This document shows, in pieces, positions 1-64,000 of a DNA stretch of 64,000 nucleotides (its first letter is position 1; every line of letters starts with the position of its first letter). Both the position numbers and the translations under genes were made by a program. The notes beneath the pieces were generated by a model. The model was not told the DNA's origin. It was given only the letters and a program-made list of their open reading frames with translations, and ran no database searches. Source of the stretch: Lepidodermella squamata (taxonomy: Eukaryota; Animalia; Gastrotricha); the NCBI GenBank assembly GCA_047495785.1, contig JBLDXI010000049.1:62001-126000 (forward strand), written 5' to 3'.

Positions 1-304
1 ACGGGTTGTAGCGTTTTTGGACGAGCCAAAGTGGTGCCGGAATTTCCTCATCATCGTCACCGTCGTCACTGATATCATTAGTATTCGCCTCATCGTCTTC
101 GAAACTGAAATTTTTTGAAAATAAATAATTTTTTTTCTAAAGTTTTTGAATTACTAACATTGCTGGTCGATCTCTAACTATTTGCAGATTTTCATCGTCA
201 GACTCGTCCGTATCGCCGAACGCAACGTTCCAAGCCAGGGTGATTTCGATGGCGCAAAACAGTGCCAGGAGAAAAATCGAAAGATACAGAGAAAATCTAG
301 CCAT
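1..304 (-). CDS. Secreted prepropeptide (neuropeptide-like precursor), 3'-truncated by the window edge
   Basis: ATG at 304 and a GT-AG intron at 158-105. Spliced product: MARFSLYLSIFLLALFCAIEITLA-WNVAFGDTDESDDENLQIVRDRPAIFEDDEANTNDISDDGDDDEEIPAPLWLVQKR-YNP..., i.e. signal peptide, acidic spacer, KR site. Confidence 0.7.
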
Positions 305-729
305 GATAATTCCTAAAAAATAAGAAAATAATTATGATTTTTCCTGTTTATCGCACGCAAATTTCGGAAGTAGGACATGCTATTATAAAGTGACTTTAGT
401 ACCCCCAATAAAATGTTACCAAGCAGCGGGTCCTGGTCAAGAAATCAGCATATAAAAATATTTGTCGACAGCAAAATAATAATAAAGCAAATCACAGAGA
501 GGGCCGTGACAGGAATCTAGGAGAAATAATTTGATAATCATAAATATCAGAAATATTCTTTGCATTTTTCCGATAATAATGAAATAAAATCTGACCAAAC
601 GCCGTCAAATCTGACCCGTCTATGAGAGTGAATTTTGATTCTTCATATATTATAGACATCGATTAGCACTCGATTGAAATTCCTTCATAGAAAAGCGAGG
701 CAGACGGGCTTCGTATAAGAGATCAATTT

Positions 730-1180
730 TCAAAAAATAGTAGCCCACAAAAAAAATCGTCCGCTTAGCATGATAGGCAGACGACGATGGGGGAAATGAA
801 TTGCATTGCATTGCTCAGTTTGGTTTTCACAGCTACACCTGTCGAAAACAACTGTCCGAGAACCGAGAACTAATGCATTAAGAGGAAATACATTATTCGG
901 TGTTCGCAATATTCTCAGGCGTGGATGCTGGCAATCTTTCAGTTCCGATCGATGAAATTCATCATCAACTTGCGTTTTTACATGATAATAATATTCGCAA
1001 CGGCATTTGTTGAATTGCTCCGTGAGCAAACACCGATTTTTAATTTCTTCTATTTCAAGGAATGTTGTTTGCGTGGATTGCGGATTAAAAATTTATTGCG
1101 GCCCGCGCACTGACCCGATTGGCACTGAATTATGACCGATTTTTTTCATGACCAGCTTTGCACTTGCATAAATGAGATTT
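730..1180 (-). CDS. Cys-rich, three-finger/LU-like protein with hydrophobic tail; frameshifted
   Basis: ORF 730-1029 ends ...RCSCENQTEQCN plus a hydrophobic tail. Upstream LCKCKAGHEK and IQCQSGQCAG join it only if the homopolymer runs at 1140-1146 and 1087-1091 each gain 1 nt. The 5' end is unresolved. Confidence 0.35.
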
Positions 1181-3454
1181 CTGAAATTTCAAAAAAATGA
1201 TAAAAACGTGAGATGATTTGCAACTAAGCATTGAAGCATTGTTACACAGAATGTTAAGGAAGATTTTAGTCGGATTGTCATAAAAAGCGTTCAGCAACCC
1301 GTAAGAAGAATCTAGAAAATTCAGAACTTAAAAGAGTCGACCCCATCAGAAAGCTTAGGAAATTTTTTAGGAAATCTACAATAGCTCCGTGTTTACCCTA
1401 ATAGATGCTCCTGATGATCTTTTCGAAAGTTTGTAGGATTCTCCACAGGCAAAAAGTAGCTTCGTACCCAGAAATTCGCACCGTGGTCATTTCGTAATAA
1501 GATGGTAAAATTCTCATGTAAAAAAATAAAATTTAAAACTTTAATTTAAACGGCAATTTCGTGATTTTCATAACAATTAAAGATGAAGTAGCGACCATTT
1601 CGTCTCGTGTTTATTTAACGCTTTATAATTCATTTATCACTCGTCATCACCGTCATCTCCCTGATCATCGAGATCACTTTCACCATCATCAATAATTACA
1701 ATGGAATATACAAAAACTGCATAAATCCTATAGTCGCCCCCAGCTAGACACGTTTAGGCACTGATAAACACGAGGGACGCGTTTTCCAAGCAATGTGCTA
1801 ACTTTTAAAGCGCACAGTCCAACATAAGCGCAGACCTACTGTGTAATCTGCGACGCGGCGATTTTGAACTTCCACGCCGGTTAAAAGTCGATAAAAATTC
1901 TACGAAAAATTAATTTCAGAATTTTTAGACTTTCTTTCGATGATCTCACCCTACCCTAATACACGCACATAATTGTAGAAATTAGCAACAAGCATATTAG
2001 TAATGACTAGTTCAAGTAATAATTAACTCAATAGAGGTCACGCTAATTGGCTGAGCGCGCGCAGCCCGAAACTAGGTCATAGAACCGCCTAAATGTTTCA
2101 CAAATTTTTTATTTAGTATGTAATTGCAAAATTATGATTAAGGAGAGGCCAAAATGTAAGATTTTATAGTTCCGATTCCACTCAAAACGTACGCAAAGTG
2201 ATCGAAAATGTAACCGCTCTTAACTCCACTCGTTGAAGCACGGGCGAACTCACGGGCAAAAAGGTCTCTTTTCCTGGCATAAATTGATCACGAAATGAAA
2301 ATGACATGATATGAGAATGTATTAGTACGAAAGGACCACGATACGAATTTACTGGTACGAACTTACCCTAATGCTCTGAAATGGGGGCATTCGAAATTTG
2401 CCCTACCATACTGCAAGAGCCGCAACCAAAGAGGCTGGGAGACACAGAAGTATGACTAGGGTTCATTGGATTTTCATTGGATTGGAAAGAAGTCCCGATC
2501 GATGATTGGATCAGAATAAAAAATTGACAGCTTTGTACTATGCATGTGGCATGTTGTTGCTTCGGCATTTCTCCTAAATTAAATCGGCAAAGCAAAGGTA
2601 GGCCGACAGATAAAAAAAGGTGTACCAATGTACGTTATACCACGCAATATATTGGATTATGCTGCTTTCTACGGATTTCAAGTAGTTATTGAATTATGCA
2701 AAGTTCATCTTGCTGAAATTCGACGATTCTGATTTTGAAAATCAAATTCTAGAAAACATTACTGGGACAGCGTGGATTTTATTCAAAATATCTCTCGAAT
2801 TTTTCCAAGAATAGGTACAAACATGGACGAAAGAATTATCGACTAAATCGTTGCATCGCTAGCAGAAAAAAATATCGGAAATTTTTTGAAACAAAATCGT
2901 AACTAAATTTGCACTTTGATATACCTGTAAGTATATGTACCTATTTTCTCGTCAATTATATTTGAAGCGCAAATTTGCACTCCAATTAGCATCTAAAATG
3001 CATGAAGGCAAAATGACCTGTGGACTCGGTTTTTGGGTCTAATAGAGAGATAAACATTTATTAAAAATGTGGACTGCCTAATTTAACAATCGAGTTGCCA
3101 TAGACACAGTGCTTGTTTTTTATGATTGAAATATATATGGATCGAGTCCTTTAAGATCGATTTTGCTATATCGGTCAGCAGCTGCTTGGGTAGTCATTTA
3201 GCTCGCGCAGGACTGAATTTTTGCGTTCAATTTGTGAATCTGACTTTTTCCTTTTTTCATCGATACCGATGCACTTTCTCAATATCGGCATCAAAGACTG
3301 GTGATTTATCAGAAAAATAAGCACTGAATTGTAAAATCGATCGTTGGATTTTTGCTCTTGAATAAACAACTATTTGGCAAGAAGGTTTTTTGGAATATTT
3401 ATCGGAAATTTCGCTGAGAAAAAGGACATCTTCATCGTTAGCTCTCACGTGTCG

Positions 3455-3806
3455 ATGTGGACGTTGCGATGTGCAATTTTTGATCGATAACGGACGAGTG
3501 AGAAAAACGAGCGACATTTCTATAAGGAGGAATGGACCTTATACAAGTCCGTTCCATACGTCCATTGTGTCTGCCGCAATCACGTACAAAAATGTAACTT
3601 TTCCTGTCTACAACCATGTCTAGAATCACGTGTTTCGGTTTCGTGATCAGGTTTCAATTGAAAACAGTGGACCTTCAAAAGATAACTTTGAAGATTGTAT
3701 GGACGTTCTGAGAGATTTGCGCAGTGGACGTTCGAGGGACGTTCTATCAGCGACGACATTCTCATGGTGAAATGGACGTTTCAGGTCCGTTTTCAGACGT
3801 CCACTG
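3455..3806. repeat. Dispersed array of (T)GGACG/CTT motifs, probable non-autonomous transposon remnant
   Basis: Repeated gtggacgtt/atggacgtt/ggacctt and inverted acgtcca motifs across about 350 bp. Confidence 0.45.
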
Positions 3807-3877
3807 TTTAATAACGCAAAGGCTTCCTGTACAAAAAAAACTTGGCGAAAAATAAAGTATTAGGTCATGTTTTATTT

Positions 3878-4201
3878 TCATGAAATTAGGCGTTTATATA
3901 TATTCTGTCCGGTTTTCATCAAGTTTACAGACTCTTCACGAGGGTGAATGCCACGAGCTTTTACTTGGCAATAGTCGCTGTCGCACCAATGTGGTTCTAA
4001 TGCGCTTCCTATATAAAAAACAAGGCTGAATTCATTTTTTTCAGCTGAATTTCAAAAGTACGTTCGAGGGCGAAATGCTGACAGTCGGAAGCGGCTGCTT
4101 CTGGCGGCAAACGCTGCCACCTGATTGGTACCACCACCCGGCCAGAAAATGACCAGACTCGCTACAATTAAAAAGACACCGATAAAGCAGGTTAAACGCA
4201 T
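3878..4201 (-). CDS. Small secreted Arg-rich prepropeptide (2 exons)
   Basis: MRLTCFIGVFLIVASLVIFWPGGG signal peptide. A phase-2 donor follows FRPRT, with two possible acceptors (see findings). AATAAA on the minus strand at about 3876-3871. Confidence 0.55.
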
Positions 4202-4386
4202 TTTTGATCGAAAATAAACTGAATTATCTCGTGAGAAAATTTCATCGCCAAAGCTTTCGATTCTCCATGCCATATGTCAATATTATCAAGTTAGCAGTAT
4301 CGAAAGATAAAATGTCACGAAATATTCACGTCACGGAGTCACTTAAATTTGTGTTCGTTTTTCATGCTGTCGATTTTTGGCAAAAA

Positions 4387-4680
4387 ATGGCATCTTCTGC
4401 GACATATTTGATAGTTCTGGTTATTTGCCTCGTTCATCTAGAACGAGCAATGGCTTTAGAAAATGGAGCATTTGAGGATTCTTCATCGTAAGACACTTTT
4501 TAAATATTCCTAATATATTCCGAAAAAATCGCATTTTTTTCTATCAGGCTTCAAAATTTTGATCGAGTAAAGAAAAAGTGGGACATTATTGGACTGGGCC
4601 CGCTTTGGCGCCGCTTGTCGCAAGACTATTACACGAATCCAAGTGAAAGCAAACTGGCCATCGATCACAGTCTCTTCTGA
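4387..4680 (+). CDS. Small secreted prepropeptide
   Basis: Intron 4488-4547. Product: MASSATYLIVLVICLVHLERAMA-LENGAFEDSSSLQNFDRV-KKK-WDIIGLGPLW-RR-LSQDYYTNPSESKLAIDHSLF*. AATAAA at about 4710. Confidence 0.7.
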
Positions 4681-6154
4681 TTGAACTGATGGATATTTTT
4701 TTATGGCAAAATAAACATGCTTTTTTTGCTTGAAAATTATTTCTGAATCATGCTTGTCTTCTGGCTCAGAAGAGAAAGTTTCATCCGATTAGACCAGTCC
4801 GGATTAAACAACTGAATAATATTATGTATATGTACCTTACTATACCGCCAATATCAGCATGCGAAGAATAAAATTTGCAAAACATACAGAAGTTTTATTT
4901 TGACAGCTGTCTCACGGTATAATTTTTAATATACTATAAACGCGAATTAGCCCATCGTTCTAAGCCCTCTTTAAACCATCAAATTTCCATTCAGGATAAA
5001 TATTTTCTGTACCCAGAAGCTGTAAATTTGCTGCGAATTTCAGAAAATTTCGCTGATTATATAAGTAGAGTTTCACCTTGAAGTCACGGCGCTTCTGTGA
5101 ATCATCATTTCGATCAGTTTCTAAGGAATGATTTACAGCTTTGGGCGAAAATTAGCCTAAAAAATATGATCTGAATTCCATTCTAGGAGCCAGCTCATCG
5201 ACATTAGATTATTGACCTGAAATCAAAGGTATTTAGCGCCTCAAAAAAACCAACCCATCCAAATCCTACACCTGGAATGCCTCCGATTCAAAAACTCATA
5301 TTTAATTAAATTTAAAATTTGTCCGCATCATGAAAAAGTGGATTTTTTGCCCTGGTAACTTGACCGAAAAACTCACCTCGTCGCAAATTTGACCTGGAAT
5401 CTACGCTAAAACCCCCACTCGCCCGAATTCGAAAAGCGGTTTTCCTTTCCCGTGGATAAAAATTATTTTAGGCCCGAGAGAAATCTGGGCGTTGGCGTAT
5501 CTTGAAATTTAGATAGTGGCTATTAACTTCAAAAAAATGTTCTCCCCACCCAGGTTATCCCAGGATAATTTCAAAGCGCGCTGATTTCAGAAGGTATCAC
5601 CTTTCAAGAAACCTATCTATTTTTAGGCGAAAATTTGTCCACACCAACAATTCGAAAAAATTAGAGATTAGATACGTTTCTCGATTATGACGCCACAATA
5701 ATGCCGCGGCTGAAGTTAATTTAGTCTTCGAACAAAACACCCAACATCAATCAGTGTTGAAGCCGCTAATAGAAGTAGATATGGTCGATATAGGTATGTG
5801 GCCCCGTATAACATTTTTCAAGTCACCCTAATTATCAGGACGAATCGCTGTGAAATTGAATTCATCTTCACGTCTGAGCTTTTTAGCACACGCTCACACA
5901 AGTCAGGTTTTGAACCCCCTACGTTCTCGCTCAACTCATCACAGGTATGAGCCGCGTGTGTCTTCTATAAGGGCGTTATCGATTAACACGTAGTAGTTTT
6001 TCATCTTATTGTTACTCGTGGATCGATAGCGGGCAAAGTCCAACAGCGTACTTTTCCTATTAAAGCCGACATAAGTTGCTATCTGACAGTTCTATAATGT
6101 CATATAGAAACGTTTTGATGAGCTTTTTGTGAAATAATAATCGAGACGTAAAAA

Positions 6155-9100
6155 ATGCCGAAAACTTACACAGAGCAACAAAAAAACGAGCGCGTCGAAT
6201 ATTGCCGGGTATAATTTTTTGCATGGTTTAAAATTAATCCTGATTTCAATTGTTAACTTTAGGTTTGCAGCAAAGTTGTTCAGCGTCGAAAGTTGTACCA
6301 TCCTAAAATATGCCGAGCTTGCGAGGTCGGTCATTCACTAAAACTTCGGTTTTGTTTTTATCAAGTTGGATTTTTTAGAAATTTTTTACGCGAAAAGCTA
6401 TTTTTCGAGATGATCTGAAATGCATCGGCGGTTCTTTGGCCTGTCGGATAGATTCAAGCAACCGAAGGTCATGCCCGCGATGCCGCATTGAGAAATGTGT
6501 AGCTGCTGGGATGCAAGGTACGTGATAACAATTTCAAAAATTTCAAAAAATTATTAAGTACCGTGGCGTGGGGCCGTGAAAGTCGCATTCTGGCCGATTT
6601 CACATGGAGAACAAAATTTCCACGGAATTTTTTTCATAGGAACATTCCTTGCCACCTGAGCTACAACTTAATTTTTACCGAATTCGGAAATCGTTTTTAA
6701 ATAACAAGAAAGGTCATTTTAGGCGCTGAGATTTTTAGCATTGTTGGCTGGAATTCTGGAATCGGAGGAAAACACCTTTTTCGCCTAATGACACCACTGG
6801 GTGATACCTTTCGAATGACACACTCGGAAAACTGATGTCGCAATCGCGAGCAGTAATTACCTGAATTTTGTGGGGTAACTTGGCCGAAAGGACAAGGGAT
6901 GGAAAATCGGCTTAAAAGATAATGAAATGAAAAAAATCTCATCATTTAGAGCTTTTCATTCTGAATCTATTAGTCCATTGCAACTATCGCGTAAAAGCTA
7001 CGCAGAATGATCTGTGAGCGTGTAAAGATGCAACTATTTTGACAACTTGGCGCAGCAAAAGGTGATGATTTGGGTTGCGATAAACATGTAGGAAAATCTT
7101 GACGAAGAAAAAATGCCTTCACATAAAAAAATTTAAATTTTATTAATAAATTAAATTAAATTATATATCATTTTTTAAAATGCACGAGATTTTATTTGTC
7201 AAATTTCAATGCTAAATTGAGGGTGGGTAGGCCGTCTACTTTTGAGGTTTTTTTACTTTCTGCAGTGATGTCAGTTGCTCTCCTGTCTAGAGACAAATTT
7301 CCTTACCGGCAATTTTTCGCCTATGGGGTTTCCTCCTTTGAACCAGCTTAATCTTAGCGTTAAACTGATTTGTCTTGTATTTATTTTGACGTGTCAAAAG
7401 TCGTGTTTTTGACGTTTGGAGATGGTTTTTGAATTTTTCGTCATCTTCTGCAATTTTCTTCTCCCATTTGCTCTCCTCTGTTCAAGATGGCATGCCATAA
7501 CTAATTCGTAAACTACAGTTCGCGGACTATTTTCTGGATTTTTTTCTCTTTCGACCTCTCATGTCCAGGCCAAACGCCCCTTGTCCTTTGGCCTGGACAT
7601 GGATTGAGAGGGCGTGATGAATCATCGACCTAGTTTCTGCCAGATGGTTAACCTCCACAGAATCGATTGATGTTATCGGTCGTCGACCGGGTTTTCACCA
7701 ATCGATCGAGAATGGAACCGGGATTTTTACGGTATAAAATTTAAAAAGAAACAGGTTACCATAGGCGAAAAATGCCGGCCAAGTTATCTCACACCACGGT
7801 ATAGTTATTCCCGCAAGAAATAATGCATATTATAATTTGATCTCATTTTCAAACGCATGGCCGACCTTAATTTTGACCCTCATTTGCATATATGCAATGG
7901 CCTCATAATTATTAATTATTATCGAATTAATAAATTAAATTTTAATCTAAACCGACGAGACTAAGAATTTTCTGAAACAATTTAATTTAACCCTGAAATT
8001 ACCTCACCTTCAAAATATTTCCCAAAACTTTTTTCAGGCAAAAAAAGCGACAAATCTTCGAGGCAATCCGAAACAATGTCAATTGCTGAAGATTCTATCG
8101 ATTCGTATGAAAGCGTATCGAAGCCAAACAGCCCGGATTGTTCCAACACTGCTGTCGCTTTGCCCCGAGAACCAGCCATTTTCGACGGCGCTGCGATAGA
8201 AGACGTTATTCGAAAATCAATCTACTCACTTACTCTGCTTCACGACCTTGAGCACGTATAATTTTTCAATTTTTTTTATTTCGCTTGAATAATTATTGGA
8301 ATGTTTTAATAGTTGCCGATGCGGACGTATGATCGGACGGTTTTCGATGGCGAAAATTTCCTCCGGCTGATTGTGGAGCAGTTGGAAGGTGCTACAAATA
8401 TTGGCTGGAATTACGCTAACTTCATGAGAGGTTGTTTATTTTTCTCTTCTCGAGATTTGTTTTTTCAATTTTTGTCGATAAAAAAGACAATTTCGGAGTT
8501 TGCGAAACGTCCCTTGCCGCAATGCTGTCGTCTTCTTGGAAGCAAATCATCGGAATAGCTAGTTCCCTTATCGACAGTTCATCTGGCGCGTTTTTCGTTC
8601 GAGATTCAATTCTGCCCAGCTTCCTTGCAGCTTTCCCTGAACAACAGGTTTGAAAATCAATGCTTATGAGATCCACTGTATATGATAAAAGTTCGATAGA
8701 GTAGCTTGTTCAAGGCTTTATCCCATAATAGAAGTTGGCTTCCCGATCTGACTCTTGAACGAGTACGGTGCGTTCTGGTTGTAGTACTCGCGCTGAATTT
8801 AGCCCCGGACAAATTAAAAAAAATAGCCTAATTTTATGACCACTCACTTCTTGTATTTTCTTCACTCTCTTTGGAGAAAATTAACGTCACAGGGCTATAG
8901 AAATCGAACCCAGGTCTCAACCGATCCTGATCACACATATTATTGCGAGAGATAAGTTAGCATCGGGGATTTTGGTATTTATACTCGAAGCGTCACTGAA
9001 GTTCTAAAACGTCCTGTCGTTGAATAAACGTTGAATACCGTTGAATAAAATAAGGTCCCATTTTAAAAATAAAGCAAAATTTTACTATTTTTGTGCGATT

Positions 9101-10001
9101 TTGTTTTGTTTTTTATCGATACTGATGCCCTCCCTGAACCTGGGATTTTTTATTCTAGCTACAAGGTGCCCTAAGCTAATGGAGAATAATTATCGATATT
9201 GGGTTCCAAGGTGGTTGATAACGGAAAAATACTTGAAGAATCACTGATAGCGCAGGACATCTGTCGCTTAGGCATGATAAATAAACTTGAAATTGCAGTT
9301 AAACTCGAAAAATCATAGGCAGGTGAAAAAACCAGTCTCAAATTTAGTGCTGGCAATTTCCATTATTTTTATCACATTTTGGAGGTTTCGACCTAGATTG
9401 ATTGATCACCATACGTATTTGAATATTTAACGGATGCACGCTGCGAATAATTTTCTAAATAAAGCAAAAAATTACTGATGGTTGATTCTAGAAAATAATC
9501 GATACTCGTACTTAATTCATATTTTTAATACAGGGAACCTGGAGATTGGGCGAGGAGCTAGCTTCATGCCTCAGGGACGAATGGCAGCCTTCAATTGTCG
9601 AACTTTCCCTCCTGCTCAATATTTTATTTTTCCACGGTAATAGTAATTAAAAACATTCAATTAAAAAAAAAACGAAAAAATATTTTACACAAGGCGCTCA
9701 TGGCTTGAACGATCCTCGAGTCGAACACACGAAACAATTATTGAAAGCCGCTTTCAACATGTACGTATCTCGGCAATCGCGGCGATCCGTCGAGGACACG
9801 CAGTACTACCTGCGGCGGACCGTTAATCTAGCCGATCGGGTCGTGGCGAGTTTCCAAAAAGCCGGTGAGCAAATCAACCGCCGAGTTTTCCCGTCGTACA
9901 ACGCCGAAGAAAAGTCGCTCATAACGCAATTCATGTTTCAAGGGGCGTTAACCGCCCCCGACGCTGTGCCAATGTTACAGCAATCGCCCGATTTCGCGTG
10001 A
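6155..10001 (+). CDS. Divergent nuclear receptor NR-a (C4 zinc-finger DBD + divergent LBD-like region)
   Basis: Spliced MPKTYTEQQKNERVEYCR|VCSKVVQRRKLYHPKICRACE|KFFTRK...CIGGSLACRIDSSNRRSCPRCRIEKCVAAGM. Downstream exons REPAIFDGAAIEDVIRKSI, WQPSIVELSLLLNILFF and DPRVEHTKQLLKAAFNMY are shared with paralogues. Long introns at about 6518-8038 and 8649-9532. Confidence 0.85.
7560..7601. repeat. Short perfect hairpin in an NR-a intron
   Basis: catgtccaggccaaa ... tttggcctggacatg (15-bp arms). Confidence 0.6.
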
Positions 10002-12192
10002 TGACCAATTCGTTCCGGTTTTATCGATGACGCAATTAATGCTAGCGAATTTTTTCGAATTGTAATAAATTTGTCGAGTTTCAGTTTTAGCAATAAAGAT
10101 CGGCGAAAGTGGCTGTTTCCGATGAAATAGATGAAAAAATTGGCGCTGTACTCGATGACGTAGAAGACGGCGAATAAATCTAGGGCAGATCTCAGGAAAG
10201 CCTGGTCGAAAATGTTGTAACGTTCCCATAGCAACATTCCGATGATTGGATTGAAAAGGGCGGGCTATATAAGGAAAAATACAAAAAAATCAACTTCTTG
10301 CAAATTAATTTCAGTCATTTAATGGGGTAGATCAGGAATTCCTAATTTCGGCCGCTGCGACCTAACTTCAGCCACCGGCCGAAATTTGGAAAATTTGTAA
10401 CACCAGAGTTACAGGAATCACATCGTCAAAGAAAAGCTCCCAGGTAAAGCAACAAGGGCGATTTCCACAGTAAGCTCGCAGAGACGAAGTTAACGGCATC
10501 AAACTTAGGGTATTAGTGTAACTGGATGAGGTGGCCGAAATTAGGGCACCCCGTTTCCTAGTTCCGGCTAAGAGTCTGACTACGAAATTAGCCATAAATC
10601 AGGGTAAAATCGTCCGGACTTGCGGGAACCGGTATTCGATATAGCCCAAGAACTTCTCTACAATTCTGTATTTGCCGAACATTTTCTAAAAATTCACCTG
10701 GCTTGCAAAGTAGGAAAAACCCGAAAAGTGGCCGAATTTAGGGCGGGATGCTCTAGTTATTTTTTATCAAAATAAAAAAAAATTGAATTATTTAATTTGA
10801 AATTACCACAAGTTCGCACAGAACAGTCGTTGCCGTAGCTGTAATCAGCGTAATGTTTAATTGGCATTGTTTTCGATGTTGGCGAGATTTTCGATCGCTA
10901 TTGTTTTGGTTTTTGTAACTCGATCGGTACACGGCAATAATGAGAAGGATGTTGAAAACGATGAGCAGGACGAGACATCCTGTTCAAACGGGACAAATCA
11001 TTCGAAATATAGTATTTTTCCTGATTCTTCGACAATAGAACACGGTAAATTCAAAGTTCTAGGATAAAATGTCCCCAAATATGCTTTTCGGGCTTCAAGC
11101 GTTCCTCGTAGAATCTCATTTCTAGTGAGTGTCAACGGGGAGAGAAAAAACCCGGGAAAATGGGATCAAACCAGATGAAATACGGAAAAGTACCGAACCA
11201 GTTACCATCGTGGTTTTCCGGGTTTTTTCCGGTAAATTTGTTATTTCTTTGGTGAAATCGTGGATAAAGGAACGCATAGGTTAAATTTTAGTAAACTAGA
11301 TAAATTTCCCACAAACGTTGCAAAATTAGAAAAGGGTTGCGCTCTAAATTTTTATTCTCAAAATTTGAAATAAAAAAATGTATTTTTTACATCAAATTGC
11401 ATTGATTGAATAGAATCGGATAGATATTAGAGGGACAGAATTTCGATTTATCATAAAATTTGCATTTGCTGAATTTGTTGAATCTAGATATAGATTCGAA
11501 ATTTCCCAGTAATTCTTCAACGAGAAATAGATTCCCGTATATTCCCCTGCATTTCGCTCACTCACGAATTAAAAAAGTCCGGTTTGTTGCTTACCAACGC
11601 TGAAGATGAAAAATTGCACAACAGAGTAGATTTCGAAAATTTGGCTATAATCACGGCCGAACTTGAAGTTGCTGCACTCGGCCTGGTACAACAAGTTCAA
11701 ACTCGCCATTCTCGGCCCGTTAAGCACTGTCACGGCTATGAGCAAAGCGACGCAAATTATCGTAGCCTGTCTCCGTTGTTTCCGAACCGTTTCAAAATCC
11801 GGACGCTGCGTTTTATTTGTTGTGACAAAGCAAAATCGCTCGATCGTAAAAGCGACCGTGAAAACTAGGGATTCGGTACAGCTCCAATTAACCAAAGGCC
11901 AGATGACGTATTGTAATATCGGTAATTTCCAAGCAGCCCCGCGGAAGTGAACCGTGAAGAAGGCGAACAAAAATTGGCCAATGACGGTGAAAAATTGGAT
12001 GGCGGATAAAAATGTTAAATATACGAAAACTGGAGATTTGAAGGTTGTAGCATCCTTCAATATCATGAAGGTCATCGCGTTTTCGATAATTGCGAATATA
12101 TTCAACGCAGGTATGACGTAGCCGAGGGTTACGACGATAAAGTCTGGCTGCGATGTGCCTGTACAAGTCGAGTTACCGCTCGAGCTATTCAT
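9938..12192 (-). CDS. Rhodopsin-class GPCR, FMRFamide/sex-peptide-receptor-like (srw-like); 3 exons
   Basis: N-terminal glycosylation sequons, TM1 ..IIENAMTF, VFVYLTFLS, TM3 AFTIERF, TM4 LNGP. Exon 2 (about 10974-10806) gives TM5-TM6 LLIVFNILLI...TTVLCELV|P. TM7 is YSANFFIYFIGNSHFRR. Confidence 0.85.
10330..10753. mobile_element. Non-autonomous TIR element, copy 1 (in a GPCR intron)
   Basis: Imperfect TIRs (cctaatttcggcc / ggccgaatttaggg), flanked by TA. Internal sequence is shared with 41005-41743. Confidence 0.7.
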
Positions 12193-12462
12193 TTTTCAAT
12201 GTGAGAAATGTCTGATTTGAGGTGTAAAAATAATTCCCTTTTTACGGCACAGCTGAAATAAATATAACTTGAAAATAAATTGATTCTTGCCGAAGGATTA
12301 ATTATTGTCGAATATAGGTCATCTTATCGCAGGAGGAATAATATGGGCGAGTGGGTATTACCTGGACGAAGATTTGCAATTTCCATATCGATTCAATGCG
12401 GTTCCCCGACATTCGCTGCGTACCAGAAAAAAGACTGCGAGAAAAAGGATAAATAATATATT

Positions 12463-12545
12463 TTGGCGCAATTGTCGTTAGCGCACATGTCGTTTTCAAA
12501 TTTAGCGCAGTTTTTAGCGCAAATGTCGCCGCGCAAATGACGCCA
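12463..12545. repeat. Degenerate tandem GCGCA(A)ATGTCG motif
   Basis: About five imperfect copies (gcgcaattgtcg, gcgcacatgtcg, gcgcaaatgtcg, gcgcaaatgacg). Confidence 0.5.
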
Positions 12546-13060
12546 ATGCCTAATTACTGGTACCTGAGTATTATGTGCACATCGAATCGTAAAATTTCTA
12601 AACATGAGAGGAAAAAATGAGTTATAGAGCAACTGATATAACTCTCATTAATCGATAAATACCTATATATTTGAACATTCTATTTTTTTCTTGGCACCAA
12701 GTACTTGGCGTCATTTCGATGAAGAAAGAATCAGGTATTTGCTGTTTAAAAATTTCCCATCAATTTGATCCACACCTTCATTTAAAAATGTTCGAATTAA
12801 CGTCATTTCAAAGGAATTCATAAAAGTCGTAAATAATTTTCGCATCGAAAAAACTGAGACAGCGCGTGCAAAAATACACGCAAAAGATTTCACGCGTGAC
12901 TGAGTTTGTTTTTTTCCACAATAATTACCTGTCCTAGCACAATAGGGTGGAAACGATAAACATGTTATTGTTATCAACAGCGATTTAGCTTGAGTTGAAA
13001 AAATCACAAATTCCCAATTTTTGTTTTCAAGATTTTCGCCAATTTAATCGGATAACAGGG

Positions 13061-16000
13061 ATGAAAGTTATTTTAACGATATTTGCCGCGTTATTGGCGG
13101 CCGCTGATCTGGTGCAATGTGGCGAATGGGTTCGATGCTTCTCGCAATTCGATGACAAATTCACAGATTGCCGCGAATTGCCCAATGGCTGTCAGCGAAT
13201 ACGCGAGTATCAAGTATAAGTCGTTGAGCCAATTTTCTTAAATAAGAATTTCACATTTTTATCGGCAGCTTGGAAGCAGCCTGTCTGATCCAACTGCATG
13301 TTTGAGAGCGGTAGAAATTATTGGCAAATAATTTTTAAGTTTAATTTTTAAATTTATTCTCAGACTGCTAGGCTGTGCTACAGATTCGATAGTTATGCAG
13401 CTACTTGCCGACCGGGAAGTCCTGGCTGTGGAAAAACAACCGAAATCATGGTTAGTGACAATTATTTCCATTTTTAATATTTAAAATTTAAGAATAATTC
13501 ATGACATTTTTTATTTTTTTACGTTCTAGATTGGCAATACCTACAACGGCGCTTACCCGTTTAGGACTAATTTGGCAAGTTGTACTACGGAGCAAAATTC
13601 ATTTCCGGTAAAATTGATTCAACTCGGATTTTCGAAAAAGGAATAATATCATTATTTGTAACAGGCTCGTAAATTCGATATGTGCTTTGATGGCGCTAAC
13701 AAATTTGTCACATGTACCCCAAGCGAACTGTCGTGTCCAACTAATTCGGTGAGAATGTCAATCAATGATCTATTGCCTGTTAATCTGCTGTGAATCTAGT
13801 CGAAACCTCAATCGCCGGGATCCTCATTCACCAGTTTGGAGGCATGCCTTCGAAGTATCAGCAGTGAGTTGATCAAAATGAGACAGCATTTTTATGCTTC
13901 GATTTTTTTCCCCTACGATTTTTACGTTTGGCATACGGTGGTCGATTTTCCGAATAGTTTTTTCATTTGGCAGAAAATTAAAAAATTCGGCCGTGAAAGG
14001 GTTAAGAAATTTCTGATGCGTTTACTAGCCAAGGTCCGGTAAATGCATTACAGAGTGTCCCATAAGTAGCGCAACCATTTTGTAATTTTGAAATTTTTTC
14101 AAGGAAACTAAATCCAATTCGTTGAAATTAAGCCCACTGGGCTATTAGGTTTTTTGTAGCTATTTTTAGCTCGTTCAAAGTATTATCACCCTGTCTACTA
14201 TCACCTTCTCTCGGAATTTTGCCGCGTAAAATAAAAAATTTTACCGTCCTGAAAGACTCTTGAAATGGCGATTTTTCGTAAAAGTGACCAACTTTGAGAT
14301 AATTTTAAAAAAGTTAGAAAAAAACCGTCTCATGAGACGGGACTCATTTGATAGAAGAGCGCTTCTAGTATTCCGGTAAATTTGTATGAAATTTGTGGGA
14401 AATGAAAGATTTTCTCTGGGAATTTTAGAAAATAATTAAAAATCGGAAAAATTACAATGGGCGGATAGGGCGATGAATGAATAAAAATGATAGTCGCCTG
14501 CCCACTTTTTCACATTTTGGTGTGAATTTATTTACTATAGGAAGATCGCTAGTTTCCGATCTGTATAGAGTTGTCTATGTGGATGAACATAAACTATTTT
14601 TCCAAAAATATTCAAATTTCTTCCGGGTGGGCTAACCGTGGCAGAAGAATCGCAAAAATCGCCAATTATAGCCCTTTGATGTGTCCTTAGCTAGAGGGCG
14701 GCTTCTAGTATTTATTAGCAGTAAATAAACATTTCGACTGGGAAACATAGAGAAACGATTTTGAAATTAGGTAATCACATGTAAGTCGGCTAAAAAGTGA
14801 CCTACAATGTTGTCGCGTGCCGCGCTTTCTGCAATTTCAGCTCGAATAAATTATTATTTCTCCTCACTCTATCCTATAGCGAACCATAGTAATTGCCATT
14901 CTTGACATGGGAACTTTTATCTGTTTCAGGCGATCGTACCGACGCTGTCAAGCCGCACATCCGTTGCTTCAACGCTGCTACCCGGGAATTCACTGGTTGC
15001 CGATTAAACAGCTCCCGCTGCCTAGCCAATGAAACCGAGGAATTTTCAACTGGGGTCTACCGAAACAGAGCCAACTGCCTATCATGGGTAATTCAACCTT
15101 ATTTTCCTTTCTTGCAGTGAGTTCTGAGATGTTCATTGGCTCGCAAAAATTGAGGTTCCAGCTCCTAATTCGAGCACTCTAAATCCTAGATTCATTTCAA
15201 GATGTTTCCGTTCACGATCAATGAACATGGCTCCCAAGACCCAAGTTAGGCTTGAGGATCGAAAACTGAGGACCAGGAGAAACTGGAACCCGTAAAATTT
15301 GGGGTTAACTCAGTGCAGTAGTCTTAATTTCTCGGAAATTTATGACATTTTGTAATGATAAGAACTTTTTCAGTATGCTGTTCAATGCGACACCCAAAAT
15401 GGCAAAAAATGCTACAACACCTGCCCGAATGGCTCAACAATGGTAAGCTACAATGCTGCTACATAAAAATGCTCGATTTTTCACTTGCTTCCAAAATAGG
15501 TGAAGATGTATTCGAACGCGACGAAATTTGCCGAAAATTACGCAAGCTGCTTAGCTGACTTGAAACCAGCGAAATCCTACTTCCTCGAGCAAACCTCCGA
15601 CACTTTCCTTAAGCAGATACAAAATTGCAAAGCTAAAGGCGGGCGGCTGGCGACGTTCTCCTCGCAGGCTGATCTAGATGCCGCTTGGCAGTTGACTATC
15701 AATCACACCTTTGGCGATGAACGTAGATATATCGGACTCTTCGCTGATTTTACATGGGAGGATGGCAGCCTGGTTGAGGCCGATTCGCCATTTTGGAGCA
15801 GCCCTTATATGGCCTTTCAAGACTTGGGCGAATGTAAGTTGTAAGGCTCGCCCCGGGCCCATCGCAGTTTGGTACTGCCCTAAGGTCCCAGTGTTGGGCG
15901 ACATTTATTTAATTTTTTTCTGCATCAATTCTTTTCAATAGAGAGATCATTGCCTGCTTCATTTTTGTGTAAAAACCAGATAGAGCAATTATTCAGATTT

Positions 16001-18156
16001 ACTCAACTACGGTCTCAGTCATCCAGCTTATGTTCTGCTTACATTTTCGCGGGGTTTAAATTTGTGAGGATCTGAAATTCGCGGTCCCTTCATCCCTTCA
16101 TACCGCGACAATTAATGGACCATGAAAATAAAGGGGCTTTATAGTATTCCCGAAGAATGTTAACACATCTTGAGACTGCTTTTCTCCTCGGTATCAACTT
16201 GAAACTCGGAACTACGCAGCTAAGAGTGCAAGAATACCTTAGCGATGGATAAACATGGACACTTTAGCTTTGCGGGTGAATAGTTTTGTAATGTCGTACG
16301 ATAGAAACCAGTCTGTTGCGCGAAATTCCTGTCCCTTGAGCTTTCGAATGGTCCGAAAATGATTGAAACAATAGGGCAAGGTTACCTAAATCTGCATAAA
16401 AAATTTCCACTTTTTCAAACGATTGTCATTCCATAACCATGAGGTTCTCCGGGCTCATATTGACCATAAACAGTCAGAACCCATTCCAGTAAGCTCACAA
16501 AATCTCAACCAATTCCTCACCGTTAGGGAGCCATCGTTGGTGAAAGTCAAAAAAGGCAAAAGTTTAAAATCGCTTGAGGGTACCATTAATCTGTATAAAA
16601 GCTTCACTTCATGGTTATGGAATGGCAAGCGTTTTAAAAAAATGGACATTTTTTATGCAGATTTAGGTAACCTTACCCTAATTGACTTTTTAGAAATTGT
16701 TATAAGAAAGGTAACTCAAATGAAGTAACTCTTATATCCCAAACATTATGATTATTTTGCGACGGGAATTGGGCTGGGTATTCTAAGAGGGTTCCTCTCT
16801 CCGTTATAGAAAGAAAAATGAAGATCCAATGATTGGTTTTTGCAAGGCATCCACCTGAAGTTCAGGTGAAAATCAGGCAGTTTAGTACTGGTAATGAGCA
16901 AAAATGTCTTTTTCTCATCTTCTTCGGGAAACAGATTATGCCTTAAAAACAAACTTCAACTACCTAATCCGACGTTTTCCCACAACTTGAGTCAACAGAA
17001 GCGACTCCTTCCCAAGTGGTACTAACAGTACTTCCTAAGCGATCCCAACGCACGGTTCTGACGCGCGAATGATGACCGGTTTTAGCTAATGCCGAGGTCT
17101 TAACTTTAATTCACGTAATTTGTTTTGCCGCCCCTCTTTACTAATTGAACAAAAGATGAGGAAAAATGCTCAAGGCTGCGCATTGGACCCAGCAAACCAG
17201 AGGTTGCTTTTATACTCGAACGAAGCGAGCTTTAGCTAACGGTATTTCACATGAATTTTTGCTGAAAATAGTCTAGAATTGACTAATTTTCGCGTTATGA
17301 TCGAAGGTAACGGGGTAGTCGGCCGCATTCCAGCCATCATTCGAGAAAAGCTTCCCGGCCGCGATGAACTGCCCTGCCGGCCGCATGCGGCCGCAAAATA
17401 CGAGTTTGCGGAAAATGTCGTAGGCTATCATAGAATTTCAGCCTATCTCAGATTGGGCAGGTTTTCGTAGAATAATTCTGTGTCACATTAAGTCTAACCA
17501 GGATGATGGCGGATGATTCTGAAACATTCTGTCTTAAATGCGCAGGTTTGTTTCTGACGCAATTCGGAATTGAGGAGAACAGATGTTCGACTTTGGCGAA
17601 AGGTCTTTGCGCTGACTCAGTAAGTTCGCATCATTCATTATAACTCAAGATATTCTTATTTCACGCATGCTTTTCACTTTAGCAATTGCCGGAATTAGTA
17701 AGTATGAATTCATTTGAAGTCATGAAAGGTTACATTGATTTGTTCTAGACGTTACCTCACTTAGGGCTAACATCAGCAGAAGACGTTAGGTTGAACGCGT
17801 CAAAAGCGTGCCAGGACAGCGGAAGGTCACTGGTGAAGATTGCAGACGCGATTACCTACAACTCTTCATATGCATTACTGTCTCAAGCAAACAATAGAAC
17901 TTACATCGGCGGGGTTCGCAGAAGCCTGACCGCCTATCATTGGTTCTCCGGCGAACCGTTCAGCAACTCGCAATTCGATTTTCAAGCTAGAGACCTTGAG
18001 GATGCATACAGACTGCACTGTAAGACGTTTAAATTTTCAGTCATTCGTTATTTCAATACTGGAGTTCTTTTTTCAGGTGCCGTCCTCCTCGATGCCAAAC
18101 TTTACCGGAGCCCCTGCGGTTTCTTCTTTACCGCGATGTGCGAGCGCGATTTTTAG
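13061..18156 (+). CDS. Secreted protein: five 4-Cys modules + two C-type-lectin-like domains (about 13 exons)
   Basis: Signal peptide MKVILTIFAALLAAADLVQC and phase-compatible GT-AG exons. CTLD1: NCKAKGGRLATF..RYIGL..FTWEDGS. CTLD2: ACQDSGRSLVKI..TYIGG..YHWFSGEP..CAVL..SPC..AMCE*. Linkage across the long introns (13864-14929, 15834-17306) is inferred. Confidence 0.7.
16374..16678. mobile_element. MITE with long TIRs and TA flanks
   Basis: gggcaaggttacctaaatctgcataaaaaat...ccataaccatga is inverted against tcatggttatgg...ttttttatgcagatttaggtaaccttaccc. TA on both sides. Confidence 0.75.
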
Positions 18157-19268
18157 GAGGATGATATACTGAGCGGTTCCGCGCCGTCGGCAAGAACCAG
18201 GATGGCTTGGGTTGATTCTGTCAAGATGTCATGAACTTGTAATCACACAATGACAGTCATATTCAAAGATTATTATTGTAAACCAGCGCTTTCTCTCAGG
18301 GCCTGAAATCTGTGAGTGATCTGCGGTTGAAACGTCTTAATTACTCTCCTGACTGCCCAAGTTGACAACACATACATTTATTCCTGTATCAACCAATAAA
18401 ATTATTTCCAGGCCAATTGATGATACTGTGGTCCGAAGATGCTCTTTATTTGCTTTGCCGTTTGATTATGGGCTTGAACATCGATCGTACTTGGGTTGTA
18501 CCTTGGCTCGCCACAAAAGCTAAAGATACAAGAACGATATGAGGCCTAGGAGAGGATAACCTCTGCCTCAAGAAATCCTTAAATGCGTGATCCCTCAAAT
18601 CAATGTTTCGATTGGTTCAAGGCTTTTTTGGACATTTGTCATAATTCTCCTATACTGTGGTCACCTTTAGTATTACTCACAGTTTGGAACTAAGGCAATT
18701 CTACTGGAAAACTGAAAGTTTTAAGGTTCAGGCGGATACTCTGAGCGTCTTCGATCTGAATGTAGACATTTTTGCTGTCTAATTTTCAAAAATTATGTGA
18801 AATTTTTCCAAGGAATGGACACCTACTCACCATTTCTTACAATTTCTAATTTTTTGTTCCGCTGTTGTGCTCGCTCTAACGAAAATATGTCGCCGGAAAT
18901 GGGTTAGTTTACATACTACAATTAGGCATACAATTACCACCCTATCAATCGTAAAAACACCCGATTCATGAAAATACTGAATTAAGATGTAGCGAATGGC
19001 GTATGATGTCACCTTTTTGACAAAATAATACTGGAAGTTGTGAAAATTCAACGACTCAATGAAATAAGCCCTACTTTTTATATCCCTAATCAAATCAATC
19101 TGATTGATAGCTGCAGACATTCCCCGGAAAATTGCCACCCCCAATTATCGTCGGTCGCACACTTTTATCATATCGATTTTTCCAACGCATGCTAACACGG
19201 AAACACTATACACGCCTTATTTAAGTGAAATGCAGACAAGCATATATAATCCTATCTAGTTTTTGAAA

Positions 19269-20572
19269 ATGATGAAGGCTATATTCTGCAAGGTAGGACA
19301 GGCTTTTGTCTTAACCCCGATTTTATGTACTGTTTTTTGCATTAAGGTGTGCCAAGAGCCGGTCCCGCGACGCAAAAGATTCCACCCTTCAATTTGCGAG
19401 GCTTGCCGCAAATTTTTCAGCCGAACTTGCCAACGCGGGATTGACTGCCTGAAATGCACGTCTGAGAACTCGCCCGGGCAGTGCCATGACTTCAAAAAGC
19501 GAAACTACTGCCCGAAATGCCGCTTCGAGCGATGTTTATCCGCGGGTATGCAATGCAAGCATTTGAAGAGTCAGGGAAGTTTTTCAAGCGTGGAGGCCGC
19601 TTCACCGAAAGAAGGAAATTCAAACGGCTCGCCAATGTCGAAAACGCTGCTGGAAGAAGGCGCTGAAAACAAAATGTCACCGCCAAGTGAAGACGGAGCA
19701 GCTTTTAATTTAAAGGCAATGTCAGCAATGCTCACGCAGCCAACCCTTTTCGACGGCGATATGATAGAGGATCTCGTTCGTAACTCAATCAGCGCATTCA
19801 CTTATCTCCATAATCTTGAATTCGTGAGGATTGCTAGTTTATAAAACCATGCCGTGATTTTTCCTTTGTTTTAGCTTGTTTTGAAACGGAACCCGAAACC
19901 TTTAGCTGATTTGGAAGCTTTTCGTGAAATGTCGGCTCTACACGCTCATGGAATGATAGCTGTTGTTAATGAGTATGGACAACAATTCAAGGACGATTAT
20001 GGCTTTTTGCCAGAACATCACGTTATGGCTCTCAGTACAGCTTCGTTTGCAGCGATAAATACTGTTTTCCCTTCAACGGCCGGATCTCAGGCGTCAGCTT
20101 TCATCGGCTTGAGCGAGGAGTCTCGCGCTAAGGTCCTAGAGTGGTTCCCTGAGTTTCGAATCACGGATGATTTATGCCATCAACTGGCTCATTTGTTTTC
20201 AATTTGGAAGCCATCGTTACCGGAATGCTGCATTTTTATGGCAGTTTTGTACTTTACAGGTTATTTTCTTGAAAAATAGCCTAATTTTGCCTAATCTTCG
20301 ACTTTTGCGTAGGGAGAACGGGCAGCGATCGTTTTGAGCGGTTCTGTGACAGGCTCAAGCTGGCATTTAGCCTGTATACGTCCACGATGACAAGCGGAAA
20401 TCTTGCGCTGATTGATCAGCGTTGGCGTTATTTTAGCTTGGCGCTGCAGTTGGCGAGACAGGTGGCACTGCAGACGCAACAAGGTGTGACACAGCTGTCG
20501 CGGGAGACTCCGATATTCGCTCAAATTAAACGGATTCTCAATCAGGACCTTGAATGCGAGGAGGGTGTCTGA
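19269..20572 (+). CDS. Divergent nuclear receptor NR-b
   Basis: MMKAIFCK|VCQEPVPRRKRFHPSICEACRKFFSR...CPKCRFERCLSAGM (intron 19293-19346), then QPTLFDGDMIEDLVRNSI and WKPSLPECCIFMAVLYF. Confidence 0.85.
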
Positions 20573-21344
20573 GTTCACTAATCGATTGAGAAGTAAATAA
20601 ACTGATCAGCGGAATTTCTGACAAAACTAGCCGTATCTCTTTTTACAATCCCTGACAAGTCGCTAAAAGTTAAAAAATGAGTAAAATGAGTTGCTAAAGA
20701 TATAACTCCAAAATCCAGCTGAATCTGATTATGAAGATAGTGAAATCTAGACTGCGGGTTGAAATTTATGTGAAAGGTATCAGAAATGTTGAGATCACCG
20801 CAGTAGCAGTCTGATCTATCTGAAAGACATCTAACCGTGAAGACACCAGGCAACTGCTGTCATTATGCCGCATGTTGGTATGTTGAAGCTGTTTGCAGAT
20901 GGTGAATTTGAATGCAAAGAACAAGAAAGGGCATCATCACTTCGCTGCCTATTCTCGAGCTTTTTGCAACTGCTTAACGCATTCCGAATAAAGTACTTCA
21001 AACATTGCCAGATATTCTCGAATCGAATCATGATTTAGGTTAAAGCAAACTTTTTCGAAGTTGCTTGAACTATCGGGAAGTCTTTTCCAATATACTTACT
21101 ACACTTGTGCTTGTCCGCATCTGAACTGCGTAAATATCAACCTCTCATTTCAAAGATATAAACAATAAAGGACAGCATTGTTGATGTTGTTTTCTCCTCA
21201 AAGTATTAGTTCTAATTGCGGATATTATAGCAATTGTTTACGCGTAAGATGAAGGCTATTACTGATCTATAAAGAAGTAAACAAATCTAACAACGGACTG
21301 ATTGCAGGCTATCCTTGCCTCTCCTGCATGACATTTCGTCGGGA

Positions 21345-24052
21345 ATGGCTTCTGATCCCGAAAATCTCATAACTGCTGTCAAAGTTGGCCTTTTGAGGCG
21401 GACGATCGACAAAGTTAAACTTTTCCCTCGTTTGCAAATTGCCGCATTAAAAAGGTTTATTTGGCATTTTCATCAGTTTTCTTTGAATTTTCTCCTGTTT
21501 AGAGCCTCGCTCGATGCCGCGAAGAGACTTCACAAATGGCCGCAAGAAGTTGCTATCAATATTCACCGGTTTGAGGAAAAATTGAGGAATTTTATTCATG
21601 TCAACAAATTTGCTAACAGATTCGTATTCGAAGCGACTTTGGATCAAGATACTCCTATTTACTACTACTGGCTAGTTGCTACATCAATCGCATTCTGCTA
21701 CAACCTTATTTTCACCCCACTTCGAGCGTCATTTGTTGATTTCAACATGGATCACATAAAAATTGTTTGTTTTCACGGCTGTGAACTGCTTCTATTCATA
21801 AATTATTTTAATTTCAGTGGCTGCCGATTGATTACGCTTGCGACGCTGTTTACCTCATCGACATGCTCTTGCGATCGAGAAAGCGCTACTATCAACAAGG
21901 CTTACAAGTCTATGACTTGAAGCTACTGCGGAGACGGTATTTTCGAAGTTGGGAGTTCGTTATCGACGTAATTAGCATTCTACCAACCGATCTCATCTAC
22001 ATCCCATTCGGGCTTGAATACGTCATCTGTAGGATGAACCGGCTCTTCAAAGTCAGTCGTTTTTCTGAAATGAACGATCGTGTCGAGTCAACAGCTGCTT
22101 TTCCCAACGCCTTTAGATTCTGGTTAGAGACGGTTGAAAAGCTTAAAGTTGAAAGCATTGTCCTTCGATTTATTTTGAAGGAACACAGTATTCTACACTC
22201 TGATATGCATCCTCTATTCGACGGTCTTTTATCACTCATATTCCAAGGCGTTAGGCTGGGGCAAATCACCTGAAGACTTTCCACTAGCGAAGGAATATTC
22301 TGAACTCCCATTCTACAACCGGTATTGAAATGCATTCAAATAATATGGCATGAATCATATTATTGTTTTATGTATCAGCTTTGTGAAATGTCTCTTTTGG
22401 GGAGCGATGATGATCACTTTCATTGGCGAACAGCCGATGCCTCAAACCCCTGTTCAATACATCATCGAAGTGCTCATCTACATTCTTGGTCTATCTCTTT
22501 TCGGATTTATTGGTAAGGCAGAACGTAGATGAGTAGCAGTTAATTAATTGCCTGGTGCTTAGTCGGCAGAATTGGCGAAATAATTGATAATTTGAGCGTT
22601 AACGAAGACGCATTCAACCGCCAGCTGGACGATGTTCGTGATTACATGCAAAATTCACATGTTCCAAAAGATTGTTACACAAAGGTATGGCAATTAACTC
22701 ATAATTAATATATTATTTTTTTTACGAATTTCATTCCCGAAGGTCGTGAATTGGTTTTGCTATGCCTATGAAAACAACGTTCTTGGAACTGCTAACAAGG
22801 CCCTGAAACCACTTCCAGATCGTTTGAAAGCTGGTGAGTTAGCCTGAAATCCCACCATTAAGATGATATGCTGTCTTTATCGCAGAAATCGCAAAGGACT
22901 TGCACCTTGAATCATTGAAAAAAGTTGCTCTCTTCGCCGACTTGGATAACACTCTTCTAATTGAGCTGGTGGGCCGCCTTAAACTTCAAGTCTTCAGCCC
23001 ACAAGATTACGTCTGCAAGAAAGGTAAAGAGTCTAGTAAATCCACTGAAGGATTTACTATTCTTTGCTTTTTACAGGCGACATTGGGAAGGAGATGTACA
23101 TAGTGAAATTAGGATCTCTCGAGGTTGTTTCAGATGACGGGAAGAAGGTTTTTGTAACCCTCGGGCAAGGCGTTGTGTTCGGCGAGATCAGCCTGCTGAG
23201 CATTCCTGGGAGCAGGACAGGAAATAGACGAACGGCCAATGTTCGAAGCAAAGGTGAGGTCATTCAATTCATCCGATCTTCTTCTAATTTTTCTCATGAA
23301 GGGTACTCAAATTTGTTTTCTTTATCGAAAGAGGACCTATACGACGTACTTGAGGATTATCCAGGTGCAATGCAAAAACTGGTTGATAAGGGTAAACAAG
23401 TTCCTCAGTTACTGATAGCCTTGAGATAATCCGGATGATAGGTACTGAGATTCTTCGAAAGGAAAATAAGCTGGACGAAGAGGCTATTGTGAGGAAAGAC
23501 GCGGAGGAGGCGGCATTTAAAGCTCTCGTCGACCGGCTGACCAAATCGATTGAAAGGACGGAGGATTCTATTGCTTATCTGACTGCGACGATGCGATACA
23601 ATCGCGAAATGGCTTATAAGAGAGTTGAAAGGCTCGAGATTTTAATGAAAAAGAGATCGCTACTTCCAAGTGACGAGAGCGAAGAGGCTGGACCCTCAAT
23701 TCAAGATGAAATGAGTGACGAAACTCGAGACAAAGCGCCAGAAGAACCTCTCGCTGAGAATCCCACAGTGGAGCAAGATATAATCGTCGAAAAGCAGGAT
23801 GAAGATGAAAAAGACCAGGCGAAAGAAGTTGCTGTAGATACCGAACCTAGTAAGAGGAAAAAAGTGAGATTTGTTGACGAGGTTCCAATGGGAGAATTTG
23901 TAGAGACGCCAAATGTTCCGACGCCTGATACTCCCAAGACTCCGAATCTGCCATCTTCTGAATGTTCGACTTCACCTTCTATTCCTTCACCAGGGCCTAG
24001 TGTTTCACCTCCAGTCTACAATTTGCCACGAAAGTGGGATAAACTGAATTGA
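21345..24052 (+). CDS. Cyclic-nucleotide-gated channel alpha-like subunit 1
   Basis: S1 YYYWL..YN..PLRASF, S3 [11 protein letters not shown]4 [10 protein letters not shown], pore [16 protein letters not shown]-linker, [48 protein letters not shown], coiled coil, acidic/Pro-rich tail. Confidence 0.92.
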
Positions 24053-24235
24053 TTATTGTCAAGGTTCGTGTTCAAGTCTCTTCATATCGTTATGAGCGAT
24101 GAAAATTGTGCTCTGTGCTTGCCTTAATAAAATGTACGCACCAATTAATTAGATAAAGCAGAATGCACTTTTCAAGTTCATCAGCTTATCCGGACACAAG
24201 AGTCTGTAATGAATTGATAAGAGCCAAAGATCGGG

Positions 24236-24242
24236 TATAAAA
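24236..24242 (+). promoter_or_regulatory. TATA box candidate for CNG subunit 2
   Basis: TATAAAA 55 nt upstream of the ATG at 24291, downstream of the CNG1 AATAAA (about 24126). Confidence 0.4.
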
Positions 24243-24290
24243 AGCCTAAAAAATCATAGGTACAAGGAAGTTGAATCAATTTAATCTATT

Positions 24291-26828
24291 ATGGTCTGCT
24301 CAGCGTTCTGTTCATGCCCGAGCCATAAGAGCTCGGAAAGGAATCTCCTCAAAAGAACCATCGACAAGGTGAAGTTAATTCCAATACTTCGATTGACAGC
24401 TTTTAAATCGTGAGTGCCTTCCTGCTGATTGGGCCGAAATATCTGTTTATTTTCAAGGATCGCTGGAAGATTAAGGAAGAATGCCAACACTCTACCCCAT
24501 CGAATTTTGGCGCGACTTCGCTAGTATGTCTTCAAACTATCAGATGCATTTAACCTTTTCAATTTTTCGACAGCTTAACTTATGAGTATACTGTGGACTA
24601 CTATTCTCCAATCTACTTTTCATGGATGATCGTAACCTCGATCGCTTTCTGCTACAACGCCGTTTTCGTTCCACTCAGAGCATCATTTTCTGATCTTAAT
24701 CAAGAATATCTAGAAATAGCAAGTTTTCATTCATACATTGAACTCTGGAATAACAAATTTTCCTCCTTTTTCAGTGGCTAACTTTGGACTACGTAGCCGA
24801 TGCGACATATTTGATTGAAATGCTGCTTAAAACTCGGAAGCGATACTACCTACAAGGCATTCAAATCTACGACATCAAACTGATAGCGAAACACTACCTG
24901 AAAAGCCGAACCTTCATCATTGACTTGCTTGCAATCCTACCAACAGACCTGATTTACATTCCTTACGGGTTCGATTACGTAATTTGCCGAGTCAATCGAT
25001 TGCTGAAAATGGGCGTCTACAGCGAGATGAACGATCGCGTGGAAACGATTGTGGCGCTACCAAATTTATATCGATTTTGGTAATGATTTTGTGATGAGGT
25101 TCTCAAACAGTAGGTATTATATTTTACTTCGACAGGCAAATCGTGTTTATTACCGTCGTTTGCATCTTGTACAATACTGCTTTCTATCATTCCTATTCTA
25201 AATCGGTTGGCTGGGGAGAAACCGACGATGACTTCGCGTTATCGAAAGAGAAATCGGAACTGCCTTTCCTATCGCGATTCACAAAGTGTCTATTATGGGG
25301 CCACATGATGATAACGTTCATGGGCGAGCAGCCGCTTCCGAAAAAACCCGTGGAATTCATCATAGAAATCAGTGTTTATTTGATGGGAATGTCTTTATTT
25401 GGCTTCATCGGTATGAAATCGACTATTTTACCATGCAGCCACATTCTAAGATTAGCTGTTATAGTTGGAAGGCTTGGTGAGATCATTGATAATCTTAACG
25501 TGAACGACGACGCTTTCAATCGCCAGCTGGATGGAGTCAGATCATACCTCGCATCATCTAAAATTCCAAAGGACGTTTACGCAAAGGTCGTGAAATGGTT
25601 TGTTTACTCCAACGAAAACAATGTGCTTGGCAGTGGAAACAAAGTAAGAAAATTCACAGACAAAAACTTTAATTGAAGTTTTTCTCAATAATTACAGGCC
25701 ATAAAGCCCTTATCCGATCGGATAAAATCAGGTATGTGAGACCAGTTTTGCATAAAAAAGTTGTATTCCTTCAGTTCATGCCGATAGAGCTTGCACAGGA
25801 CCTTCATTTGAACTCATTGAAGAAAGTCCCTCTATTTGCTGACATGGACAACACAGTTCTGATTGAGTTGGTCAGCCGATTTCAACTGCAAGTTTTCAGC
25901 CCTCAGGATTACGTTTGCAAAAAAGGTTGATTCTCACTGATCATCTAATTCATAGCTTGAAACAAGCCCTTCGATAGGTGATATTGGGAAAGAGATGTAC
26001 GTCGTCAAACTTGGATCGCTTGAAGTTGTTTCGGACGATGGTTCCAAGGTTTTCGTTACTCTGGGCCAAGGGACTGTTTTCGGGGAGATTAGTTTGCTGA
26101 GTATCCCTGGAAGCCGAACAGGTAACAGACGTACAGCCAATATTCGCTGCAAAGGTATGAATCCGAATCTAGAACATCCGCTTTCACTTCCATGAACTTT
26201 CAGGCTATACCCATTTGTTCTCACTATCGAAAGAGGACTTATATGATGTTTTGGACGACTATCAAGGCGCTATTCAAAAGATTGTGGACAAGGGAACTCA
26301 AATTTTGAGGCGCGAAAACAAGCTGGACGAAGAGGCTATTCTTAAACAGAATGAAGAAGCTAAAGCCTTCTCTAAAATGGTAATGAAATCTATCTATTAC
26401 GTAATCTCCTTATATATCCCTGTTCTTAATAGGTTGACCGAATCGAACATACTTTGAAAACCACTGAGGATAGTATAGCTTACCTGATAGCTACAATGAA
26501 CTACAACCGAGAACAGGCCTTTCGAAGATTAGAAAGCCTAGAGACTCAGTTGAATCTACCAGAATACACAGACGATTGGCTGGAACGAATGGAGGCGGAA
26601 AAAGCTGCTGGGAAGATTGATAAGGATTCATTGGTAACAAATCAAGAGCCACAGGTAAAGGAGACTCCGACGAAACCAGCGAAGCACGTCAAGTTCGATG
26701 ATGGGGTATCATACATTTCGCCACCGCCGAGAGCGCCGAGCAAATCCTCTCGTGTTTCGTCAAAAACGAGCAGCTCTTCATCGAAAAGCTCGGCGCAAAA
26801 ACAAACAAAGCCAAAAGATTCAAGTTGA
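24291..26828 (+). CDS. Cyclic-nucleotide-gated channel alpha-like subunit 2 (tandem paralogue)
   Basis: Same domain order as subunit 1. Pore [15 protein letters not shown]; [27 protein letters not shown]. Includes a GC-AG intron at 24719-24774. Confidence 0.9.
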
Positions 26829-27542
26829 TTGCTAGAAGCTTTCATAACTAGAATGTTAATCGAAGTCGATTGGCGTGTGTTGATCCCCTTACCAGCAATA
26901 TGATTTTCTAATATTTGTGTGTAATTTAGGCTTTATTTATTTGGGAAAAACTGACTTATCATATGAGGAGAATCTTATAATCATTAGTCCGGACATTGAT
27001 TCATCAATAAACTATTGCCAACATAAAAAAAATCTCATCGACTGAAACGAGTTGTTATCAAATTTTCATCGTTATTGGTAGCCAGCAGATGGGTCTTGCC
27101 GTGGTAATAGTTCAAATCCGTACGACTTTGTGCTACAACGTAATACAGCGTTAACATTGTACTGTTAACGAAATGCCGTTTTTGTTTGTGAATGAGTTTG
27201 GTGCTTTCATCCGGCGTGAATACGCGTGTTGCCATTGTTTGCGTGTATTTCATACACAATACCCAGCGGGCGTCTGGCGCAATGTTTTGTTTACTCGCGC
27301 AGCGCACATGGCAGCGTCCATGCATGTTTTCATACTCAATGCATGTCGGTGTTTGACTACATGTCTGCGTGTCTGTTTTTATGTGCTTCGTCTATGCTTA
27401 GCACGCATTTGTTTGAATGAATGCATTACTAGACACACTCTCACTCACTCTCTTTATTCTCAACTGCTCACACAGCTCAAAGTATAAAATTCTCGCAGTG
27501 AATAAATAGTCGTAAAATTGAGGCTACTTTTGGCTCCAAAAA

Positions 27543-28359
27543 ATGCTGAATACGAAGCAGTCTTACGTCTGGAACGATGACATGAAGGAAAAGCTTATTG
27601 CTGGCTACGAAAGGCGACCGGCTCTTTGGAATTCAAAATCAGCTGAGTACAAGTGCACGGCCACTCGGCAAGAAGCATGGGCCGATCTTTCAGCTGAAAT
27701 TAACGTTAACGGTAAGAAAACTCACTATGTCCTGTTCTGAAATACTCGTAATCTTTCATTTTCAGTTGAGGATATCAAAAGCCAAGTAAACTTGCTACGG
27801 ACGCAGTTCAATCGCGAATCTAAAAAAGTCGCTGTACGGCCGAATAATGCCGCTACCTGGAAATGGTATGACCGCCTTCGTTTTATGGGCGAGGTCGATG
27901 ATAAGGAGGAAAAGGTAGACTTCAGATTATTTTATGAGGGTTAAATTACGATTTCTTCAACAGGAATTTGACAACGACGAGAGTTTCCAAAATGCAATGT
28001 CATTCTGGGCGTCTGGTGCTAATGAAGAGCAACCTGGGCCATCGCCCCCTGTGTCCCCAGCTCTCAATCTCTCAGCGCCTAATTTCTCGGCCCAGCGAAA
28101 GAGGAGGCTGCCCCCTAGCCAAGATGACAACGCAGCAAACAGCAATTCATCGAGATCTCAGTTGCCCGGGGATGCCGTGACTGCCGCGGATCACTTTGGT
28201 AGATATGTTGCCGAGTCTCTGAAGACAATGAATTCTTTCAATCGAGATCTTGCTATGACAGAAATTGCTCAAGTACTGTTTAGGGTCAAGTACTCAGCAT
28301 TGAGAAGTCCTACGTCTGCTAATACTGTTTTTCCTCAACATTTCCAAGAGAGCGAATAG
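27543..28359 (+). CDS. MADF (Myb/SANT-like) + BESS-like protein
   Basis: Three exons: WNDDMKEKLIAGYERRPALWNSKSAEYK..RQEAWADLS|..LLRTQFNRE..WKWYDRLRFM|..DHFGRYVAESLKTM..LAMTEIAQVL. Confidence 0.85.
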
Positions 28360-28425
28360 ACTTAATAAAGTTACTTTTACATTAATTATCCCACGTTATT
28401 TCAGAGCCAGAATGACACATTTCAC

Positions 28426-28635
28426 TTAAAAGTCAGTTCCACCAACAGCCGTAAATTTTCGACGCGTATAATATGTAGCGAAATGCTGATTCATGCTGTC
28501 GACCAATTTAGCCGCGGCAGCGCTTGATTGCTACATAAACATGATAGAATCGATGGGCCCAAGCTGCATGTCTTCAAGCGAGGCAACCATTTTGAAAGCA
28601 GTTATGTAAAGTCTTCGTAAATTATCCAATTTATT
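28426..28635 (-). pseudogene. Orphan last exon of an NR-c-type gene with a premature stop
   Basis: LRRLYITAFKMVASLEDMQLGPIDSIMFM*QSSAAAAKLVDSM aligns to NR-c LRRLYITALKIVASVEGKHGPQNSVALMKKSSAVSARLADSI. Confidence 0.75.
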
Positions 28636-28737
28636 TAGATTTTCGTACATTTTCCCTCAGCATTTTCAAGAGGTTGGTACAAATTCATGGGTTTTTAGTT
28701 TTATATGACTATTTAGTTTTATGACGCTAGCTCACTT

Positions 28738-30103
28738 TCAACACCGCGAGTTATACAATTTTTCTCCGTGAGTCATTCGCGCATTCACCCAAATATCGTC
28801 AACCACCAGTCTTAGATTATCTCTGATTGAAACAACTCCCGCGTTGTCTGTGTACACAGAGACGAATCGCTTTATGCTGTCGGCCAATCGAGCCGAGACA
28901 GCGCTTGATTTCTTCATGAGCGCGACAGAATTCTGCGGCCCATGCTTGCCTTCAACCGAGGCGACGATTTTAAGAGCAGTTATGTAAAGTCGACGCAGCT
29001 TGTACAGTTGCGGGAACTGCTTGCAAACATTCACTGAAATTAATTCAAACTCTAAGTTCAATCAATGGCTTAAAAAGAACAAACCCTTGAAAAGTAGCAG
29101 GGTGAAGAAAATTGAAGCTTGCATAAGTGAAGGCTGCCAATGCTCTAGAACTTCAGCAAGTTCAGCAGCTGAATCAGCTGAGTTCTGGCGGGTTAGAGTT
29201 CTTCATTTAAGCACGAAAAAACATAATTATATTAATCCTAACCCGAAATTCAGGATAATCTTTAAGTAGCCATTTAGTAACATCACTGCTCATGCTCAGC
29301 TTCGAAGTGGCGTTGCCGGGTAGACATGACATCGAAGATCCTATCGCTGGCCAACCGCTTACAAAAGCCAACTGGATTTCCCGGTTTCTCAGACCGAATT
29401 TTTCTGAGTAAGTAACGATATTAGTAAATATTTCATTCCTTACAATGATAGCGCCTTAAACCTTTCAAAAAACATGCGTAACTCCAGCCGATTTTCATAC
29501 TTTGCTGAATATGGGTTTGCAATAGCTCGCGATGCTTTTCCAGGTTGAAATGACCCGTAAACATTTTCAGCGGTAGCTATGGGATAATTAATATAACATA
29601 AGACCCATTGCTTTCTCAAGCCTCACTGATTCCATGCCATGAAGTAATGTGAAAGCTAAAATCGAATTTTTAACGGCGTCTTCAATCGCTGCTGCGTTGA
29701 TCATACGGGGCTCTCTCGCCATAACCAGTTTCTTGTTAATGCATTTTCGCTTACCGGCTATAAAAATGCTGACATGTTCGATGAATGTCTAGAACAAAGA
29801 ATAGCATAGCTTACACTTCATGCCGGCTTCGAAGCATTTCTCAAGGCGACATTTCGTGCAGTTCGCGCGGGAATTCCCGATAATGGAGCAAGGCGGTTTC
29901 TCTGCGACACATATCAGCGAGTTTCGTTTAGGGTGGTTGCGGTAAAAGAATTTTTTGCAAGCGTGGCAAGTCCTGGGTTGGTATTCTTTTCGTGGGAGAA
30001 CTTTTAAAGTACATATCTGCAAAAATATGATGATATCAATCCTTTTCCTTAAGTTTTAACGCACCTGACAGAATACAAGCTCGTCTTGCTCCATGCTAAC
30101 CAT
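28738..30103 (-). CDS. Divergent nuclear receptor NR-c
   Basis: MVSMEQDELVFCQ|ICTLKVLPRKEYQPRTCHACKKFFYR..CTKCRLEKCFEAGMK|..REPRMINAAAIEDAVKNSI..|WQPSLMQASIFF.. Confidence 0.85.
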
Positions 30104-31699
30104 TGCGTTTTACCCAAACGAGTTGTAATGCAGTTTGTGGCTTGATTGAAAAATTGAGAGCAGATCGATCGGATTCTTTTGACTTAAAAAACTACTAAGC
30201 AATTTCATACCACGCTAATTCATATAAACGTACATGCCCACCAAGGACAGATTATATGAAGCTATTATATATAAATACTAGCATTCAGACGCGTACACGA
30301 TAGCAAGAATAACTTGAAAAGTCCGTGCATGCCTGAGAACAGTTCTGGGTAGCACTCTCACCCGGCTTTATAACCAATCCATCAAATCAACGCATAACGT
30401 GCCGCAGTCCGAGCCCATTAGATTAGTGTCCCCAGTCTTGTCCGTTTTCTTCGCCATCGGCGTGTTAGCAGTGAGCATGTCGAAGTGGATCAATTTTTCT
30501 CAATTACCGATATCAATCATCAGCATTCCTTATTAGACACAACGGCAGCTCGAAACTATATGAAAATGACCGAAATACCGGTCCATTCCCATTAGGTAAT
30601 AAAAAATGTTGTGCCATCAAGGAAGATAGACAATGACGAATGAATACGAGCGGAGGCCAAACATTGGCCAGATGTCATGAATACGCAGGTTTCATGACAG
30701 AGACGGAGTAAGGAATGATTACATTAGAGGAAAAAATCGAAATTAAATTCGCTATCGTTTCCACTTGAAAAACTCGATGTTAATAAGCTTTACTTGCCCA
30801 CTACACGCGTGTATAGAGATTGGCATTGTATATATTGACTTGCGCGCCTATATTCTATATTGTCAGCGCAAAAGTAAACCTGCTTATGAAGACACGGGGA
30901 TTAACATAGTCCATGATCAGGTCTATGTGCCTGAGATTCAAATCACATCAATGAGATTCAAATTCTGACCAGAAGAAAATCAGGCTATTCTGGTCAAATA
31001 TCAATAAGTGGGTCACATCAGTTCAATAATCAGATAAATGTCACGGATAGGACTAGAAATTATTGTAATTTTAAGGAACTGTTCGGCCGAGACGAAAAAT
31101 GTTGAAATACTACACTTCCCTCCTGTCGTCTTGGAAAATATTCGCACAGATATTTGTGGAATCTTCTCTTGGCTTGTTAAACTGGGAGTACAGTACTTTG
31201 CACAGTGCCGCCTAGTATCTCACGATACTGTTAAAGCATACGATTTAGTAAATCGCGAAAAAATCGGGAAGTCTCTGAGAATATAATTGCTGTGATGGAA
31301 CGTTGTTATTCAAGCGAAAAAGCTAGCTGGGAAAATAAAAAATCAATAACGACCTGTCCACTCGTTTCTATGTCATACGCTGCAGCAGGGTTGTCCTTTA
31401 TCCCTAATTTTCTCCTTCATTTTATTACAGATTTCAACGCTTTTTGACGAGAAATAGCCGACCTCTACACACCTAAAGTAGACTTCAGATGCTTTATTCT
31501 TACGTAGTTCACTCCACATACTATTTTGTAATGATGTTGGCGCGTTCTAAATTTGAAAATTTTGATAATTAAAAAACCTATGCATTGCGCGAAATAGGAT
31601 TCTCGAACTACGGGCAATTTTATGACCATATGATCCCCTTTGTGAAACCTGGGGCTAATTTTCCACTACTTTTTAACTTGAACTTAACCGGTTGACCTT

Positions 31700-31960
31700 C
31701 GTCAGCTTGGATTTTGAGTGAGTTTGAGCACTTGCTGTTTCATGCCCGGGTCTGATGATTGCAAAGTGTCGAACATGCCACCCTCAAAGTCAGGCTTTGC
31801 ACAGTTAATGCCAATGCCTCCCTTTCTGTTAGCCAGGGTCATGCAAAGGTATGTGCTGGGGCTTCGCTACGCCCTCAGACATTTTCAGCGGCTTCAACAC
31901 CCTTAAGGAATCCTTTCTCTAGACCTGACGCAGCTAACAACCTAACAGCAATTCTTCGAG
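31700..31960 (-). mobile_element. Possible degenerate piggyBac transposase fragment
   Basis: Frameshifted peptides IAVRLLAASGLEKG and STYLCMTLANRKGG recall the piggyBac motifs V-x-RL...L..KG and TYxCGTxRxNRKG. Confidence 0.3.
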
Positions 31961-32318
31961 ATGAGATCCAGATTGGATGGGGATGTCGCCGCTGCCGCGG
32001 ATCAGGATCAATTTGAAAGAGCGCGAATAGATGCGATATGTCATTTTTATATGTCATTTTTACTAGCGACAATCCAAGTGTAATAAACCTCTATAAATTG
32101 GTGAATCCACGATCTTGTTAACCAAAGGTGTCAAAATTAAAGTTGATATATATTGATATATATGTTTCGATAGCTCGCAGCTCGCATCTTCATTTCCTGT
32201 AAACCTTTCCCTTCCGCATGAAAATCATAGATTATAACTATTTTCTATTGTCTATGTTGAAAATGAAGTTACGGGTTTTTAGTCTCTCGTCTGACAATTT
32301 CACTTCTAGAAGTCACTT

Positions 32319-33460
32319 TCAGCAACCTGAGGTGGGGAATTTTTCTTTGTCAGTCACTCGCGGATTCAACCAAATCTCGTCAACCACCAGTCTTAGATTA
32401 TTCCTGATTGTAACAACCCCGGCGTTATCAGTGTTCTTAGTGACAAAACACTTAATGCTGTCGGCCAATCGAACTGAGACAGCGCTTGATTTCTTCATGA
32501 GCGCGACAGAATTCTGCGGCCCATGCTTGCCTTCAACCGAGGCGACGATTTTAAGAGCAGTTATGTAAAGTCGACGTAGCTTGTACAGTTGCGGGAACCG
32601 CTTGCAAACATTCACTGAGATGAATATAAGCTTGAATCTCAAAATTCAATCACAGAATTAACAAACCTTTGAAAAGTAGCAAGGTGATGAAAATTGAGGC
32701 CTGTAAAAGTGAAGGATTCCATTGCTCTAAAACTTCAGCAAGTTCGGCAGCTGAATACACTGATTGCTGTTTGATTTGAGTTCAAATATGCACAAAAGAA
32801 TATCGATTAATCTCAACCTTAAATTCAGGATAGTCTTTCACCAGCCATTGTTCGACATCATTGCTCAGGTGTAGCTTCGAAGTGGCGTTGCCAGGTAGAC
32901 ATGATAATGAAGATCCTATGGCAAGCCAACCCGTTGCAAAAAGCCGCTTGGGTTTCCCGGTTACTCAGACCGAATTTTTCTGTATATCTAAAGTAAATAA
33001 CTTAACAATATATTGGAGATCCTAAACCTTTGAAACAGCATGCGTAACTCAATCCGATTCTCAAACTTTGGTTAAGATGAGCTTCCAATAGATCACGATG
33101 TTTCTCCAAGTTGAAATGACTAGAAAAAATGTTCGATTACTGACTAGAAAAAATAAACATTGCTTACACTTCATGCCGGCTTTGAAGCATTTCTCAAGGC
33201 GACATCTCGTGCAGTTCGCCCGGGAATTCCCGATAATGGAGCACGGCGGCATTTTTGAGACACATTGCAGCGAGTACCGTTTAGGGTGGTTGCGGTAAAA
33301 GAATTTCTTGCAAGCATGGCAAGTCCTGGGTTGGTATTCTTTCCGTGGGAGAACTGTTAGAGAACAAACCTGCTCAAAAATAGGATAGCAATCGTTTTAT
33401 TTCGCGGAAATTATAACACACCTGACAGAATACCAGCTCCTCTGGTTCCATGCTAATCAT
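32319..33460 (-). pseudogene. Nuclear receptor NR-d, duplicate of NR-c lacking the hinge exon (DBD-only product or pseudogene)
   Basis: The DBD is intact (CHACKKFF). The REPRM..HGMES exon and the start of the next exon are absent. A direct repeat tgactagaaaaaat lies at 33117 and 33141. Available acceptors shift the frame to an early stop. Confidence 0.7.
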
Positions 33461-34189
33461 TAGTGTGCAATTTTTGCTTGAAAGCACGAGTTCCGATGCG
33501 GTTTGTGGCTTCAGTGCAGACTTGAGAGTGGACCGACTGGAAGTCAAGAAGTTTCGTTTTTTACTACTAAGCAATTCAGTACCACGCTAATTCTTATGAA
33601 CGCAACCGCACATAATCGACCGACTATAGACGAATTCAGAATGAATTCATTATATACCGGCATTTAGGCCCGTAAATTGATGGTAAGAATAACTTGAATC
33701 GTCCTCGCATGTCTTTAAAATGTTCTGGGTAGCAATATCATTAGGCATAAACCCAGAACATATTGCAGTCCGTAGCCTTAGAATAGATTAATGTCTACAG
33801 AGTATCGCCCGTTCCCTTCTCCATCGTATTCATGTTTTGCGATTGATATACGTAGGGGATCAAAATGTCTTAATTACCGATATCAATCAGCATTCCTTAA
33901 TAGACACAATGGTATGCCAGGTCGAAACTATGCCGATGACCTCGCATCTCGCATCAGCGAAAAATGTCCATTTCCATTAGGTAATAAGTGTTGTACTAAC
34001 AAGGAAGATAGCTGGCGAAAACTGGATAAAGAGAGAGGTAAGGCCACTGATATAGCTAGACATTATTTATAGGTGATCAGCTGTTCGACCGTGACGAAAC
34101 TGTTTAAATGTAGCAATATACTACTCTGCTCGCGATTCGCTAGAGAATTTGGCTTCCCATCGTCATTCGCAAGCTAACCAACTGATGTT

Positions 34190-34310
34190 TAAGCGTCATA
34201 CAGTATGGAACATAGATATTGAGCTCAGGGGCCCTCCATGCCATGTTTAGTCCGCCGTGACCCAGGTCAAAATGGATCTTCCAATTGGCATCGAAGACTT
34301 GATCCATGTC
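34190..34310 (-). mobile_element. Possible Ginger/KRBA2-type integrase N-terminal remnant
   Basis: MDQVFDANWKIHFDLGHGGLNM...NIYVPYCMT resembles the FD..H..GHGG....Y...C HHCC region. Stop codons lie upstream. Confidence 0.35.
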
Positions 34311-35114
34311 CCTTGAACTTCGACGGCCTCTGGCCTTCGCTTTTCATAACTTGGGTCAGTCTTTCAACGCCGCCCGCAACTCTAATTCTATAACGTGCCA
34401 AACGTCAAACGATAAGGTTACCTATGCATTTAGCAAAGGATGAGAATCAGGTTTTTTCAAATTACTCATCTCTTCTGCTCAGGGCTCTCTATCTCATTGC
34501 TTCTGCAGCTTTGCAAACGAAAAGTCAGTTGGTTGATTCGCTGTCATTCGGTGGCAGAAAGTTATAGCAGTTCTTCTCATTCTCCCTTGGACTTTGCAGC
34601 AGCTATCAACGTTTCTGTCGAAGAATAGTTATTACAAATTGCTGATCTCGTATCTCTGAATTAAATATAAATGGGCAATGCAAGTTTGACAGCCCCATCG
34701 AAGTCATGCCAGCTTTTGACAAACCGGGTATATTCAAGAAATGAAGAAACGAAATCGGTTGAACTGATCATGCGGCAGAAACTCCAAATCAGCATGCCCA
34801 GAGCTGTTTCTCCTATTAGGTAACCGCGATCCAAGCATCATGCAGGATTGGGTTCTTTATACCTCGCTTGAGGCTTGAGTTTGACAAGTTAAACAATTAG
34901 AATAAGGAAAATTAGTCAAAAAGCGTTAGTCGAACTATATACGCCTTTTATTAATCACGGGCATGCATTATCTTGTTACATATTCGCGAAAATTTTACAA
35001 GTTGCGGTTTCATTGACAACTGATATGGGCTTATGAGACGATAATTAAGCAAATATAAATTTAAAAGTCACAATCAAGTAAATTAATGGCTTCACGACTA
35101 TCGAATACTCCTCT

Positions 35115-36491
35115 TTATCCTTCAAAAACATCAGCATTGTCAACCGCGAGCTCATAGACTTCCTTCAAAGTTTGGCCCGTTTCACTGCCCAATATTGGCA
35201 TGTGGTCGACTGATTTGGCCGCCTTGACAGTCTTAGTATGACAATTCAACAACAAACGCATTGCCTCATCTGGTTCGCGCTGCTTTTCCATGGAACTGAT
35301 CAAGCTGAATGCAGTGGTGTAAAGTTTCCTAATATGAGCCAAACGAGGGAACCGCGAAACGGCATCAGCTTAGCAGGATAAAATTCAATTGTGGATCGAT
35401 ATAAAAATTCAACCTACAATTGAAGAGTAACATGCTGAAAAATATTGATGACTCCAAAAGAGTAGGTCTCCAATTCTCTAGAGCAGCAGCGAGTTCATTG
35501 GCAGAATCTAGGATTGTCTGTAAAGAGGGGTTTTAACTCAATAGGTCTTTTTCTTATGGAACTTGCCCTAAATTCAGGAAGATTTTTCAGAAGCCAACTT
35601 GCAGCGTCTTGGCTAAGATGCAGAGTTGAGCAAGAGTTTCCAGGGAAACAGGAAAAAGCTGTAGAAACTGATTGCCAGCCGGTCAACATCGCAGCTTTAG
35701 CTTCTTGTGGGGTCAGTCTGAACCTTTCTGCAAGGAACCTTTAGCGAATGGGATTTAAAATCGGCAATATGCCACCTTTGAAAAATCGAGTATATTCCAA
35801 AGAAACGGAGCAAAAGTGGTTGAACTGGCCCCAGTGCAAATCGTCCAAATCAGTTTCACTAGTGGCATTCCTCATAGGTAGCTGGTAATTTCAGATTTCA
35901 GGTGAGATCAATACATCAATAATTTTCTCTTACGTAATCCAAGCTTTGAAGTATTGTGAATCCATGAACAGCGAATTTGAGTGCATCTTCCAGGATATCA
36001 CCATCGAGGATTGCAATTTCACTGCTGGGTGACGACGAATCACATTCAGAATAATTCTCCTTCGAGGAGTTTGGTACTTTGGCGGACTTTGACCGAGATC
36101 CACCTGAATAATCGAAAATGTGATGACCAAATGTATCAAATCGGAATATGTAAAATTTCAGTTAGTCAATATACTCACGCTTCATTCCGGCTGCTAAGCA
36201 CTTTGCCAGACGGCATTTCTTGCAAAGGCCCCTGTCTGCGCCAACTATGACGCAGTTATTTGAACCATCCTGGCAAACAAGATCTCCAAGATGATTTCGA
36301 TGCCGCGTGAAGAATTTCATGCAAGCTTGGCAAGTTCTTGGTTGATATTCCTTTCGAGGCGGAACAACTGCTGTGCATATCTTATGAGGGTTTGAAGGGG
36401 GTTAACTCAATAATCGAGTTGAAAAAGTGATGGAGCTTACCTGACATAGAGTGACTTTGTTGTAAGGCTTCGGCTTGATCAGAGACTTCAT
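35115..36491 (-). CDS. Divergent nuclear receptor NR-e
   Basis: MKSLIKPKPYNKVTLCQ|ICTAVVPPRKEYQPRTCQACMKFFTR..CKKCRLAKCLAAGMK, then WRPTLLESSIFF and LAHIRKLYTTAF. Confidence 0.85.
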
Positions 36492-38611
36492 TTAAAGAAT
36501 TAAAATTTCTCTCCAGCTTAAATGTTGGTTAAATTAGGAAAAACGTGATTCTTGTTCGATGAGAAATGTTTACAGATTGCATTCATTGCACAGACTTGGG
36601 CGCAGACAATTTTGGACATTAGGAACATCACAATCGGAACAGTTTTGCAGGAGAGTGGTGACCTAGATATGTGTTCAAGTGCGTGATCGATGATATGTTC
36701 GACTATATCAAGACCGTCGCGCACTAACGCGTCACAGGAAGGGCTTTTAGACACTTACGCATTATGTGCCAATTATTAGCCATATTAGTCTTTGTCCGAA
36801 CTTTCAAGTTCGGACGCAGCTAATAATGGACAATCATCGCTATGCGCGGAATTAGGCCTCTCGTATAAAACAACTGTGAGTCGTTTCGTTCCTCCCTATA
36901 TAAGCCGCGAGATCGGATGCGCGAGTTGAAAAATTCTCATTTCGTCAATTTAAGGACAACTCAGACATCAGACTGTCGAGAGTACTCGACCGTGTTCTAA
37001 GTGCTTGCGGTCTCACGATTGTCTACAATGACGCCAAACGAATGGACATGCGCGACGCAAAGTACTGAAATGATAAATTCTTGCTATGTATTGACGAGCG
37101 ATGTTGAACTACGTGTATCGACGACAGGAATTCTAACTGAAACACATCATTGAAAACTTCAAGTTTGATATTTGTCCCCAGCCTGTTGCTTGCAGTGTGT
37201 CACTCGCCCCGCTTGAACTTCACAGACTCCAAGGGGAGTATGTTTGCACTGGCAAAAGTCCCCAGTATTAGGGACATTATTAAACTATTTACAGCTGTTC
37301 AGCGCAAATTGCCGATAATTTTGAACATATACGCTGCTCAGAGCCACTGCATCGCAGTATGCTCACGGACAAGGCGACAGCAGAGCGCATCGGATTTTTG
37401 CTTGGCAGGCAAGGTGAAAATCGGAAAATTACTAAGTGTTTATTAGATCTTTGCGCGCGTGATAAATGAGGCTTAACTTTCGTACAATAACGGACAAGAA
37501 TGATCCATTTTCCCGGACCCTAAAAAATAGCTCAGATAATAATAGGGTTAGAGTAGTTTTAAGAAAATATGAATCGTTTTTCATTCAGCCTTTTTATCCT
37601 GAAACAAGGACACGCTTTCATCGAAGAGGATAAATTCAGGCGAAAGTGAGGAAAATTTCCAACATCTGTCTTAAACGGTACCTCGATTTGATTGCATTTG
37701 AATCGTGATTAGCAAAGTTATTTTAAAACTATTTATATCCAGCCGACTGTCTGAGTTTTTCTTTCTATTTCCGGCTTTTTTTAGCGCAGCATAGAGCTAA
37801 AAATATGGTTATCAAGCACGTGTTGGATCTATTCGGTTCCAACTTGGCGAATTCTAGTCACCTCCGAGTTTTACTGTCAGCAATGAGTACATCTGATTCG
37901 TGTGAAGCGGTTGGCTTGAAAATGCTGGGTCAACCGCTCTGAGGAAATAGGGTACAAATTCAACTTTTTCAGCCTACGCACTCAGATCGACAAACAATGG
38001 ACGCCAGGCTGACGTAAGATCACGTCTACTAGCGTCTGGTGCGTACTTCATGTGCGATGTGCGCCTGATGACTGGGCTGCAACATCAGGCAAGCGTTTTT
38101 CCGGGCCAGTTGAGAATTGAAAATACATACTATGAATGCCCGAAATCGGTTATTGCAACCGTTGATATCCATGATCTTACATTGGCGCCGAGACCCGTAG
38201 TTCTATTACCTCAGCTAAAGAGTCGACCATGATGCGATGAAGGCATAGTCTATGCATCGGCAAAACTAGACCTGCGATTGCTTGAATAGCACAGTCAACT
38301 CGCCGTTTAGTGGAAATGGTCTCACATCTTCTTCGGCCGCTACGTCAAACCGCGAAGCATCAATCGTGCCAGCCGTCATAAGATATGTGCTTAGAGCAAG
38401 TGCGTGGACAGCCAACTGTTGTTGGATGAAATGAAGCAGAATGCTATAGACTGAAATAACGCTACTTAAACCCTTGAATCTTGGCTTTAAAGCCTTCTCA
38501 ATCCTCTGAATGAATAAATAAATAAACGCTTTGTACGAGGAAGGTTTCACTTTTCAACAAATCAGGGTTTTACTTTTCTTTCAACTAAGGTGAGCTAGAA
38601 GCCGAATGATT

Positions 38612-40640
38612 TTAGAAACCAAACTCAGTTACAGACTCCGAAGGCTTTGCTGAGACATACAACAAAATTGGAGTGAGCAGTGAAGCCAGCGCATAGATCC
38701 ACAAATTGACGCGTTCGATAACTTCGGCAATAAACAGCCATTGCTCTTCGATTGTGGCCGCTTTCTGGTTTTCTTGTCGATTCGGAGGGCTGTTGACTCC
38801 ACATTGCAAATCAGACATTTCCGCAGCATCGCAACTGCTTGCTCCAACTGAAGACGATCGAGTGCCCTTCAGACGCCGTCTTCTTCCTTGAACTTTAAAC
38901 TTGATGAATTGACATTTGCCGAAAATCTTCGCTGCTCCGAGGAGCCAAGCATGCGGTCGAGTCTGGAATCAACTTTTTTACCGAACTTGGTTGATAAGTC
39001 AGCTCATACTCACCTTGTTTGCCTTGGACTTTTTCAAGGCCCAGAGAACAATGCCGTGACCTAGAATTGCGATTATTGCGATGTAAATCATTTGAAGGTG
39101 GATGTATAGGGAAAGCATTGGCACTTCTCGAGACGATTTTGGGACCTCGCTCAAAATCATGTTCTGAAACAAAAATCAAAAACATTTATCCAGAAGCATC
39201 AAACTTGTGAGGTTCACCTGGAAAAACAGATAGGCCAGAAAACACGAAACCGAAATGCCCACTTTCCCTGTCTGTTCCACCTAGAAAAACGAGAATGATT
39301 CTCACAATCAAAGTTTTGCCAATGTCATCGCTTACCGGGATTAGGAAAACAACCAGTTGAACTGCAGCGATTGTAACACTAGGGATGATTATGTTGACCT
39401 TGTAGAACAGAGTTTTGCGGCAGAGCAGCAGGGAGAAGATGACCTTTTCATAGGTTATGCCGCTAGCTGCCGAATACTTTTCGGCAACAACTTCCGTACG
39501 GTTTGCTGCAACGTGCCACAGGTCGTTTTCAGTCCATAGATTGTCAACCCTTGCGAACGGATTATTCAGTAAGATGAGCTCCTGCATTGTGGCCGGATAG
39601 TTCCAACTTTCAAGAACGAATTGGCAAATCTGTGACATTATAAGGGAAAAATCGAGGGTGGCCAAATGTTAGATTGATTCTCTCACCTGGTAATCGAAAG
39701 GGAAAGTTGCCAACTTGATGTTGCATTGGTCTTGGATGATTCCTTTTGGATACAGTTCGATTTGGCCGCTACTTTTAAGAAGGGCTTTCGATTTTTCACC
39801 CAAGATGCCACCGCCACTAAAGCCACGTTGTAATTTATAACTATCCAAGTTTGAAAATTAAGCAATAATTTTACTTTTCGCCGGATGCGCCGGTTGTCCA
39901 AGCCAAGTCGGGTAGCCAAAGCTTGTCCGTAGCAACCAGCAGCCGGTGGGCACATTTAAAAGGAAAAGTGTTGTCCCACTGCAGATAATCGTTAGTCCAA
40001 ACCTTGACACGTATGAATATGAATTTCCAGGTAAAACTTGTGAGAAAAATTCTAAATTGCCCCAATTTCATTTCGATTTTTTTCAATTTTAATCTCGTAA
40101 AAATTCGATGAAAATGGGACAATTTGAGAAATTGTATAAAAATCTCTAGAATGATATAAACTTGCAAACTTACTATTGATAAGTATCCATCGATTTGAAC
40201 AGAACCTTGTCTTTCATCCTGAACCAAAAGACTCATGAATTAACGTGACGGTTAGGAACGTTTCTCGAACCAATTTTCGTAGGCTGAGCATTTTAAGCCG
40301 AACTCCGACGACAACCGGCTCTGTCAAATTTTTTCTTGGCCGCATTTTCGAATTCGGATAGTTGTTGAAAACATGCGCGTAGACTTCGTCTTCGGATATC
40401 ACTGTGGATCAGGTGAATTCGTGAATTAGGAAAATTATCGTAATATCCGAGTCTTACTCGTTGATAAGCACGTTTGGTTCATGCTTTCGGTGCGGTTGTT
40501 AGCCATAAACTCAGCGGCTCCACCTGTTTGAGAGGAAAATAGTTCGTGTAAAAACGTTGACCCATTCAATCCAAGTAGTATCACCGCTCACCGCTTAAAA
40601 GCATGGAAAGAAAACAGTGCAAGAGAGAACTGATTAACAT
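38612..40640 (-). CDS. Cys-loop ligand-gated ion channel, non-alpha nAChR-like subunit (multi-exon)
   Basis: Signal peptide; RPRKNLTEPVVV; WTNDYLQW; LWLPD; Cys-loop CNIKLATFPFDYQ|IC; RKTLFYKVNIIIPS; M2 EQTGKVGISVSCFLAYLFFQ; M4 QWLFIAEVIERV. No vicinal Cys in loop C. Confidence 0.9.
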
Positions 40641-41004
40641 TGAACCCGAACAATTCTTTGTATAACAGTGATTTGTTTAGGTTAAAATTGAAAATTCTAT
40701 CGATGAAAATGGCAGTATTAATTCGAAAATAATGAGTGATGGTGCTAAACGTGTAATAGCAGCACGTAACAATGACTTTGAAACTGTTAGCTTGAGAATT
40801 CACTAAGGGCTAGGAGTCCATTATTTGATCCGAGACCACCCCTTGATGACCCATGGTAATTCCATCGTAGAGTTTGACACCCAAATTGAGGCGTTATATC
40901 CGACTTATCAAAAAAGTCGGCGCTCGTGATGAGGAAAAACAAACGACTCTCAATCTCAAAGTAACCTAGCAGGCAGGTAAAAATGACCTGCCACCTTGAT
41001 CTGA

Positions 41005-41743
41005 GAGCAGGAATCCCTAATTTCGGCCACCGCTAAATTCGGTCGCTGCGACCTAACTTCGGCCACCGGCCGAAATTAGGACACTGAGTGCTGTGCAGCG
41101 GGCTTTTTCCCCGCAAATCAAGAAATTTTCATTGTTAAGGAAATCTTCTGTTTCATGATTTTTCAAGCACGTGATCGCAAAAAACAGTCATAAATCACTC
41201 TAGAAAAGTCCCGTAATAGGCCTAAAAAGAATGGGGACGCGGGAAGAACTTTGTCACGTTGTTTCTAAGGGACAAATAGAGTCCCTTTCTTTTTTGAATT
41301 GTCCCTTAAAAAAGTGACAAAGTTCTTCCCGCTCTTTTTAGGCCTATTACGGGACTTTTCTAGAGTGATGCGGGCGAGGGGGGTCATGTCGCTACTCGAC
41401 TGCTTTTTTTACCATAAACACCAGAGTTTCAGGCATCACATCTTCAAGGAAAAGCTCCCAGGTAAAGATACAAAGGCGATTTCCCCACTCAGCTTGTCGA
41501 GACGACTTTAACGGTATCAAACTTGAGGTATTAGCCTAACTGGATGAGGTGGCCGAAATTAGGGCACTGGGTTCCCTATTTACAGCATAAATCAAGGTGA
41601 AATCGTCCAGAATTGCGGAAACTGGCATTCGATAGCCCAAGAACTCCTCTACAATTCATATTCGTCAAATATTTTCTAAAAACTCATCTGGCTGGCAAAG
41701 TAGGAGAAACCCGGAAAGTGGCCGAATTTAGGGCGGCTTGCTC
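41005..41743. mobile_element. Non-autonomous TIR element, copy 2 (with nested palindrome)
   Basis: TIRs gagcaggaatccctaatttcggccac / gtggccgaatttagggcggcttgctc. Body is homologous to 10330-10753. Confidence 0.7.
41194..41369. mobile_element. Palindromic MITE nested in the above element
   Basis: atcactctagaaaagtcccgtaataggcctaaaaaga... is inverted against ...tctttttaggcctattacgggacttttctagagtgat. It is absent from copy 1. Confidence 0.75.
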
Positions 41744-42367
41744 GCACTCAAATTTGGAAAATTTATATACAATATGGCACGGTCTACGAGATAAATATCG
41801 AATTTTTAAATGCTGATAGTTCGTATTGCTTATTTTACGATAACGCAATCGCCCATTGGGATGAATTTCCTAATACGATATGACCTATACTATATTTCTG
41901 AGCTTTATTTATACCCGATTATCAGTTCAATTTAGTCCAATTTTCTAGGCTTTTTCAGCCTATGACACGAATCTGTCTCATTTATTTGGGCTGGCTGACG
42001 AAAATGTTAGTCCGAAATCGACCTGGTATTTAAACCTGGATTTCCCGATGTTACACTGATATGTTTTCAATATGAATATTGGCGACATTTTGTGGTAAAA
42101 TTTTGCCCAGTTCAAGTTTTTAAGCTTTTTCGTTGAATTTATTTAGAGATCGACCATAGCATTATATTGAATTTTGAATTTTTCCCTCATATTTTCTTGC
42201 CTTTTATATAAGCTCAATTTAAATCTCACTCTCATTGGTCATCAAGCTGACAATTTTTGAAGAAATATCGCGTGCCAGAATGGTGCAGTCTAACAAGAGC
42301 TTTTCACGATTTCATGTTACTGAATTTTTCATTTCTTCATCTTACAACTTACTAACAACACTTAGTA

Positions 42368-45300
42368 ATGGCGAAAATTCAACTCGCCCTCTTGTTTTTT
42401 ATTCTCAGCTTTCACTTCGCAGCAGGTAAATTTACCAATAAATTATACGCGTATTCATTACTTTTTTAATTTTTTAGGCGAGGAGTTCTCGAGTTACTGC
42501 ACCGATCATGGCCACGGTCAAAAGTTGATGACATCTTTATCCCTAAAAACAACCAACCACGGCCAGCTATTCAGCCACGATCCTCGCAATTTCACCGATT
42601 CGAAGCCATTCAAGCGTATCAAATGTGCATGGCGGCTGCTTTTCGACGATTTCATCAGCGAACTCGATGATCTTATCGCAGCTCCGAGGTCGAACGACTT
42701 ACTCGCCGAGCAGGACGCGATACAACGGTCTCAAAGGCCTAAACCCCGTTTCCGAATGGGAACCGATGGCGACGATAGCCAATCGCTGCGGCTTGAATTT
42801 CACGATTTCGACATTGCCGAGACGAAATTCGATCAAAACGACCTGGACGAGCGGAAAGTTGTTGATGATTCAGGGCGGCGATGTGAGCGTAACTGGGTCA
42901 AAATTTCCTACATTGACGGTCACGCGAATAAGCAAGAATTAGGCCAATTTTGCGGTAAGGTTTCAATACCGAATTTCTACGGCGAACCTGGCCGATCGGT
43001 TATTATCGAAGTTGAAATAAATGACGCGCCGGCTAAGCCGTTTCGCATCGATTTTCACACCGGCCGGGCGTTGGAATCGCATAACAAGCAGTGTTCCATG
43101 TCGTATTTCGCGTGTGAGAATTTTCATGACCTACTTCAACCAGGCGGGTCAAGGTGCATTCCCGACTCGTACAAATGCGACACGTTCGGCGACTGTCCGA
43201 CGCGAGATGACGAGCGCGGCTGTGTTAAAGACAAGCCAAAGCCGGAGGAAATGCCGCTGGAGGCTGGTGATATGGCTCCGATTGAGCGCGAAATTATCGA
43301 TTCTGGTTGTGGCTCGCCGCGCTATCAAACTGGGTCAAGTGGTGCGTTCGGGTCGAAAAATTACCCGAAAAAATACGACAATAATGTGCGATGTGTCTGG
43401 TACATTATGTCACCTCCTGATACGGTAATTAACTGTCTACTCGTGAATCAAATTTTATTCGGGTCTTAATTTTAGCGGAACCAAATTTGAATGTAGCGGA
43501 ACCAAATTTGCCTGTTAGCGGAACCAAATTTAGGAATTTTCGAAGAGCCTAAAGCCACTTTTTGAAGCTTTCAAGCTTGTCATGATCTATCAGCATAATT
43601 TGAAATAAATCATCATTAAATTCAGCGTAAAATTCTGTAAAAGACGCATTCTTCACTATACGATTCATGCATTGCCTCAATTTCGTAGAAAAATTCAAAA
43701 AGTCACCTTTCGCTTACCTAAAATTTGGTTCCGAAAAATGCCGATTTGGTTCCGCTTTTTGTTTATTAAAAATGTCATTTTCAAAATTATCAATTAATGG
43801 ATTTATGAAAATTTAATGAATTTGGATTTTTTTTTAATTTTTTAAAATTTAAAATAAAAAAACTCTAGAATTAGAATTCAAATTTAAATTTGGGTCCCCT
43901 ACAAAGTAGGGAAAATTTAGTAAAAGGCTTCAAAACAAAAGCTTCAAAGCACCATGACCTCAAAGCAAAATAAAAAAATTGCTTCAGAGTAAAATAATAA
44001 CATTAATTCCAAAACATGCTGATCATTGCGAAATACTTTATTTTACTTTTTTAATGGGAGTGCTTTGAAGCCATTTGGTCTGGAGAGCGCACCATTTGTT
44101 GCGTCATAATTTCTTTGAAGCCTTTTACTTCGTAGGGGACCCTTAAATTTAATTGAAAAATAATCAAATTTTTCACGATGAATTTTGATAATTTTTAGAA
44201 AATCTTGATCACCTTCAATCAAACTTTCGGCATCGAGCCATCTGAAACGCAGGGTGACTGTTCATTTGATGCGCTCAATTTCTACCCTCGCGGGGTCGAC
44301 TCAATGAAATTCGGCCAACGAGTGTGCGGAAAATCGACGCCGAAATCACTGATAATCGGCTCGTCATGGGTTATGGTTGTCTTCGAAACCGACTCATCAA
44401 CAACTATGGACGGCTTCTTCCTAAAATGGAAGTCAATAACGGCGCTTGAGGAATCTACCTTAACCGGGTCAACGAATTTGAAACCACCCGTTCCAACCCC
44501 GCCGGCTAATAGCGAAGATTCCTGCACAACTTCCACCGGAATTTCACTGAAAGACCACTCTGGCTTCATCCAATCACCAGCCTATACCATGTCCCCAACC
44601 TACCCGTCCACCTTAATGTGCCGTTGGCAGCTGTTGCCAGCTCCAAAGGCGAAGGATGATAGTTACAATTTGACGCGAATCGAATTTCGATTTCTCGATT
44701 TTTCGGTCCAAGCTTCGAAAGAATGCGCCGCTGATTTTCTGATGATTAAATACCAAGATTTGGACAACAAGCCGCAATGGGTCAGGTTTTGCAACGGCGC
44801 CAATGAACCGCCGTTCGAAGAGGCCTTCGTCATTAACACGCGAAATGGCGCCGAAATCATTTTTCGCGCCGATTCTTGGATTGAAGATCGCGGTTTTGAA
44901 TTTTCGTACAAAGCCGTATTTGCGGAGGATGAAAAATTGCCGGCACTAATTATTGGCCACGATGATGAGGTGCTTTCGCCCACGTGCGGTTTGGCGCCTA
45001 ACGCCCTGGCGCCGGCTTCTCCCGTGTTTTCTGGGTCATCGCCTTTCCTAATTGGAGGGTCCACTATTGTTGAGGTAGGTACATTTTTATTATAAATTTT
45101 AGAAATTTTTTGAAGTCCGCCTGATTTTTAGAACGGCGTTTTCCCTTGGATGGTTCACTTGATGTTTCAAAAGCAACACCGATGTGCCGGAACAATTATC
45201 AGCGACAGTGAGTTTTTGAAGTCCCATTTCGATTTTCCTTAATAGTTTGGATTATTTTAGAATGGATCCTGGCTTCGGCTCATTGTTTTCAAAATGAGTA

Positions 45301-46051
45301 CCGTAATGTTAAGCTATGGGAAGTTTCGATCCCAAGCGGCTCTGCTGCGGTCGCTGGCCCTCCAATCTCCAACATTTACGCTCACGTTGAGTTTGGGAAA
45401 GTGCCCGGAAATTCGAAAGAATTCGACATTGCTCTGATCAAGCTTGCAACTCCGGTAAAACTTGATTATTTTCCGTATTAAATTTGTAGGATTTTAAGAA
45501 CAATGTTAAAAGGTCAAAAATAATTCGAAAATAATTATTGATAATTTTAAGCTGGATTTTTTAACAAATTAACAATTAATAAGATCAATTTTGATGGGCA
45601 AACTGGAGCTATTTGTTTGCCATCTCGCGACGTTCGCCGCTATGATCGATGCTACACAATCGGCTGGCACGAATCGAAATCAGGCCGGAAGGACAAACTG
45701 CGCCAAATTCACGTGCCAATCGTGTCCCAAGAAAAGTGCCGCAATCGCCATGTCATGTATGAAGCCCTTGTGACAAAAAACATGTTCTGCGCTGGCTATG
45801 AAATTGGATCTAACCAATTGTGCCACGGTACTAGAGAAAATCATATATCAAATTATTTAATTTTCAATTATTTTTCCGCAGCAATGCTCGACTCTGGAAG
45901 CCCGCTCGCTTGCCAAGTCGGAGCTAAATGGGAACTACATGGACTGTTATCATTCGGTAAAGGATGTGCAGGATCCCGGGCCCCTGATGTCTACACCCGA
46001 ATCTGGGCTCTCTCGGAATGGATTCAAAAAGTCATCGCAAAATTTGCCTGA
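42368..46051 (+). CDS. Secreted modular S1A serine protease: SP-CUB-LDLa-CUB-CUB-trypsin domain
   Basis: Signal exon MAKIQLALLFFILSFHFAAG; CUB motifs (CAWRL, FCGK; NYPKKYDNNVRCVW; YPSTLMCRW); LDLa CIPDSYKCDTFGDCPTRDDERGC; protease LIGG, FPWMV, ASAHC, DIALIKL, DSGSPL, PDVYTRI. Confidence 0.9.
43473..43756. repeat. MITE-like element with sub-terminal repeats
   Basis: Three direct tagcggaaccaaattt copies and two inverted atttggttccg copies. Confidence 0.55.
43892..44142. mobile_element. MITE in a protease intron
   Basis: TIRs gggtcccctacaaag / cttcgtaggggaccc, with internal inverted aaaaggcttcaaa motifs. Confidence 0.65.
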
Positions 46052-46329
46052 ATTTCTATCAAAAACTTGATCATTTTATTGTTTGAACTCTTGTTGAAGA
46101 AAACTTTTATATTATAATAAAATAATAACGCGCGGCTTGTTAGTTGTTTACGTGAACTTTAGGGTGCACTAAACTTGTACAATTACCATTCCGTTAAAAG
46201 AAAAAACCCTCACTTGGTTTAATATTATTAGGTATGTACCTGCGTGAGGGTTTCATAACAATGGGAAGGAAACAAATAATGCCGAAACTGTATTAGTATC
46301 ACAAGTTGTAGTCGCCCAACAAGGAGAAT

Positions 46330-47071
46330 ATGAGCATGAATGTGAAATTTTCATGCATTTCGCTTATCACTGCGCTAATTTCGTTGGCTTCATGGTTCAA
46401 CTTAGGGGTTCAGTTTACAGGTAGGGCCTGTTTGCATCAGCAATTTGTGTTTTTTAGCTACGATTTCGAAGTTAGAAGCCGCTTATGGATTGACAATTAA
46501 CTGCATCGAAAGTACTACAACCTCATTTCGAGACGTTTACAATGCCACCAGCACGTGCGAAACAGAGGGATTCTGCATGGTTTGTCTTATATTAAATGAA
46601 AAAAATATATATAAATTTATTCAGTAGTAAATTCCTACCTTATCGAGGGTAATTTGGGAGCATTTTATTTTTCGTAAGAATCAGCCTTGTCCCTAAAATT
46701 CTGGAATTTCTAACAAAAATTGACGTGGTTATCCCTGATTTTTCTGGGAAATTTGAGAATCTCTCTGTTATAACCTAATTTAATTTACTGTAGTCAATTA
46801 TTTGGACTTTTCCAATGGGACAAGTCAATTCTTGATTAATCTTATTTTACAGAAGCGTGTTCATTCCTATACGAAAACGAATAAAACCATTTTTCGATAC
46901 TGCACGTTGGAATGCGAAGGCGACACGATTTGGGCCGAGAGGAAGGAATTTTTCCTTGAAATGTACTGCTGTTCTATTCGAAATTTGTGCAATCACGCCA
47001 GCCAACCGACGAAGCCTCAATTTATATCATTTTCATTGATCTCCGCTTTTATATTGGTGGTTATGCAATAA
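46330..47071 (+). CDS. Quiver/sleepless-like Ly6 (three-finger) GPI-anchored protein
   Basis: Signal peptide; INCIES..TCETEGFCM|KRV..FRYCTLEC..MYCCSIRNLCN; hydrophobic C-terminal tail. Confidence 0.8.
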
Positions 47072-47180
47072 ATTGTTGGAGATTATAAAAATTCGTAATT
47101 TTTCTCAAACCAAAAATTTTATTCGTGAAAAAGAAACACAAGAAAAATCAATGAGACGAAAAACGTGAAAGCCTGAGAGA

Positions 47181-49543
47181 TTAGTAACGAGCCATTTCTT
47201 CCATTGGTATCGCGTCGACGTTGCTACCGGCCGGGGCGCCACTAGCGTCTGATGCGTTCCGTTTCTTAGCCAGGGTCAGTTTATCGACGATTTCTCTGGC
47301 TGGCACGCCAACTGTTTCGGGCAGGAACATGTACAGCAGGAAAAGTTCGATAAGGCAGATGAGAGACATTATCACAATCTCAGATTCACGAATGCTCTGG
47401 AATGAATTGAAAATTGTAAATTATCTAAAAATATAGGTCATTTGCTGACCCCTAAAAAAGTGGTGCATGTGCGCGCGTGCCAATTCGCATTTTTAAGAAA
47501 CGTTGAGCTGCGCGTTGACAAAGGGTTACTTTCAAATATTAAGGCGGTTTTCATGCCTTAATAAACCCCAAGCAATCCTCCGTCAAGGAATGTAAAAACC
47601 GCCTTAATATTTGAAAGTAACCCTTTGACAACGCGCAGCTCAAAGTTTCCTAAAAATTCGAATTGGCACGCGCGCACCTGCCCCACTTTTTTAGGGATCA
47701 TGCCCTCTTTATTCGCACTTGCATATAATTTTATTATTGGGTCTGTGAATTTTCGAATAATTCGAGAAAAATAAGAAGTTGGAAGAAATCAGCTCACCTC
47801 TTCGTCGAAAATTTGCCTCGCCAACATTTGGATGGCCAAGTCACCAATAGAGGCCAGCACTATTGAGAAGCTGTTAGCCGCTATACGGTATGCCGGAGCA
47901 AACATTTCGGCAATCATGAAAGCTGAAATCGGAGCCGGGCCAACTGAGTTGGAAATTGCGTAGGAAAAGTGCCCGGCTACTACGGCGGCGAAATTTTGGT
48001 AGTGAAGGCCGATTGCGAGAACGAAGAAAGAAATGGCCATTGAAGCTAGGCCGCCGATCATTAAAGGTCGCCGGCCGATTCGATCGACGAAAAATAGGTT
48101 GATTACCAGACCGATGACGAGAAACACCACTCGGCCAGAAACAAGCCCTAAAGAGTAAAACAATTCTCAACATTTCAGTTTGAAATTTTTTAGACAATAT
48201 TTCATGTTTTTAATTTAATTTTTTTTGTTTAAATTTTTTTTAAATTTCAGTTTGTTTTCTAAATTTTTTGTAATTTCAGCTCTGACTAATGGAATTCTTG
48301 GAATTTTACCTAAGGAATTAATTCCTAATTGCGGCTGCGAGACCGTGAATCCGGTAATATTCCGGTAAGATTCGCCCCGGAAAATTTCGCCAACGTAAAA
48401 GCCAGTTGTGATGAGGTGGACCAAGGCCACGCTGATCGAAATGAAAAGAGGCAGGCCGAATTCGCCGCAGTGGTTGCACATGCACACGAATAGGTTGAAT
48501 TTCTGGCCGCGTTTCGATTTTTCGTACTCCTCGGCTTCTTTTTTCAGCTCGTCAAGCTCCTTTTCGCGGCGGCCGAGTTGTTGTAGGGCTTCTTCGGCTT
48601 TTACGAAGAGCTGTTTATGAACGAGCCAGCGTGGATTGTCGGCGCTGAAGAAGTATAGTAGGACGGCTTGAACGGCATGCGTCAGGATCGCGAAAACTGA
48701 AAAATTAAATTAAATTAATTTTTTCAATTAATTTTGAAAAAACTTAAATGAAATTTAAATTTTAACTTTCAAGTTGAAATTGAAAATTTTTATTTTGATT
48801 CGATATTTTGTAAAATTTTAAATTTAAATTTAAATTACTGTTCAAAAAATGCCATAGGATGATTGGATAGTCGACTAGTATAGCATAGGATAGGGTTGCT
48901 ACAGCGAATCCGAGGGCGAAAAACACGCCTTGAAGGCTGGCACATGTCCCTCGAAGACTCTTCGGGGCGATTTCGACGAGTATCGCAGGGGTAATTAGAA
49001 GCTCACACGCTGCAAAAAAATCGGAAAAAATTATGAAATTTACGTGAAAACATCACTCACCATGAATCATGCCAATAAGAGGGCAAGACGCTGGCCATAA
49101 AAACATTCCAGGCATGTCAGTATCTCGTTCGAAGGTCAGTAAGTAGCTCAAGAACAGCATCACACAGGCATGAGCCCCTTCAACAAAAGCCATAGCAACC
49201 CTGAACAATTTCGATAAAAATTCGATTTTTTTTAACCGAAATGATCTAACCTGTCCGAAATGCGGTCACGCTGCGTGTTCCTCAGAAACATTGATATCAG
49301 GATCATGATTCCTATGCCGACTCCGTAAAAGCTGAAAGCTAGAGGGAATTCTTTTCGATGATATGCCGATAATTCAGGGGCTATTCTCGCGATGCAGCTC
49401 CATTGCAAGAAATAGCAGCAAATCGTGATTTGGCCCATAGCAACGGCCACGCTTGATATCACCAATTTCGGCGTCCATCGCTCGTTCGTACCCGGTGACT
49501 CATCTTCGATTAGCAACGGCGGCGATGGCCGTCTTCGAAACAT
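47181..49543 (-). CDS. MFS sugar porter (GLUT/SLC2-like), divergent
   Basis: ILVEIAPKSLRGTCASLQGVFFALG, DNPRWL, VDRIGRRPL, GPAPISAFMIAEMF..YRIAA, FLPETVG. Confidence 0.85.
47446..47700. mobile_element. Near-perfect long palindrome (MITE) in a transporter intron
   Basis: Arms of about 110 bp, tgacccctaaaaaagtgg...aaggcggtttt, inverted against aaaaccgcctt...ccacttttttagggatca. Confidence 0.8.
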
Positions 49544-49882
49544 TGACAATAAGCCGGCTATGATACAGCAGATACGTATAAGTACTTTGCAGAAGTTTAA
49601 ATTGGTGAAAATGAAGTAAATTCAATTGTCAGTTTTGCGACATGAGTCGCCAGGTGTTTCGTGTTCACTTCACATAACCAGCCGCTTGTGCAAATAGCGG
49701 AAACAACGCGCCAGATGCTAACATTCAGACCTCTGCTCTTCTTTTTTCTCGAAATTTTGAATAACGTTTTGAGTAAAATGTAAAATTTATTGTTTTTCAG
49801 GAATATAATTTTCTGCAAATTTTCGAAAAATAAAAAAACCGATAGACAACCGACGCGATATTCCCAAATTTCTAGCTCCCTA

Positions 49883-50062
49883 CAGGGCGGCCAAAAAATT
49901 CCGCAGAAGGCGAATTCGATGCGCATCATTTTATTGAGGAGTTTCGAGAAATTGAGGAGTTCCATTGGCGAAAGAATGCTTGAAATTCTTCAGCTTCTTA
50001 AAACTCCTCATTAAATTGATGCGCATCGAATTCGCCGTCTGCGGAATTTTTCGGCCACCCTG
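49883..50062. mobile_element. Tc1/mariner-type MITE
   Basis: TA|CAGGGCGGCC...GGCCACCCTG|TA with long inverted arms. Confidence 0.8.
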
Positions 50063-50071
50063 TACACCCTA

Positions 50072-50247
50072 CAGAGTGGCCGCAAAAAGTCGCAGATGGG
50101 GCAGAATTGTTGCGCATAGATTTAATGATGAGTTTTGAAAGTTTCAAAAAACTTCACTCTTCAATTTCTTCAATTTCAATTACTTCTCATTAAATTGATG
50201 CGCAAAAAATTTCCGCCCCATCTGCGGCTTTTATTGCGGCCACCCTG
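50072..50247. mobile_element. Second, related Tc1/mariner-type MITE, immediately adjacent
   Basis: TA|CAGAGTGGCCGCAA...TTGCGGCCACCCTG. Shares ctcattaaattgatgcgca with the previous copy. Confidence 0.75.
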
Positions 50248-51136
50248 TGTAATTTTGGCTGTTCAGAGCTCGAAATATTTGTTGATACCGTAGTTACCGA
50301 ACTACGGTATTTGTTGAGTTTATCCTCTGACGCATCGGTGAATTTTGAATCCGAAAACCGACGCTGTATCATAGCAACGGCTGCCAATTTGCGAAATCAT
50401 CTCCAAAGATGACGACGAACACTCAACAAATCCACTTTTGTGAGGTTTATTGAGCCATTTTTTCTGACTCCACATTCAACAGAAGTAATTAAGTTTCAAT
50501 AGCGAGGATATAAACTGCGCGCACGGTTGAAACCTGAGCTGAAGCAAAACAATAATATTTCATTATTTTTAGCTCTGGGTTCGCATGAAACAAAAATAGA
50601 AAGTATAACTCGGACATATAAGGCAAGGGAATTGTTGCTGGTCAAAAGAAATACATAAACATTTTTATTAAACGGTAATTTATTGGGTAAAAAGTTTAAT
50701 TTTCACTTTTCCAAAGTGTTGCCATTTCTCTTCAAAGTCATCCAATTTTCCTCAAAATCTCTCCTCAAGTGTTCAACGTGAACGTGAAGAAATCATTTTT
50801 GACGCATAGTTTTCTCTCGGTATATACGATTGACGCCATGAAAAATTCTCGCAAACGTTTCGAGCAATTTGGCAAACAGACTTTTTCAGTGAAGGAAATG
50901 AAAACGAAAAGATGCATAGTTTATTTGCAATATTTTTCAAAATAAATTTTTCGGAAGCGGCAAATGAGAATTTAAGCTATAACCACGCATTTAATTAAAA
51001 AATTGTCAATCGCAAATGCAATAATTGCCCAGAGCTCAAGGAAAAATAAACAAAATAGTTTTAATATCTGCGCTGCTCGAATCATTGGAATGCTATCAAA
51101 ACCAAGACAATTTTGTTTGAAAGCATCATCAGAATA

Positions 51137-52715
51137 ATGCTAACTTCACTAACTCTACCTTTGCCTCTGATAGTAATTCTAACAATCACGCGTAAGTTTC
51201 CACTGCCGAATTAATCAGTGTCAGCAATTTCAGCAATTAATAGCTTCTGTGATTCCGGTTGATTGTCCTCCGTATGAGTATGAAGATCCACTCGCAGAGG
51301 TTCCCCTGCCAACTGCTGACTATAGTCAAAGAATTTATGAAGACCTAAGTCTAACAAAATTCACTTGCTTGTCTGCGGATCAATCTGTTTATAAGGCACT
51401 TGGCGTTGTTTCTGGCCTAAATGCTCCCGATTTAGTCCTGGGATCGGGCGATGGAAAGGCGGGTGCTATCTATTTCCTAGAGGCGGTATTGTTGAAAGTT
51501 ATAAAATGTCCTTATTTCGTTACTAAACTTAACATTAACAGCTCGCAAGCCACAAAATTTGGCGCGTGGAGTTGTCTGTATCGCTTACATATACGATAAA
51601 TGCGGAAGACACAGCGGGTAATTTTACTTGGATTTTCATGATTTGACCCTTATATCGCGCTCACCAAGGCGCCTTTTTCACTTTGTTCTTTCTCAACAAG
51701 GCCGCTATGAAAGAGCCTTGTGATGGAAGCAATATCTGCATTGACAACATGAACATGCAAGGCTATGCAGTGATCTTGAAACCGCATCACGGATTTACCT
51801 ATCAATACGGTGTTTACAAGGGAATGGGGTCAAGCCTAACAACAGATGAATCGGATACTACTCGGGTACCTGGTTGCCCAGCTCCCTCCCATGCCGGTCA
51901 GGATCCATACATCGACGTATTGTTAGTTCTTCAAAAAGATGGCGAAGAAAACATCACGAAAGTATAAAAGCATTCGAATTTTCGGCTATTTTGAAAACAT
52001 ATGTATTAAGTTATATGTTGCGGCAAATGGTGCCAGCTTAGATGGAAATAATATATGCAGCCAGTTGGCGACTGAGGAGAACAAAGATGATGGTAGTGGG
52101 ATACAGAAGCTCATAGACATTCCAAATTTGGTGATGGGCATGGCGACGTCGAAATTCACAAAGGCGGTAATCCAGTATGTCAAATTCTATGATTTGACGC
52201 CGCCAGATCCGCCCGATACAACAACTTCAACAGCCCTGACTGACTCAACGTCAACAGAATCTGCTACGACCTCAACTAGAAAGGTATCAACAACTAAAAC
52301 AGCACAGACTTATTCAACTTCAACCGTATCTGCTTCAACGACAACCAGCAAGCCATTGACATCTCCAGCCAAGACAAAACAGAGTATGAACTCAAGGGAC
52401 TGCTCGTCCTGAAAAAGGGATTACAAATTTCGATTTATTTCAGCAACAATAGCTTCGACTGATTCACCGTCGACCGAATCTGCTTCGACGTCGTTGAATG
52501 TAGAGTCAACAACTCAAACAAGTGGAACTTCAAGCAGTACGGTTGCGCTTCAATGGGTTTGAGTTATTTCGTGAACTTTGATTTAAACTAGAATCTATGT
52601 ATGACATAGCCTTCAACGGACGCGGCAACTGTTACTTCAAGTGGAGCAGGTTTCACGCAACAAATGGCTTCAAGTGATACTGCATCAGTGACTGACGCCA
52701 CGTCATCCTCATCAG
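51137..52715 (+). CDS. Signal peptide + L-type-lectin/ConA-like beta-sandwich + Ser/Thr mucin stalk (5' part of a probable chimeric channel gene)
   Basis: Exons 51137-51191, 51244-51485, 51542-51617, 51669-51961, 52011-52383, 52444-52556, 52610-52687/52715. Motifs GAIYF..WRVELSV..GAFFTLFF..GYAVIL..LYVA..C..LVMGMATS..IQYVKFYDL, followed by more than 120 aa rich in S/T. Confidence 0.7.
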
Positions 52716-53078
52716 GTGCGTTTTGTCCTTATGACTGCCCCTTACAACCCTAGAGTTCCGATTAGGCTCAGCCGAAGGAGTGGCAGATGACATTATCCCT
52801 GCCAAAATCTTGAAAACGTAAGAGAGACCCCTTTGCTCTTTCGAAAATTTCCAAATTTCCGGACTTCTGACTTCTGAGGGGTAAGAGGCTCCTCCTTAGC
52901 CGAGAGGGATCCCTGTACAACCTACTTGAAAACTTCACACTTCCTGAGTTCGGATGGTAGAAAGGATATGGGATTTGCTGCACGGAAATTTCGGGATTTG
53001 GGATTTGCTGCTGTGATTTAAAAATCCGAATTTTGTAGAGTTAGGAAGGTAGATGTGACTTTCACCGTGAATTAACAG

Positions 53079-54341
53079 AATGATGTGACTTCCTTTGAAA
53101 AAGGCGTTCCATCTTGGGCCTCTCCTACAACAACAACTGCGATTGGCGAGCCATCTCTGCTTCCCCAGAAAGTATTGTCGGGCGACGGTAATTTGGTGGG
53201 ATCTCCTAATCTGTCAATTGAAAACTTGATTCCGCCTTTTCCGGCCGGGAAATCGTTCCCCAAAATCACCGCAGCATTGCTTCTGGAGCTATGCCAAGAT
53301 GTATCGCCGAATCAAACAGCCCCGAGAAATTTCGAAGGTTCGGCAGTACCTATCAACATTGCGATAGCCTTCGACAAGTTGCTGCAGTTTGATAGCCGAG
53401 ATGGCAAAATCACAATGCTAACTTCCATGTTACTGCGTTGGAACATTTCGACTTGTACTCTGATTCTTGGAAATGACACAATAATTGACCAGGGAGGCGT
53501 GGAGGGCGTGTTCATTCCCGATCCAAATGAGCTCTGGATGCCCAACTACTTCTTCACCACCAGTTCTGACGATCTGTTCATGAAAAATGATGAAAATTTC
53601 GACTTGGATCTCCTTGGCGTAGTCAGTAAACTTACGCCTGTTTCATCTAAATCCAATCCACTGATTAGCTTCTACTTCATTCGAAGCGGCATTTTCTCCG
53701 CTGATTGCGACCTGGACCTAGCTAAATTCCCTTTCGACGGCCAAACCTGTGGATATTCCTTTGCTATTGAACGATCGATACAATTGCTGAATTTCAACGC
53801 AATCGACCTATTCTGTTCGAACAAGCAGTTCACGGAGTGGAATTTCGAGAAATGCTCCTGGGAAATGAAGCCGGATCGAATTAGTGGCGCCGACGTTCAA
53901 ACAGTGAAATTCAACGTATCAGTAACTCGTAGGTATGGGTTCTACGTTTTCAGTACAATGCTACCGAACACTTGCCTATCCCTTCTAATTTTGGCTACGT
54001 TTGTAATGCCACCGGATGAGCCAGATAGGCCTATGTTTTGCGTCACGATCCTGCTCGCTTTAGCTCTTGCGATGTCTGGCGTGCTTGATAACATTCCTCG
54101 GACATCGCAAAGGATTCTGTTATCTGACTACGTTTTGTTCATGACTATGGTTGCTGCGGGGGTCACGCTGTATGAACTGGTCGCTTGCTTCCTAGGCAGT
54201 AGCGAAAGTGAAACGGCTTTCTGCTCGAAAAGCTGGAAAGGCGTTTCTTACCTGCGACTTCTCGATTTGGCGTTTTTCGGAATTACTCTGCTGTCAATGA
54301 TTGCAATCTATGGATATGCATATTCCATCCTCGTTGGCTGA
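53079..54341 (+). CDS. Cys-loop ligand-gated ion channel in one intron-free exon (3' part of a probable chimeric gene)
   Basis: LWMPN; Cys-loop CDLDLAKFPFDGQTC; TEW; RRYGFYVFSTMLP; four TM helices; very short M3-M4 loop. It starts at an acceptor (aacag|, 53078) and has no ATG-initiated signal peptide. Confidence 0.9.
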   Translation, partial: NDVTSFEKGVPSWASPTTTTAIGEPSLLPQKVLSGDGNLVGSPNLSIENLIPPFPAGKSFPKITAALLLELCQDVSPNQTAPRNFEGSAVPINIAIAFDKLLQFDSRDGKITMLTSMLLRWNISTCTLILGNDTIIDQGGVEGVFIPDPNELWMPNYFFTTSSDDLFMKNDENFDLDLLGVVSKLTPVSSKSNPLISFYFIRSGIFSADCDLDLAKFPFDGQTCGYSFAIERSIQLLNFNAIDLFCSNKQFTEWNFEKCSWEMKPDRISGADVQTVKFNVSVTRRYGFYVFSTMLPNTCLSLLILATFVMPPDEPDRPMFCVTILLALALAMSGVLDNIPRTSQRILLSDYVLFMTMVAAGVTLYELVACFLGSSESETAFCSKSWKGVSYLRLLDLAFFGITLLSMIAIYGYAYSILVG

Positions 54342-55083
54342 ACCACACTTACGAAGTCCCGTAAAAGCGCATGACTGGAATAATTCCAGGACAAATCTGT
54401 GACCGGCAACATTTTAATTATTTAATCATAACCCATGATGCTTTAACATGTTGAGGGGGGTTCTATCTGCGATTACCACTTGGAGCAGGATTATTATTAT
54501 TATTGGTTTATTAGGACTTAAGAATGGAGGAGTAACATGTATTTTATTACTTAATTCGCTTAAACGTTCTGATTCATCAGTCATTACATCTATGTCTAAT
54601 GATTAAGGTCAATAAATTTTTCTATTCAACTACGGCAGTTTATGACGCTTCCGGCTCAATGCCTCTATTTATTCCTCGAATATTGATATAGCATTATATG
54701 TCCAAATTGACCTAGCAAAATTCGATGAGTGAGGAGGTGATACATACTAGCTCGGAAATTCAAGCGCTTTATTGAATGCTGGGCAAGAAAAAGGGCGCGA
54801 TCAATTGAAGCGCACAGTTACCGGGTGCAAATTGGCACGCGATTTGCTATTCCGAAAAGTTCGTGCTTTATCGATTTCCGATATAGGCACAAACATTTGT
54901 AAACACACCGCGTTGTACTTGAGCATTCTCAGAGCAGTAAACATTTTTTTGCGACCCTAAATATAACTCGGAAAAATTGTACAAGATGCCCACAGCTATT
55001 CGCAATTATCTGTGGTCAATGTCCCCCGGATTTTTCGCTGAAAATGCTTAATGAATTTTCTTTCTCAAAAGTCGCATGCAGCA

Positions 55084-57039
55084 ATGCCAAAGGTATTTAG
55101 CCAAGCAGAAAAGGAACAAAGAATCGTTCTTTGTGGGGTAAGGAATTACCCATATTTCGTAAATAATTACGACGTGCAATATATCATTCCCAGATTTGCG
55201 GGGTTTCAGTTCGTCGACGTAAGCGATACCACCCCAAAGTTTGCGAGGCTTGCCAGGTTTTTATTATATAAACAGATTGAACTGGAATGAACAAATTGTT
55301 TCAATTGAATTTTCAGAAATTCTTCACCCGCACCTATCATATTCAGTCTAAACTGAAATGTTCTGCACTCAATACGAAAAACGCGAACATGTGCGCCGTA
55401 TCGGCCACAAAGCGACGAGTTTGTCGAAAATGCCGCTTCGACAAGTGTATTGCTTTCGGAATGAAATGTGAGTGCATAAGAATTATGATTATGACCTAAT
55501 TTCCTTGAAAGGCGCTGGAAAACACCGCTTTATTTCGCATTTTTTTCCGTTGATTTCTCCTTTTCGAACCAAGTATTAGCAAAAATAATTCATACTATTC
55601 ATTTTGTATTTTTTTACCCCAAATTTTTATATACGCCGCCATCTAAAAATGTCGTTTAAATTTGAGTGCGTTATTTCAAAGGGCGAGCGAATATGTAGTT
55701 ACTTTGCAAGTAACCCCGAGCTAATAGAATTGCGCATCTGAAAATACATGCCTGGACGCAAAACACGATCGCGTGCCAGCCGTCTTCCAGACTGGAAAAC
55801 AACGTCTAAAGTGCCAACTTTTTTTGTCTGATTGACATGTCAAAGATTTATTGACCTAATAGCCCATCCTTATATATAATTCCACTTGCATTCTTAATCA
55901 TTTTAGCTAAAATCAGTGAACGATCGATGCAGATCACCGATTTACTTATCGGCACTACAAGTGAACCTGAGAAGTCAGGTTCTTCGTCGAATGCAAGTAC
56001 CAAGGCTGATAATCCGGATTTTGACCAAAGCCAATCTTCAATTGAGCTGTACAAAGAACCAATATTGTTCGACGGCACTGAAATCGAGGAAGTTATGCGG
56101 CACTCAATTCATGCCTTCACCTTACTGAGCGAGTTTGATTCCGTAATTTTTTCCTCTTTGATGAAAACTGTTCAGAGTTATGCTATCTAACTCTAGTTAC
56201 CTATGAAGCGTTACAAAGGCCCGGCATTAAACTTTCAATCTGCGTCTAGCCTCATGTCGGCTCAAACTATCAAATTTTTCTCAGTGACAGTAGCATACTG
56301 CAAATTTATGCAAGGTAAGAAGATTCAGCTTTGCTTTGAAGTTGACATTTTTTGCTCTCATCTTTAAGACATCTATCGGTTTAATGACGACGAATTGGAA
56401 GCTCTCACTTTCGAAGCAGCCAAGTCGCTGAAAACTGCTTACTCAGTTCTACCTGGCAATAACACTTCGTCTATTGTCGATATTGACTACAAAATATTAC
56501 CAGCTATCCTTAATTACTTCCCAGAACTAGAGGTAAGTATACTTTTTTCTTAAATTGCATTCAAACATTGGCGAATTTTCCAGGAAACTGTCGAAGCTTC
56601 AAAGGATTGTTCTTCGGTCTTTGGAGATTGGAATCCATCTCTCGTTGAATCTGCCCTTTTCTTCAGCTTACTGTTCTTCCACGGTAAGAATGGACAAATA
56701 ATTAAAACACATTTCTATTTTCCATTTTATATAGATGACGTGGTGAAGAAGAATCCTCGACTCTATCGTGTGAAAGGTCTGCTCCAATCCGCGTTCAAAA
56801 TGTATTGTTCCCGCGCCGCTGATCGCCCCTACGAAAAAGCTATGGAACATCTAGTTGCATCAACGCAATCTTTATCAAATATGTGTAAAAAGCTGTGCGA
56901 TGCTGTTGAAGCCATGACAGGCCGTGATGGGTCTTTTGACAGAAGAGCCAACATGCTAATGGACCAAGCGTTCCGCACCCCACCCAGTGAAGCCCGCGTC
57001 ACATCGACGTTTACAGAACTGTGTTCTCAGGTAGATTAA
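55084..57039 (+). CDS. Divergent nuclear receptor NR-f
   Basis: MPKVFSQAEKEQRIVLCG|ICGVSVRRRKRYHPKVCEACQ|KFFTR..CRKCRFDKCIAFGMK, then KEPILFDGTEIEEVMRHSI and WNPSLVESALFF. Confidence 0.88.
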
Positions 57040-57801
57040 CCAAGCTCATGTTGAATCTCTATGATATAATCAAAACTCGCTTAATAAATGTTCTAGTTGA
57101 TACTGTCATTGGAGTCGTCATGCAATCGGTTTCAAAATAAATCTTGAAGGAGGCATCTATGACTTATTTTTGATGGGTGACTTCAGAAGGGACTGAAACG
57201 TCAGAGGCACTACTTGCCTCAAGATGTCCCAATTATCTTTATTTTTTTCCTTACATTTTTTCGACTTGATGTCCCAAATTAGCTTATTCCATTGATAGAA
57301 TTACCACAAAACGCAGCCACACAAACGATAAGTCTGTTTCATTTAATCTCGAAATATTCCTTTTTCTCCACATGATAGAAGTCTGCGTTTGAAATGAATA
57401 TGATCTGGAAACGTCAAATGTTTTCACTCGACTGTACGAATGTTAAGCTCAGCGGCAAAGGCACCCTTTTTTACGGACATTCAGGAAGTGTAATCAATTA
57501 ACACGCCGGCTCCTAGGGAGCGCGGTGTATGTACTCTGTGATCAATTATGCACGAGATCGCCTTTCAAGAACGTTCGTGAAATATTGATATTTTATAATC
57601 ACACACATTGCCACTAATAACCTCAATTAAGTAACAGGTCGTGCTACTAAAAAAGAGGAATGTTCCAAATATCGCTGGAAAAGTCCAAAATGTCCACAAG
57701 TAAATACAAATTGAGGCCGCAGAAACGATCAGTCGCAACAATCAGCGCTTTTGCTACATATAACTATCTCATTCATTTTAATTCAAAAGTAGCATTCAGA
57801 G

Positions 57802-57960
57802 ATGCCAATAGTAATTCACTCTAGACGAGTAGGAGCAAAGAATTGTGCTTTGTGCGGTAAACCATTTCTTCGAATTACCGCAGTCTACTTAGAAATATCG
57901 TTCGAATCCGCGTTCGCCGGCATAAGCGTAGCTGTCCCAAGTTTGCGAGGCTTATCAGGT
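57802..57960 (+). pseudogene. Degenerate first two exons of an NR-f/g-type gene
   Basis: atgcca...gagtaggagcaaagaattgtgctttgtgcg|gt and cgcgttcgccggcataagcg..cccaagtttgcgaggcttatcag|gt, with a stop, frameshifts and Cys->Tyr. Upstream sequence (about 57405-57800) resembles the NR-g upstream region. Confidence 0.75.
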
Positions 57961-58444
57961 TTGGATAAGAAAAAATGAAAACTGCTATGCACTTTTCAGA
58001 TTTTAGCTAGCATATTATTTGTGTCTAGGTAATTGAGATAGGTGCATATATAGATTCATAATTAATTTATGTACTGGAAACGTCAAATGCTTCCGGTTTG
58101 GTCATTTTAAATGCCCTGTTTCGGAGGCATCCAGGCATCGTGATAAATTATGTGACTTGGCGTTAGATCAATTTTGTACGTGGTCAGCCTTGCAAAAATG
58201 TCCTTTTTACTTATATCGACTTCCGATAAACATACACGTTCATGAATGCCGCGCTGCGAGTAAGCTCAAATTAGTTAGATGTTTTTGTCAATAAAATGTC
58301 TGCGGTTCCGAATATCACTGACAGAGTCCAACCTGTCCACGCGTTGGCTGAAAGTATAACTTATCAAAACTACTTGTTAATACCAGTTGATGTGTTTGCT
58401 GTAGCTCTCAAATTATTTTTGCTATAAAAAATAGCATTCGAGAG

Positions 58445-60355
58445 ATGCCTTCACCCAAGATTTTCTCCCAAGAAGAAAAGGAGAAAAGAATCGTGCTTTG
58501 TGGGGTAAGCCATATCATCCACAACATTCATCCTAAGACATTTCATTCCCAGGTTTGCGACGTTCGCGTGCGCCGTCGTAAACGATACCATCCCAAAGTT
58601 TGCGAAGCTTGTCAGGTTAACATTTGGAAAGAAATGCAATTCGAAATTAAGCTGGTGAAATTTTTAGAAATTCTTCACCCGCAACTACCACAAGCAAACA
58701 AAGCTAAAATGTATTAGCGTCAATAGAACAGATGCGAACAATTGTGTTGTATCGGTCAACAGGCGTCGAGTTTGTCGAAAGTGCCGCTTCGATAAGTGCG
58801 TTACCTTTGGAATGAGATGTAAGTTCCCTTATTCTCGCACATTTTTGTAACCTCAACTTATTTTCTAGCTAAAATCAGTGAACGCTCGCTGCAGATAAGA
58901 GAATTTCTTGCTTGCAATTCTGACGAGTCGGATTCCTCAATGAATTCAGACTCCGCCAACACCAGCACTTCAGCGGATGCTGCGACTGTTGGCCATCAAA
59001 ATTGTTCGGTCGAGATGTACAAAGAACCGGTTCTGTATGATGGCAGAGCTATTGAGGAAGTAATTCGCCACTCCATCCATGCTTTCACTCTGCTGAGCGA
59101 GTTCGAATCCGTAAGCTACAGCAATTCATTCACGAAAAATAATCAAATGAATATTGTTATCACCAGCTTCCTTTAAAGTGTTACAAGGGCCCTGAGATGA
59201 CCTACGAACTGGCAGCTGGTCTCATGTCGGTTCAAACAGTCACATTTTTCTCGATTACGATAACATACGCCAAGTTCATGCAAGGTGCCAAAGTGGTCCT
59301 AATCTTTCGAGATAGGATGATTTATTTATTCATTTATTTAAAACTGCAGTTTCGCGTTGCGCGTGTTCACAGTCATTTGTTTTTATATACAGTTTTCAAA
59401 TATTTACAGGCGTCTCACCGTCGACACACAAGTTTTTACAATTTCAGGCAACAAGTTTTGTAAAATATTATTTTTAAAAAAAGTAATTGAACGAGAGTTA
59501 ATTATGCATTCTGGTACCTTATTCCATACTTTCTGTTAATTCTGTTGCCATTGCAAAATCTTCGGGGATCTGAGCGACATTTAGAAGGAACTATGCAGTG
59601 TTTCGCCTTTCTAGTGTTAGTTGAATTTTCGAACAAAGATGAAAAAGAGACATCAACAAAATTGTGGTGTGTGATGTGATGTATTTTCAGAATTATATCG
59701 GTTCAACGATGAGGAATTGGAAGCTCTTACATTCGAAGCAGCCAAGTCCATAAAAACAGCATACTCCATGTTGCCTGGGAACAACACATCGTCTGTTATT
59801 GATATCGACTTCAGAATTATATCAAATATCCTTACCTACTTTCCTGAATTGAAAGTGAGTATGATCCATATTACATGAACCCTGAACTAACTTCCATATT
59901 GCAGACGATCGTCGTAGCTTCGCAAGAATGTGCTTCAGTTATTGGTGATTGGAATCCATCTCTCGTCGAATCCGCCCTTTTCTTCAGTTTGCTATTCTTC
60001 CACGGTTCGACTTTCCATGAATGATATGCTTGTAACCATTCGCGTTTTTGTAGACGACGTCGTGAAGAAAAATAATCGGCTCCATCGCGTGAAAGGCCTG
60101 CTCAATGCCGCGTTCAATATGTACTGCTGCAGTATCGGCGATCGGCCCTTCGAAAAAGCTAAGCAGCACCTTGTCAATGCTACGTTTTCCATGTCGAAAA
60201 TGTGTAAAAAGCTGTATGGCGTTGTCGAAGCTATGAAGAGTCATGCTTTCGATAGCCGGGCGAACCTGCTGATGGACCAAGCGTTCCGCACGCCGCCCAG
60301 TGAAGCCCGTGTCTCCTCGACCTTTTCCGAACTATACTCCCAGCTGGATGAGTGA
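58445..60355 (+). CDS. Divergent nuclear receptor NR-g (close paralogue of NR-f)
   Basis: MPSPKIFSQEEKEKRIVLCG|VCDVRVRRRKRYHPKVCEACQ|KFFTR..CRKCRFDKCVTFGMR. The C-terminus DQAFRTPPSEARV is shared with NR-f. Confidence 0.88.
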
Positions 60356-61391
60356 AATTCGTCATTGTGATTAGGAACATAGACTAACATTTGTTTGAAA
60401 TCATCTGAACGCATCTAAATATAAATGTCGGAGCGTTTCATCCGACGTCAACACGTGACTGTTTCTTTTGCTCACCATGTGGTTTGCCTTTAAAAATGCG
60501 TCATTATTTAGAAGACACATAGTGCTGTACAGTTAGAACGTGACTAGTTTATCAAATTTGATTCACATATTTTGCAATCAAATAAATCGATGATAGAGCG
60601 GACTTTTTCCACCTGGTGATTTTGCTTAGGTTGACATACGCTCACATACGTCTGTTCATACGTCTGTTCTTATTAGTAACATGTCTCATGTTTGAGGGTG
60701 TTTCAAATTTCCAACCAAAAAAGTTCAAGCGAAATAGCAAATACTTGCTTATTATAGCAATGTTAAAGCTTATCGTCATGAAGGAGCTTGAAATCAACTT
60801 CTAGGATTATATTCAACTTTAATTTCATGATTATAAGTTGACTGGACGAACTAGCCAAAGGTTTTCTTCCCGAAGTTCCCCAAACTTAGTAATAAATGAG
60901 GTAGAGCCTATTTTCAACTTCAATTCTTGCTGATTACCGCCATTTGCGTAAAGTTTGATGCGCGCATTTTAAATGGGTCGCGCAGCCGCACTCATGCCAC
61001 AGTCTTTATCTATCACTTTAACCCACCCGAAATTTCATGCTGCTATACTCCAAAATTAGTTTCAACCAATGTGGAATGTTGCAAGCGGTTTTTGGTATTT
61101 TGGCGAATTGACCCAGAATCACTCTAATCGATTTTTTCAGACTTATCATGCCAAGAATCAATAAATTCGCCTCTCTCGAATGCTGTTTTTTACTCACATG
61201 CTATTTTATTACGCAAAATTGTATGAACTCGTGCACAAAATCAATGAAGCCGCGTATCGATTAACGGCTCGTTCTACTGCTACGGCACATAAAAAATACG
61301 CAGCTACGATGTTTTGATATAGAGCGAGCACGAGCTTCACTCATTTTTCACTTGAATGAAAAGGTCATATTGAAGCTCTTAGTTTATAATA

Positions 61392-62888
61392 ATGCCGCGA
61401 ACATACACGAAGGAAGAAAAGGAGAGCCGTGTCATTCACTGCCGGGTATGAACTTCACCTTAATTTTCGAGCGAAATTCATATCAATTGCCAATTCACAG
61501 ATTTGCAATGCTCTAGTCCCGCGGCGGAAGAGGTATCATCCCAAAAACTGCGAAGCTTGCCAGGTAACTTTCTAGAATTTTCTTAAGATTTTCTGTTTAT
61601 TTTACATTTTTTCAGAAATTTTTCTCTCGAAACCACAACCGGCAGTATGCGTTGAGGTGCTCTGGAGGCGACTCCAAATGTGAAATCGATTCATCGAACC
61701 GTCGAAGCTGTCCTAAATGCCGCTTCGAAAAATGTGTTCTAGCTGGAATGCGATGTGAGTCATCTCTCGAGGCTCAATAATTCTCATTTATTTTTTGACC
61801 TTCACAGCTCGACAAGGGAAGCCCTTCAAAGACGAAGAGGAAGATGTCAGCTCAGGGGAAGGCGCATCTGGCGATTCAACATCGGCCGACCAAATGCAAC
61901 TCGCAATTGTGCGACCCCGATCGAGCAGTATCAGCAGCAATAAAAGCACGGATTTTTCAATAAACGAATCCTTTGACAGTCCGTCCGCTATTTGCGAACC
62001 CCAGTTAGTTCGAGATCCAGTTCTTTATGATGGTTCGCTAATCGAAACAGCGATCAAGCAGTCAGTCATCGCTTTCACAATTCTCCATGGCTTTGAATTG
62101 GTAAGGGACCTATTTCATCAATGTCCCCAGGCTTTAATATCAATTTGCAGCTGCCGTTGAAACTGTGTACTGATTACACCATCGAGACTCATTTTGAACT
62201 TGCCGGTCAACACACTTTAGAGATGGCTAAAGTAGGGGCGGCCTACGCTGACTTCATCAAAAGTAGGCTCCTTGATCGGTGTAATGAATCGTATCTTTTT
62301 TAGACTCTCCTTTGCCAGATTCCTATCGGCTATCGGACGACGAAGGTCGCGCTCTGATGCAGTCCGGGTTCAAACCAATGATGGCTGCTTACTCGGCCCT
62401 GCCTGGTAACAACATGGCAAAATTCGATATTAACGCGTCGATTTTGGAGAGCTTTCTACGCGTTTGCCCTGAATACCAAATTTCCATCGATGCTGGATCG
62501 ATTCTTCGCGATGCTATGAATGACTGGTCGCCCAGTTTGGTCGAATGCGCTTTGTTTTTCAATCTTTTGTTCTTGGGAGGTTTGGGAATTGCTTTTGAAC
62601 AAACTGAAAATGTATGAATTAGTTACAGGTGAAACTCAACCGATAAGCCCTCGGGCTGCTCAACTGCGCAATCTGCTTCAAACAGCTTTTCGTTTACACG
62701 CAGCCAGGCAGCCTTTCAGACCCCTGGAAGAAACCAACAAACACCTTTGCCGAAGCACAGTTCTCGCGAAGCAGAACGCGGCCGCTTTACAGCGAAGTGT
62801 TGAGATCTCGGTGCGGCGAATGTTCACGAGATTTAACCCGAGTGTCCAGCAAACTGTCAGTGATATATTTTTCAATGGCACAAGTTAG
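61392..62888 (+). CDS. Divergent nuclear receptor NR-h
   Basis: MPRTYTKEEKESRVIHCR|ICNALVPRRKRYHPKNCEACQ|KFFSR..CPKCRFEKCVLAGMR, then RDPVLYDGSLIETAIKQSV and WSPSLVECALFFNLLFL. Confidence 0.88.
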
Positions 62889-63506
62889 TTGAACAATTTA
62901 TCGTATCATATATCCTCATGTTGTCTATTTTCGTCTCATTAAATGAACATTAAAACAAACTTTGTCGGTGAGATCATATTGATGTTGCTTCAAGTCCGTG
63001 CTCTTTGATCATAATCTTGAGATTGCGGTATTGAAGGCGTGGACGTTATCAGTTGAGTACAGCTCTATTTTAGCCAGAGAGAGCTTGCAGAGCTTTGAAA
63101 AGTCCAATCGCAAAAGTATAACATCAACGGAATGACACGTGAGCTGCTTAACAAAAATTAGTTTATCTCGAATTTCCATTTCCACGTCCCAGAGATGTCC
63201 ATATCATCTCCCATCTCGCAAACTAAAGTTCATCACTTGCGTCAAGTCCGGTTTCTTTTTATTGTCGGTGACTATAAGTTTTTTCGATGCCTGTTTGTCG
63301 CTGTATGCCCCCTGCACAGGACAAGTTCTCGCGATCGATAACATCGTGCTGATCGATACGACACTGCTCGTCTACGCCGCAATTTTTTTCTATTTTTACT
63401 ACACCCGCTGTTGAGTACTTGTTAGCTTGCTATACATAATAATTTTTCCTACTTTTCATCTAGTTTTCTTTTACGACAATGCCTATGATCTTCGCACTTT
63501 GATAGG

Positions 63507-64000
63507 ATGCCCCAATATATTACAAAGGAGGAGAAGGAGCATAGGACCGTTTTTTGCAAGGTATTGTTGACAATTGATGATGTATCTGAGGTCTATTTGC
63601 TTTAATTGATACAACAGGTTTGCAAGATCCTAGTCCCCCGTCGCAAGCGTTACCATCCAAAAGTTTGCGAAGCTTGCCAGGTAATTCTATAGCAAATAGC
63701 TGATAATTCCTAATTATTTTGTTTACCAATCAGAAATTCTTCAGTCGAAATTTCGATAGATACCAAAAGTTGTTATGCACTGGAAATGGCAACTGCCCGT
63801 TAGACTCATCTGGTGATCGTCGCACGTGTGCGAGATGCCGATTCGAGAAATGTCTCCAGGCAGGGATGAAAAGTGAGGGTTGCCAATTGTCAACCCAAAT
63901 TAGTAATATCTTGAATTTATAGCGAGACGTTTATCTCTGACGCATGTCAAGTCCGAGTTCTCCGACGATAACATTGACCAGCACACCACGGCGGATCCAG
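63507..64000 (+). CDS. Divergent nuclear receptor NR-i (3'-truncated by the window)
   Basis: MPQYITKEEKEHRTVFCK|VCKILVPRRKRYHPKVCEACQ|KFFSR..CARCRFEKCLQAGMK. Confidence 0.85.

Follow-up and report, generated by a model that had tools for sequence, protein, structure and literature searches.

A nuclear receptor gene cluster with an atypical first zinc finger in the gastrotrich Lepidodermella squamata

The window analyzed here, a 64-kb stretch of Lepidodermella squamata DNA taken at its full length, contained a cluster of nine nuclear receptor (NR) loci, which extended from position 6155 to the window end and were located via tblastn with all of our gene models and via six-frame HMM scans. Seven of the loci were complete genes (G06, G19, G30, G36, G55, G58, and G61), the eighth (G63) was truncated where the window ends, and the ninth (G33) was a relic; eight copies thus looked intact and one had decayed. 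The original prediction had listed nine genes plus two relics. The tblastn searches and six-frame scans corrected this to nine loci in total, and the scans of the 64-kb window yielded nothing beyond them. A candidate for an extra relic at 44166-44258 (~44.2 kb) was rejected because there was no NR frame at this position. The array was not contiguous; it was divided into three sub-clusters, with C-type lectin, CNG-channel, CUB/LDLa, and Cys-loop channel genes in between. A protein search with the Cys-loop channel ORF of the window matched two environmental proteins only, and an Rfam scan of the window produced no match.

All gene models were predictions, which were generated by hand curation or with a spliced aligner. 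The seven complete genes had open frames of 344 to 399 codons over four to eight exons, and intron phases were conserved across all seven. G06 (6155-10001, forward strand) was modeled via spliced alignment and hand curation as eight exons (6155-6208, 6263-6325, 6379-6517, 8038-8255, 8313-8430, 8487-8647, 9534-9636, and 9694-10001) encoding 387 amino acids, with a P-box of CRACEK, a finger loop of ..QRRKLYHPKI, a D-box of x6, and a Pfam zf-C4 match on exon 3. G19 (19269-20572, forward strand; P-box CEACRK) had only four exons (19269-19292, 19347-19823, 19875-20259, and 20313-20572) and encoded 382 amino acids. Introns had been lost from G19 at three places, namely, after the P-box, after the DNA-binding domain (DBD), as well as inside the core of the ligand-binding domain (LBD). 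Its exon 2 matched Pfam zf-C4 at 30.5 bits, and the protein aligned over its full length with the homologue P0028 (blastp E value of 1.7e-44).

Three loci were on the reverse strand. G30 (28738-30094; seven exons, 344 amino acids) had a P-box of CHACKK, a loop of ..LPRKEYQPRT, a very short hinge, and a DBD exon (29816-30016) that matched Pfam zf-C4 at 49.5 bits. G36 (35115-36491; seven exons, 345 amino acids) had a P-box of CQACMK and a zf-C4 match of 44.7 bits. Some exon borders in G30 and G36 may be off because several of the donors of their LBD exons were non-consensus. G33 (32322-33448) was a recent, decaying copy of G30 (dS of 0.22-0.26 and dN/dS of 0.30-0.47 relative to G30). G33 retained open frames in exon 1, the DBD exon (33169-33369), and the last-exon ORF; it lacked the hinge/H1 exon together with the 5' half of the exon that follows, both removed by deletion, and its exon 6 was frameshifted.

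The remaining loci were on the forward strand, and each had the P-box CEACQK. G55 (55084-57039) had eight exons (55084-55137, 55194-55256, 55317-55467, 55907-56142, 56197-56314, 56369-56532, 56584-56683, and 56735-57039) and encoded 396 amino acids, with a loop of ..RRRKRYHPKV, a D-box of x10, and a C-terminal F-T-E-L-C motif. In the hand-built G55 model, the introns were of the GT-AG type and 51-60 nt long, apart from a single longer one of 439 nt, and the spliced aligner recovered this model exactly. G58 (58445-60355; eight exons, 399 amino acids) was 68% identical to G55. G61 (61392-62888; seven exons, 377 amino acids) had lost the intron that separates LBD exons 6 and 7. For G63 (63507-64000), only the first three exons, which encode the N-terminus and a DBD with a D-box of x5, were present, and the remainder lay past the window end.

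The DBD exons tested matched Pfam zf-C4 (PF00105) with scores of 30.5 to 49.5 bits, relative to a cut-off of 21.1. All eight cysteines of the two C4 zinc modules were present in each of the nine copies, and a profile of the family DBD matched 88 solved NR DBDs in an end-to-end alignment with a single gap, located in the finger loop. The canonical NR spacing is C-x2-C-x13-C-x2-C in the first finger and C-x5-C-x9-C-x2-C in the second (PMC10497141). The first finger of all nine copies departed from this spacing, as it read C-x2-C-x14-C-x2-C. A phase-0 intron, placed between Cys1-x and x-Cys2, interrupted this finger; the x14 spacing was independently confirmed by homologues that lack introns, such as P0028. 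The finger loops were of the RRKRYHP, RRKLYHP, RRKRFHP, or PRKEYQP type, which are basic and lack the HYG motif.

The recognition helix read C-x-A-C-x-K-F-F-x-R. The P-box was CEACQK in four copies, CHACKK in two, and CRACEK, CEACRK, and CQACMK in one copy each, such that the first P-box residue was E, R, H, or Q and the residue after the second P-box Cys was Q, E, M, R, or K. When the family was aligned to NR5A2 with HMMER, the canonical Lys that follows the second P-box Cys corresponded to Gln. D-box length ranged from 5 to 11 residues. The x5 length was found only in G63, x6 in four more copies and, as judged by eye, in G33 as well, and x10 in two copies; the G19 D-box was x8-11, the exact length varying with the Cys chosen for the count. 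The start codon was only 6 to 18 codons ahead of the first Cys, and the hinge after the DBD was rich in Ser and Asp. Each gene model contained one DBD, and six-frame HMM scans detected no second DBD signal near the genes. Thus, the x14 first finger, the basic loop replacing HYG, the CxACxK P-box, and the near absence of an N-terminal domain were as originally predicted in every copy, and the x14 spacing extended to the intronless homologues.

The C-terminal half of the proteins was described in the original prediction as a barely recognizable LBD. Pfam Hormone_recep (PF00104) did not match the window LBD exons or full-length P0028, even at an E value of 1, and a search by sequence with the LBD profile found no solved NR structure. 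A custom HMM of canonical LBDs matched the window proteins at only 15-16 bits (at residues 211-347 of G06 and 236-367 of G55). Profile-profile comparison and structure prediction did recognize this half. When 13 full-length family LBDs, seven of which were spliced window models, were compared to 35 canonical LBDs with hhalign, a probability of 94.8% and an E value of 5e-8 were obtained over 169 columns, corresponding to about H3 to H10; with the fragment alignment as input, the probability was only 5%. Because stacked LBD-exon fragments were badly misaligned, the alignments submitted to AlphaFold omitted the rows of the last exon, H1, and exon 5.

The fold was modeled on P0163, a homologue from outside the window that is about 25% identical to the window LBDs and whose alignment included window exons. 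The AF2 model had a pLDDT of 76.6 and a pTM of 0.74. In Foldseek searches with this model, the best 50 PDB hits were all NR LBDs (TM of 0.50-0.69), and structural matches in the AlphaFold DB were likewise NR LBDs. A Foldseek-independent scan of 48,161 PDB chains placed NR LBDs at ranks 1 to 36 (Z of 10.4-16.8, 171-223 residues aligned), and the next chain had a Z of 7.1. An earlier model that was built from 15 rows was poor (pLDDT of 54.7), and its structural matches provided weak support only. The closest solved LBDs, including those of DHR38, VDR, ROR, FXR, PPAR, and Nurr1, shared the helical sandwich with the model across 200-220 residues (Z of 16-17, TM of no more than 0.69), but they were only 7-18% identical to the family, in which the H3-H5 signature motif was degenerate. 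Together, the homologue model and the profile comparison indicated that the C-terminal half is a true but very divergent NR LBD of the 12-helix type with a predicted helical sandwich. Both a DBD and an LBD were present in all seven complete models, which differs from the single-domain state of NR0-type receptors.

The private C-terminal motifs (EPxxFDGxxIE..S..AFTLL, LPGN, FPEF, and WxPSLxE..FF) were found in the window copies and were common to the outside homologues. The original prediction stated that there was no clear AF-2, which is doubtful. All of the copies terminated with an amphipathic stretch that was conserved (F-[ST]-E-L, V-S-D-I-F, V-D-D-I-W, or L-K-E-V-Y), and the corresponding stretch in outside homologues was L-L-E-D-I or L-N-E-D-V. 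In the P0163 model, this stretch formed the last helix and was located at the helix 12 position of solved LBDs. The conserved C-terminal amphipathic helix, with its acidic residue, is therefore a candidate AF-2, the usual pattern of which is hydrophobic-hydrophobic-x-E-hydrophobic-hydrophobic.

In an IQ-TREE analysis of DBDs, the window copies and their environmental relatives formed their own clade on a long stem (95/87), and the nine window copies were monophyletic (93/61); the tree was based on 68 columns, its backbone was unresolved, and it contained no HNF4 reference. Scores obtained with the family DBD HMM showed a similar separation, as members scored 75-111 bits and every other NR DBD tested, including all of the solved ones, scored about 60 bits or less. 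It is quite probable that the loci are single-DBD NRs of a distinct, so far unnamed clade. The view that they are atypical NRs outside every sampled NR group was upheld by the separate clade and by the score gap. Neither of two outcomes that would speak against the original prediction, DBDs that fall within a described subfamily and a C-terminal half that lacks the NR helical sandwich, was observed: the DBDs lay outside the sampled subfamilies, and the C-terminal half of the homologue model does have the sandwich.

Environmental assemblies contained relatives that share the finger, the P-box, and the LBD motifs; some were intronless, and tandem copies were found there as well. These family members came from at least two other divergent eukaryotes. 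A search of JGI metagenomes for related loci based on P0028 found nothing, and a protein search with the G19 LBD exon returned only chance bacterial matches. The window duplicates were 26-38% identical at saturated dS, and dN/dS was 0.165 for G55/G58 and 0.25 for G30/G36; the duplicates are old and under purifying selection. As for the proposal of a lineage-specific radiation, the monophyly of the window copies agreed with it, but the family itself is older, since members are present in other eukaryotes. The copies probably arose through old local duplications inside this lineage, and the founder gene is older and common to other unsampled eukaryotes.

We considered several other origins for the family. 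It could be a branch of a wider and older x14 NR group that includes environmental receptors with C-x-S-C-R-x P-boxes and perhaps nematode x14 receptors, with the extra residue gained once. The nearest neighbors in the IQ-TREE analysis were five x14 single-DBD receptors (P0117, P0120, P0128, P0145, and P0147, at 94/81), an x14 domain from Caenorhabditis brenneri (P0113_d1) was also near the family on a long branch, and 32 of the 229 non-family DBDs among the matches had the x14 spacing. However, the support for this grouping was not starred and came from only 68 columns with long branches, and the x14 query profile itself favors x14 matches. Moreover, the x14 loops of the wider group all retained a G..[HNR][YF]G pattern, and the P-boxes differed from those of the family. 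We regard this origin as somewhat unlikely.

The original prediction suggested that the family possibly derives from a 2DBD-NR (NR7) by way of its first DBD, which would require loss of the second DBD. Several similarities point in this direction: the P-boxes are alike (CEAC(Q/K)K in the family and CEACKK in 2DBD-NR first DBDs), x14 spacing is also found in a few 2DBD-NR first DBDs (P0024, P0043, and P0064), and FastTree placed the family closer to first than to second DBDs. In the IQ-TREE analysis, by contrast, the first DBDs formed a separate starred clade (96/98) apart from the family, albeit with an unresolved backbone. The family HMM showed no preference (maxima of 55.4 bits for first DBDs, 55.3 for second DBDs, and 55.8 for solved canonical DBDs), and the x14 loops of 2DBD-NRs retained a G-x-H-x-G pattern that the family does not have. 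The AU test rejected neither a grouping of the family with first DBDs (p of 0.18) nor one with second DBDs (p of 0.28). This descent received no positive support, and it seems improbable.

It is more doubtful still that the family belongs to a nematode-like, HNF4-derived supplementary expansion. Introns of about 50 nt and the presence of C. elegans NHRs among the best structural matches (of the weak 15-row model) are consistent with this idea, as are the neighboring C-type lectin, CUB, and Cys-loop channel families, which are expanded in nematodes. However, nematode-type C-R-A-C-A-A domains (P0078 and P0134) fell outside the family in the tree, the solved HNF4 DBD, at 51.4 bits with the family HMM, scored no higher than other subfamilies did, none of the named nematode proteins matched past the DBD, and the splice acceptors were not strongly TTTCAG. 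Finally, it is scarcely credible that the array is decaying, non-functional DNA in which open frames survive by chance. One copy (G33) was clearly broken, which fits such decay, but seven complete frames of 344-399 codons over 4-8 exons had conserved phases, dN/dS was 0.17-0.25 at saturated dS, and the eight zinc-binding cysteines and the LBD motifs were kept among copies that were only 26-38% identical.

Nematodes, flatworms, and molluscs are well known to have undergone NR radiations of their own in which the P-boxes are odd, and the system is not new in kind. The 2DBD-NRs resemble the window family in the P-box residues E-A-..-K of the first DBD (CEACKK versus CEACQK/CHACKK), in the occasional x14 first fingers of environmental members, and in having an NR-type LBD. 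They differ in that they have two DBDs and LBDs that Pfam recognizes, whereas the window family has one DBD with a basic, HYG-less loop, the Lys behind the second P-box Cys mostly replaced, and LBDs that Pfam does not recognize. The nematode supplementary NHRs likewise form a large, lineage-specific tandem expansion, in which many P-boxes are non-canonical and the LBDs evolve fast, but their P-box classes are different, and the sampled ones are mostly x13 rather than x14. By analogy, the window family may have a role like that of the nematode NHRs, as diversified sensors and regulators. The solved DBDs that scored best with the family profile (52-56 bits) were those of NR5A (LRH-1 and SF-1) and ERR, in which, as in the family, the second finger and the GM region are well conserved. 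The margin over other subfamilies was only a few bits, and these receptors have an x13 loop with HYG, P-boxes of ESCKG or EACKA, and an x5 D-box, unlike the family. The "divergent NRs" of Macrostomum lignano, cestodes, and molluscs share atypical P-boxes, the lack of a place in the nomenclature, and independent duplication within lineages (PMC8363021). They were mined with an x13 filter (PMC8363021), so x14 families like the present one would have been missed in that work. The string CEACQK had no occurrence in the literature text searched.

Our preferred reading is that the window genes are members of a distinct clade of single-DBD NRs. Such proteins would be transcription factors with sequence specificity. 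Additional contacts to the DNA backbone probably come from the basic loop, and the non-conserved D-box argues against a classical DBD dimer interface. Because the canonical Lys is mostly replaced, the P-box is variable, the loop is basic, and the D-box is not conserved, the paralogues probably read different, non-canonical half-sites. It is reasonable to infer a new DNA-recognition code from these changed residues. By analogy with other NR groups that have expanded in invertebrates, cofactors are probably recruited to the LBD through the surface of helix 12, and this recruitment would be constitutive or would depend on small lipophilic molecules. In its fullest form, which we advance tentatively and at somewhat below even chances, this reading describes an old, unnamed NR subfamily defined by a C-x2-C-x14-C first finger, a loop of the basic R-[RK]-x-[YFH]-x-P type, a C-x-A-C-x-K helix that has mostly lost the canonical Lys behind the second P-box Cys, and an LBD of its own. 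The subfamily would be present in several animal lineages that have so far been seen in environmental assemblies only, would have been overlooked by x13-filtered censuses, and would bind half-sites outside the known NR repertoire.

NRs are a textbook transcription factor family with a fixed DNA-reading module. In the genes described here, the first-finger loop and key residues of the recognition helix have been rebuilt, while the fold and the zinc ligands have been retained and selection is still purifying. NR surveys that require x13 spacing and LBD calls that are based on Pfam would miss or truncate such genes, so the number of NRs may be underestimated in invertebrates that are poorly sampled. 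The family provides a natural experiment on how far a DNA-reading module can drift while still working, and since the P-boxes of the paralogues differ, the array lends itself to binding assays that map a new recognition code.

Six-frame motif scans of the window, which is eukaryotic DNA (GC content of about 0.40), located the P-box and loop motifs of the divergent nuclear receptors (NRs) at nine places; the first finger could not be read in any single frame. Each exon encoding a DNA-binding domain (DBD) was preceded by a short first exon ending in Cys-x and then by a GT-AG phase-0 intron of 48 to 60 nt, and the first C-x2-C was therefore divided between two exons. This phase-0 intron, located between Cys1-x and x-Cys2 (55138-55193 in G55), had equivalents in 9/9 copies and could be a lineage marker. 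The G55 gene was built by hand and was predicted to have eight exons encoding 396 aa, with introns of 51 to 60 nt plus one of 439 nt. A protein-to-DNA spliced aligner written for the analysis reproduced this model exactly; the other gene models came from the aligner plus hand correction, and all were predicted from sequence. Seven predicted genes were complete (G06, G19, G30, G36, G55, G58, and G61; 344 to 399 aa). G63 was incomplete, extending past the window end, and G33 was a relic that had lost the hinge/H1 exon together with half of the exon following it and that carried a frameshift in exon 6.

The original prediction listed nine genes plus two relics. The count was revised to nine loci, the relic G33 included: tblastn with all models and six-frame HMM scans with the family DBD and ligand-binding domain (LBD) profiles yielded no further NR locus in the window, so the total was nine. 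A weak match at 44.2 kb was rejected as an NR locus, there being no NR frame at that position. Directly downstream of the G30 stop codon, 28534-28656 on the minus strand gave a weak family-LBD HMM match (10.4 bits, E = 0.05), which may have arisen by chance or may be left over from a last exon, either an alternative or a former one.

The nine loci formed three groups, interrupted by unrelated genes for C-type lectin, cyclic-nucleotide-gated (CNG) channel, CUB/LDLa, and Cys-loop channel proteins. The multi-exon CNG channel gene (21291-24049, plus strand), located between G19 and G30, contained a cNMP-binding exon, and its last exon encoded the leucine-zipper domain CLZ (Pfam PF16526, 29.4 bits). 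Between NR sub-clusters, 42525-45095 (plus strand) carried two long open frames with CUB and LDL-receptor class A domains. The Cys-loop channel gene (53085-54341, plus strand) was a single 418-codon open frame with Neur_chan_LBD and a transmembrane region; no relatives were recovered apart from two environmental proteins (41% and 31% identity), a sign of how poorly sampled the lineage is.

Comparisons among the copies indicated that the array expanded locally long ago and has been maintained by selection, with a gene dying occasionally, and that it was not a recent burst. Paralogue identity was 26 to 38%, with the exception of G55 and G58 (68%), and the G55/G58 and G30/G36 pairs had dN/dS values of 0.165 and 0.25, respectively, their dS being saturated or beyond. 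The G33 relic was a younger copy of G30 (dS of about 0.24) with relaxed constraint. Intron positions were common to the window paralogues; the intron after the P-box was lost in G19, G30, G33, and G36, and one LBD intron was lost in G61.

A DBD-hinge-H1 profile, searched exhaustively by HMM against 1.84 billion representatives, retrieved family members from environmental assemblies (ENA and Logan) only. These included full-length proteins P0028 (435 aa) and P0111 (428 aa), as well as several exon-sized pieces with CEACQK and 14 residues (x14) between Cys2 and Cys3 of the first finger; G19 matched P0028 over the whole length (E = 1.7e-44). When full-length and LBD-only profiles were used in word-based searches, the only additions were P0163, P0173, and a few fragments, none of them a named protein. 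The family was thus not private to the Lepidodermella genome; within reach of the HMM and word-based searches, it appeared to be absent from annotated proteomes.

The outside genes were intronless or nearly so on their contigs and were again arranged as tandem pairs. On environmental contig L004, P0163 (L004:297-1064) was a 255-aa family LBD frame with a Met start, adjoining the full-length family gene for P0155 (L004:1470-2756). No DBD was found within the 296 bases upstream, and P0163 may be a DBD-less paralogue or may have its DBD exon past the contig end. On environmental contigs L001 and L003, which came from different samples, a second family gene (L001:7965-9466 and L003:4898-6240) was located upstream of a P0028-type gene in the same order. 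This second gene was called as two overlapping frames, one covering the DBD and the other 196 aa of the LBD, which implies either a frameshift or an intron that is very short.

All window copies had the pattern C-x2-C-x14-C-x2-C, as predicted. Intronless homologues also had C-K-V-C followed by 14 residues, so the spacing was not an artefact of splice choice. The loop was of the V-x-R-R-K-R-Y-H-P-K-x or V-x-P-R-K-E-Y-Q-P-R-T type, the P-boxes were CRACEK, CEACRK, CHACKK (two copies), CQACMK, and CEACQK (four copies), each followed by F-F-x-R, the D-box ranged from 5 to 11 residues, and 6 to 18 residues preceded the first Cys. The window models therefore bore out the CxACxK P-boxes, basic loop, and near-absent N-terminal domain of the original prediction. 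Pfam called zf-C4 above the cut-off on every DBD exon tested, with the match beginning only past the loop, and the family DBD profile aligned over its full extent to 88 solved NR DBDs, a single gap falling in the loop. The top matches were NR5A2, SF-1, ERR, HNF4, and NR2C2 (51 to 56 bits), and the others scored 44 to 50 bits. These matches placed the family DBD in the NR superfamily and in no particular solved subfamily.

Three lines of evidence (hhalign, Foldseek, and an independent structure scan) showed that the C-terminal half was an NR LBD, even though sequence methods mostly failed on it. neither the window exons nor an outside homologue at full length gave a Pfam Hormone_recep match, a sequence search with the family LBD profile matched no solved NR, and a profile-profile comparison with an exon-fragment alignment gave a probability of 5%. 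When 13 full-length family LBDs (7 of them spliced window models) were compared with 35 canonical LBDs in local hhalign, the probability was 94.8% (E = 5e-8, 169 columns). Specifically, the family Y..F......L...E..AL fell on the canonical FAK..PGF..L...DQ..L signature, and W.PS..E..LF..L.F fell on the canonical L.LD..E.A.L.A helix. The canonical LBD HMM gave weak, collinear matches on G55 and G06.

The AlphaFold/Foldseek comparison recovered the NR LBD fold, as modelled on the outside homologue P0163 with window exons and two additional homologues in the alignment. The model (pLDDT of 76.6, pTM of 0.74) comprised nine helices plus one short pair of strands, and its best 50 PDB matches in Foldseek were NR LBDs in 50/50 cases (TM of 0.50 to 0.69, 205 to 260 columns). 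In the Foldseek-independent scan of this model against 48,161 representative chains, ranks 1 to 36 were all NR LBDs, including DHR38, VDR, oyster ER, ROR, FXR, and GR (Z of 10.4 to 16.8, 171 to 223 residues aligned), and the following chain had a Z of 7.1. AlphaFold DB matches concurred, and an earlier, poorer model (pLDDT of 54.7) likewise matched NR LBDs only. The last helix of the P0163 model covered an amphipathic stretch that is conserved at the C-terminus of every family member; because this helix aligned to the C-terminal ends of solved LBDs, it is a candidate AF-2, where no clear AF-2 had been seen before.

For the phylogeny, 256 DBDs were taken from the window models and from database proteins; all 256 were analyzed with FastTree and 84 with IQ-TREE. 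The window and environmental members formed their own clade (support of 85 in FastTree; 95/87 with a long stem in IQ-TREE), which fell in no sampled NR group, in a tree built without curated NR1-NR6 references. Window copies were monophyletic inside this clade (93/61). Closest to the family were five further receptors that have x14 spacing and C-x-S-C-R/K P-boxes (94/81), along with an x14 domain from Caenorhabditis brenneri that lies on a long branch. Among the matches, 32/229 non-family DBDs also had x14 spacing, but in all 32 the loop was still G..[HNR][YF]G, which the family has replaced.

Derivation from the first DBD of a two-DBD receptor (2DBD-NR) had also been proposed. According to PMC10497141, canonical NR finger spacing is x13 and x5-x9, and CEACKK is the P-box of 2DBD-NR first DBDs. 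The family CEACQK resembles CEACKK, whereas the family loop is without G-x-H-x-G. The P-box likeness held, but the first DBDs formed a separate starred clade in the 84-DBD IQ-TREE, with an unresolved backbone, and the family HMM gave them no preference: family members scored 75 to 111 bits, against maxima of 55.4 for 2DBD first DBDs, 55.3 for second DBDs, and 60 for every other non-family domain. AU tests rejected neither family plus first DBDs (p = 0.18) nor family plus second DBDs (p = 0.28). Because the tree, HMM scores, and AU tests lent it no positive support, a first-DBD origin was indicated only by the P-box resemblance.

A flatworm NR census kept canonical-spacing sequences only, and independent "divergent NR" duplications are reported in several phyla (PMC8363021). 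The CEACQK string did not occur in the literature text searched. In two-DBD receptors P0024, P0043, P0064, P0126, and P0137, from environmental or unnamed sources, the first DBD had x14 and retained CEACKK and the G-x-H-x-G loop; the portion of the 2DBD-NR literature considered held no mention of this x14 variant. Each of the best-scoring database proteins (P0001-P0012, P0100, P0102, and P0113) contained between three and seven NR DBDs, whose P-boxes were very diverse; examples with a named source came from C. brenneri and from Medioppia subpectinata, an oribatid mite. These proteins may be genuine multi-DBD receptors or may result from gene calling that merged members of tandem arrays.

In solved complexes with DNA, NR DBDs contact the bases through the P-box Glu, the Lys after the second P-box Cys, and the Lys-Arg after F-F; the His and Tyr of the finger-1 loop contact the DNA backbone, and the D-box is the dimer interface. 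In the HMMER alignment to NR5A2, the Gln of C-E-A-C-Q-K was opposite the Lys of C-E-S-C-K-G, and the Lys after that Gln was opposite the Gly. Where the canonical base-contact Lys would stand, the family had Q, E, M, R, or K; F-F was followed directly by T, S, or Y; and the first P-box residue differed among paralogues. Because these residues are changed, the paralogues would be expected to bind non-canonical half-sites sequence-specifically, with half-sites differing by paralogue. The loop, longer and basic relative to the canonical loop, would be expected to make additional contacts with the backbone, and a D-box dimer of the classical kind would not be expected, since D-box length is unconserved. 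The LBD would be the sole activation surface because the N-terminus is short. The family is a distinct NR clade with a cryptic LBD and a remodelled DNA-reading head.

What the first reader, a model, noticed from the sequence alone, without database searches (positions are those of the whole stretch)
51137..54341. Candidate lectin-mucin-stalk Cys-loop channel chimera (a tethered or glycan-sensing ionotropic receptor?)
Seen: the 1.26-kb channel exon has an in-frame TAA just upstream (53073-53075), begins at an acceptor (53078), has no signal peptide, and opens with SPTTTTA, continuing the S/T-rich exons 360 bp upstream. Those upstream exons supply a signal peptide but no TM helix, and there is no AATAAA in 52716-53078. 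Established: animal pentameric channels normally carry only a signal peptide before the ligand-binding domain. The motif order of the N-terminal domain (GAIY..WRVE..G..GYAV..C..G-M-A-T..V-K-F-Y-D-L) recalls ERGIC-53/VIP36 L-type lectins. Inference: a pentamer presenting five lectin-like heads on mucin stalks, for contact chemosensing, mechanical tethering or localisation. Caveat: the best donor (52715, phase 1) does not match the phase-0 acceptor. It needs the donor at 52687 (CA|GTGACT) or an 8-nt microexon at 53041-53048.
Basis: partly seen in the sequence, partly recalled or inferred. Interest (0 to 1): 0.88.

Follow-up and report, generated by a model that had tools for sequence, protein, structure and literature searches.

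The report
Lectin-stalk exons before an ion-channel exon
An animal gene appears to join a lectin-like head and a sugar-coated stalk to a nicotinic-type ion-channel subunit; unbroken genes of related animals prove this unreported design exists, but the splice that joins the parts at this locus has not been seen.

Summary
Window 53079-54341 is one intronless exon for a complete Cys-loop channel subunit. It has no ATG and no signal peptide, and it follows an in-frame TAA and an acceptor. Its first 30 residues are a disordered Ser/Thr/Pro linker. Upstream on the same strand lie a signal-peptide exon, four lectin-like exons and three Ser/Thr-rich exons.

The proposed design is real in the family. 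Relatives from metagenomes encode a signal peptide, one to three ConA-like domains, a Ser/Thr linker and the channel in single uninterrupted ORFs.

The join at this locus is not shown, because the only RNA-like run is too sparse. Two relatives have a phase-1 intron at the same place. A rival join also exists: the signal-peptide exon's GTAAGT donor to 53103 gives a plain channel, as in the nearest relatives.

The L-type-lectin fold of the window's own domain could not be tested with the allowed inputs. The evidence for it is indirect.

The scan's first readers noted the same design at 10 or more other places in this genome. I found no paper that describes it. Probability of a fused transcript here: about 0.65.

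The parts
51137..51172 (+). Exon 1: ATG and the hydrophobic signal-peptide start (MLTSLTLPLPLI). The phase-0 donor GTAATT at 51173 reads into exon 2. A second donor, GTAAGT at 51192 (phase 1), would extend the exon to 51191 (…VILTIT).
   Evidence: It is the only signal-peptide-like ATG exon on this strand next to the gene (the scan of 49600-51240 gave one other hit, at 49715, ~1.4 kb upstream).
51234..51485 (+). Exon 2: N-terminal strands of the lectin-like domain (…GDGKAGAIYFLEA). It has no ATG of its own.
   Evidence: The second haplotype keeps the ORF, with 8 synonymous and 10 non-synonymous codon changes.
51542..51617 (+). Exon 3: LASHKIWRVELSVSLTYTINAEDTAG. The phase-0 intron before it lies 7 residues ahead of the conserved Trp, exactly as in the L002 gene.
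51669..51961 (+). Exon 4: core of the lectin-like domain (AFFTLFF…MQGYAVILKP…YIDVLLVLQKDGEENITK).
   Evidence: Pieces of the RNA-like run X1 lie on it.
52011..52383 (+). Exon 5: end of the lectin-like domain (…LVMGMATSKFTKAVIQYVKFYDL, to about 52196), then the start of the Ser/Thr-rich stalk.
   Evidence: An X1 piece lies on it.
52444..52556 (+). Exon 6: Ser/Thr-rich stalk. Its phase-0 donor at 52557 is also in frame with acceptor 53078.
52610..52715 (+). Exon 7: Ser/Thr-rich stalk. The donor CAG|GTGCGT follows 52715 (phase 1), and an alternative donor follows 52687 (phase 0). If unspliced, the exon reads on to a stop after …GAFCPYDCPLQP.
52716..53103 (+). Putative intron 7: 388 nt if the acceptor is the AG at 53102-53103, or 363 nt if it is the AG at 53077-53078. 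It has stops in all frames, no signal-peptide-like ATG ORF, no AATAAA or ATTAAA, and no repeat found elsewhere in the window.
53104..54341 (+). Channel exon (open from 53079). It encodes a disordered Ser/Thr/Pro linker, a pre-LBD helix with Cys, the beta-sandwich ligand-binding domain, M1-M4 with a 20-residue M3-M4 loop, and the TGA stop at 54339-54341.
   Evidence: Pfam. AlphaFold2 gives pLDDT 89.5. Foldseek's best matches are alpha7 and muscle nAChR, TM 0.64. PDB sequence search.
53706..53750 (+). Cys-loop: CDLDLAKFPFDGQTC.
54024..54092 (+). M2 pore helix. Asp at -1' and Asp at 20' align with the nAChR Glu -1' and Glu 20'.
54611..54616 (+). First AATAAA after the channel stop codon.

Best explanation
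One gene of eight coding exons (51137-54341, + strand) encodes an 828-residue subunit. In order it has a signal peptide, a ~260-residue lectin-like beta-rich head, a ~150-residue Ser/Thr-rich (probably O-glycosylated) stalk and a complete nicotinic-type pentameric channel subunit.

The stalk most likely joins the channel exon through a phase-1 intron: donor after 52715, acceptor AG at 53102-53103, giving …SSSS-G-VPSWASPTTTT….

Five subunits would form a pore, probably cation-selective, with five heads on flexible stalks above the ligand-binding domains. Because the stalk is long and disordered, the head most likely anchors, localises or clusters the channel on a glycan or matrix partner, or captures a ligand. 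Direct allosteric gating by the head is less likely.

Shown: the exon anatomy, the complete channel fold, and the existence of this design as single ORFs in relatives. Inferred: the splice at this locus, the fold and binding activity of the head, ion selectivity, and the role of the head.
For: 1. The channel exon cannot stand alone. It has no ATG or signal peptide, an in-frame TAA and an acceptor lie just upstream, and residues 1-30 are a disordered Ser/Thr/Pro linker.
2. No signal-peptide-like ATG exon exists in the 363-nt gap. Next to the gene on this strand the only one is exon 1. The next gene upstream is on the other strand.
3. Exons 1-7 form one open frame that ends at a donor, not a stop. 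The gap has no poly(A) signal; one follows the channel stop.
4. Donor 52715 and the AG at 53103 are both phase 1 and keep the frame. AAG acceptors occur at 2 of this gene's 6 confident introns.
5. Relatives have a phase-1 intron at the same place, just before the linker-plus-channel exon. In L009 it follows a signal-peptide-plus-LamG exon; in L005 it follows a signal-peptide mini-exon.
6. The design exists in uninterrupted ORFs: P0005, P0007, P0012, P0013 (Laminin_G_3, 6.4e-16) and P0020 with their own signal peptides, and P0002, P0004 and P0008 with L-type-like heads.
7. The window's channel lies in a 12-row clade (support 100/99) in which most members carry such heads.
8. The window's head and the head of the L002 gene share motif order and a phase-0 intron at the same residue. 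hhalign gives P = 0.013.
9. The heads of P0002 and P0008 sit next to L-type lectin families in ESM feature space, at 0.85-0.94.
10. All nine fragments of the sparse RNA-like run X1 lie on exons of both parts, and none lies in an intron or flank.
11. Both parts look selected. Between haplotypes, exon 2 keeps its ORF and most listed changes in the channel are synonymous.
12. Asp at -1' and 20' of M2 align with the nAChR cation-selectivity glutamates.
Against: - No read spans any junction. X1 is sparse, may contain DNA, and leaves exon 7 and the first 280 nt of the channel exon uncovered.
- Intron 7 would be 363-388 nt, against 49-61 nt for the other six. Its donor GTGCGT differs from the GTA/GTT donors of the others.
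- The two closest relatives, P0001 and P0003, are plain channels. P0001 lies in a syntenic locus with no lectin exons.
- Exon 1's consensus GTAAGT donor is in frame with the 53103 acceptor and gives a plain channel built like P0003's gene.
Confidence: 0.65

Rival explanations
1. One promoter makes two products. Exon 1, using its GTAAGT donor (phase 1, after 51191), splices straight to the AG at 53103. This gives a plain channel: signal peptide, short Ser/Thr linker, channel (MLTSLTLPLPLIVILTIT-R-VPSWASPTTTT…). Exons 2-7 are then used only in a separate secreted lectin-mucin product that ends at the stop after …GAFCPYDCPLQP, or they are skipped. Head and channel would never be in one polypeptide, or only in a minor isoform.
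For: - This join is in frame.
- It copies the structure of the P0003 gene: a 19-residue signal-peptide mini-exon, a phase-1 intron, then the linker-plus-channel exon.
- GTAAGT is the best consensus donor in the region, yet it is useless for exon 2.
- The two nearest relatives and the syntenic locus L001 are plain channels.
Against: - It needs a 1.9-kb intron in a gene whose other introns are 49-61 nt.
- Exon 7 ends at a phase-1 donor that also fits 53103.
- There is no poly(A) signal after the read-through stop.
- Three relatives carry this type of head fused to the channel in one exon.
Confidence: 0.22
2. These are two unrelated genes. A secreted lectin-mucin gene ends near 52750. The channel exon is a 5'-truncated pseudogene, or it takes a leader or exon from elsewhere, for example by trans-splicing.
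For: - Intron 7 would be unusually long and its donor is atypical.
- The syntenic relative has the channel as an independent gene.
Against: - The channel ORF is intact over 420 codons and gives a confident complete fold.
- Most of the listed haplotype differences in it are synonymous.
- It has no usable ATG, so a leader alone would not supply a signal peptide.
- X1 pieces lie on it.
Confidence: 0.08

Closest known systems
Cation-selective animal Cys-loop receptors (nicotinic acetylcholine and 5-HT3 receptor subunits)
   Same: - Same beta-sandwich ligand-binding domain with a C-x13-C Cys-loop and FPFD.
- Same four TM helices.
- M2 has Thr 6' and Leu 9', and acidic residues at -1' and 20'.
- Best PDB sequence matches reach E 5e-16, and best Foldseek matches reach TM 0.64 to alpha7 and muscle nAChR.
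   Different: - Only 15-20% identity.
- The loop-B SWTYD segment, with the agonist-binding Trp, falls in a gap.
- There is no vicinal Cys pair in loop C.
- The M3-M4 loop is only about 20 residues.
- A family-specific pre-LBD helix carries a conserved Cys.
- It probably has an N-terminal head and stalk, which these receptors lack.
Prokaryotic multidomain pentameric channels such as DeCLIC
   Same: A pentameric ligand-gated channel with an extra folded N-terminal extracellular domain. [quoted passage not shown]
   Different: - DeCLIC is bacterial. As far as I recall, its N-terminal domain packs on the ligand-binding domain and modulates gating with calcium.
- Here the organism is an animal, the head is ConA-like, and in this locus it hangs on a ~150-residue disordered Ser/Thr stalk.
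L-type (legume-like) lectin domains: ERGIC-53, VIP36, legume lectins (Pfam PF03388, PF00139, PF18483)
   Same:
- The heads of relatives P0002 and P0008 have these families as nearest neighbours in ESM feature space, at 0.85-0.94.
   Different: - There is no Pfam or PDB sequence match for the window's exons or for the relatives' heads.
- Sugar- and calcium-binding residues were not checked.
- Known L-type lectins are soluble or single-pass cargo receptors, not parts of channels.
Metagenomic relatives of this channel family (P0002, P0004, P0005, P0007, P0008, P0012, P0013, P0020; ENA assemblies, unnamed)
   Same: - Same channel subfamily, 25-35% identity, with the shared motifs C-D-H-F…APPNN and PKTSQRILLSDY.
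- Same order of parts: head, Ser/Thr linker, channel.
- P0002, P0004 and P0008 have the same type of head as the window.
   Different: - In them, head, linker and channel lie in one exon. Most heads are Laminin_G_3-type, in one to three copies.
- In the window the parts lie on eight exons, and the last join is unproven.

Membership tests
Pentameric ligand-gated ion channel (Cys-loop receptor) superfamily | Extracellular beta-sandwich ligand-binding domain (Pfam Neur_chan_LBD) | tested here: met
   PF02931 at E 1.5e-8, 34.8 bits against a cut-off of 26. AlphaFold2 pLDDT is 89.5, with strands E90-E284. Foldseek probability is 1.00 to nAChR, GlyR, GABA-A, GLIC and ELIC.
Pentameric ligand-gated ion channel (Cys-loop receptor) superfamily | Cys-loop: two Cys 13 residues apart with the F/Y-P-F-D core | tested here: met
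   CDLDLAKFPFDGQTC at 53706-53750. Both Cys are invariant or nearly so in the 72-sequence alignment.
Pentameric ligand-gated ion channel (Cys-loop receptor) superfamily | Four transmembrane helices M1-M4, with M2 lining the pore | tested here: met
   The model has helices at 287-309, 316-338, 347-374 and 391-419. PF02932 scores 27.1 bits, just under its 28.1 cut-off. M2 aligns to nAChR M2.
Pentameric ligand-gated ion channel (Cys-loop receptor) superfamily | Signal peptide that places the N-terminus outside the cell | tested here: inconclusive
   The channel exon has none. Exon 1 can supply one by several in-frame splice paths, but no junction read exists.
Pentameric ligand-gated ion channel (Cys-loop receptor) superfamily | Assembly into a pentamer and ligand-gated conductance | not testable with these tools
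   This needs expression and recording.
Nicotinic/5-HT3-type agonist site | Loop-B Trp (SWTYD) that forms the cation-pi contact with the agonist | tested here: not met
   In the HMMER alignments to alpha6 and alpha3, the segment 'wtyd' or 'wsyd' falls in a gap of the query. The agonist, if there is one, is not predictable from nAChR.
L-type (legume-like) lectin domain | Match to the family profiles (PF03388, PF00139, PF18483) | tested here: not met
   No Pfam hit for window exon pieces at E up to 10, nor for the heads of P0002, P0004 and P0008. A profile of the relatives' heads finds nothing in PDB sequences.
L-type (legume-like) lectin domain | ConA-like two-sheet beta-sandwich fold | not testable with these tools
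   The window's head is spread over four exons, and no tool takes a spliced sequence by reference. AlphaFold2 on P0002:1-182 without an alignment failed, with pLDDT 30. The only leads are ESM neighbours of P0002 and P0008; window exon 4 alone gave nothing.
L-type (legume-like) lectin domain | Calcium- and sugar-binding Asp/Asn/His residues | not tested
   No reliable alignment to a solved L-type lectin could be made.
ConA-like lectin/glucanase superfamily, Laminin_G_3 type (heads of relatives) | Match to PF13385 | tested here: met
   P0013 matches at 6.4e-16 in three stretches. P0005 (1.4e-4), P0007 (1.9e-3), P0012 (2.4e-3) and P0004's second domain (0.026) give weaker hits. This applies to the relatives, not to the window's head.
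Mucin-like stalk | Long Ser/Thr/Pro-rich segment of low complexity and without structure | tested here: met
   153 residues are 52% Ser/Thr. The part inside the channel exon has pLDDT under 50. O-glycosylation itself cannot be tested here.

The most novel reading that the evidence does not exclude
This would be a large, undescribed family of animal pentameric channels. Exon shuffling at a conserved phase-1 intron has placed ConA-like binding modules (L-type-lectin-like or LamG-like, one to three copies), often on mucin stalks, in front of the ligand-binding domain. The head would be the sensor: binding of a surface glycan, matrix component or microbe would gate, tether or mechanically load the channel. 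That would be an ionotropic contact or pattern-recognition receptor.
Probability: 0.2. Interest if true: 0.9.

Novelty: new variant of a known kind. Interest (0 to 1): 0.68.

Why it matters
Animal Cys-loop receptors are textbook examples of a fixed plan: signal peptide, ligand-binding domain, four helices. Extra N-terminal domains are known only from bacteria such as DeCLIC. A whole family of animal channels with lectin-like or LamG-like heads would add a new way to couple recognition of glycans or matrix to a fast ion channel.

The family would also be a clear case of exon shuffling onto a channel. Its members have short linkers, very short intracellular loops and mostly intronless genes, so they could be expressed and solved. 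For this locus alone the value is smaller. It is one member, and the only one seen here in which the fusion depends on an unverified splice. It may show how heads are gained or lost.

Tried and rejected
RNA evidence:
- Run X1 gave nine short paired fragments and no splice joint. Run X2 is DNA with two haplotypes.
- The second run search was not used, because no further read-laying was possible.

Homologue searches for the head:
- P0002 region 1-190 found only itself, and so did whole P0007.
- BLASTP of the window's head against all 160 fetched proteins found nothing.
- hhalign to the LamG set gave nothing.

Fold of the head:
- AlphaFold2 on P0002:1-182 failed.
- The ESM atlas on window exon 4 gave nothing.

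Other searches:
- Two JGI metagenome scans found no close relatives, only distant pLGICs.
- A transposon as the cause of the long intron 7 was rejected: there is no repeat in the window.
- The NCBI Mactra 'hypothetical proteins' with long N-termini are merged tandem channels, not fusions.
- Rfam found nothing in the window.
- Six literature searches and one paper (PMC4795631) gave no report of a eukaryotic lectin-pLGIC or LamG-pLGIC fusion.

Full report
**What is in the sequence**

The stretch 53079-54341 (+) is a single open exon of 420 codons.
- Pfam finds Neur_chan_LBD (1.5e-8) and Neur_chan_memb (6e-6, just under its cut-off).
- The Cys-loop CDLDLAKFPFDGQTC lies at 53706-53750.
- An AlphaFold2 model built with a 72-sequence alignment is confident: pLDDT 89.5, pTM 0.83. 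It shows a beta-sandwich, four TM helices and an M3-M4 loop of about 20 residues. Residues 1-30 (NDVTSFEKGVPSWASPTTTTAIGEPSLLPQ) are disordered.
- Foldseek puts alpha7 and muscle nicotinic receptors first, at TM 0.64. PDB sequence search agrees, with a best E of 5e-16.
- In HMMER alignments to alpha6 and alpha3, Asp -1' and Asp 20' of M2 match the nAChR glutamates that confer cation selectivity. The loop-B SWTYD segment falls in a gap.
- So this is probably a cation channel, and its agonist cannot be read off from nAChR.

The exon has no ATG before residue ~110 and no signal peptide. An in-frame TAA (53073-75) and the acceptor TTAACAG (ending at 53078) precede it.

**The upstream exons**

Seven upstream exons on the same strand form one frame of 416 codons:
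- E1 51137-51172
- E2 51234-51485
- E3 51542-51617
- E4 51669-51961
- E5 52011-52383
- E6 52444-52556
- E7 52610-52715

They are joined by six GT..AG introns of 49-61 nt. They encode a hydrophobic signal peptide, a ~260-residue domain with six Cys, and a 153-residue stretch that is 52% Ser/Thr. There is no TM segment.

Two haplotypes in the DNA run X2 differ by about 10% in E2, yet both keep the ORF (8 synonymous and 10 non-synonymous codons). In the channel, 4 of the 6 listed codon changes are synonymous. Both parts therefore look like real coding sequence, and the head evolves faster.

The next gene upstream, a sugar-transporter-like gene at 47.8-49.5 kb, is on the other strand. E1 is thus the first exon after an intergenic region.

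**Is the channel exon joined to them?**

No read answers this. The one RNA-like run, X1, gave nine short paired fragments. All lie on exons of both parts, but none crosses a junction. E7 and the first 280 nt of the channel exon are uncovered.

What the sequence allows is listed.
The AG at 53102-53103 (…TTTGAAAAAG|GC) is a phase-1 acceptor and fits donor 52715 (CAG|GTGCGT, phase 1). The join reads …SSSS-G-VPSWASPTTTT…. AAG acceptors are used at two of this gene's six confident introns.
- Other in-frame joins are 52687 to 53079 and E6 (52556) to 53079.
- The gap 52716-53078 has stops in all frames and no signal-peptide-like ATG ORF. It has no AATAAA or ATTAAA, and no repeat that would mark a transposon. 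The first AATAAA after the channel stop is at 54611.

The channel exon therefore needs an upstream exon, and the only source of a signal peptide is E1.

**A rival join**

E1 has two donors. GTAATT at 51173 (phase 0) is the only one that reads into E2. The better consensus donor, GTAAGT at 51192 (phase 1), hits a stop with every nearby acceptor. It is, however, in frame with the 53103 acceptor, giving MLTSLTLPLPLIVILTIT-R-VPSWASPTTTT…, a plain channel.

That is exactly how the gene of relative P0003 is built: a 19-residue signal-peptide mini-exon, a ~55-nt phase-1 intron, then a Ser/Thr linker and the channel in one exon (L005). Alternative splicing, or a separate secreted lectin-mucin product ending at …GAFCPYDCPLQP*, cannot be excluded.

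**Relatives**

The exhaustive HMMER search found 22 proteins under 1e-30. The 20 best hits that I looked up come only from ENA metagenome assemblies and carry no name, apart from two Mactra proteins. Their neighbouring genes (RIMBP2-like, Sushi, EGF, ankyrin) are animal genes.

Many are single uninterrupted ORFs with a head, a linker and the channel:
- P0005: signal peptide, LamG-like domain, long Thr-rich mucin, channel.
- P0007: signal peptide, LamG-like domain, short linker, channel.
- P0012 and P0020: two head domains.
- P0013: three Laminin_G_3 domains (Pfam 6.4e-16).
- P0002, P0004 and P0008: a different head, not recognised by Pfam.

I read P0002's DNA. Its gene (L002) has a signal-peptide-plus-head exon, one intron, and then the rest of the head, a Ser/Thr linker and the channel in one exon. 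The gene of P0006 (L009) has a signal-peptide-plus-LamG exon, a 58-nt phase-1 intron, and then the linker-plus-channel exon.

So the design is real. A phase-1 intron just before the linker-plus-channel exon recurs, which fits exon shuffling and fits the 52715-53103 join.

On a tree, the window's channel is sister to P0001 (support 100/98). It lies in a well-supported six-row clade with P0003 and the fused P0004, P0005 and P0013, and inside a 12-row clade (100/99) that is mostly fused.

P0001 and P0003 are plain channels. P0001's contig, L001, is syntenic with the window. The same sugar-transporter gene (67% identity) lies upstream on the other strand, but there the channel has its own signal peptide, and the gene before it is another plain channel. 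Heads have therefore been gained or lost among close relatives, and the window's state cannot be inferred from its neighbours.

**Is the head an L-type lectin?**

For the window's own head this could not be tested. The domain is split over four exons, no tool takes a spliced protein by reference, and I did not type it in.

Indirect evidence:
- The ESM atlas places the heads of P0002 and P0008 next to Lectin_legB, Lectin_leg-like, Lectin_L-type_dom and VIP36-like clusters, at 0.85-0.94. BLAST sees no similarity between those two heads.
- The window's head shares motif order with P0002's head: GA[IV][YW], WRxE, G-x-hydrophobic run, QG[YL]AV.
- It also shares a phase-0 intron exactly seven residues before the Trp of WRxE.
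- hhalign gives P = 0.013 over 72 columns.

Negative results:
- There is no Pfam or PDB sequence match.
- AlphaFold2 on P0002:1-182 without an alignment failed.

I therefore call the head 'L-type-lectin-like, unproven'. Nothing here bears on sugar binding.

**How it most likely works**

My best reading, at about 0.65, is one 828-residue subunit: signal peptide, head, O-glycosylated stalk, channel. The N-terminus of a pLGIC ligand-binding domain sits at the top of the receptor (established from solved structures). Five heads would therefore stand on flexible stalks above the pentamer.

A 150-residue disordered stalk is a poor lever for allostery. Anchoring, localisation, clustering or ligand capture is more likely at this locus than gating by the head. 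In relatives with short linkers (P0007, P0013), modulation of the DeCLIC kind is conceivable. All of this is inference.

**Novelty**

Six full-text searches and a reading of the main pLGIC inventory paper (PMC4795631) found no eukaryotic pLGIC with a lectin or LamG head. [quoted passage not shown]

The scan's first readers noted the same design at 10 or more other places in this genome. Those notes are unchecked, but they agree with the metagenomic relatives.

I rate the family as a new variant of a known kind. This locus is one member of it, with an unverified last splice.

Noticed in passing
window 39100-39860 (-): A second, ordinary pentameric-channel gene fragment lies on the minus strand about 12 kb upstream. 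It is 20-29% identical to many pLGICs and does not belong to the head-bearing subfamily (ORF 39186-39665).
   Followed up: partly
window 47792-49549 (-) and L001:707-1733 (-): A sugar-transporter-like gene lies upstream on the opposite strand and is 67% identical to the one beside P0001 in the metagenome contig L001. The two loci are therefore syntenic. In L001 the space taken here by the lectin-stalk exons holds another plain channel gene.
   Followed up: yes
window 51173 and 51192: Exon 1 has two donors 19 nt apart. The weaker GTAATT (phase 0) is the only one that reads into exon 2. The consensus GTAAGT (phase 1) fits only the far acceptor at 53103. This could be a switch between head-bearing and plain isoforms.
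   Followed up: partly
window 51172-51467 and 51535-53185: DNA run X2 holds two haplotypes about 9-10% apart over exon 2 and about twice that in intron 1. From 51535 to 53185 only one haplotype lies on the window at 90% likeness, so the head's second half, the stalk and intron 7 are even more diverged or rearranged in the other copy.
   Followed up: partly
P0016, P0026, P0011, P0010 (metagenomic relatives): Other members of the channel family carry different N-terminal modules ahead of a Ser/Thr linker: a small Cys-containing domain, an unrecognised domain plus EGF, or only a signal peptide plus linker. The channel exon seems to accept many heads.
   Followed up: partly
P0030, P0031 (NCBI KAL4222471.1, KAL4219929.1, Mactra antiquata): These annotated 'hypothetical proteins' of 821 and 876 residues hold two ligand-binding and two membrane domains each. 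They are probably merged tandem channel genes, not head fusions.
   Followed up: yes
window 19263-19844, 23435-24052, 42525-46051 (+): Other genes in the window show that the source is an animal: a nuclear-receptor zinc finger, the C-terminal leucine zipper of a cyclic-nucleotide-gated channel, and a CUB/LDLa/trypsin-type protease.
   Followed up: no
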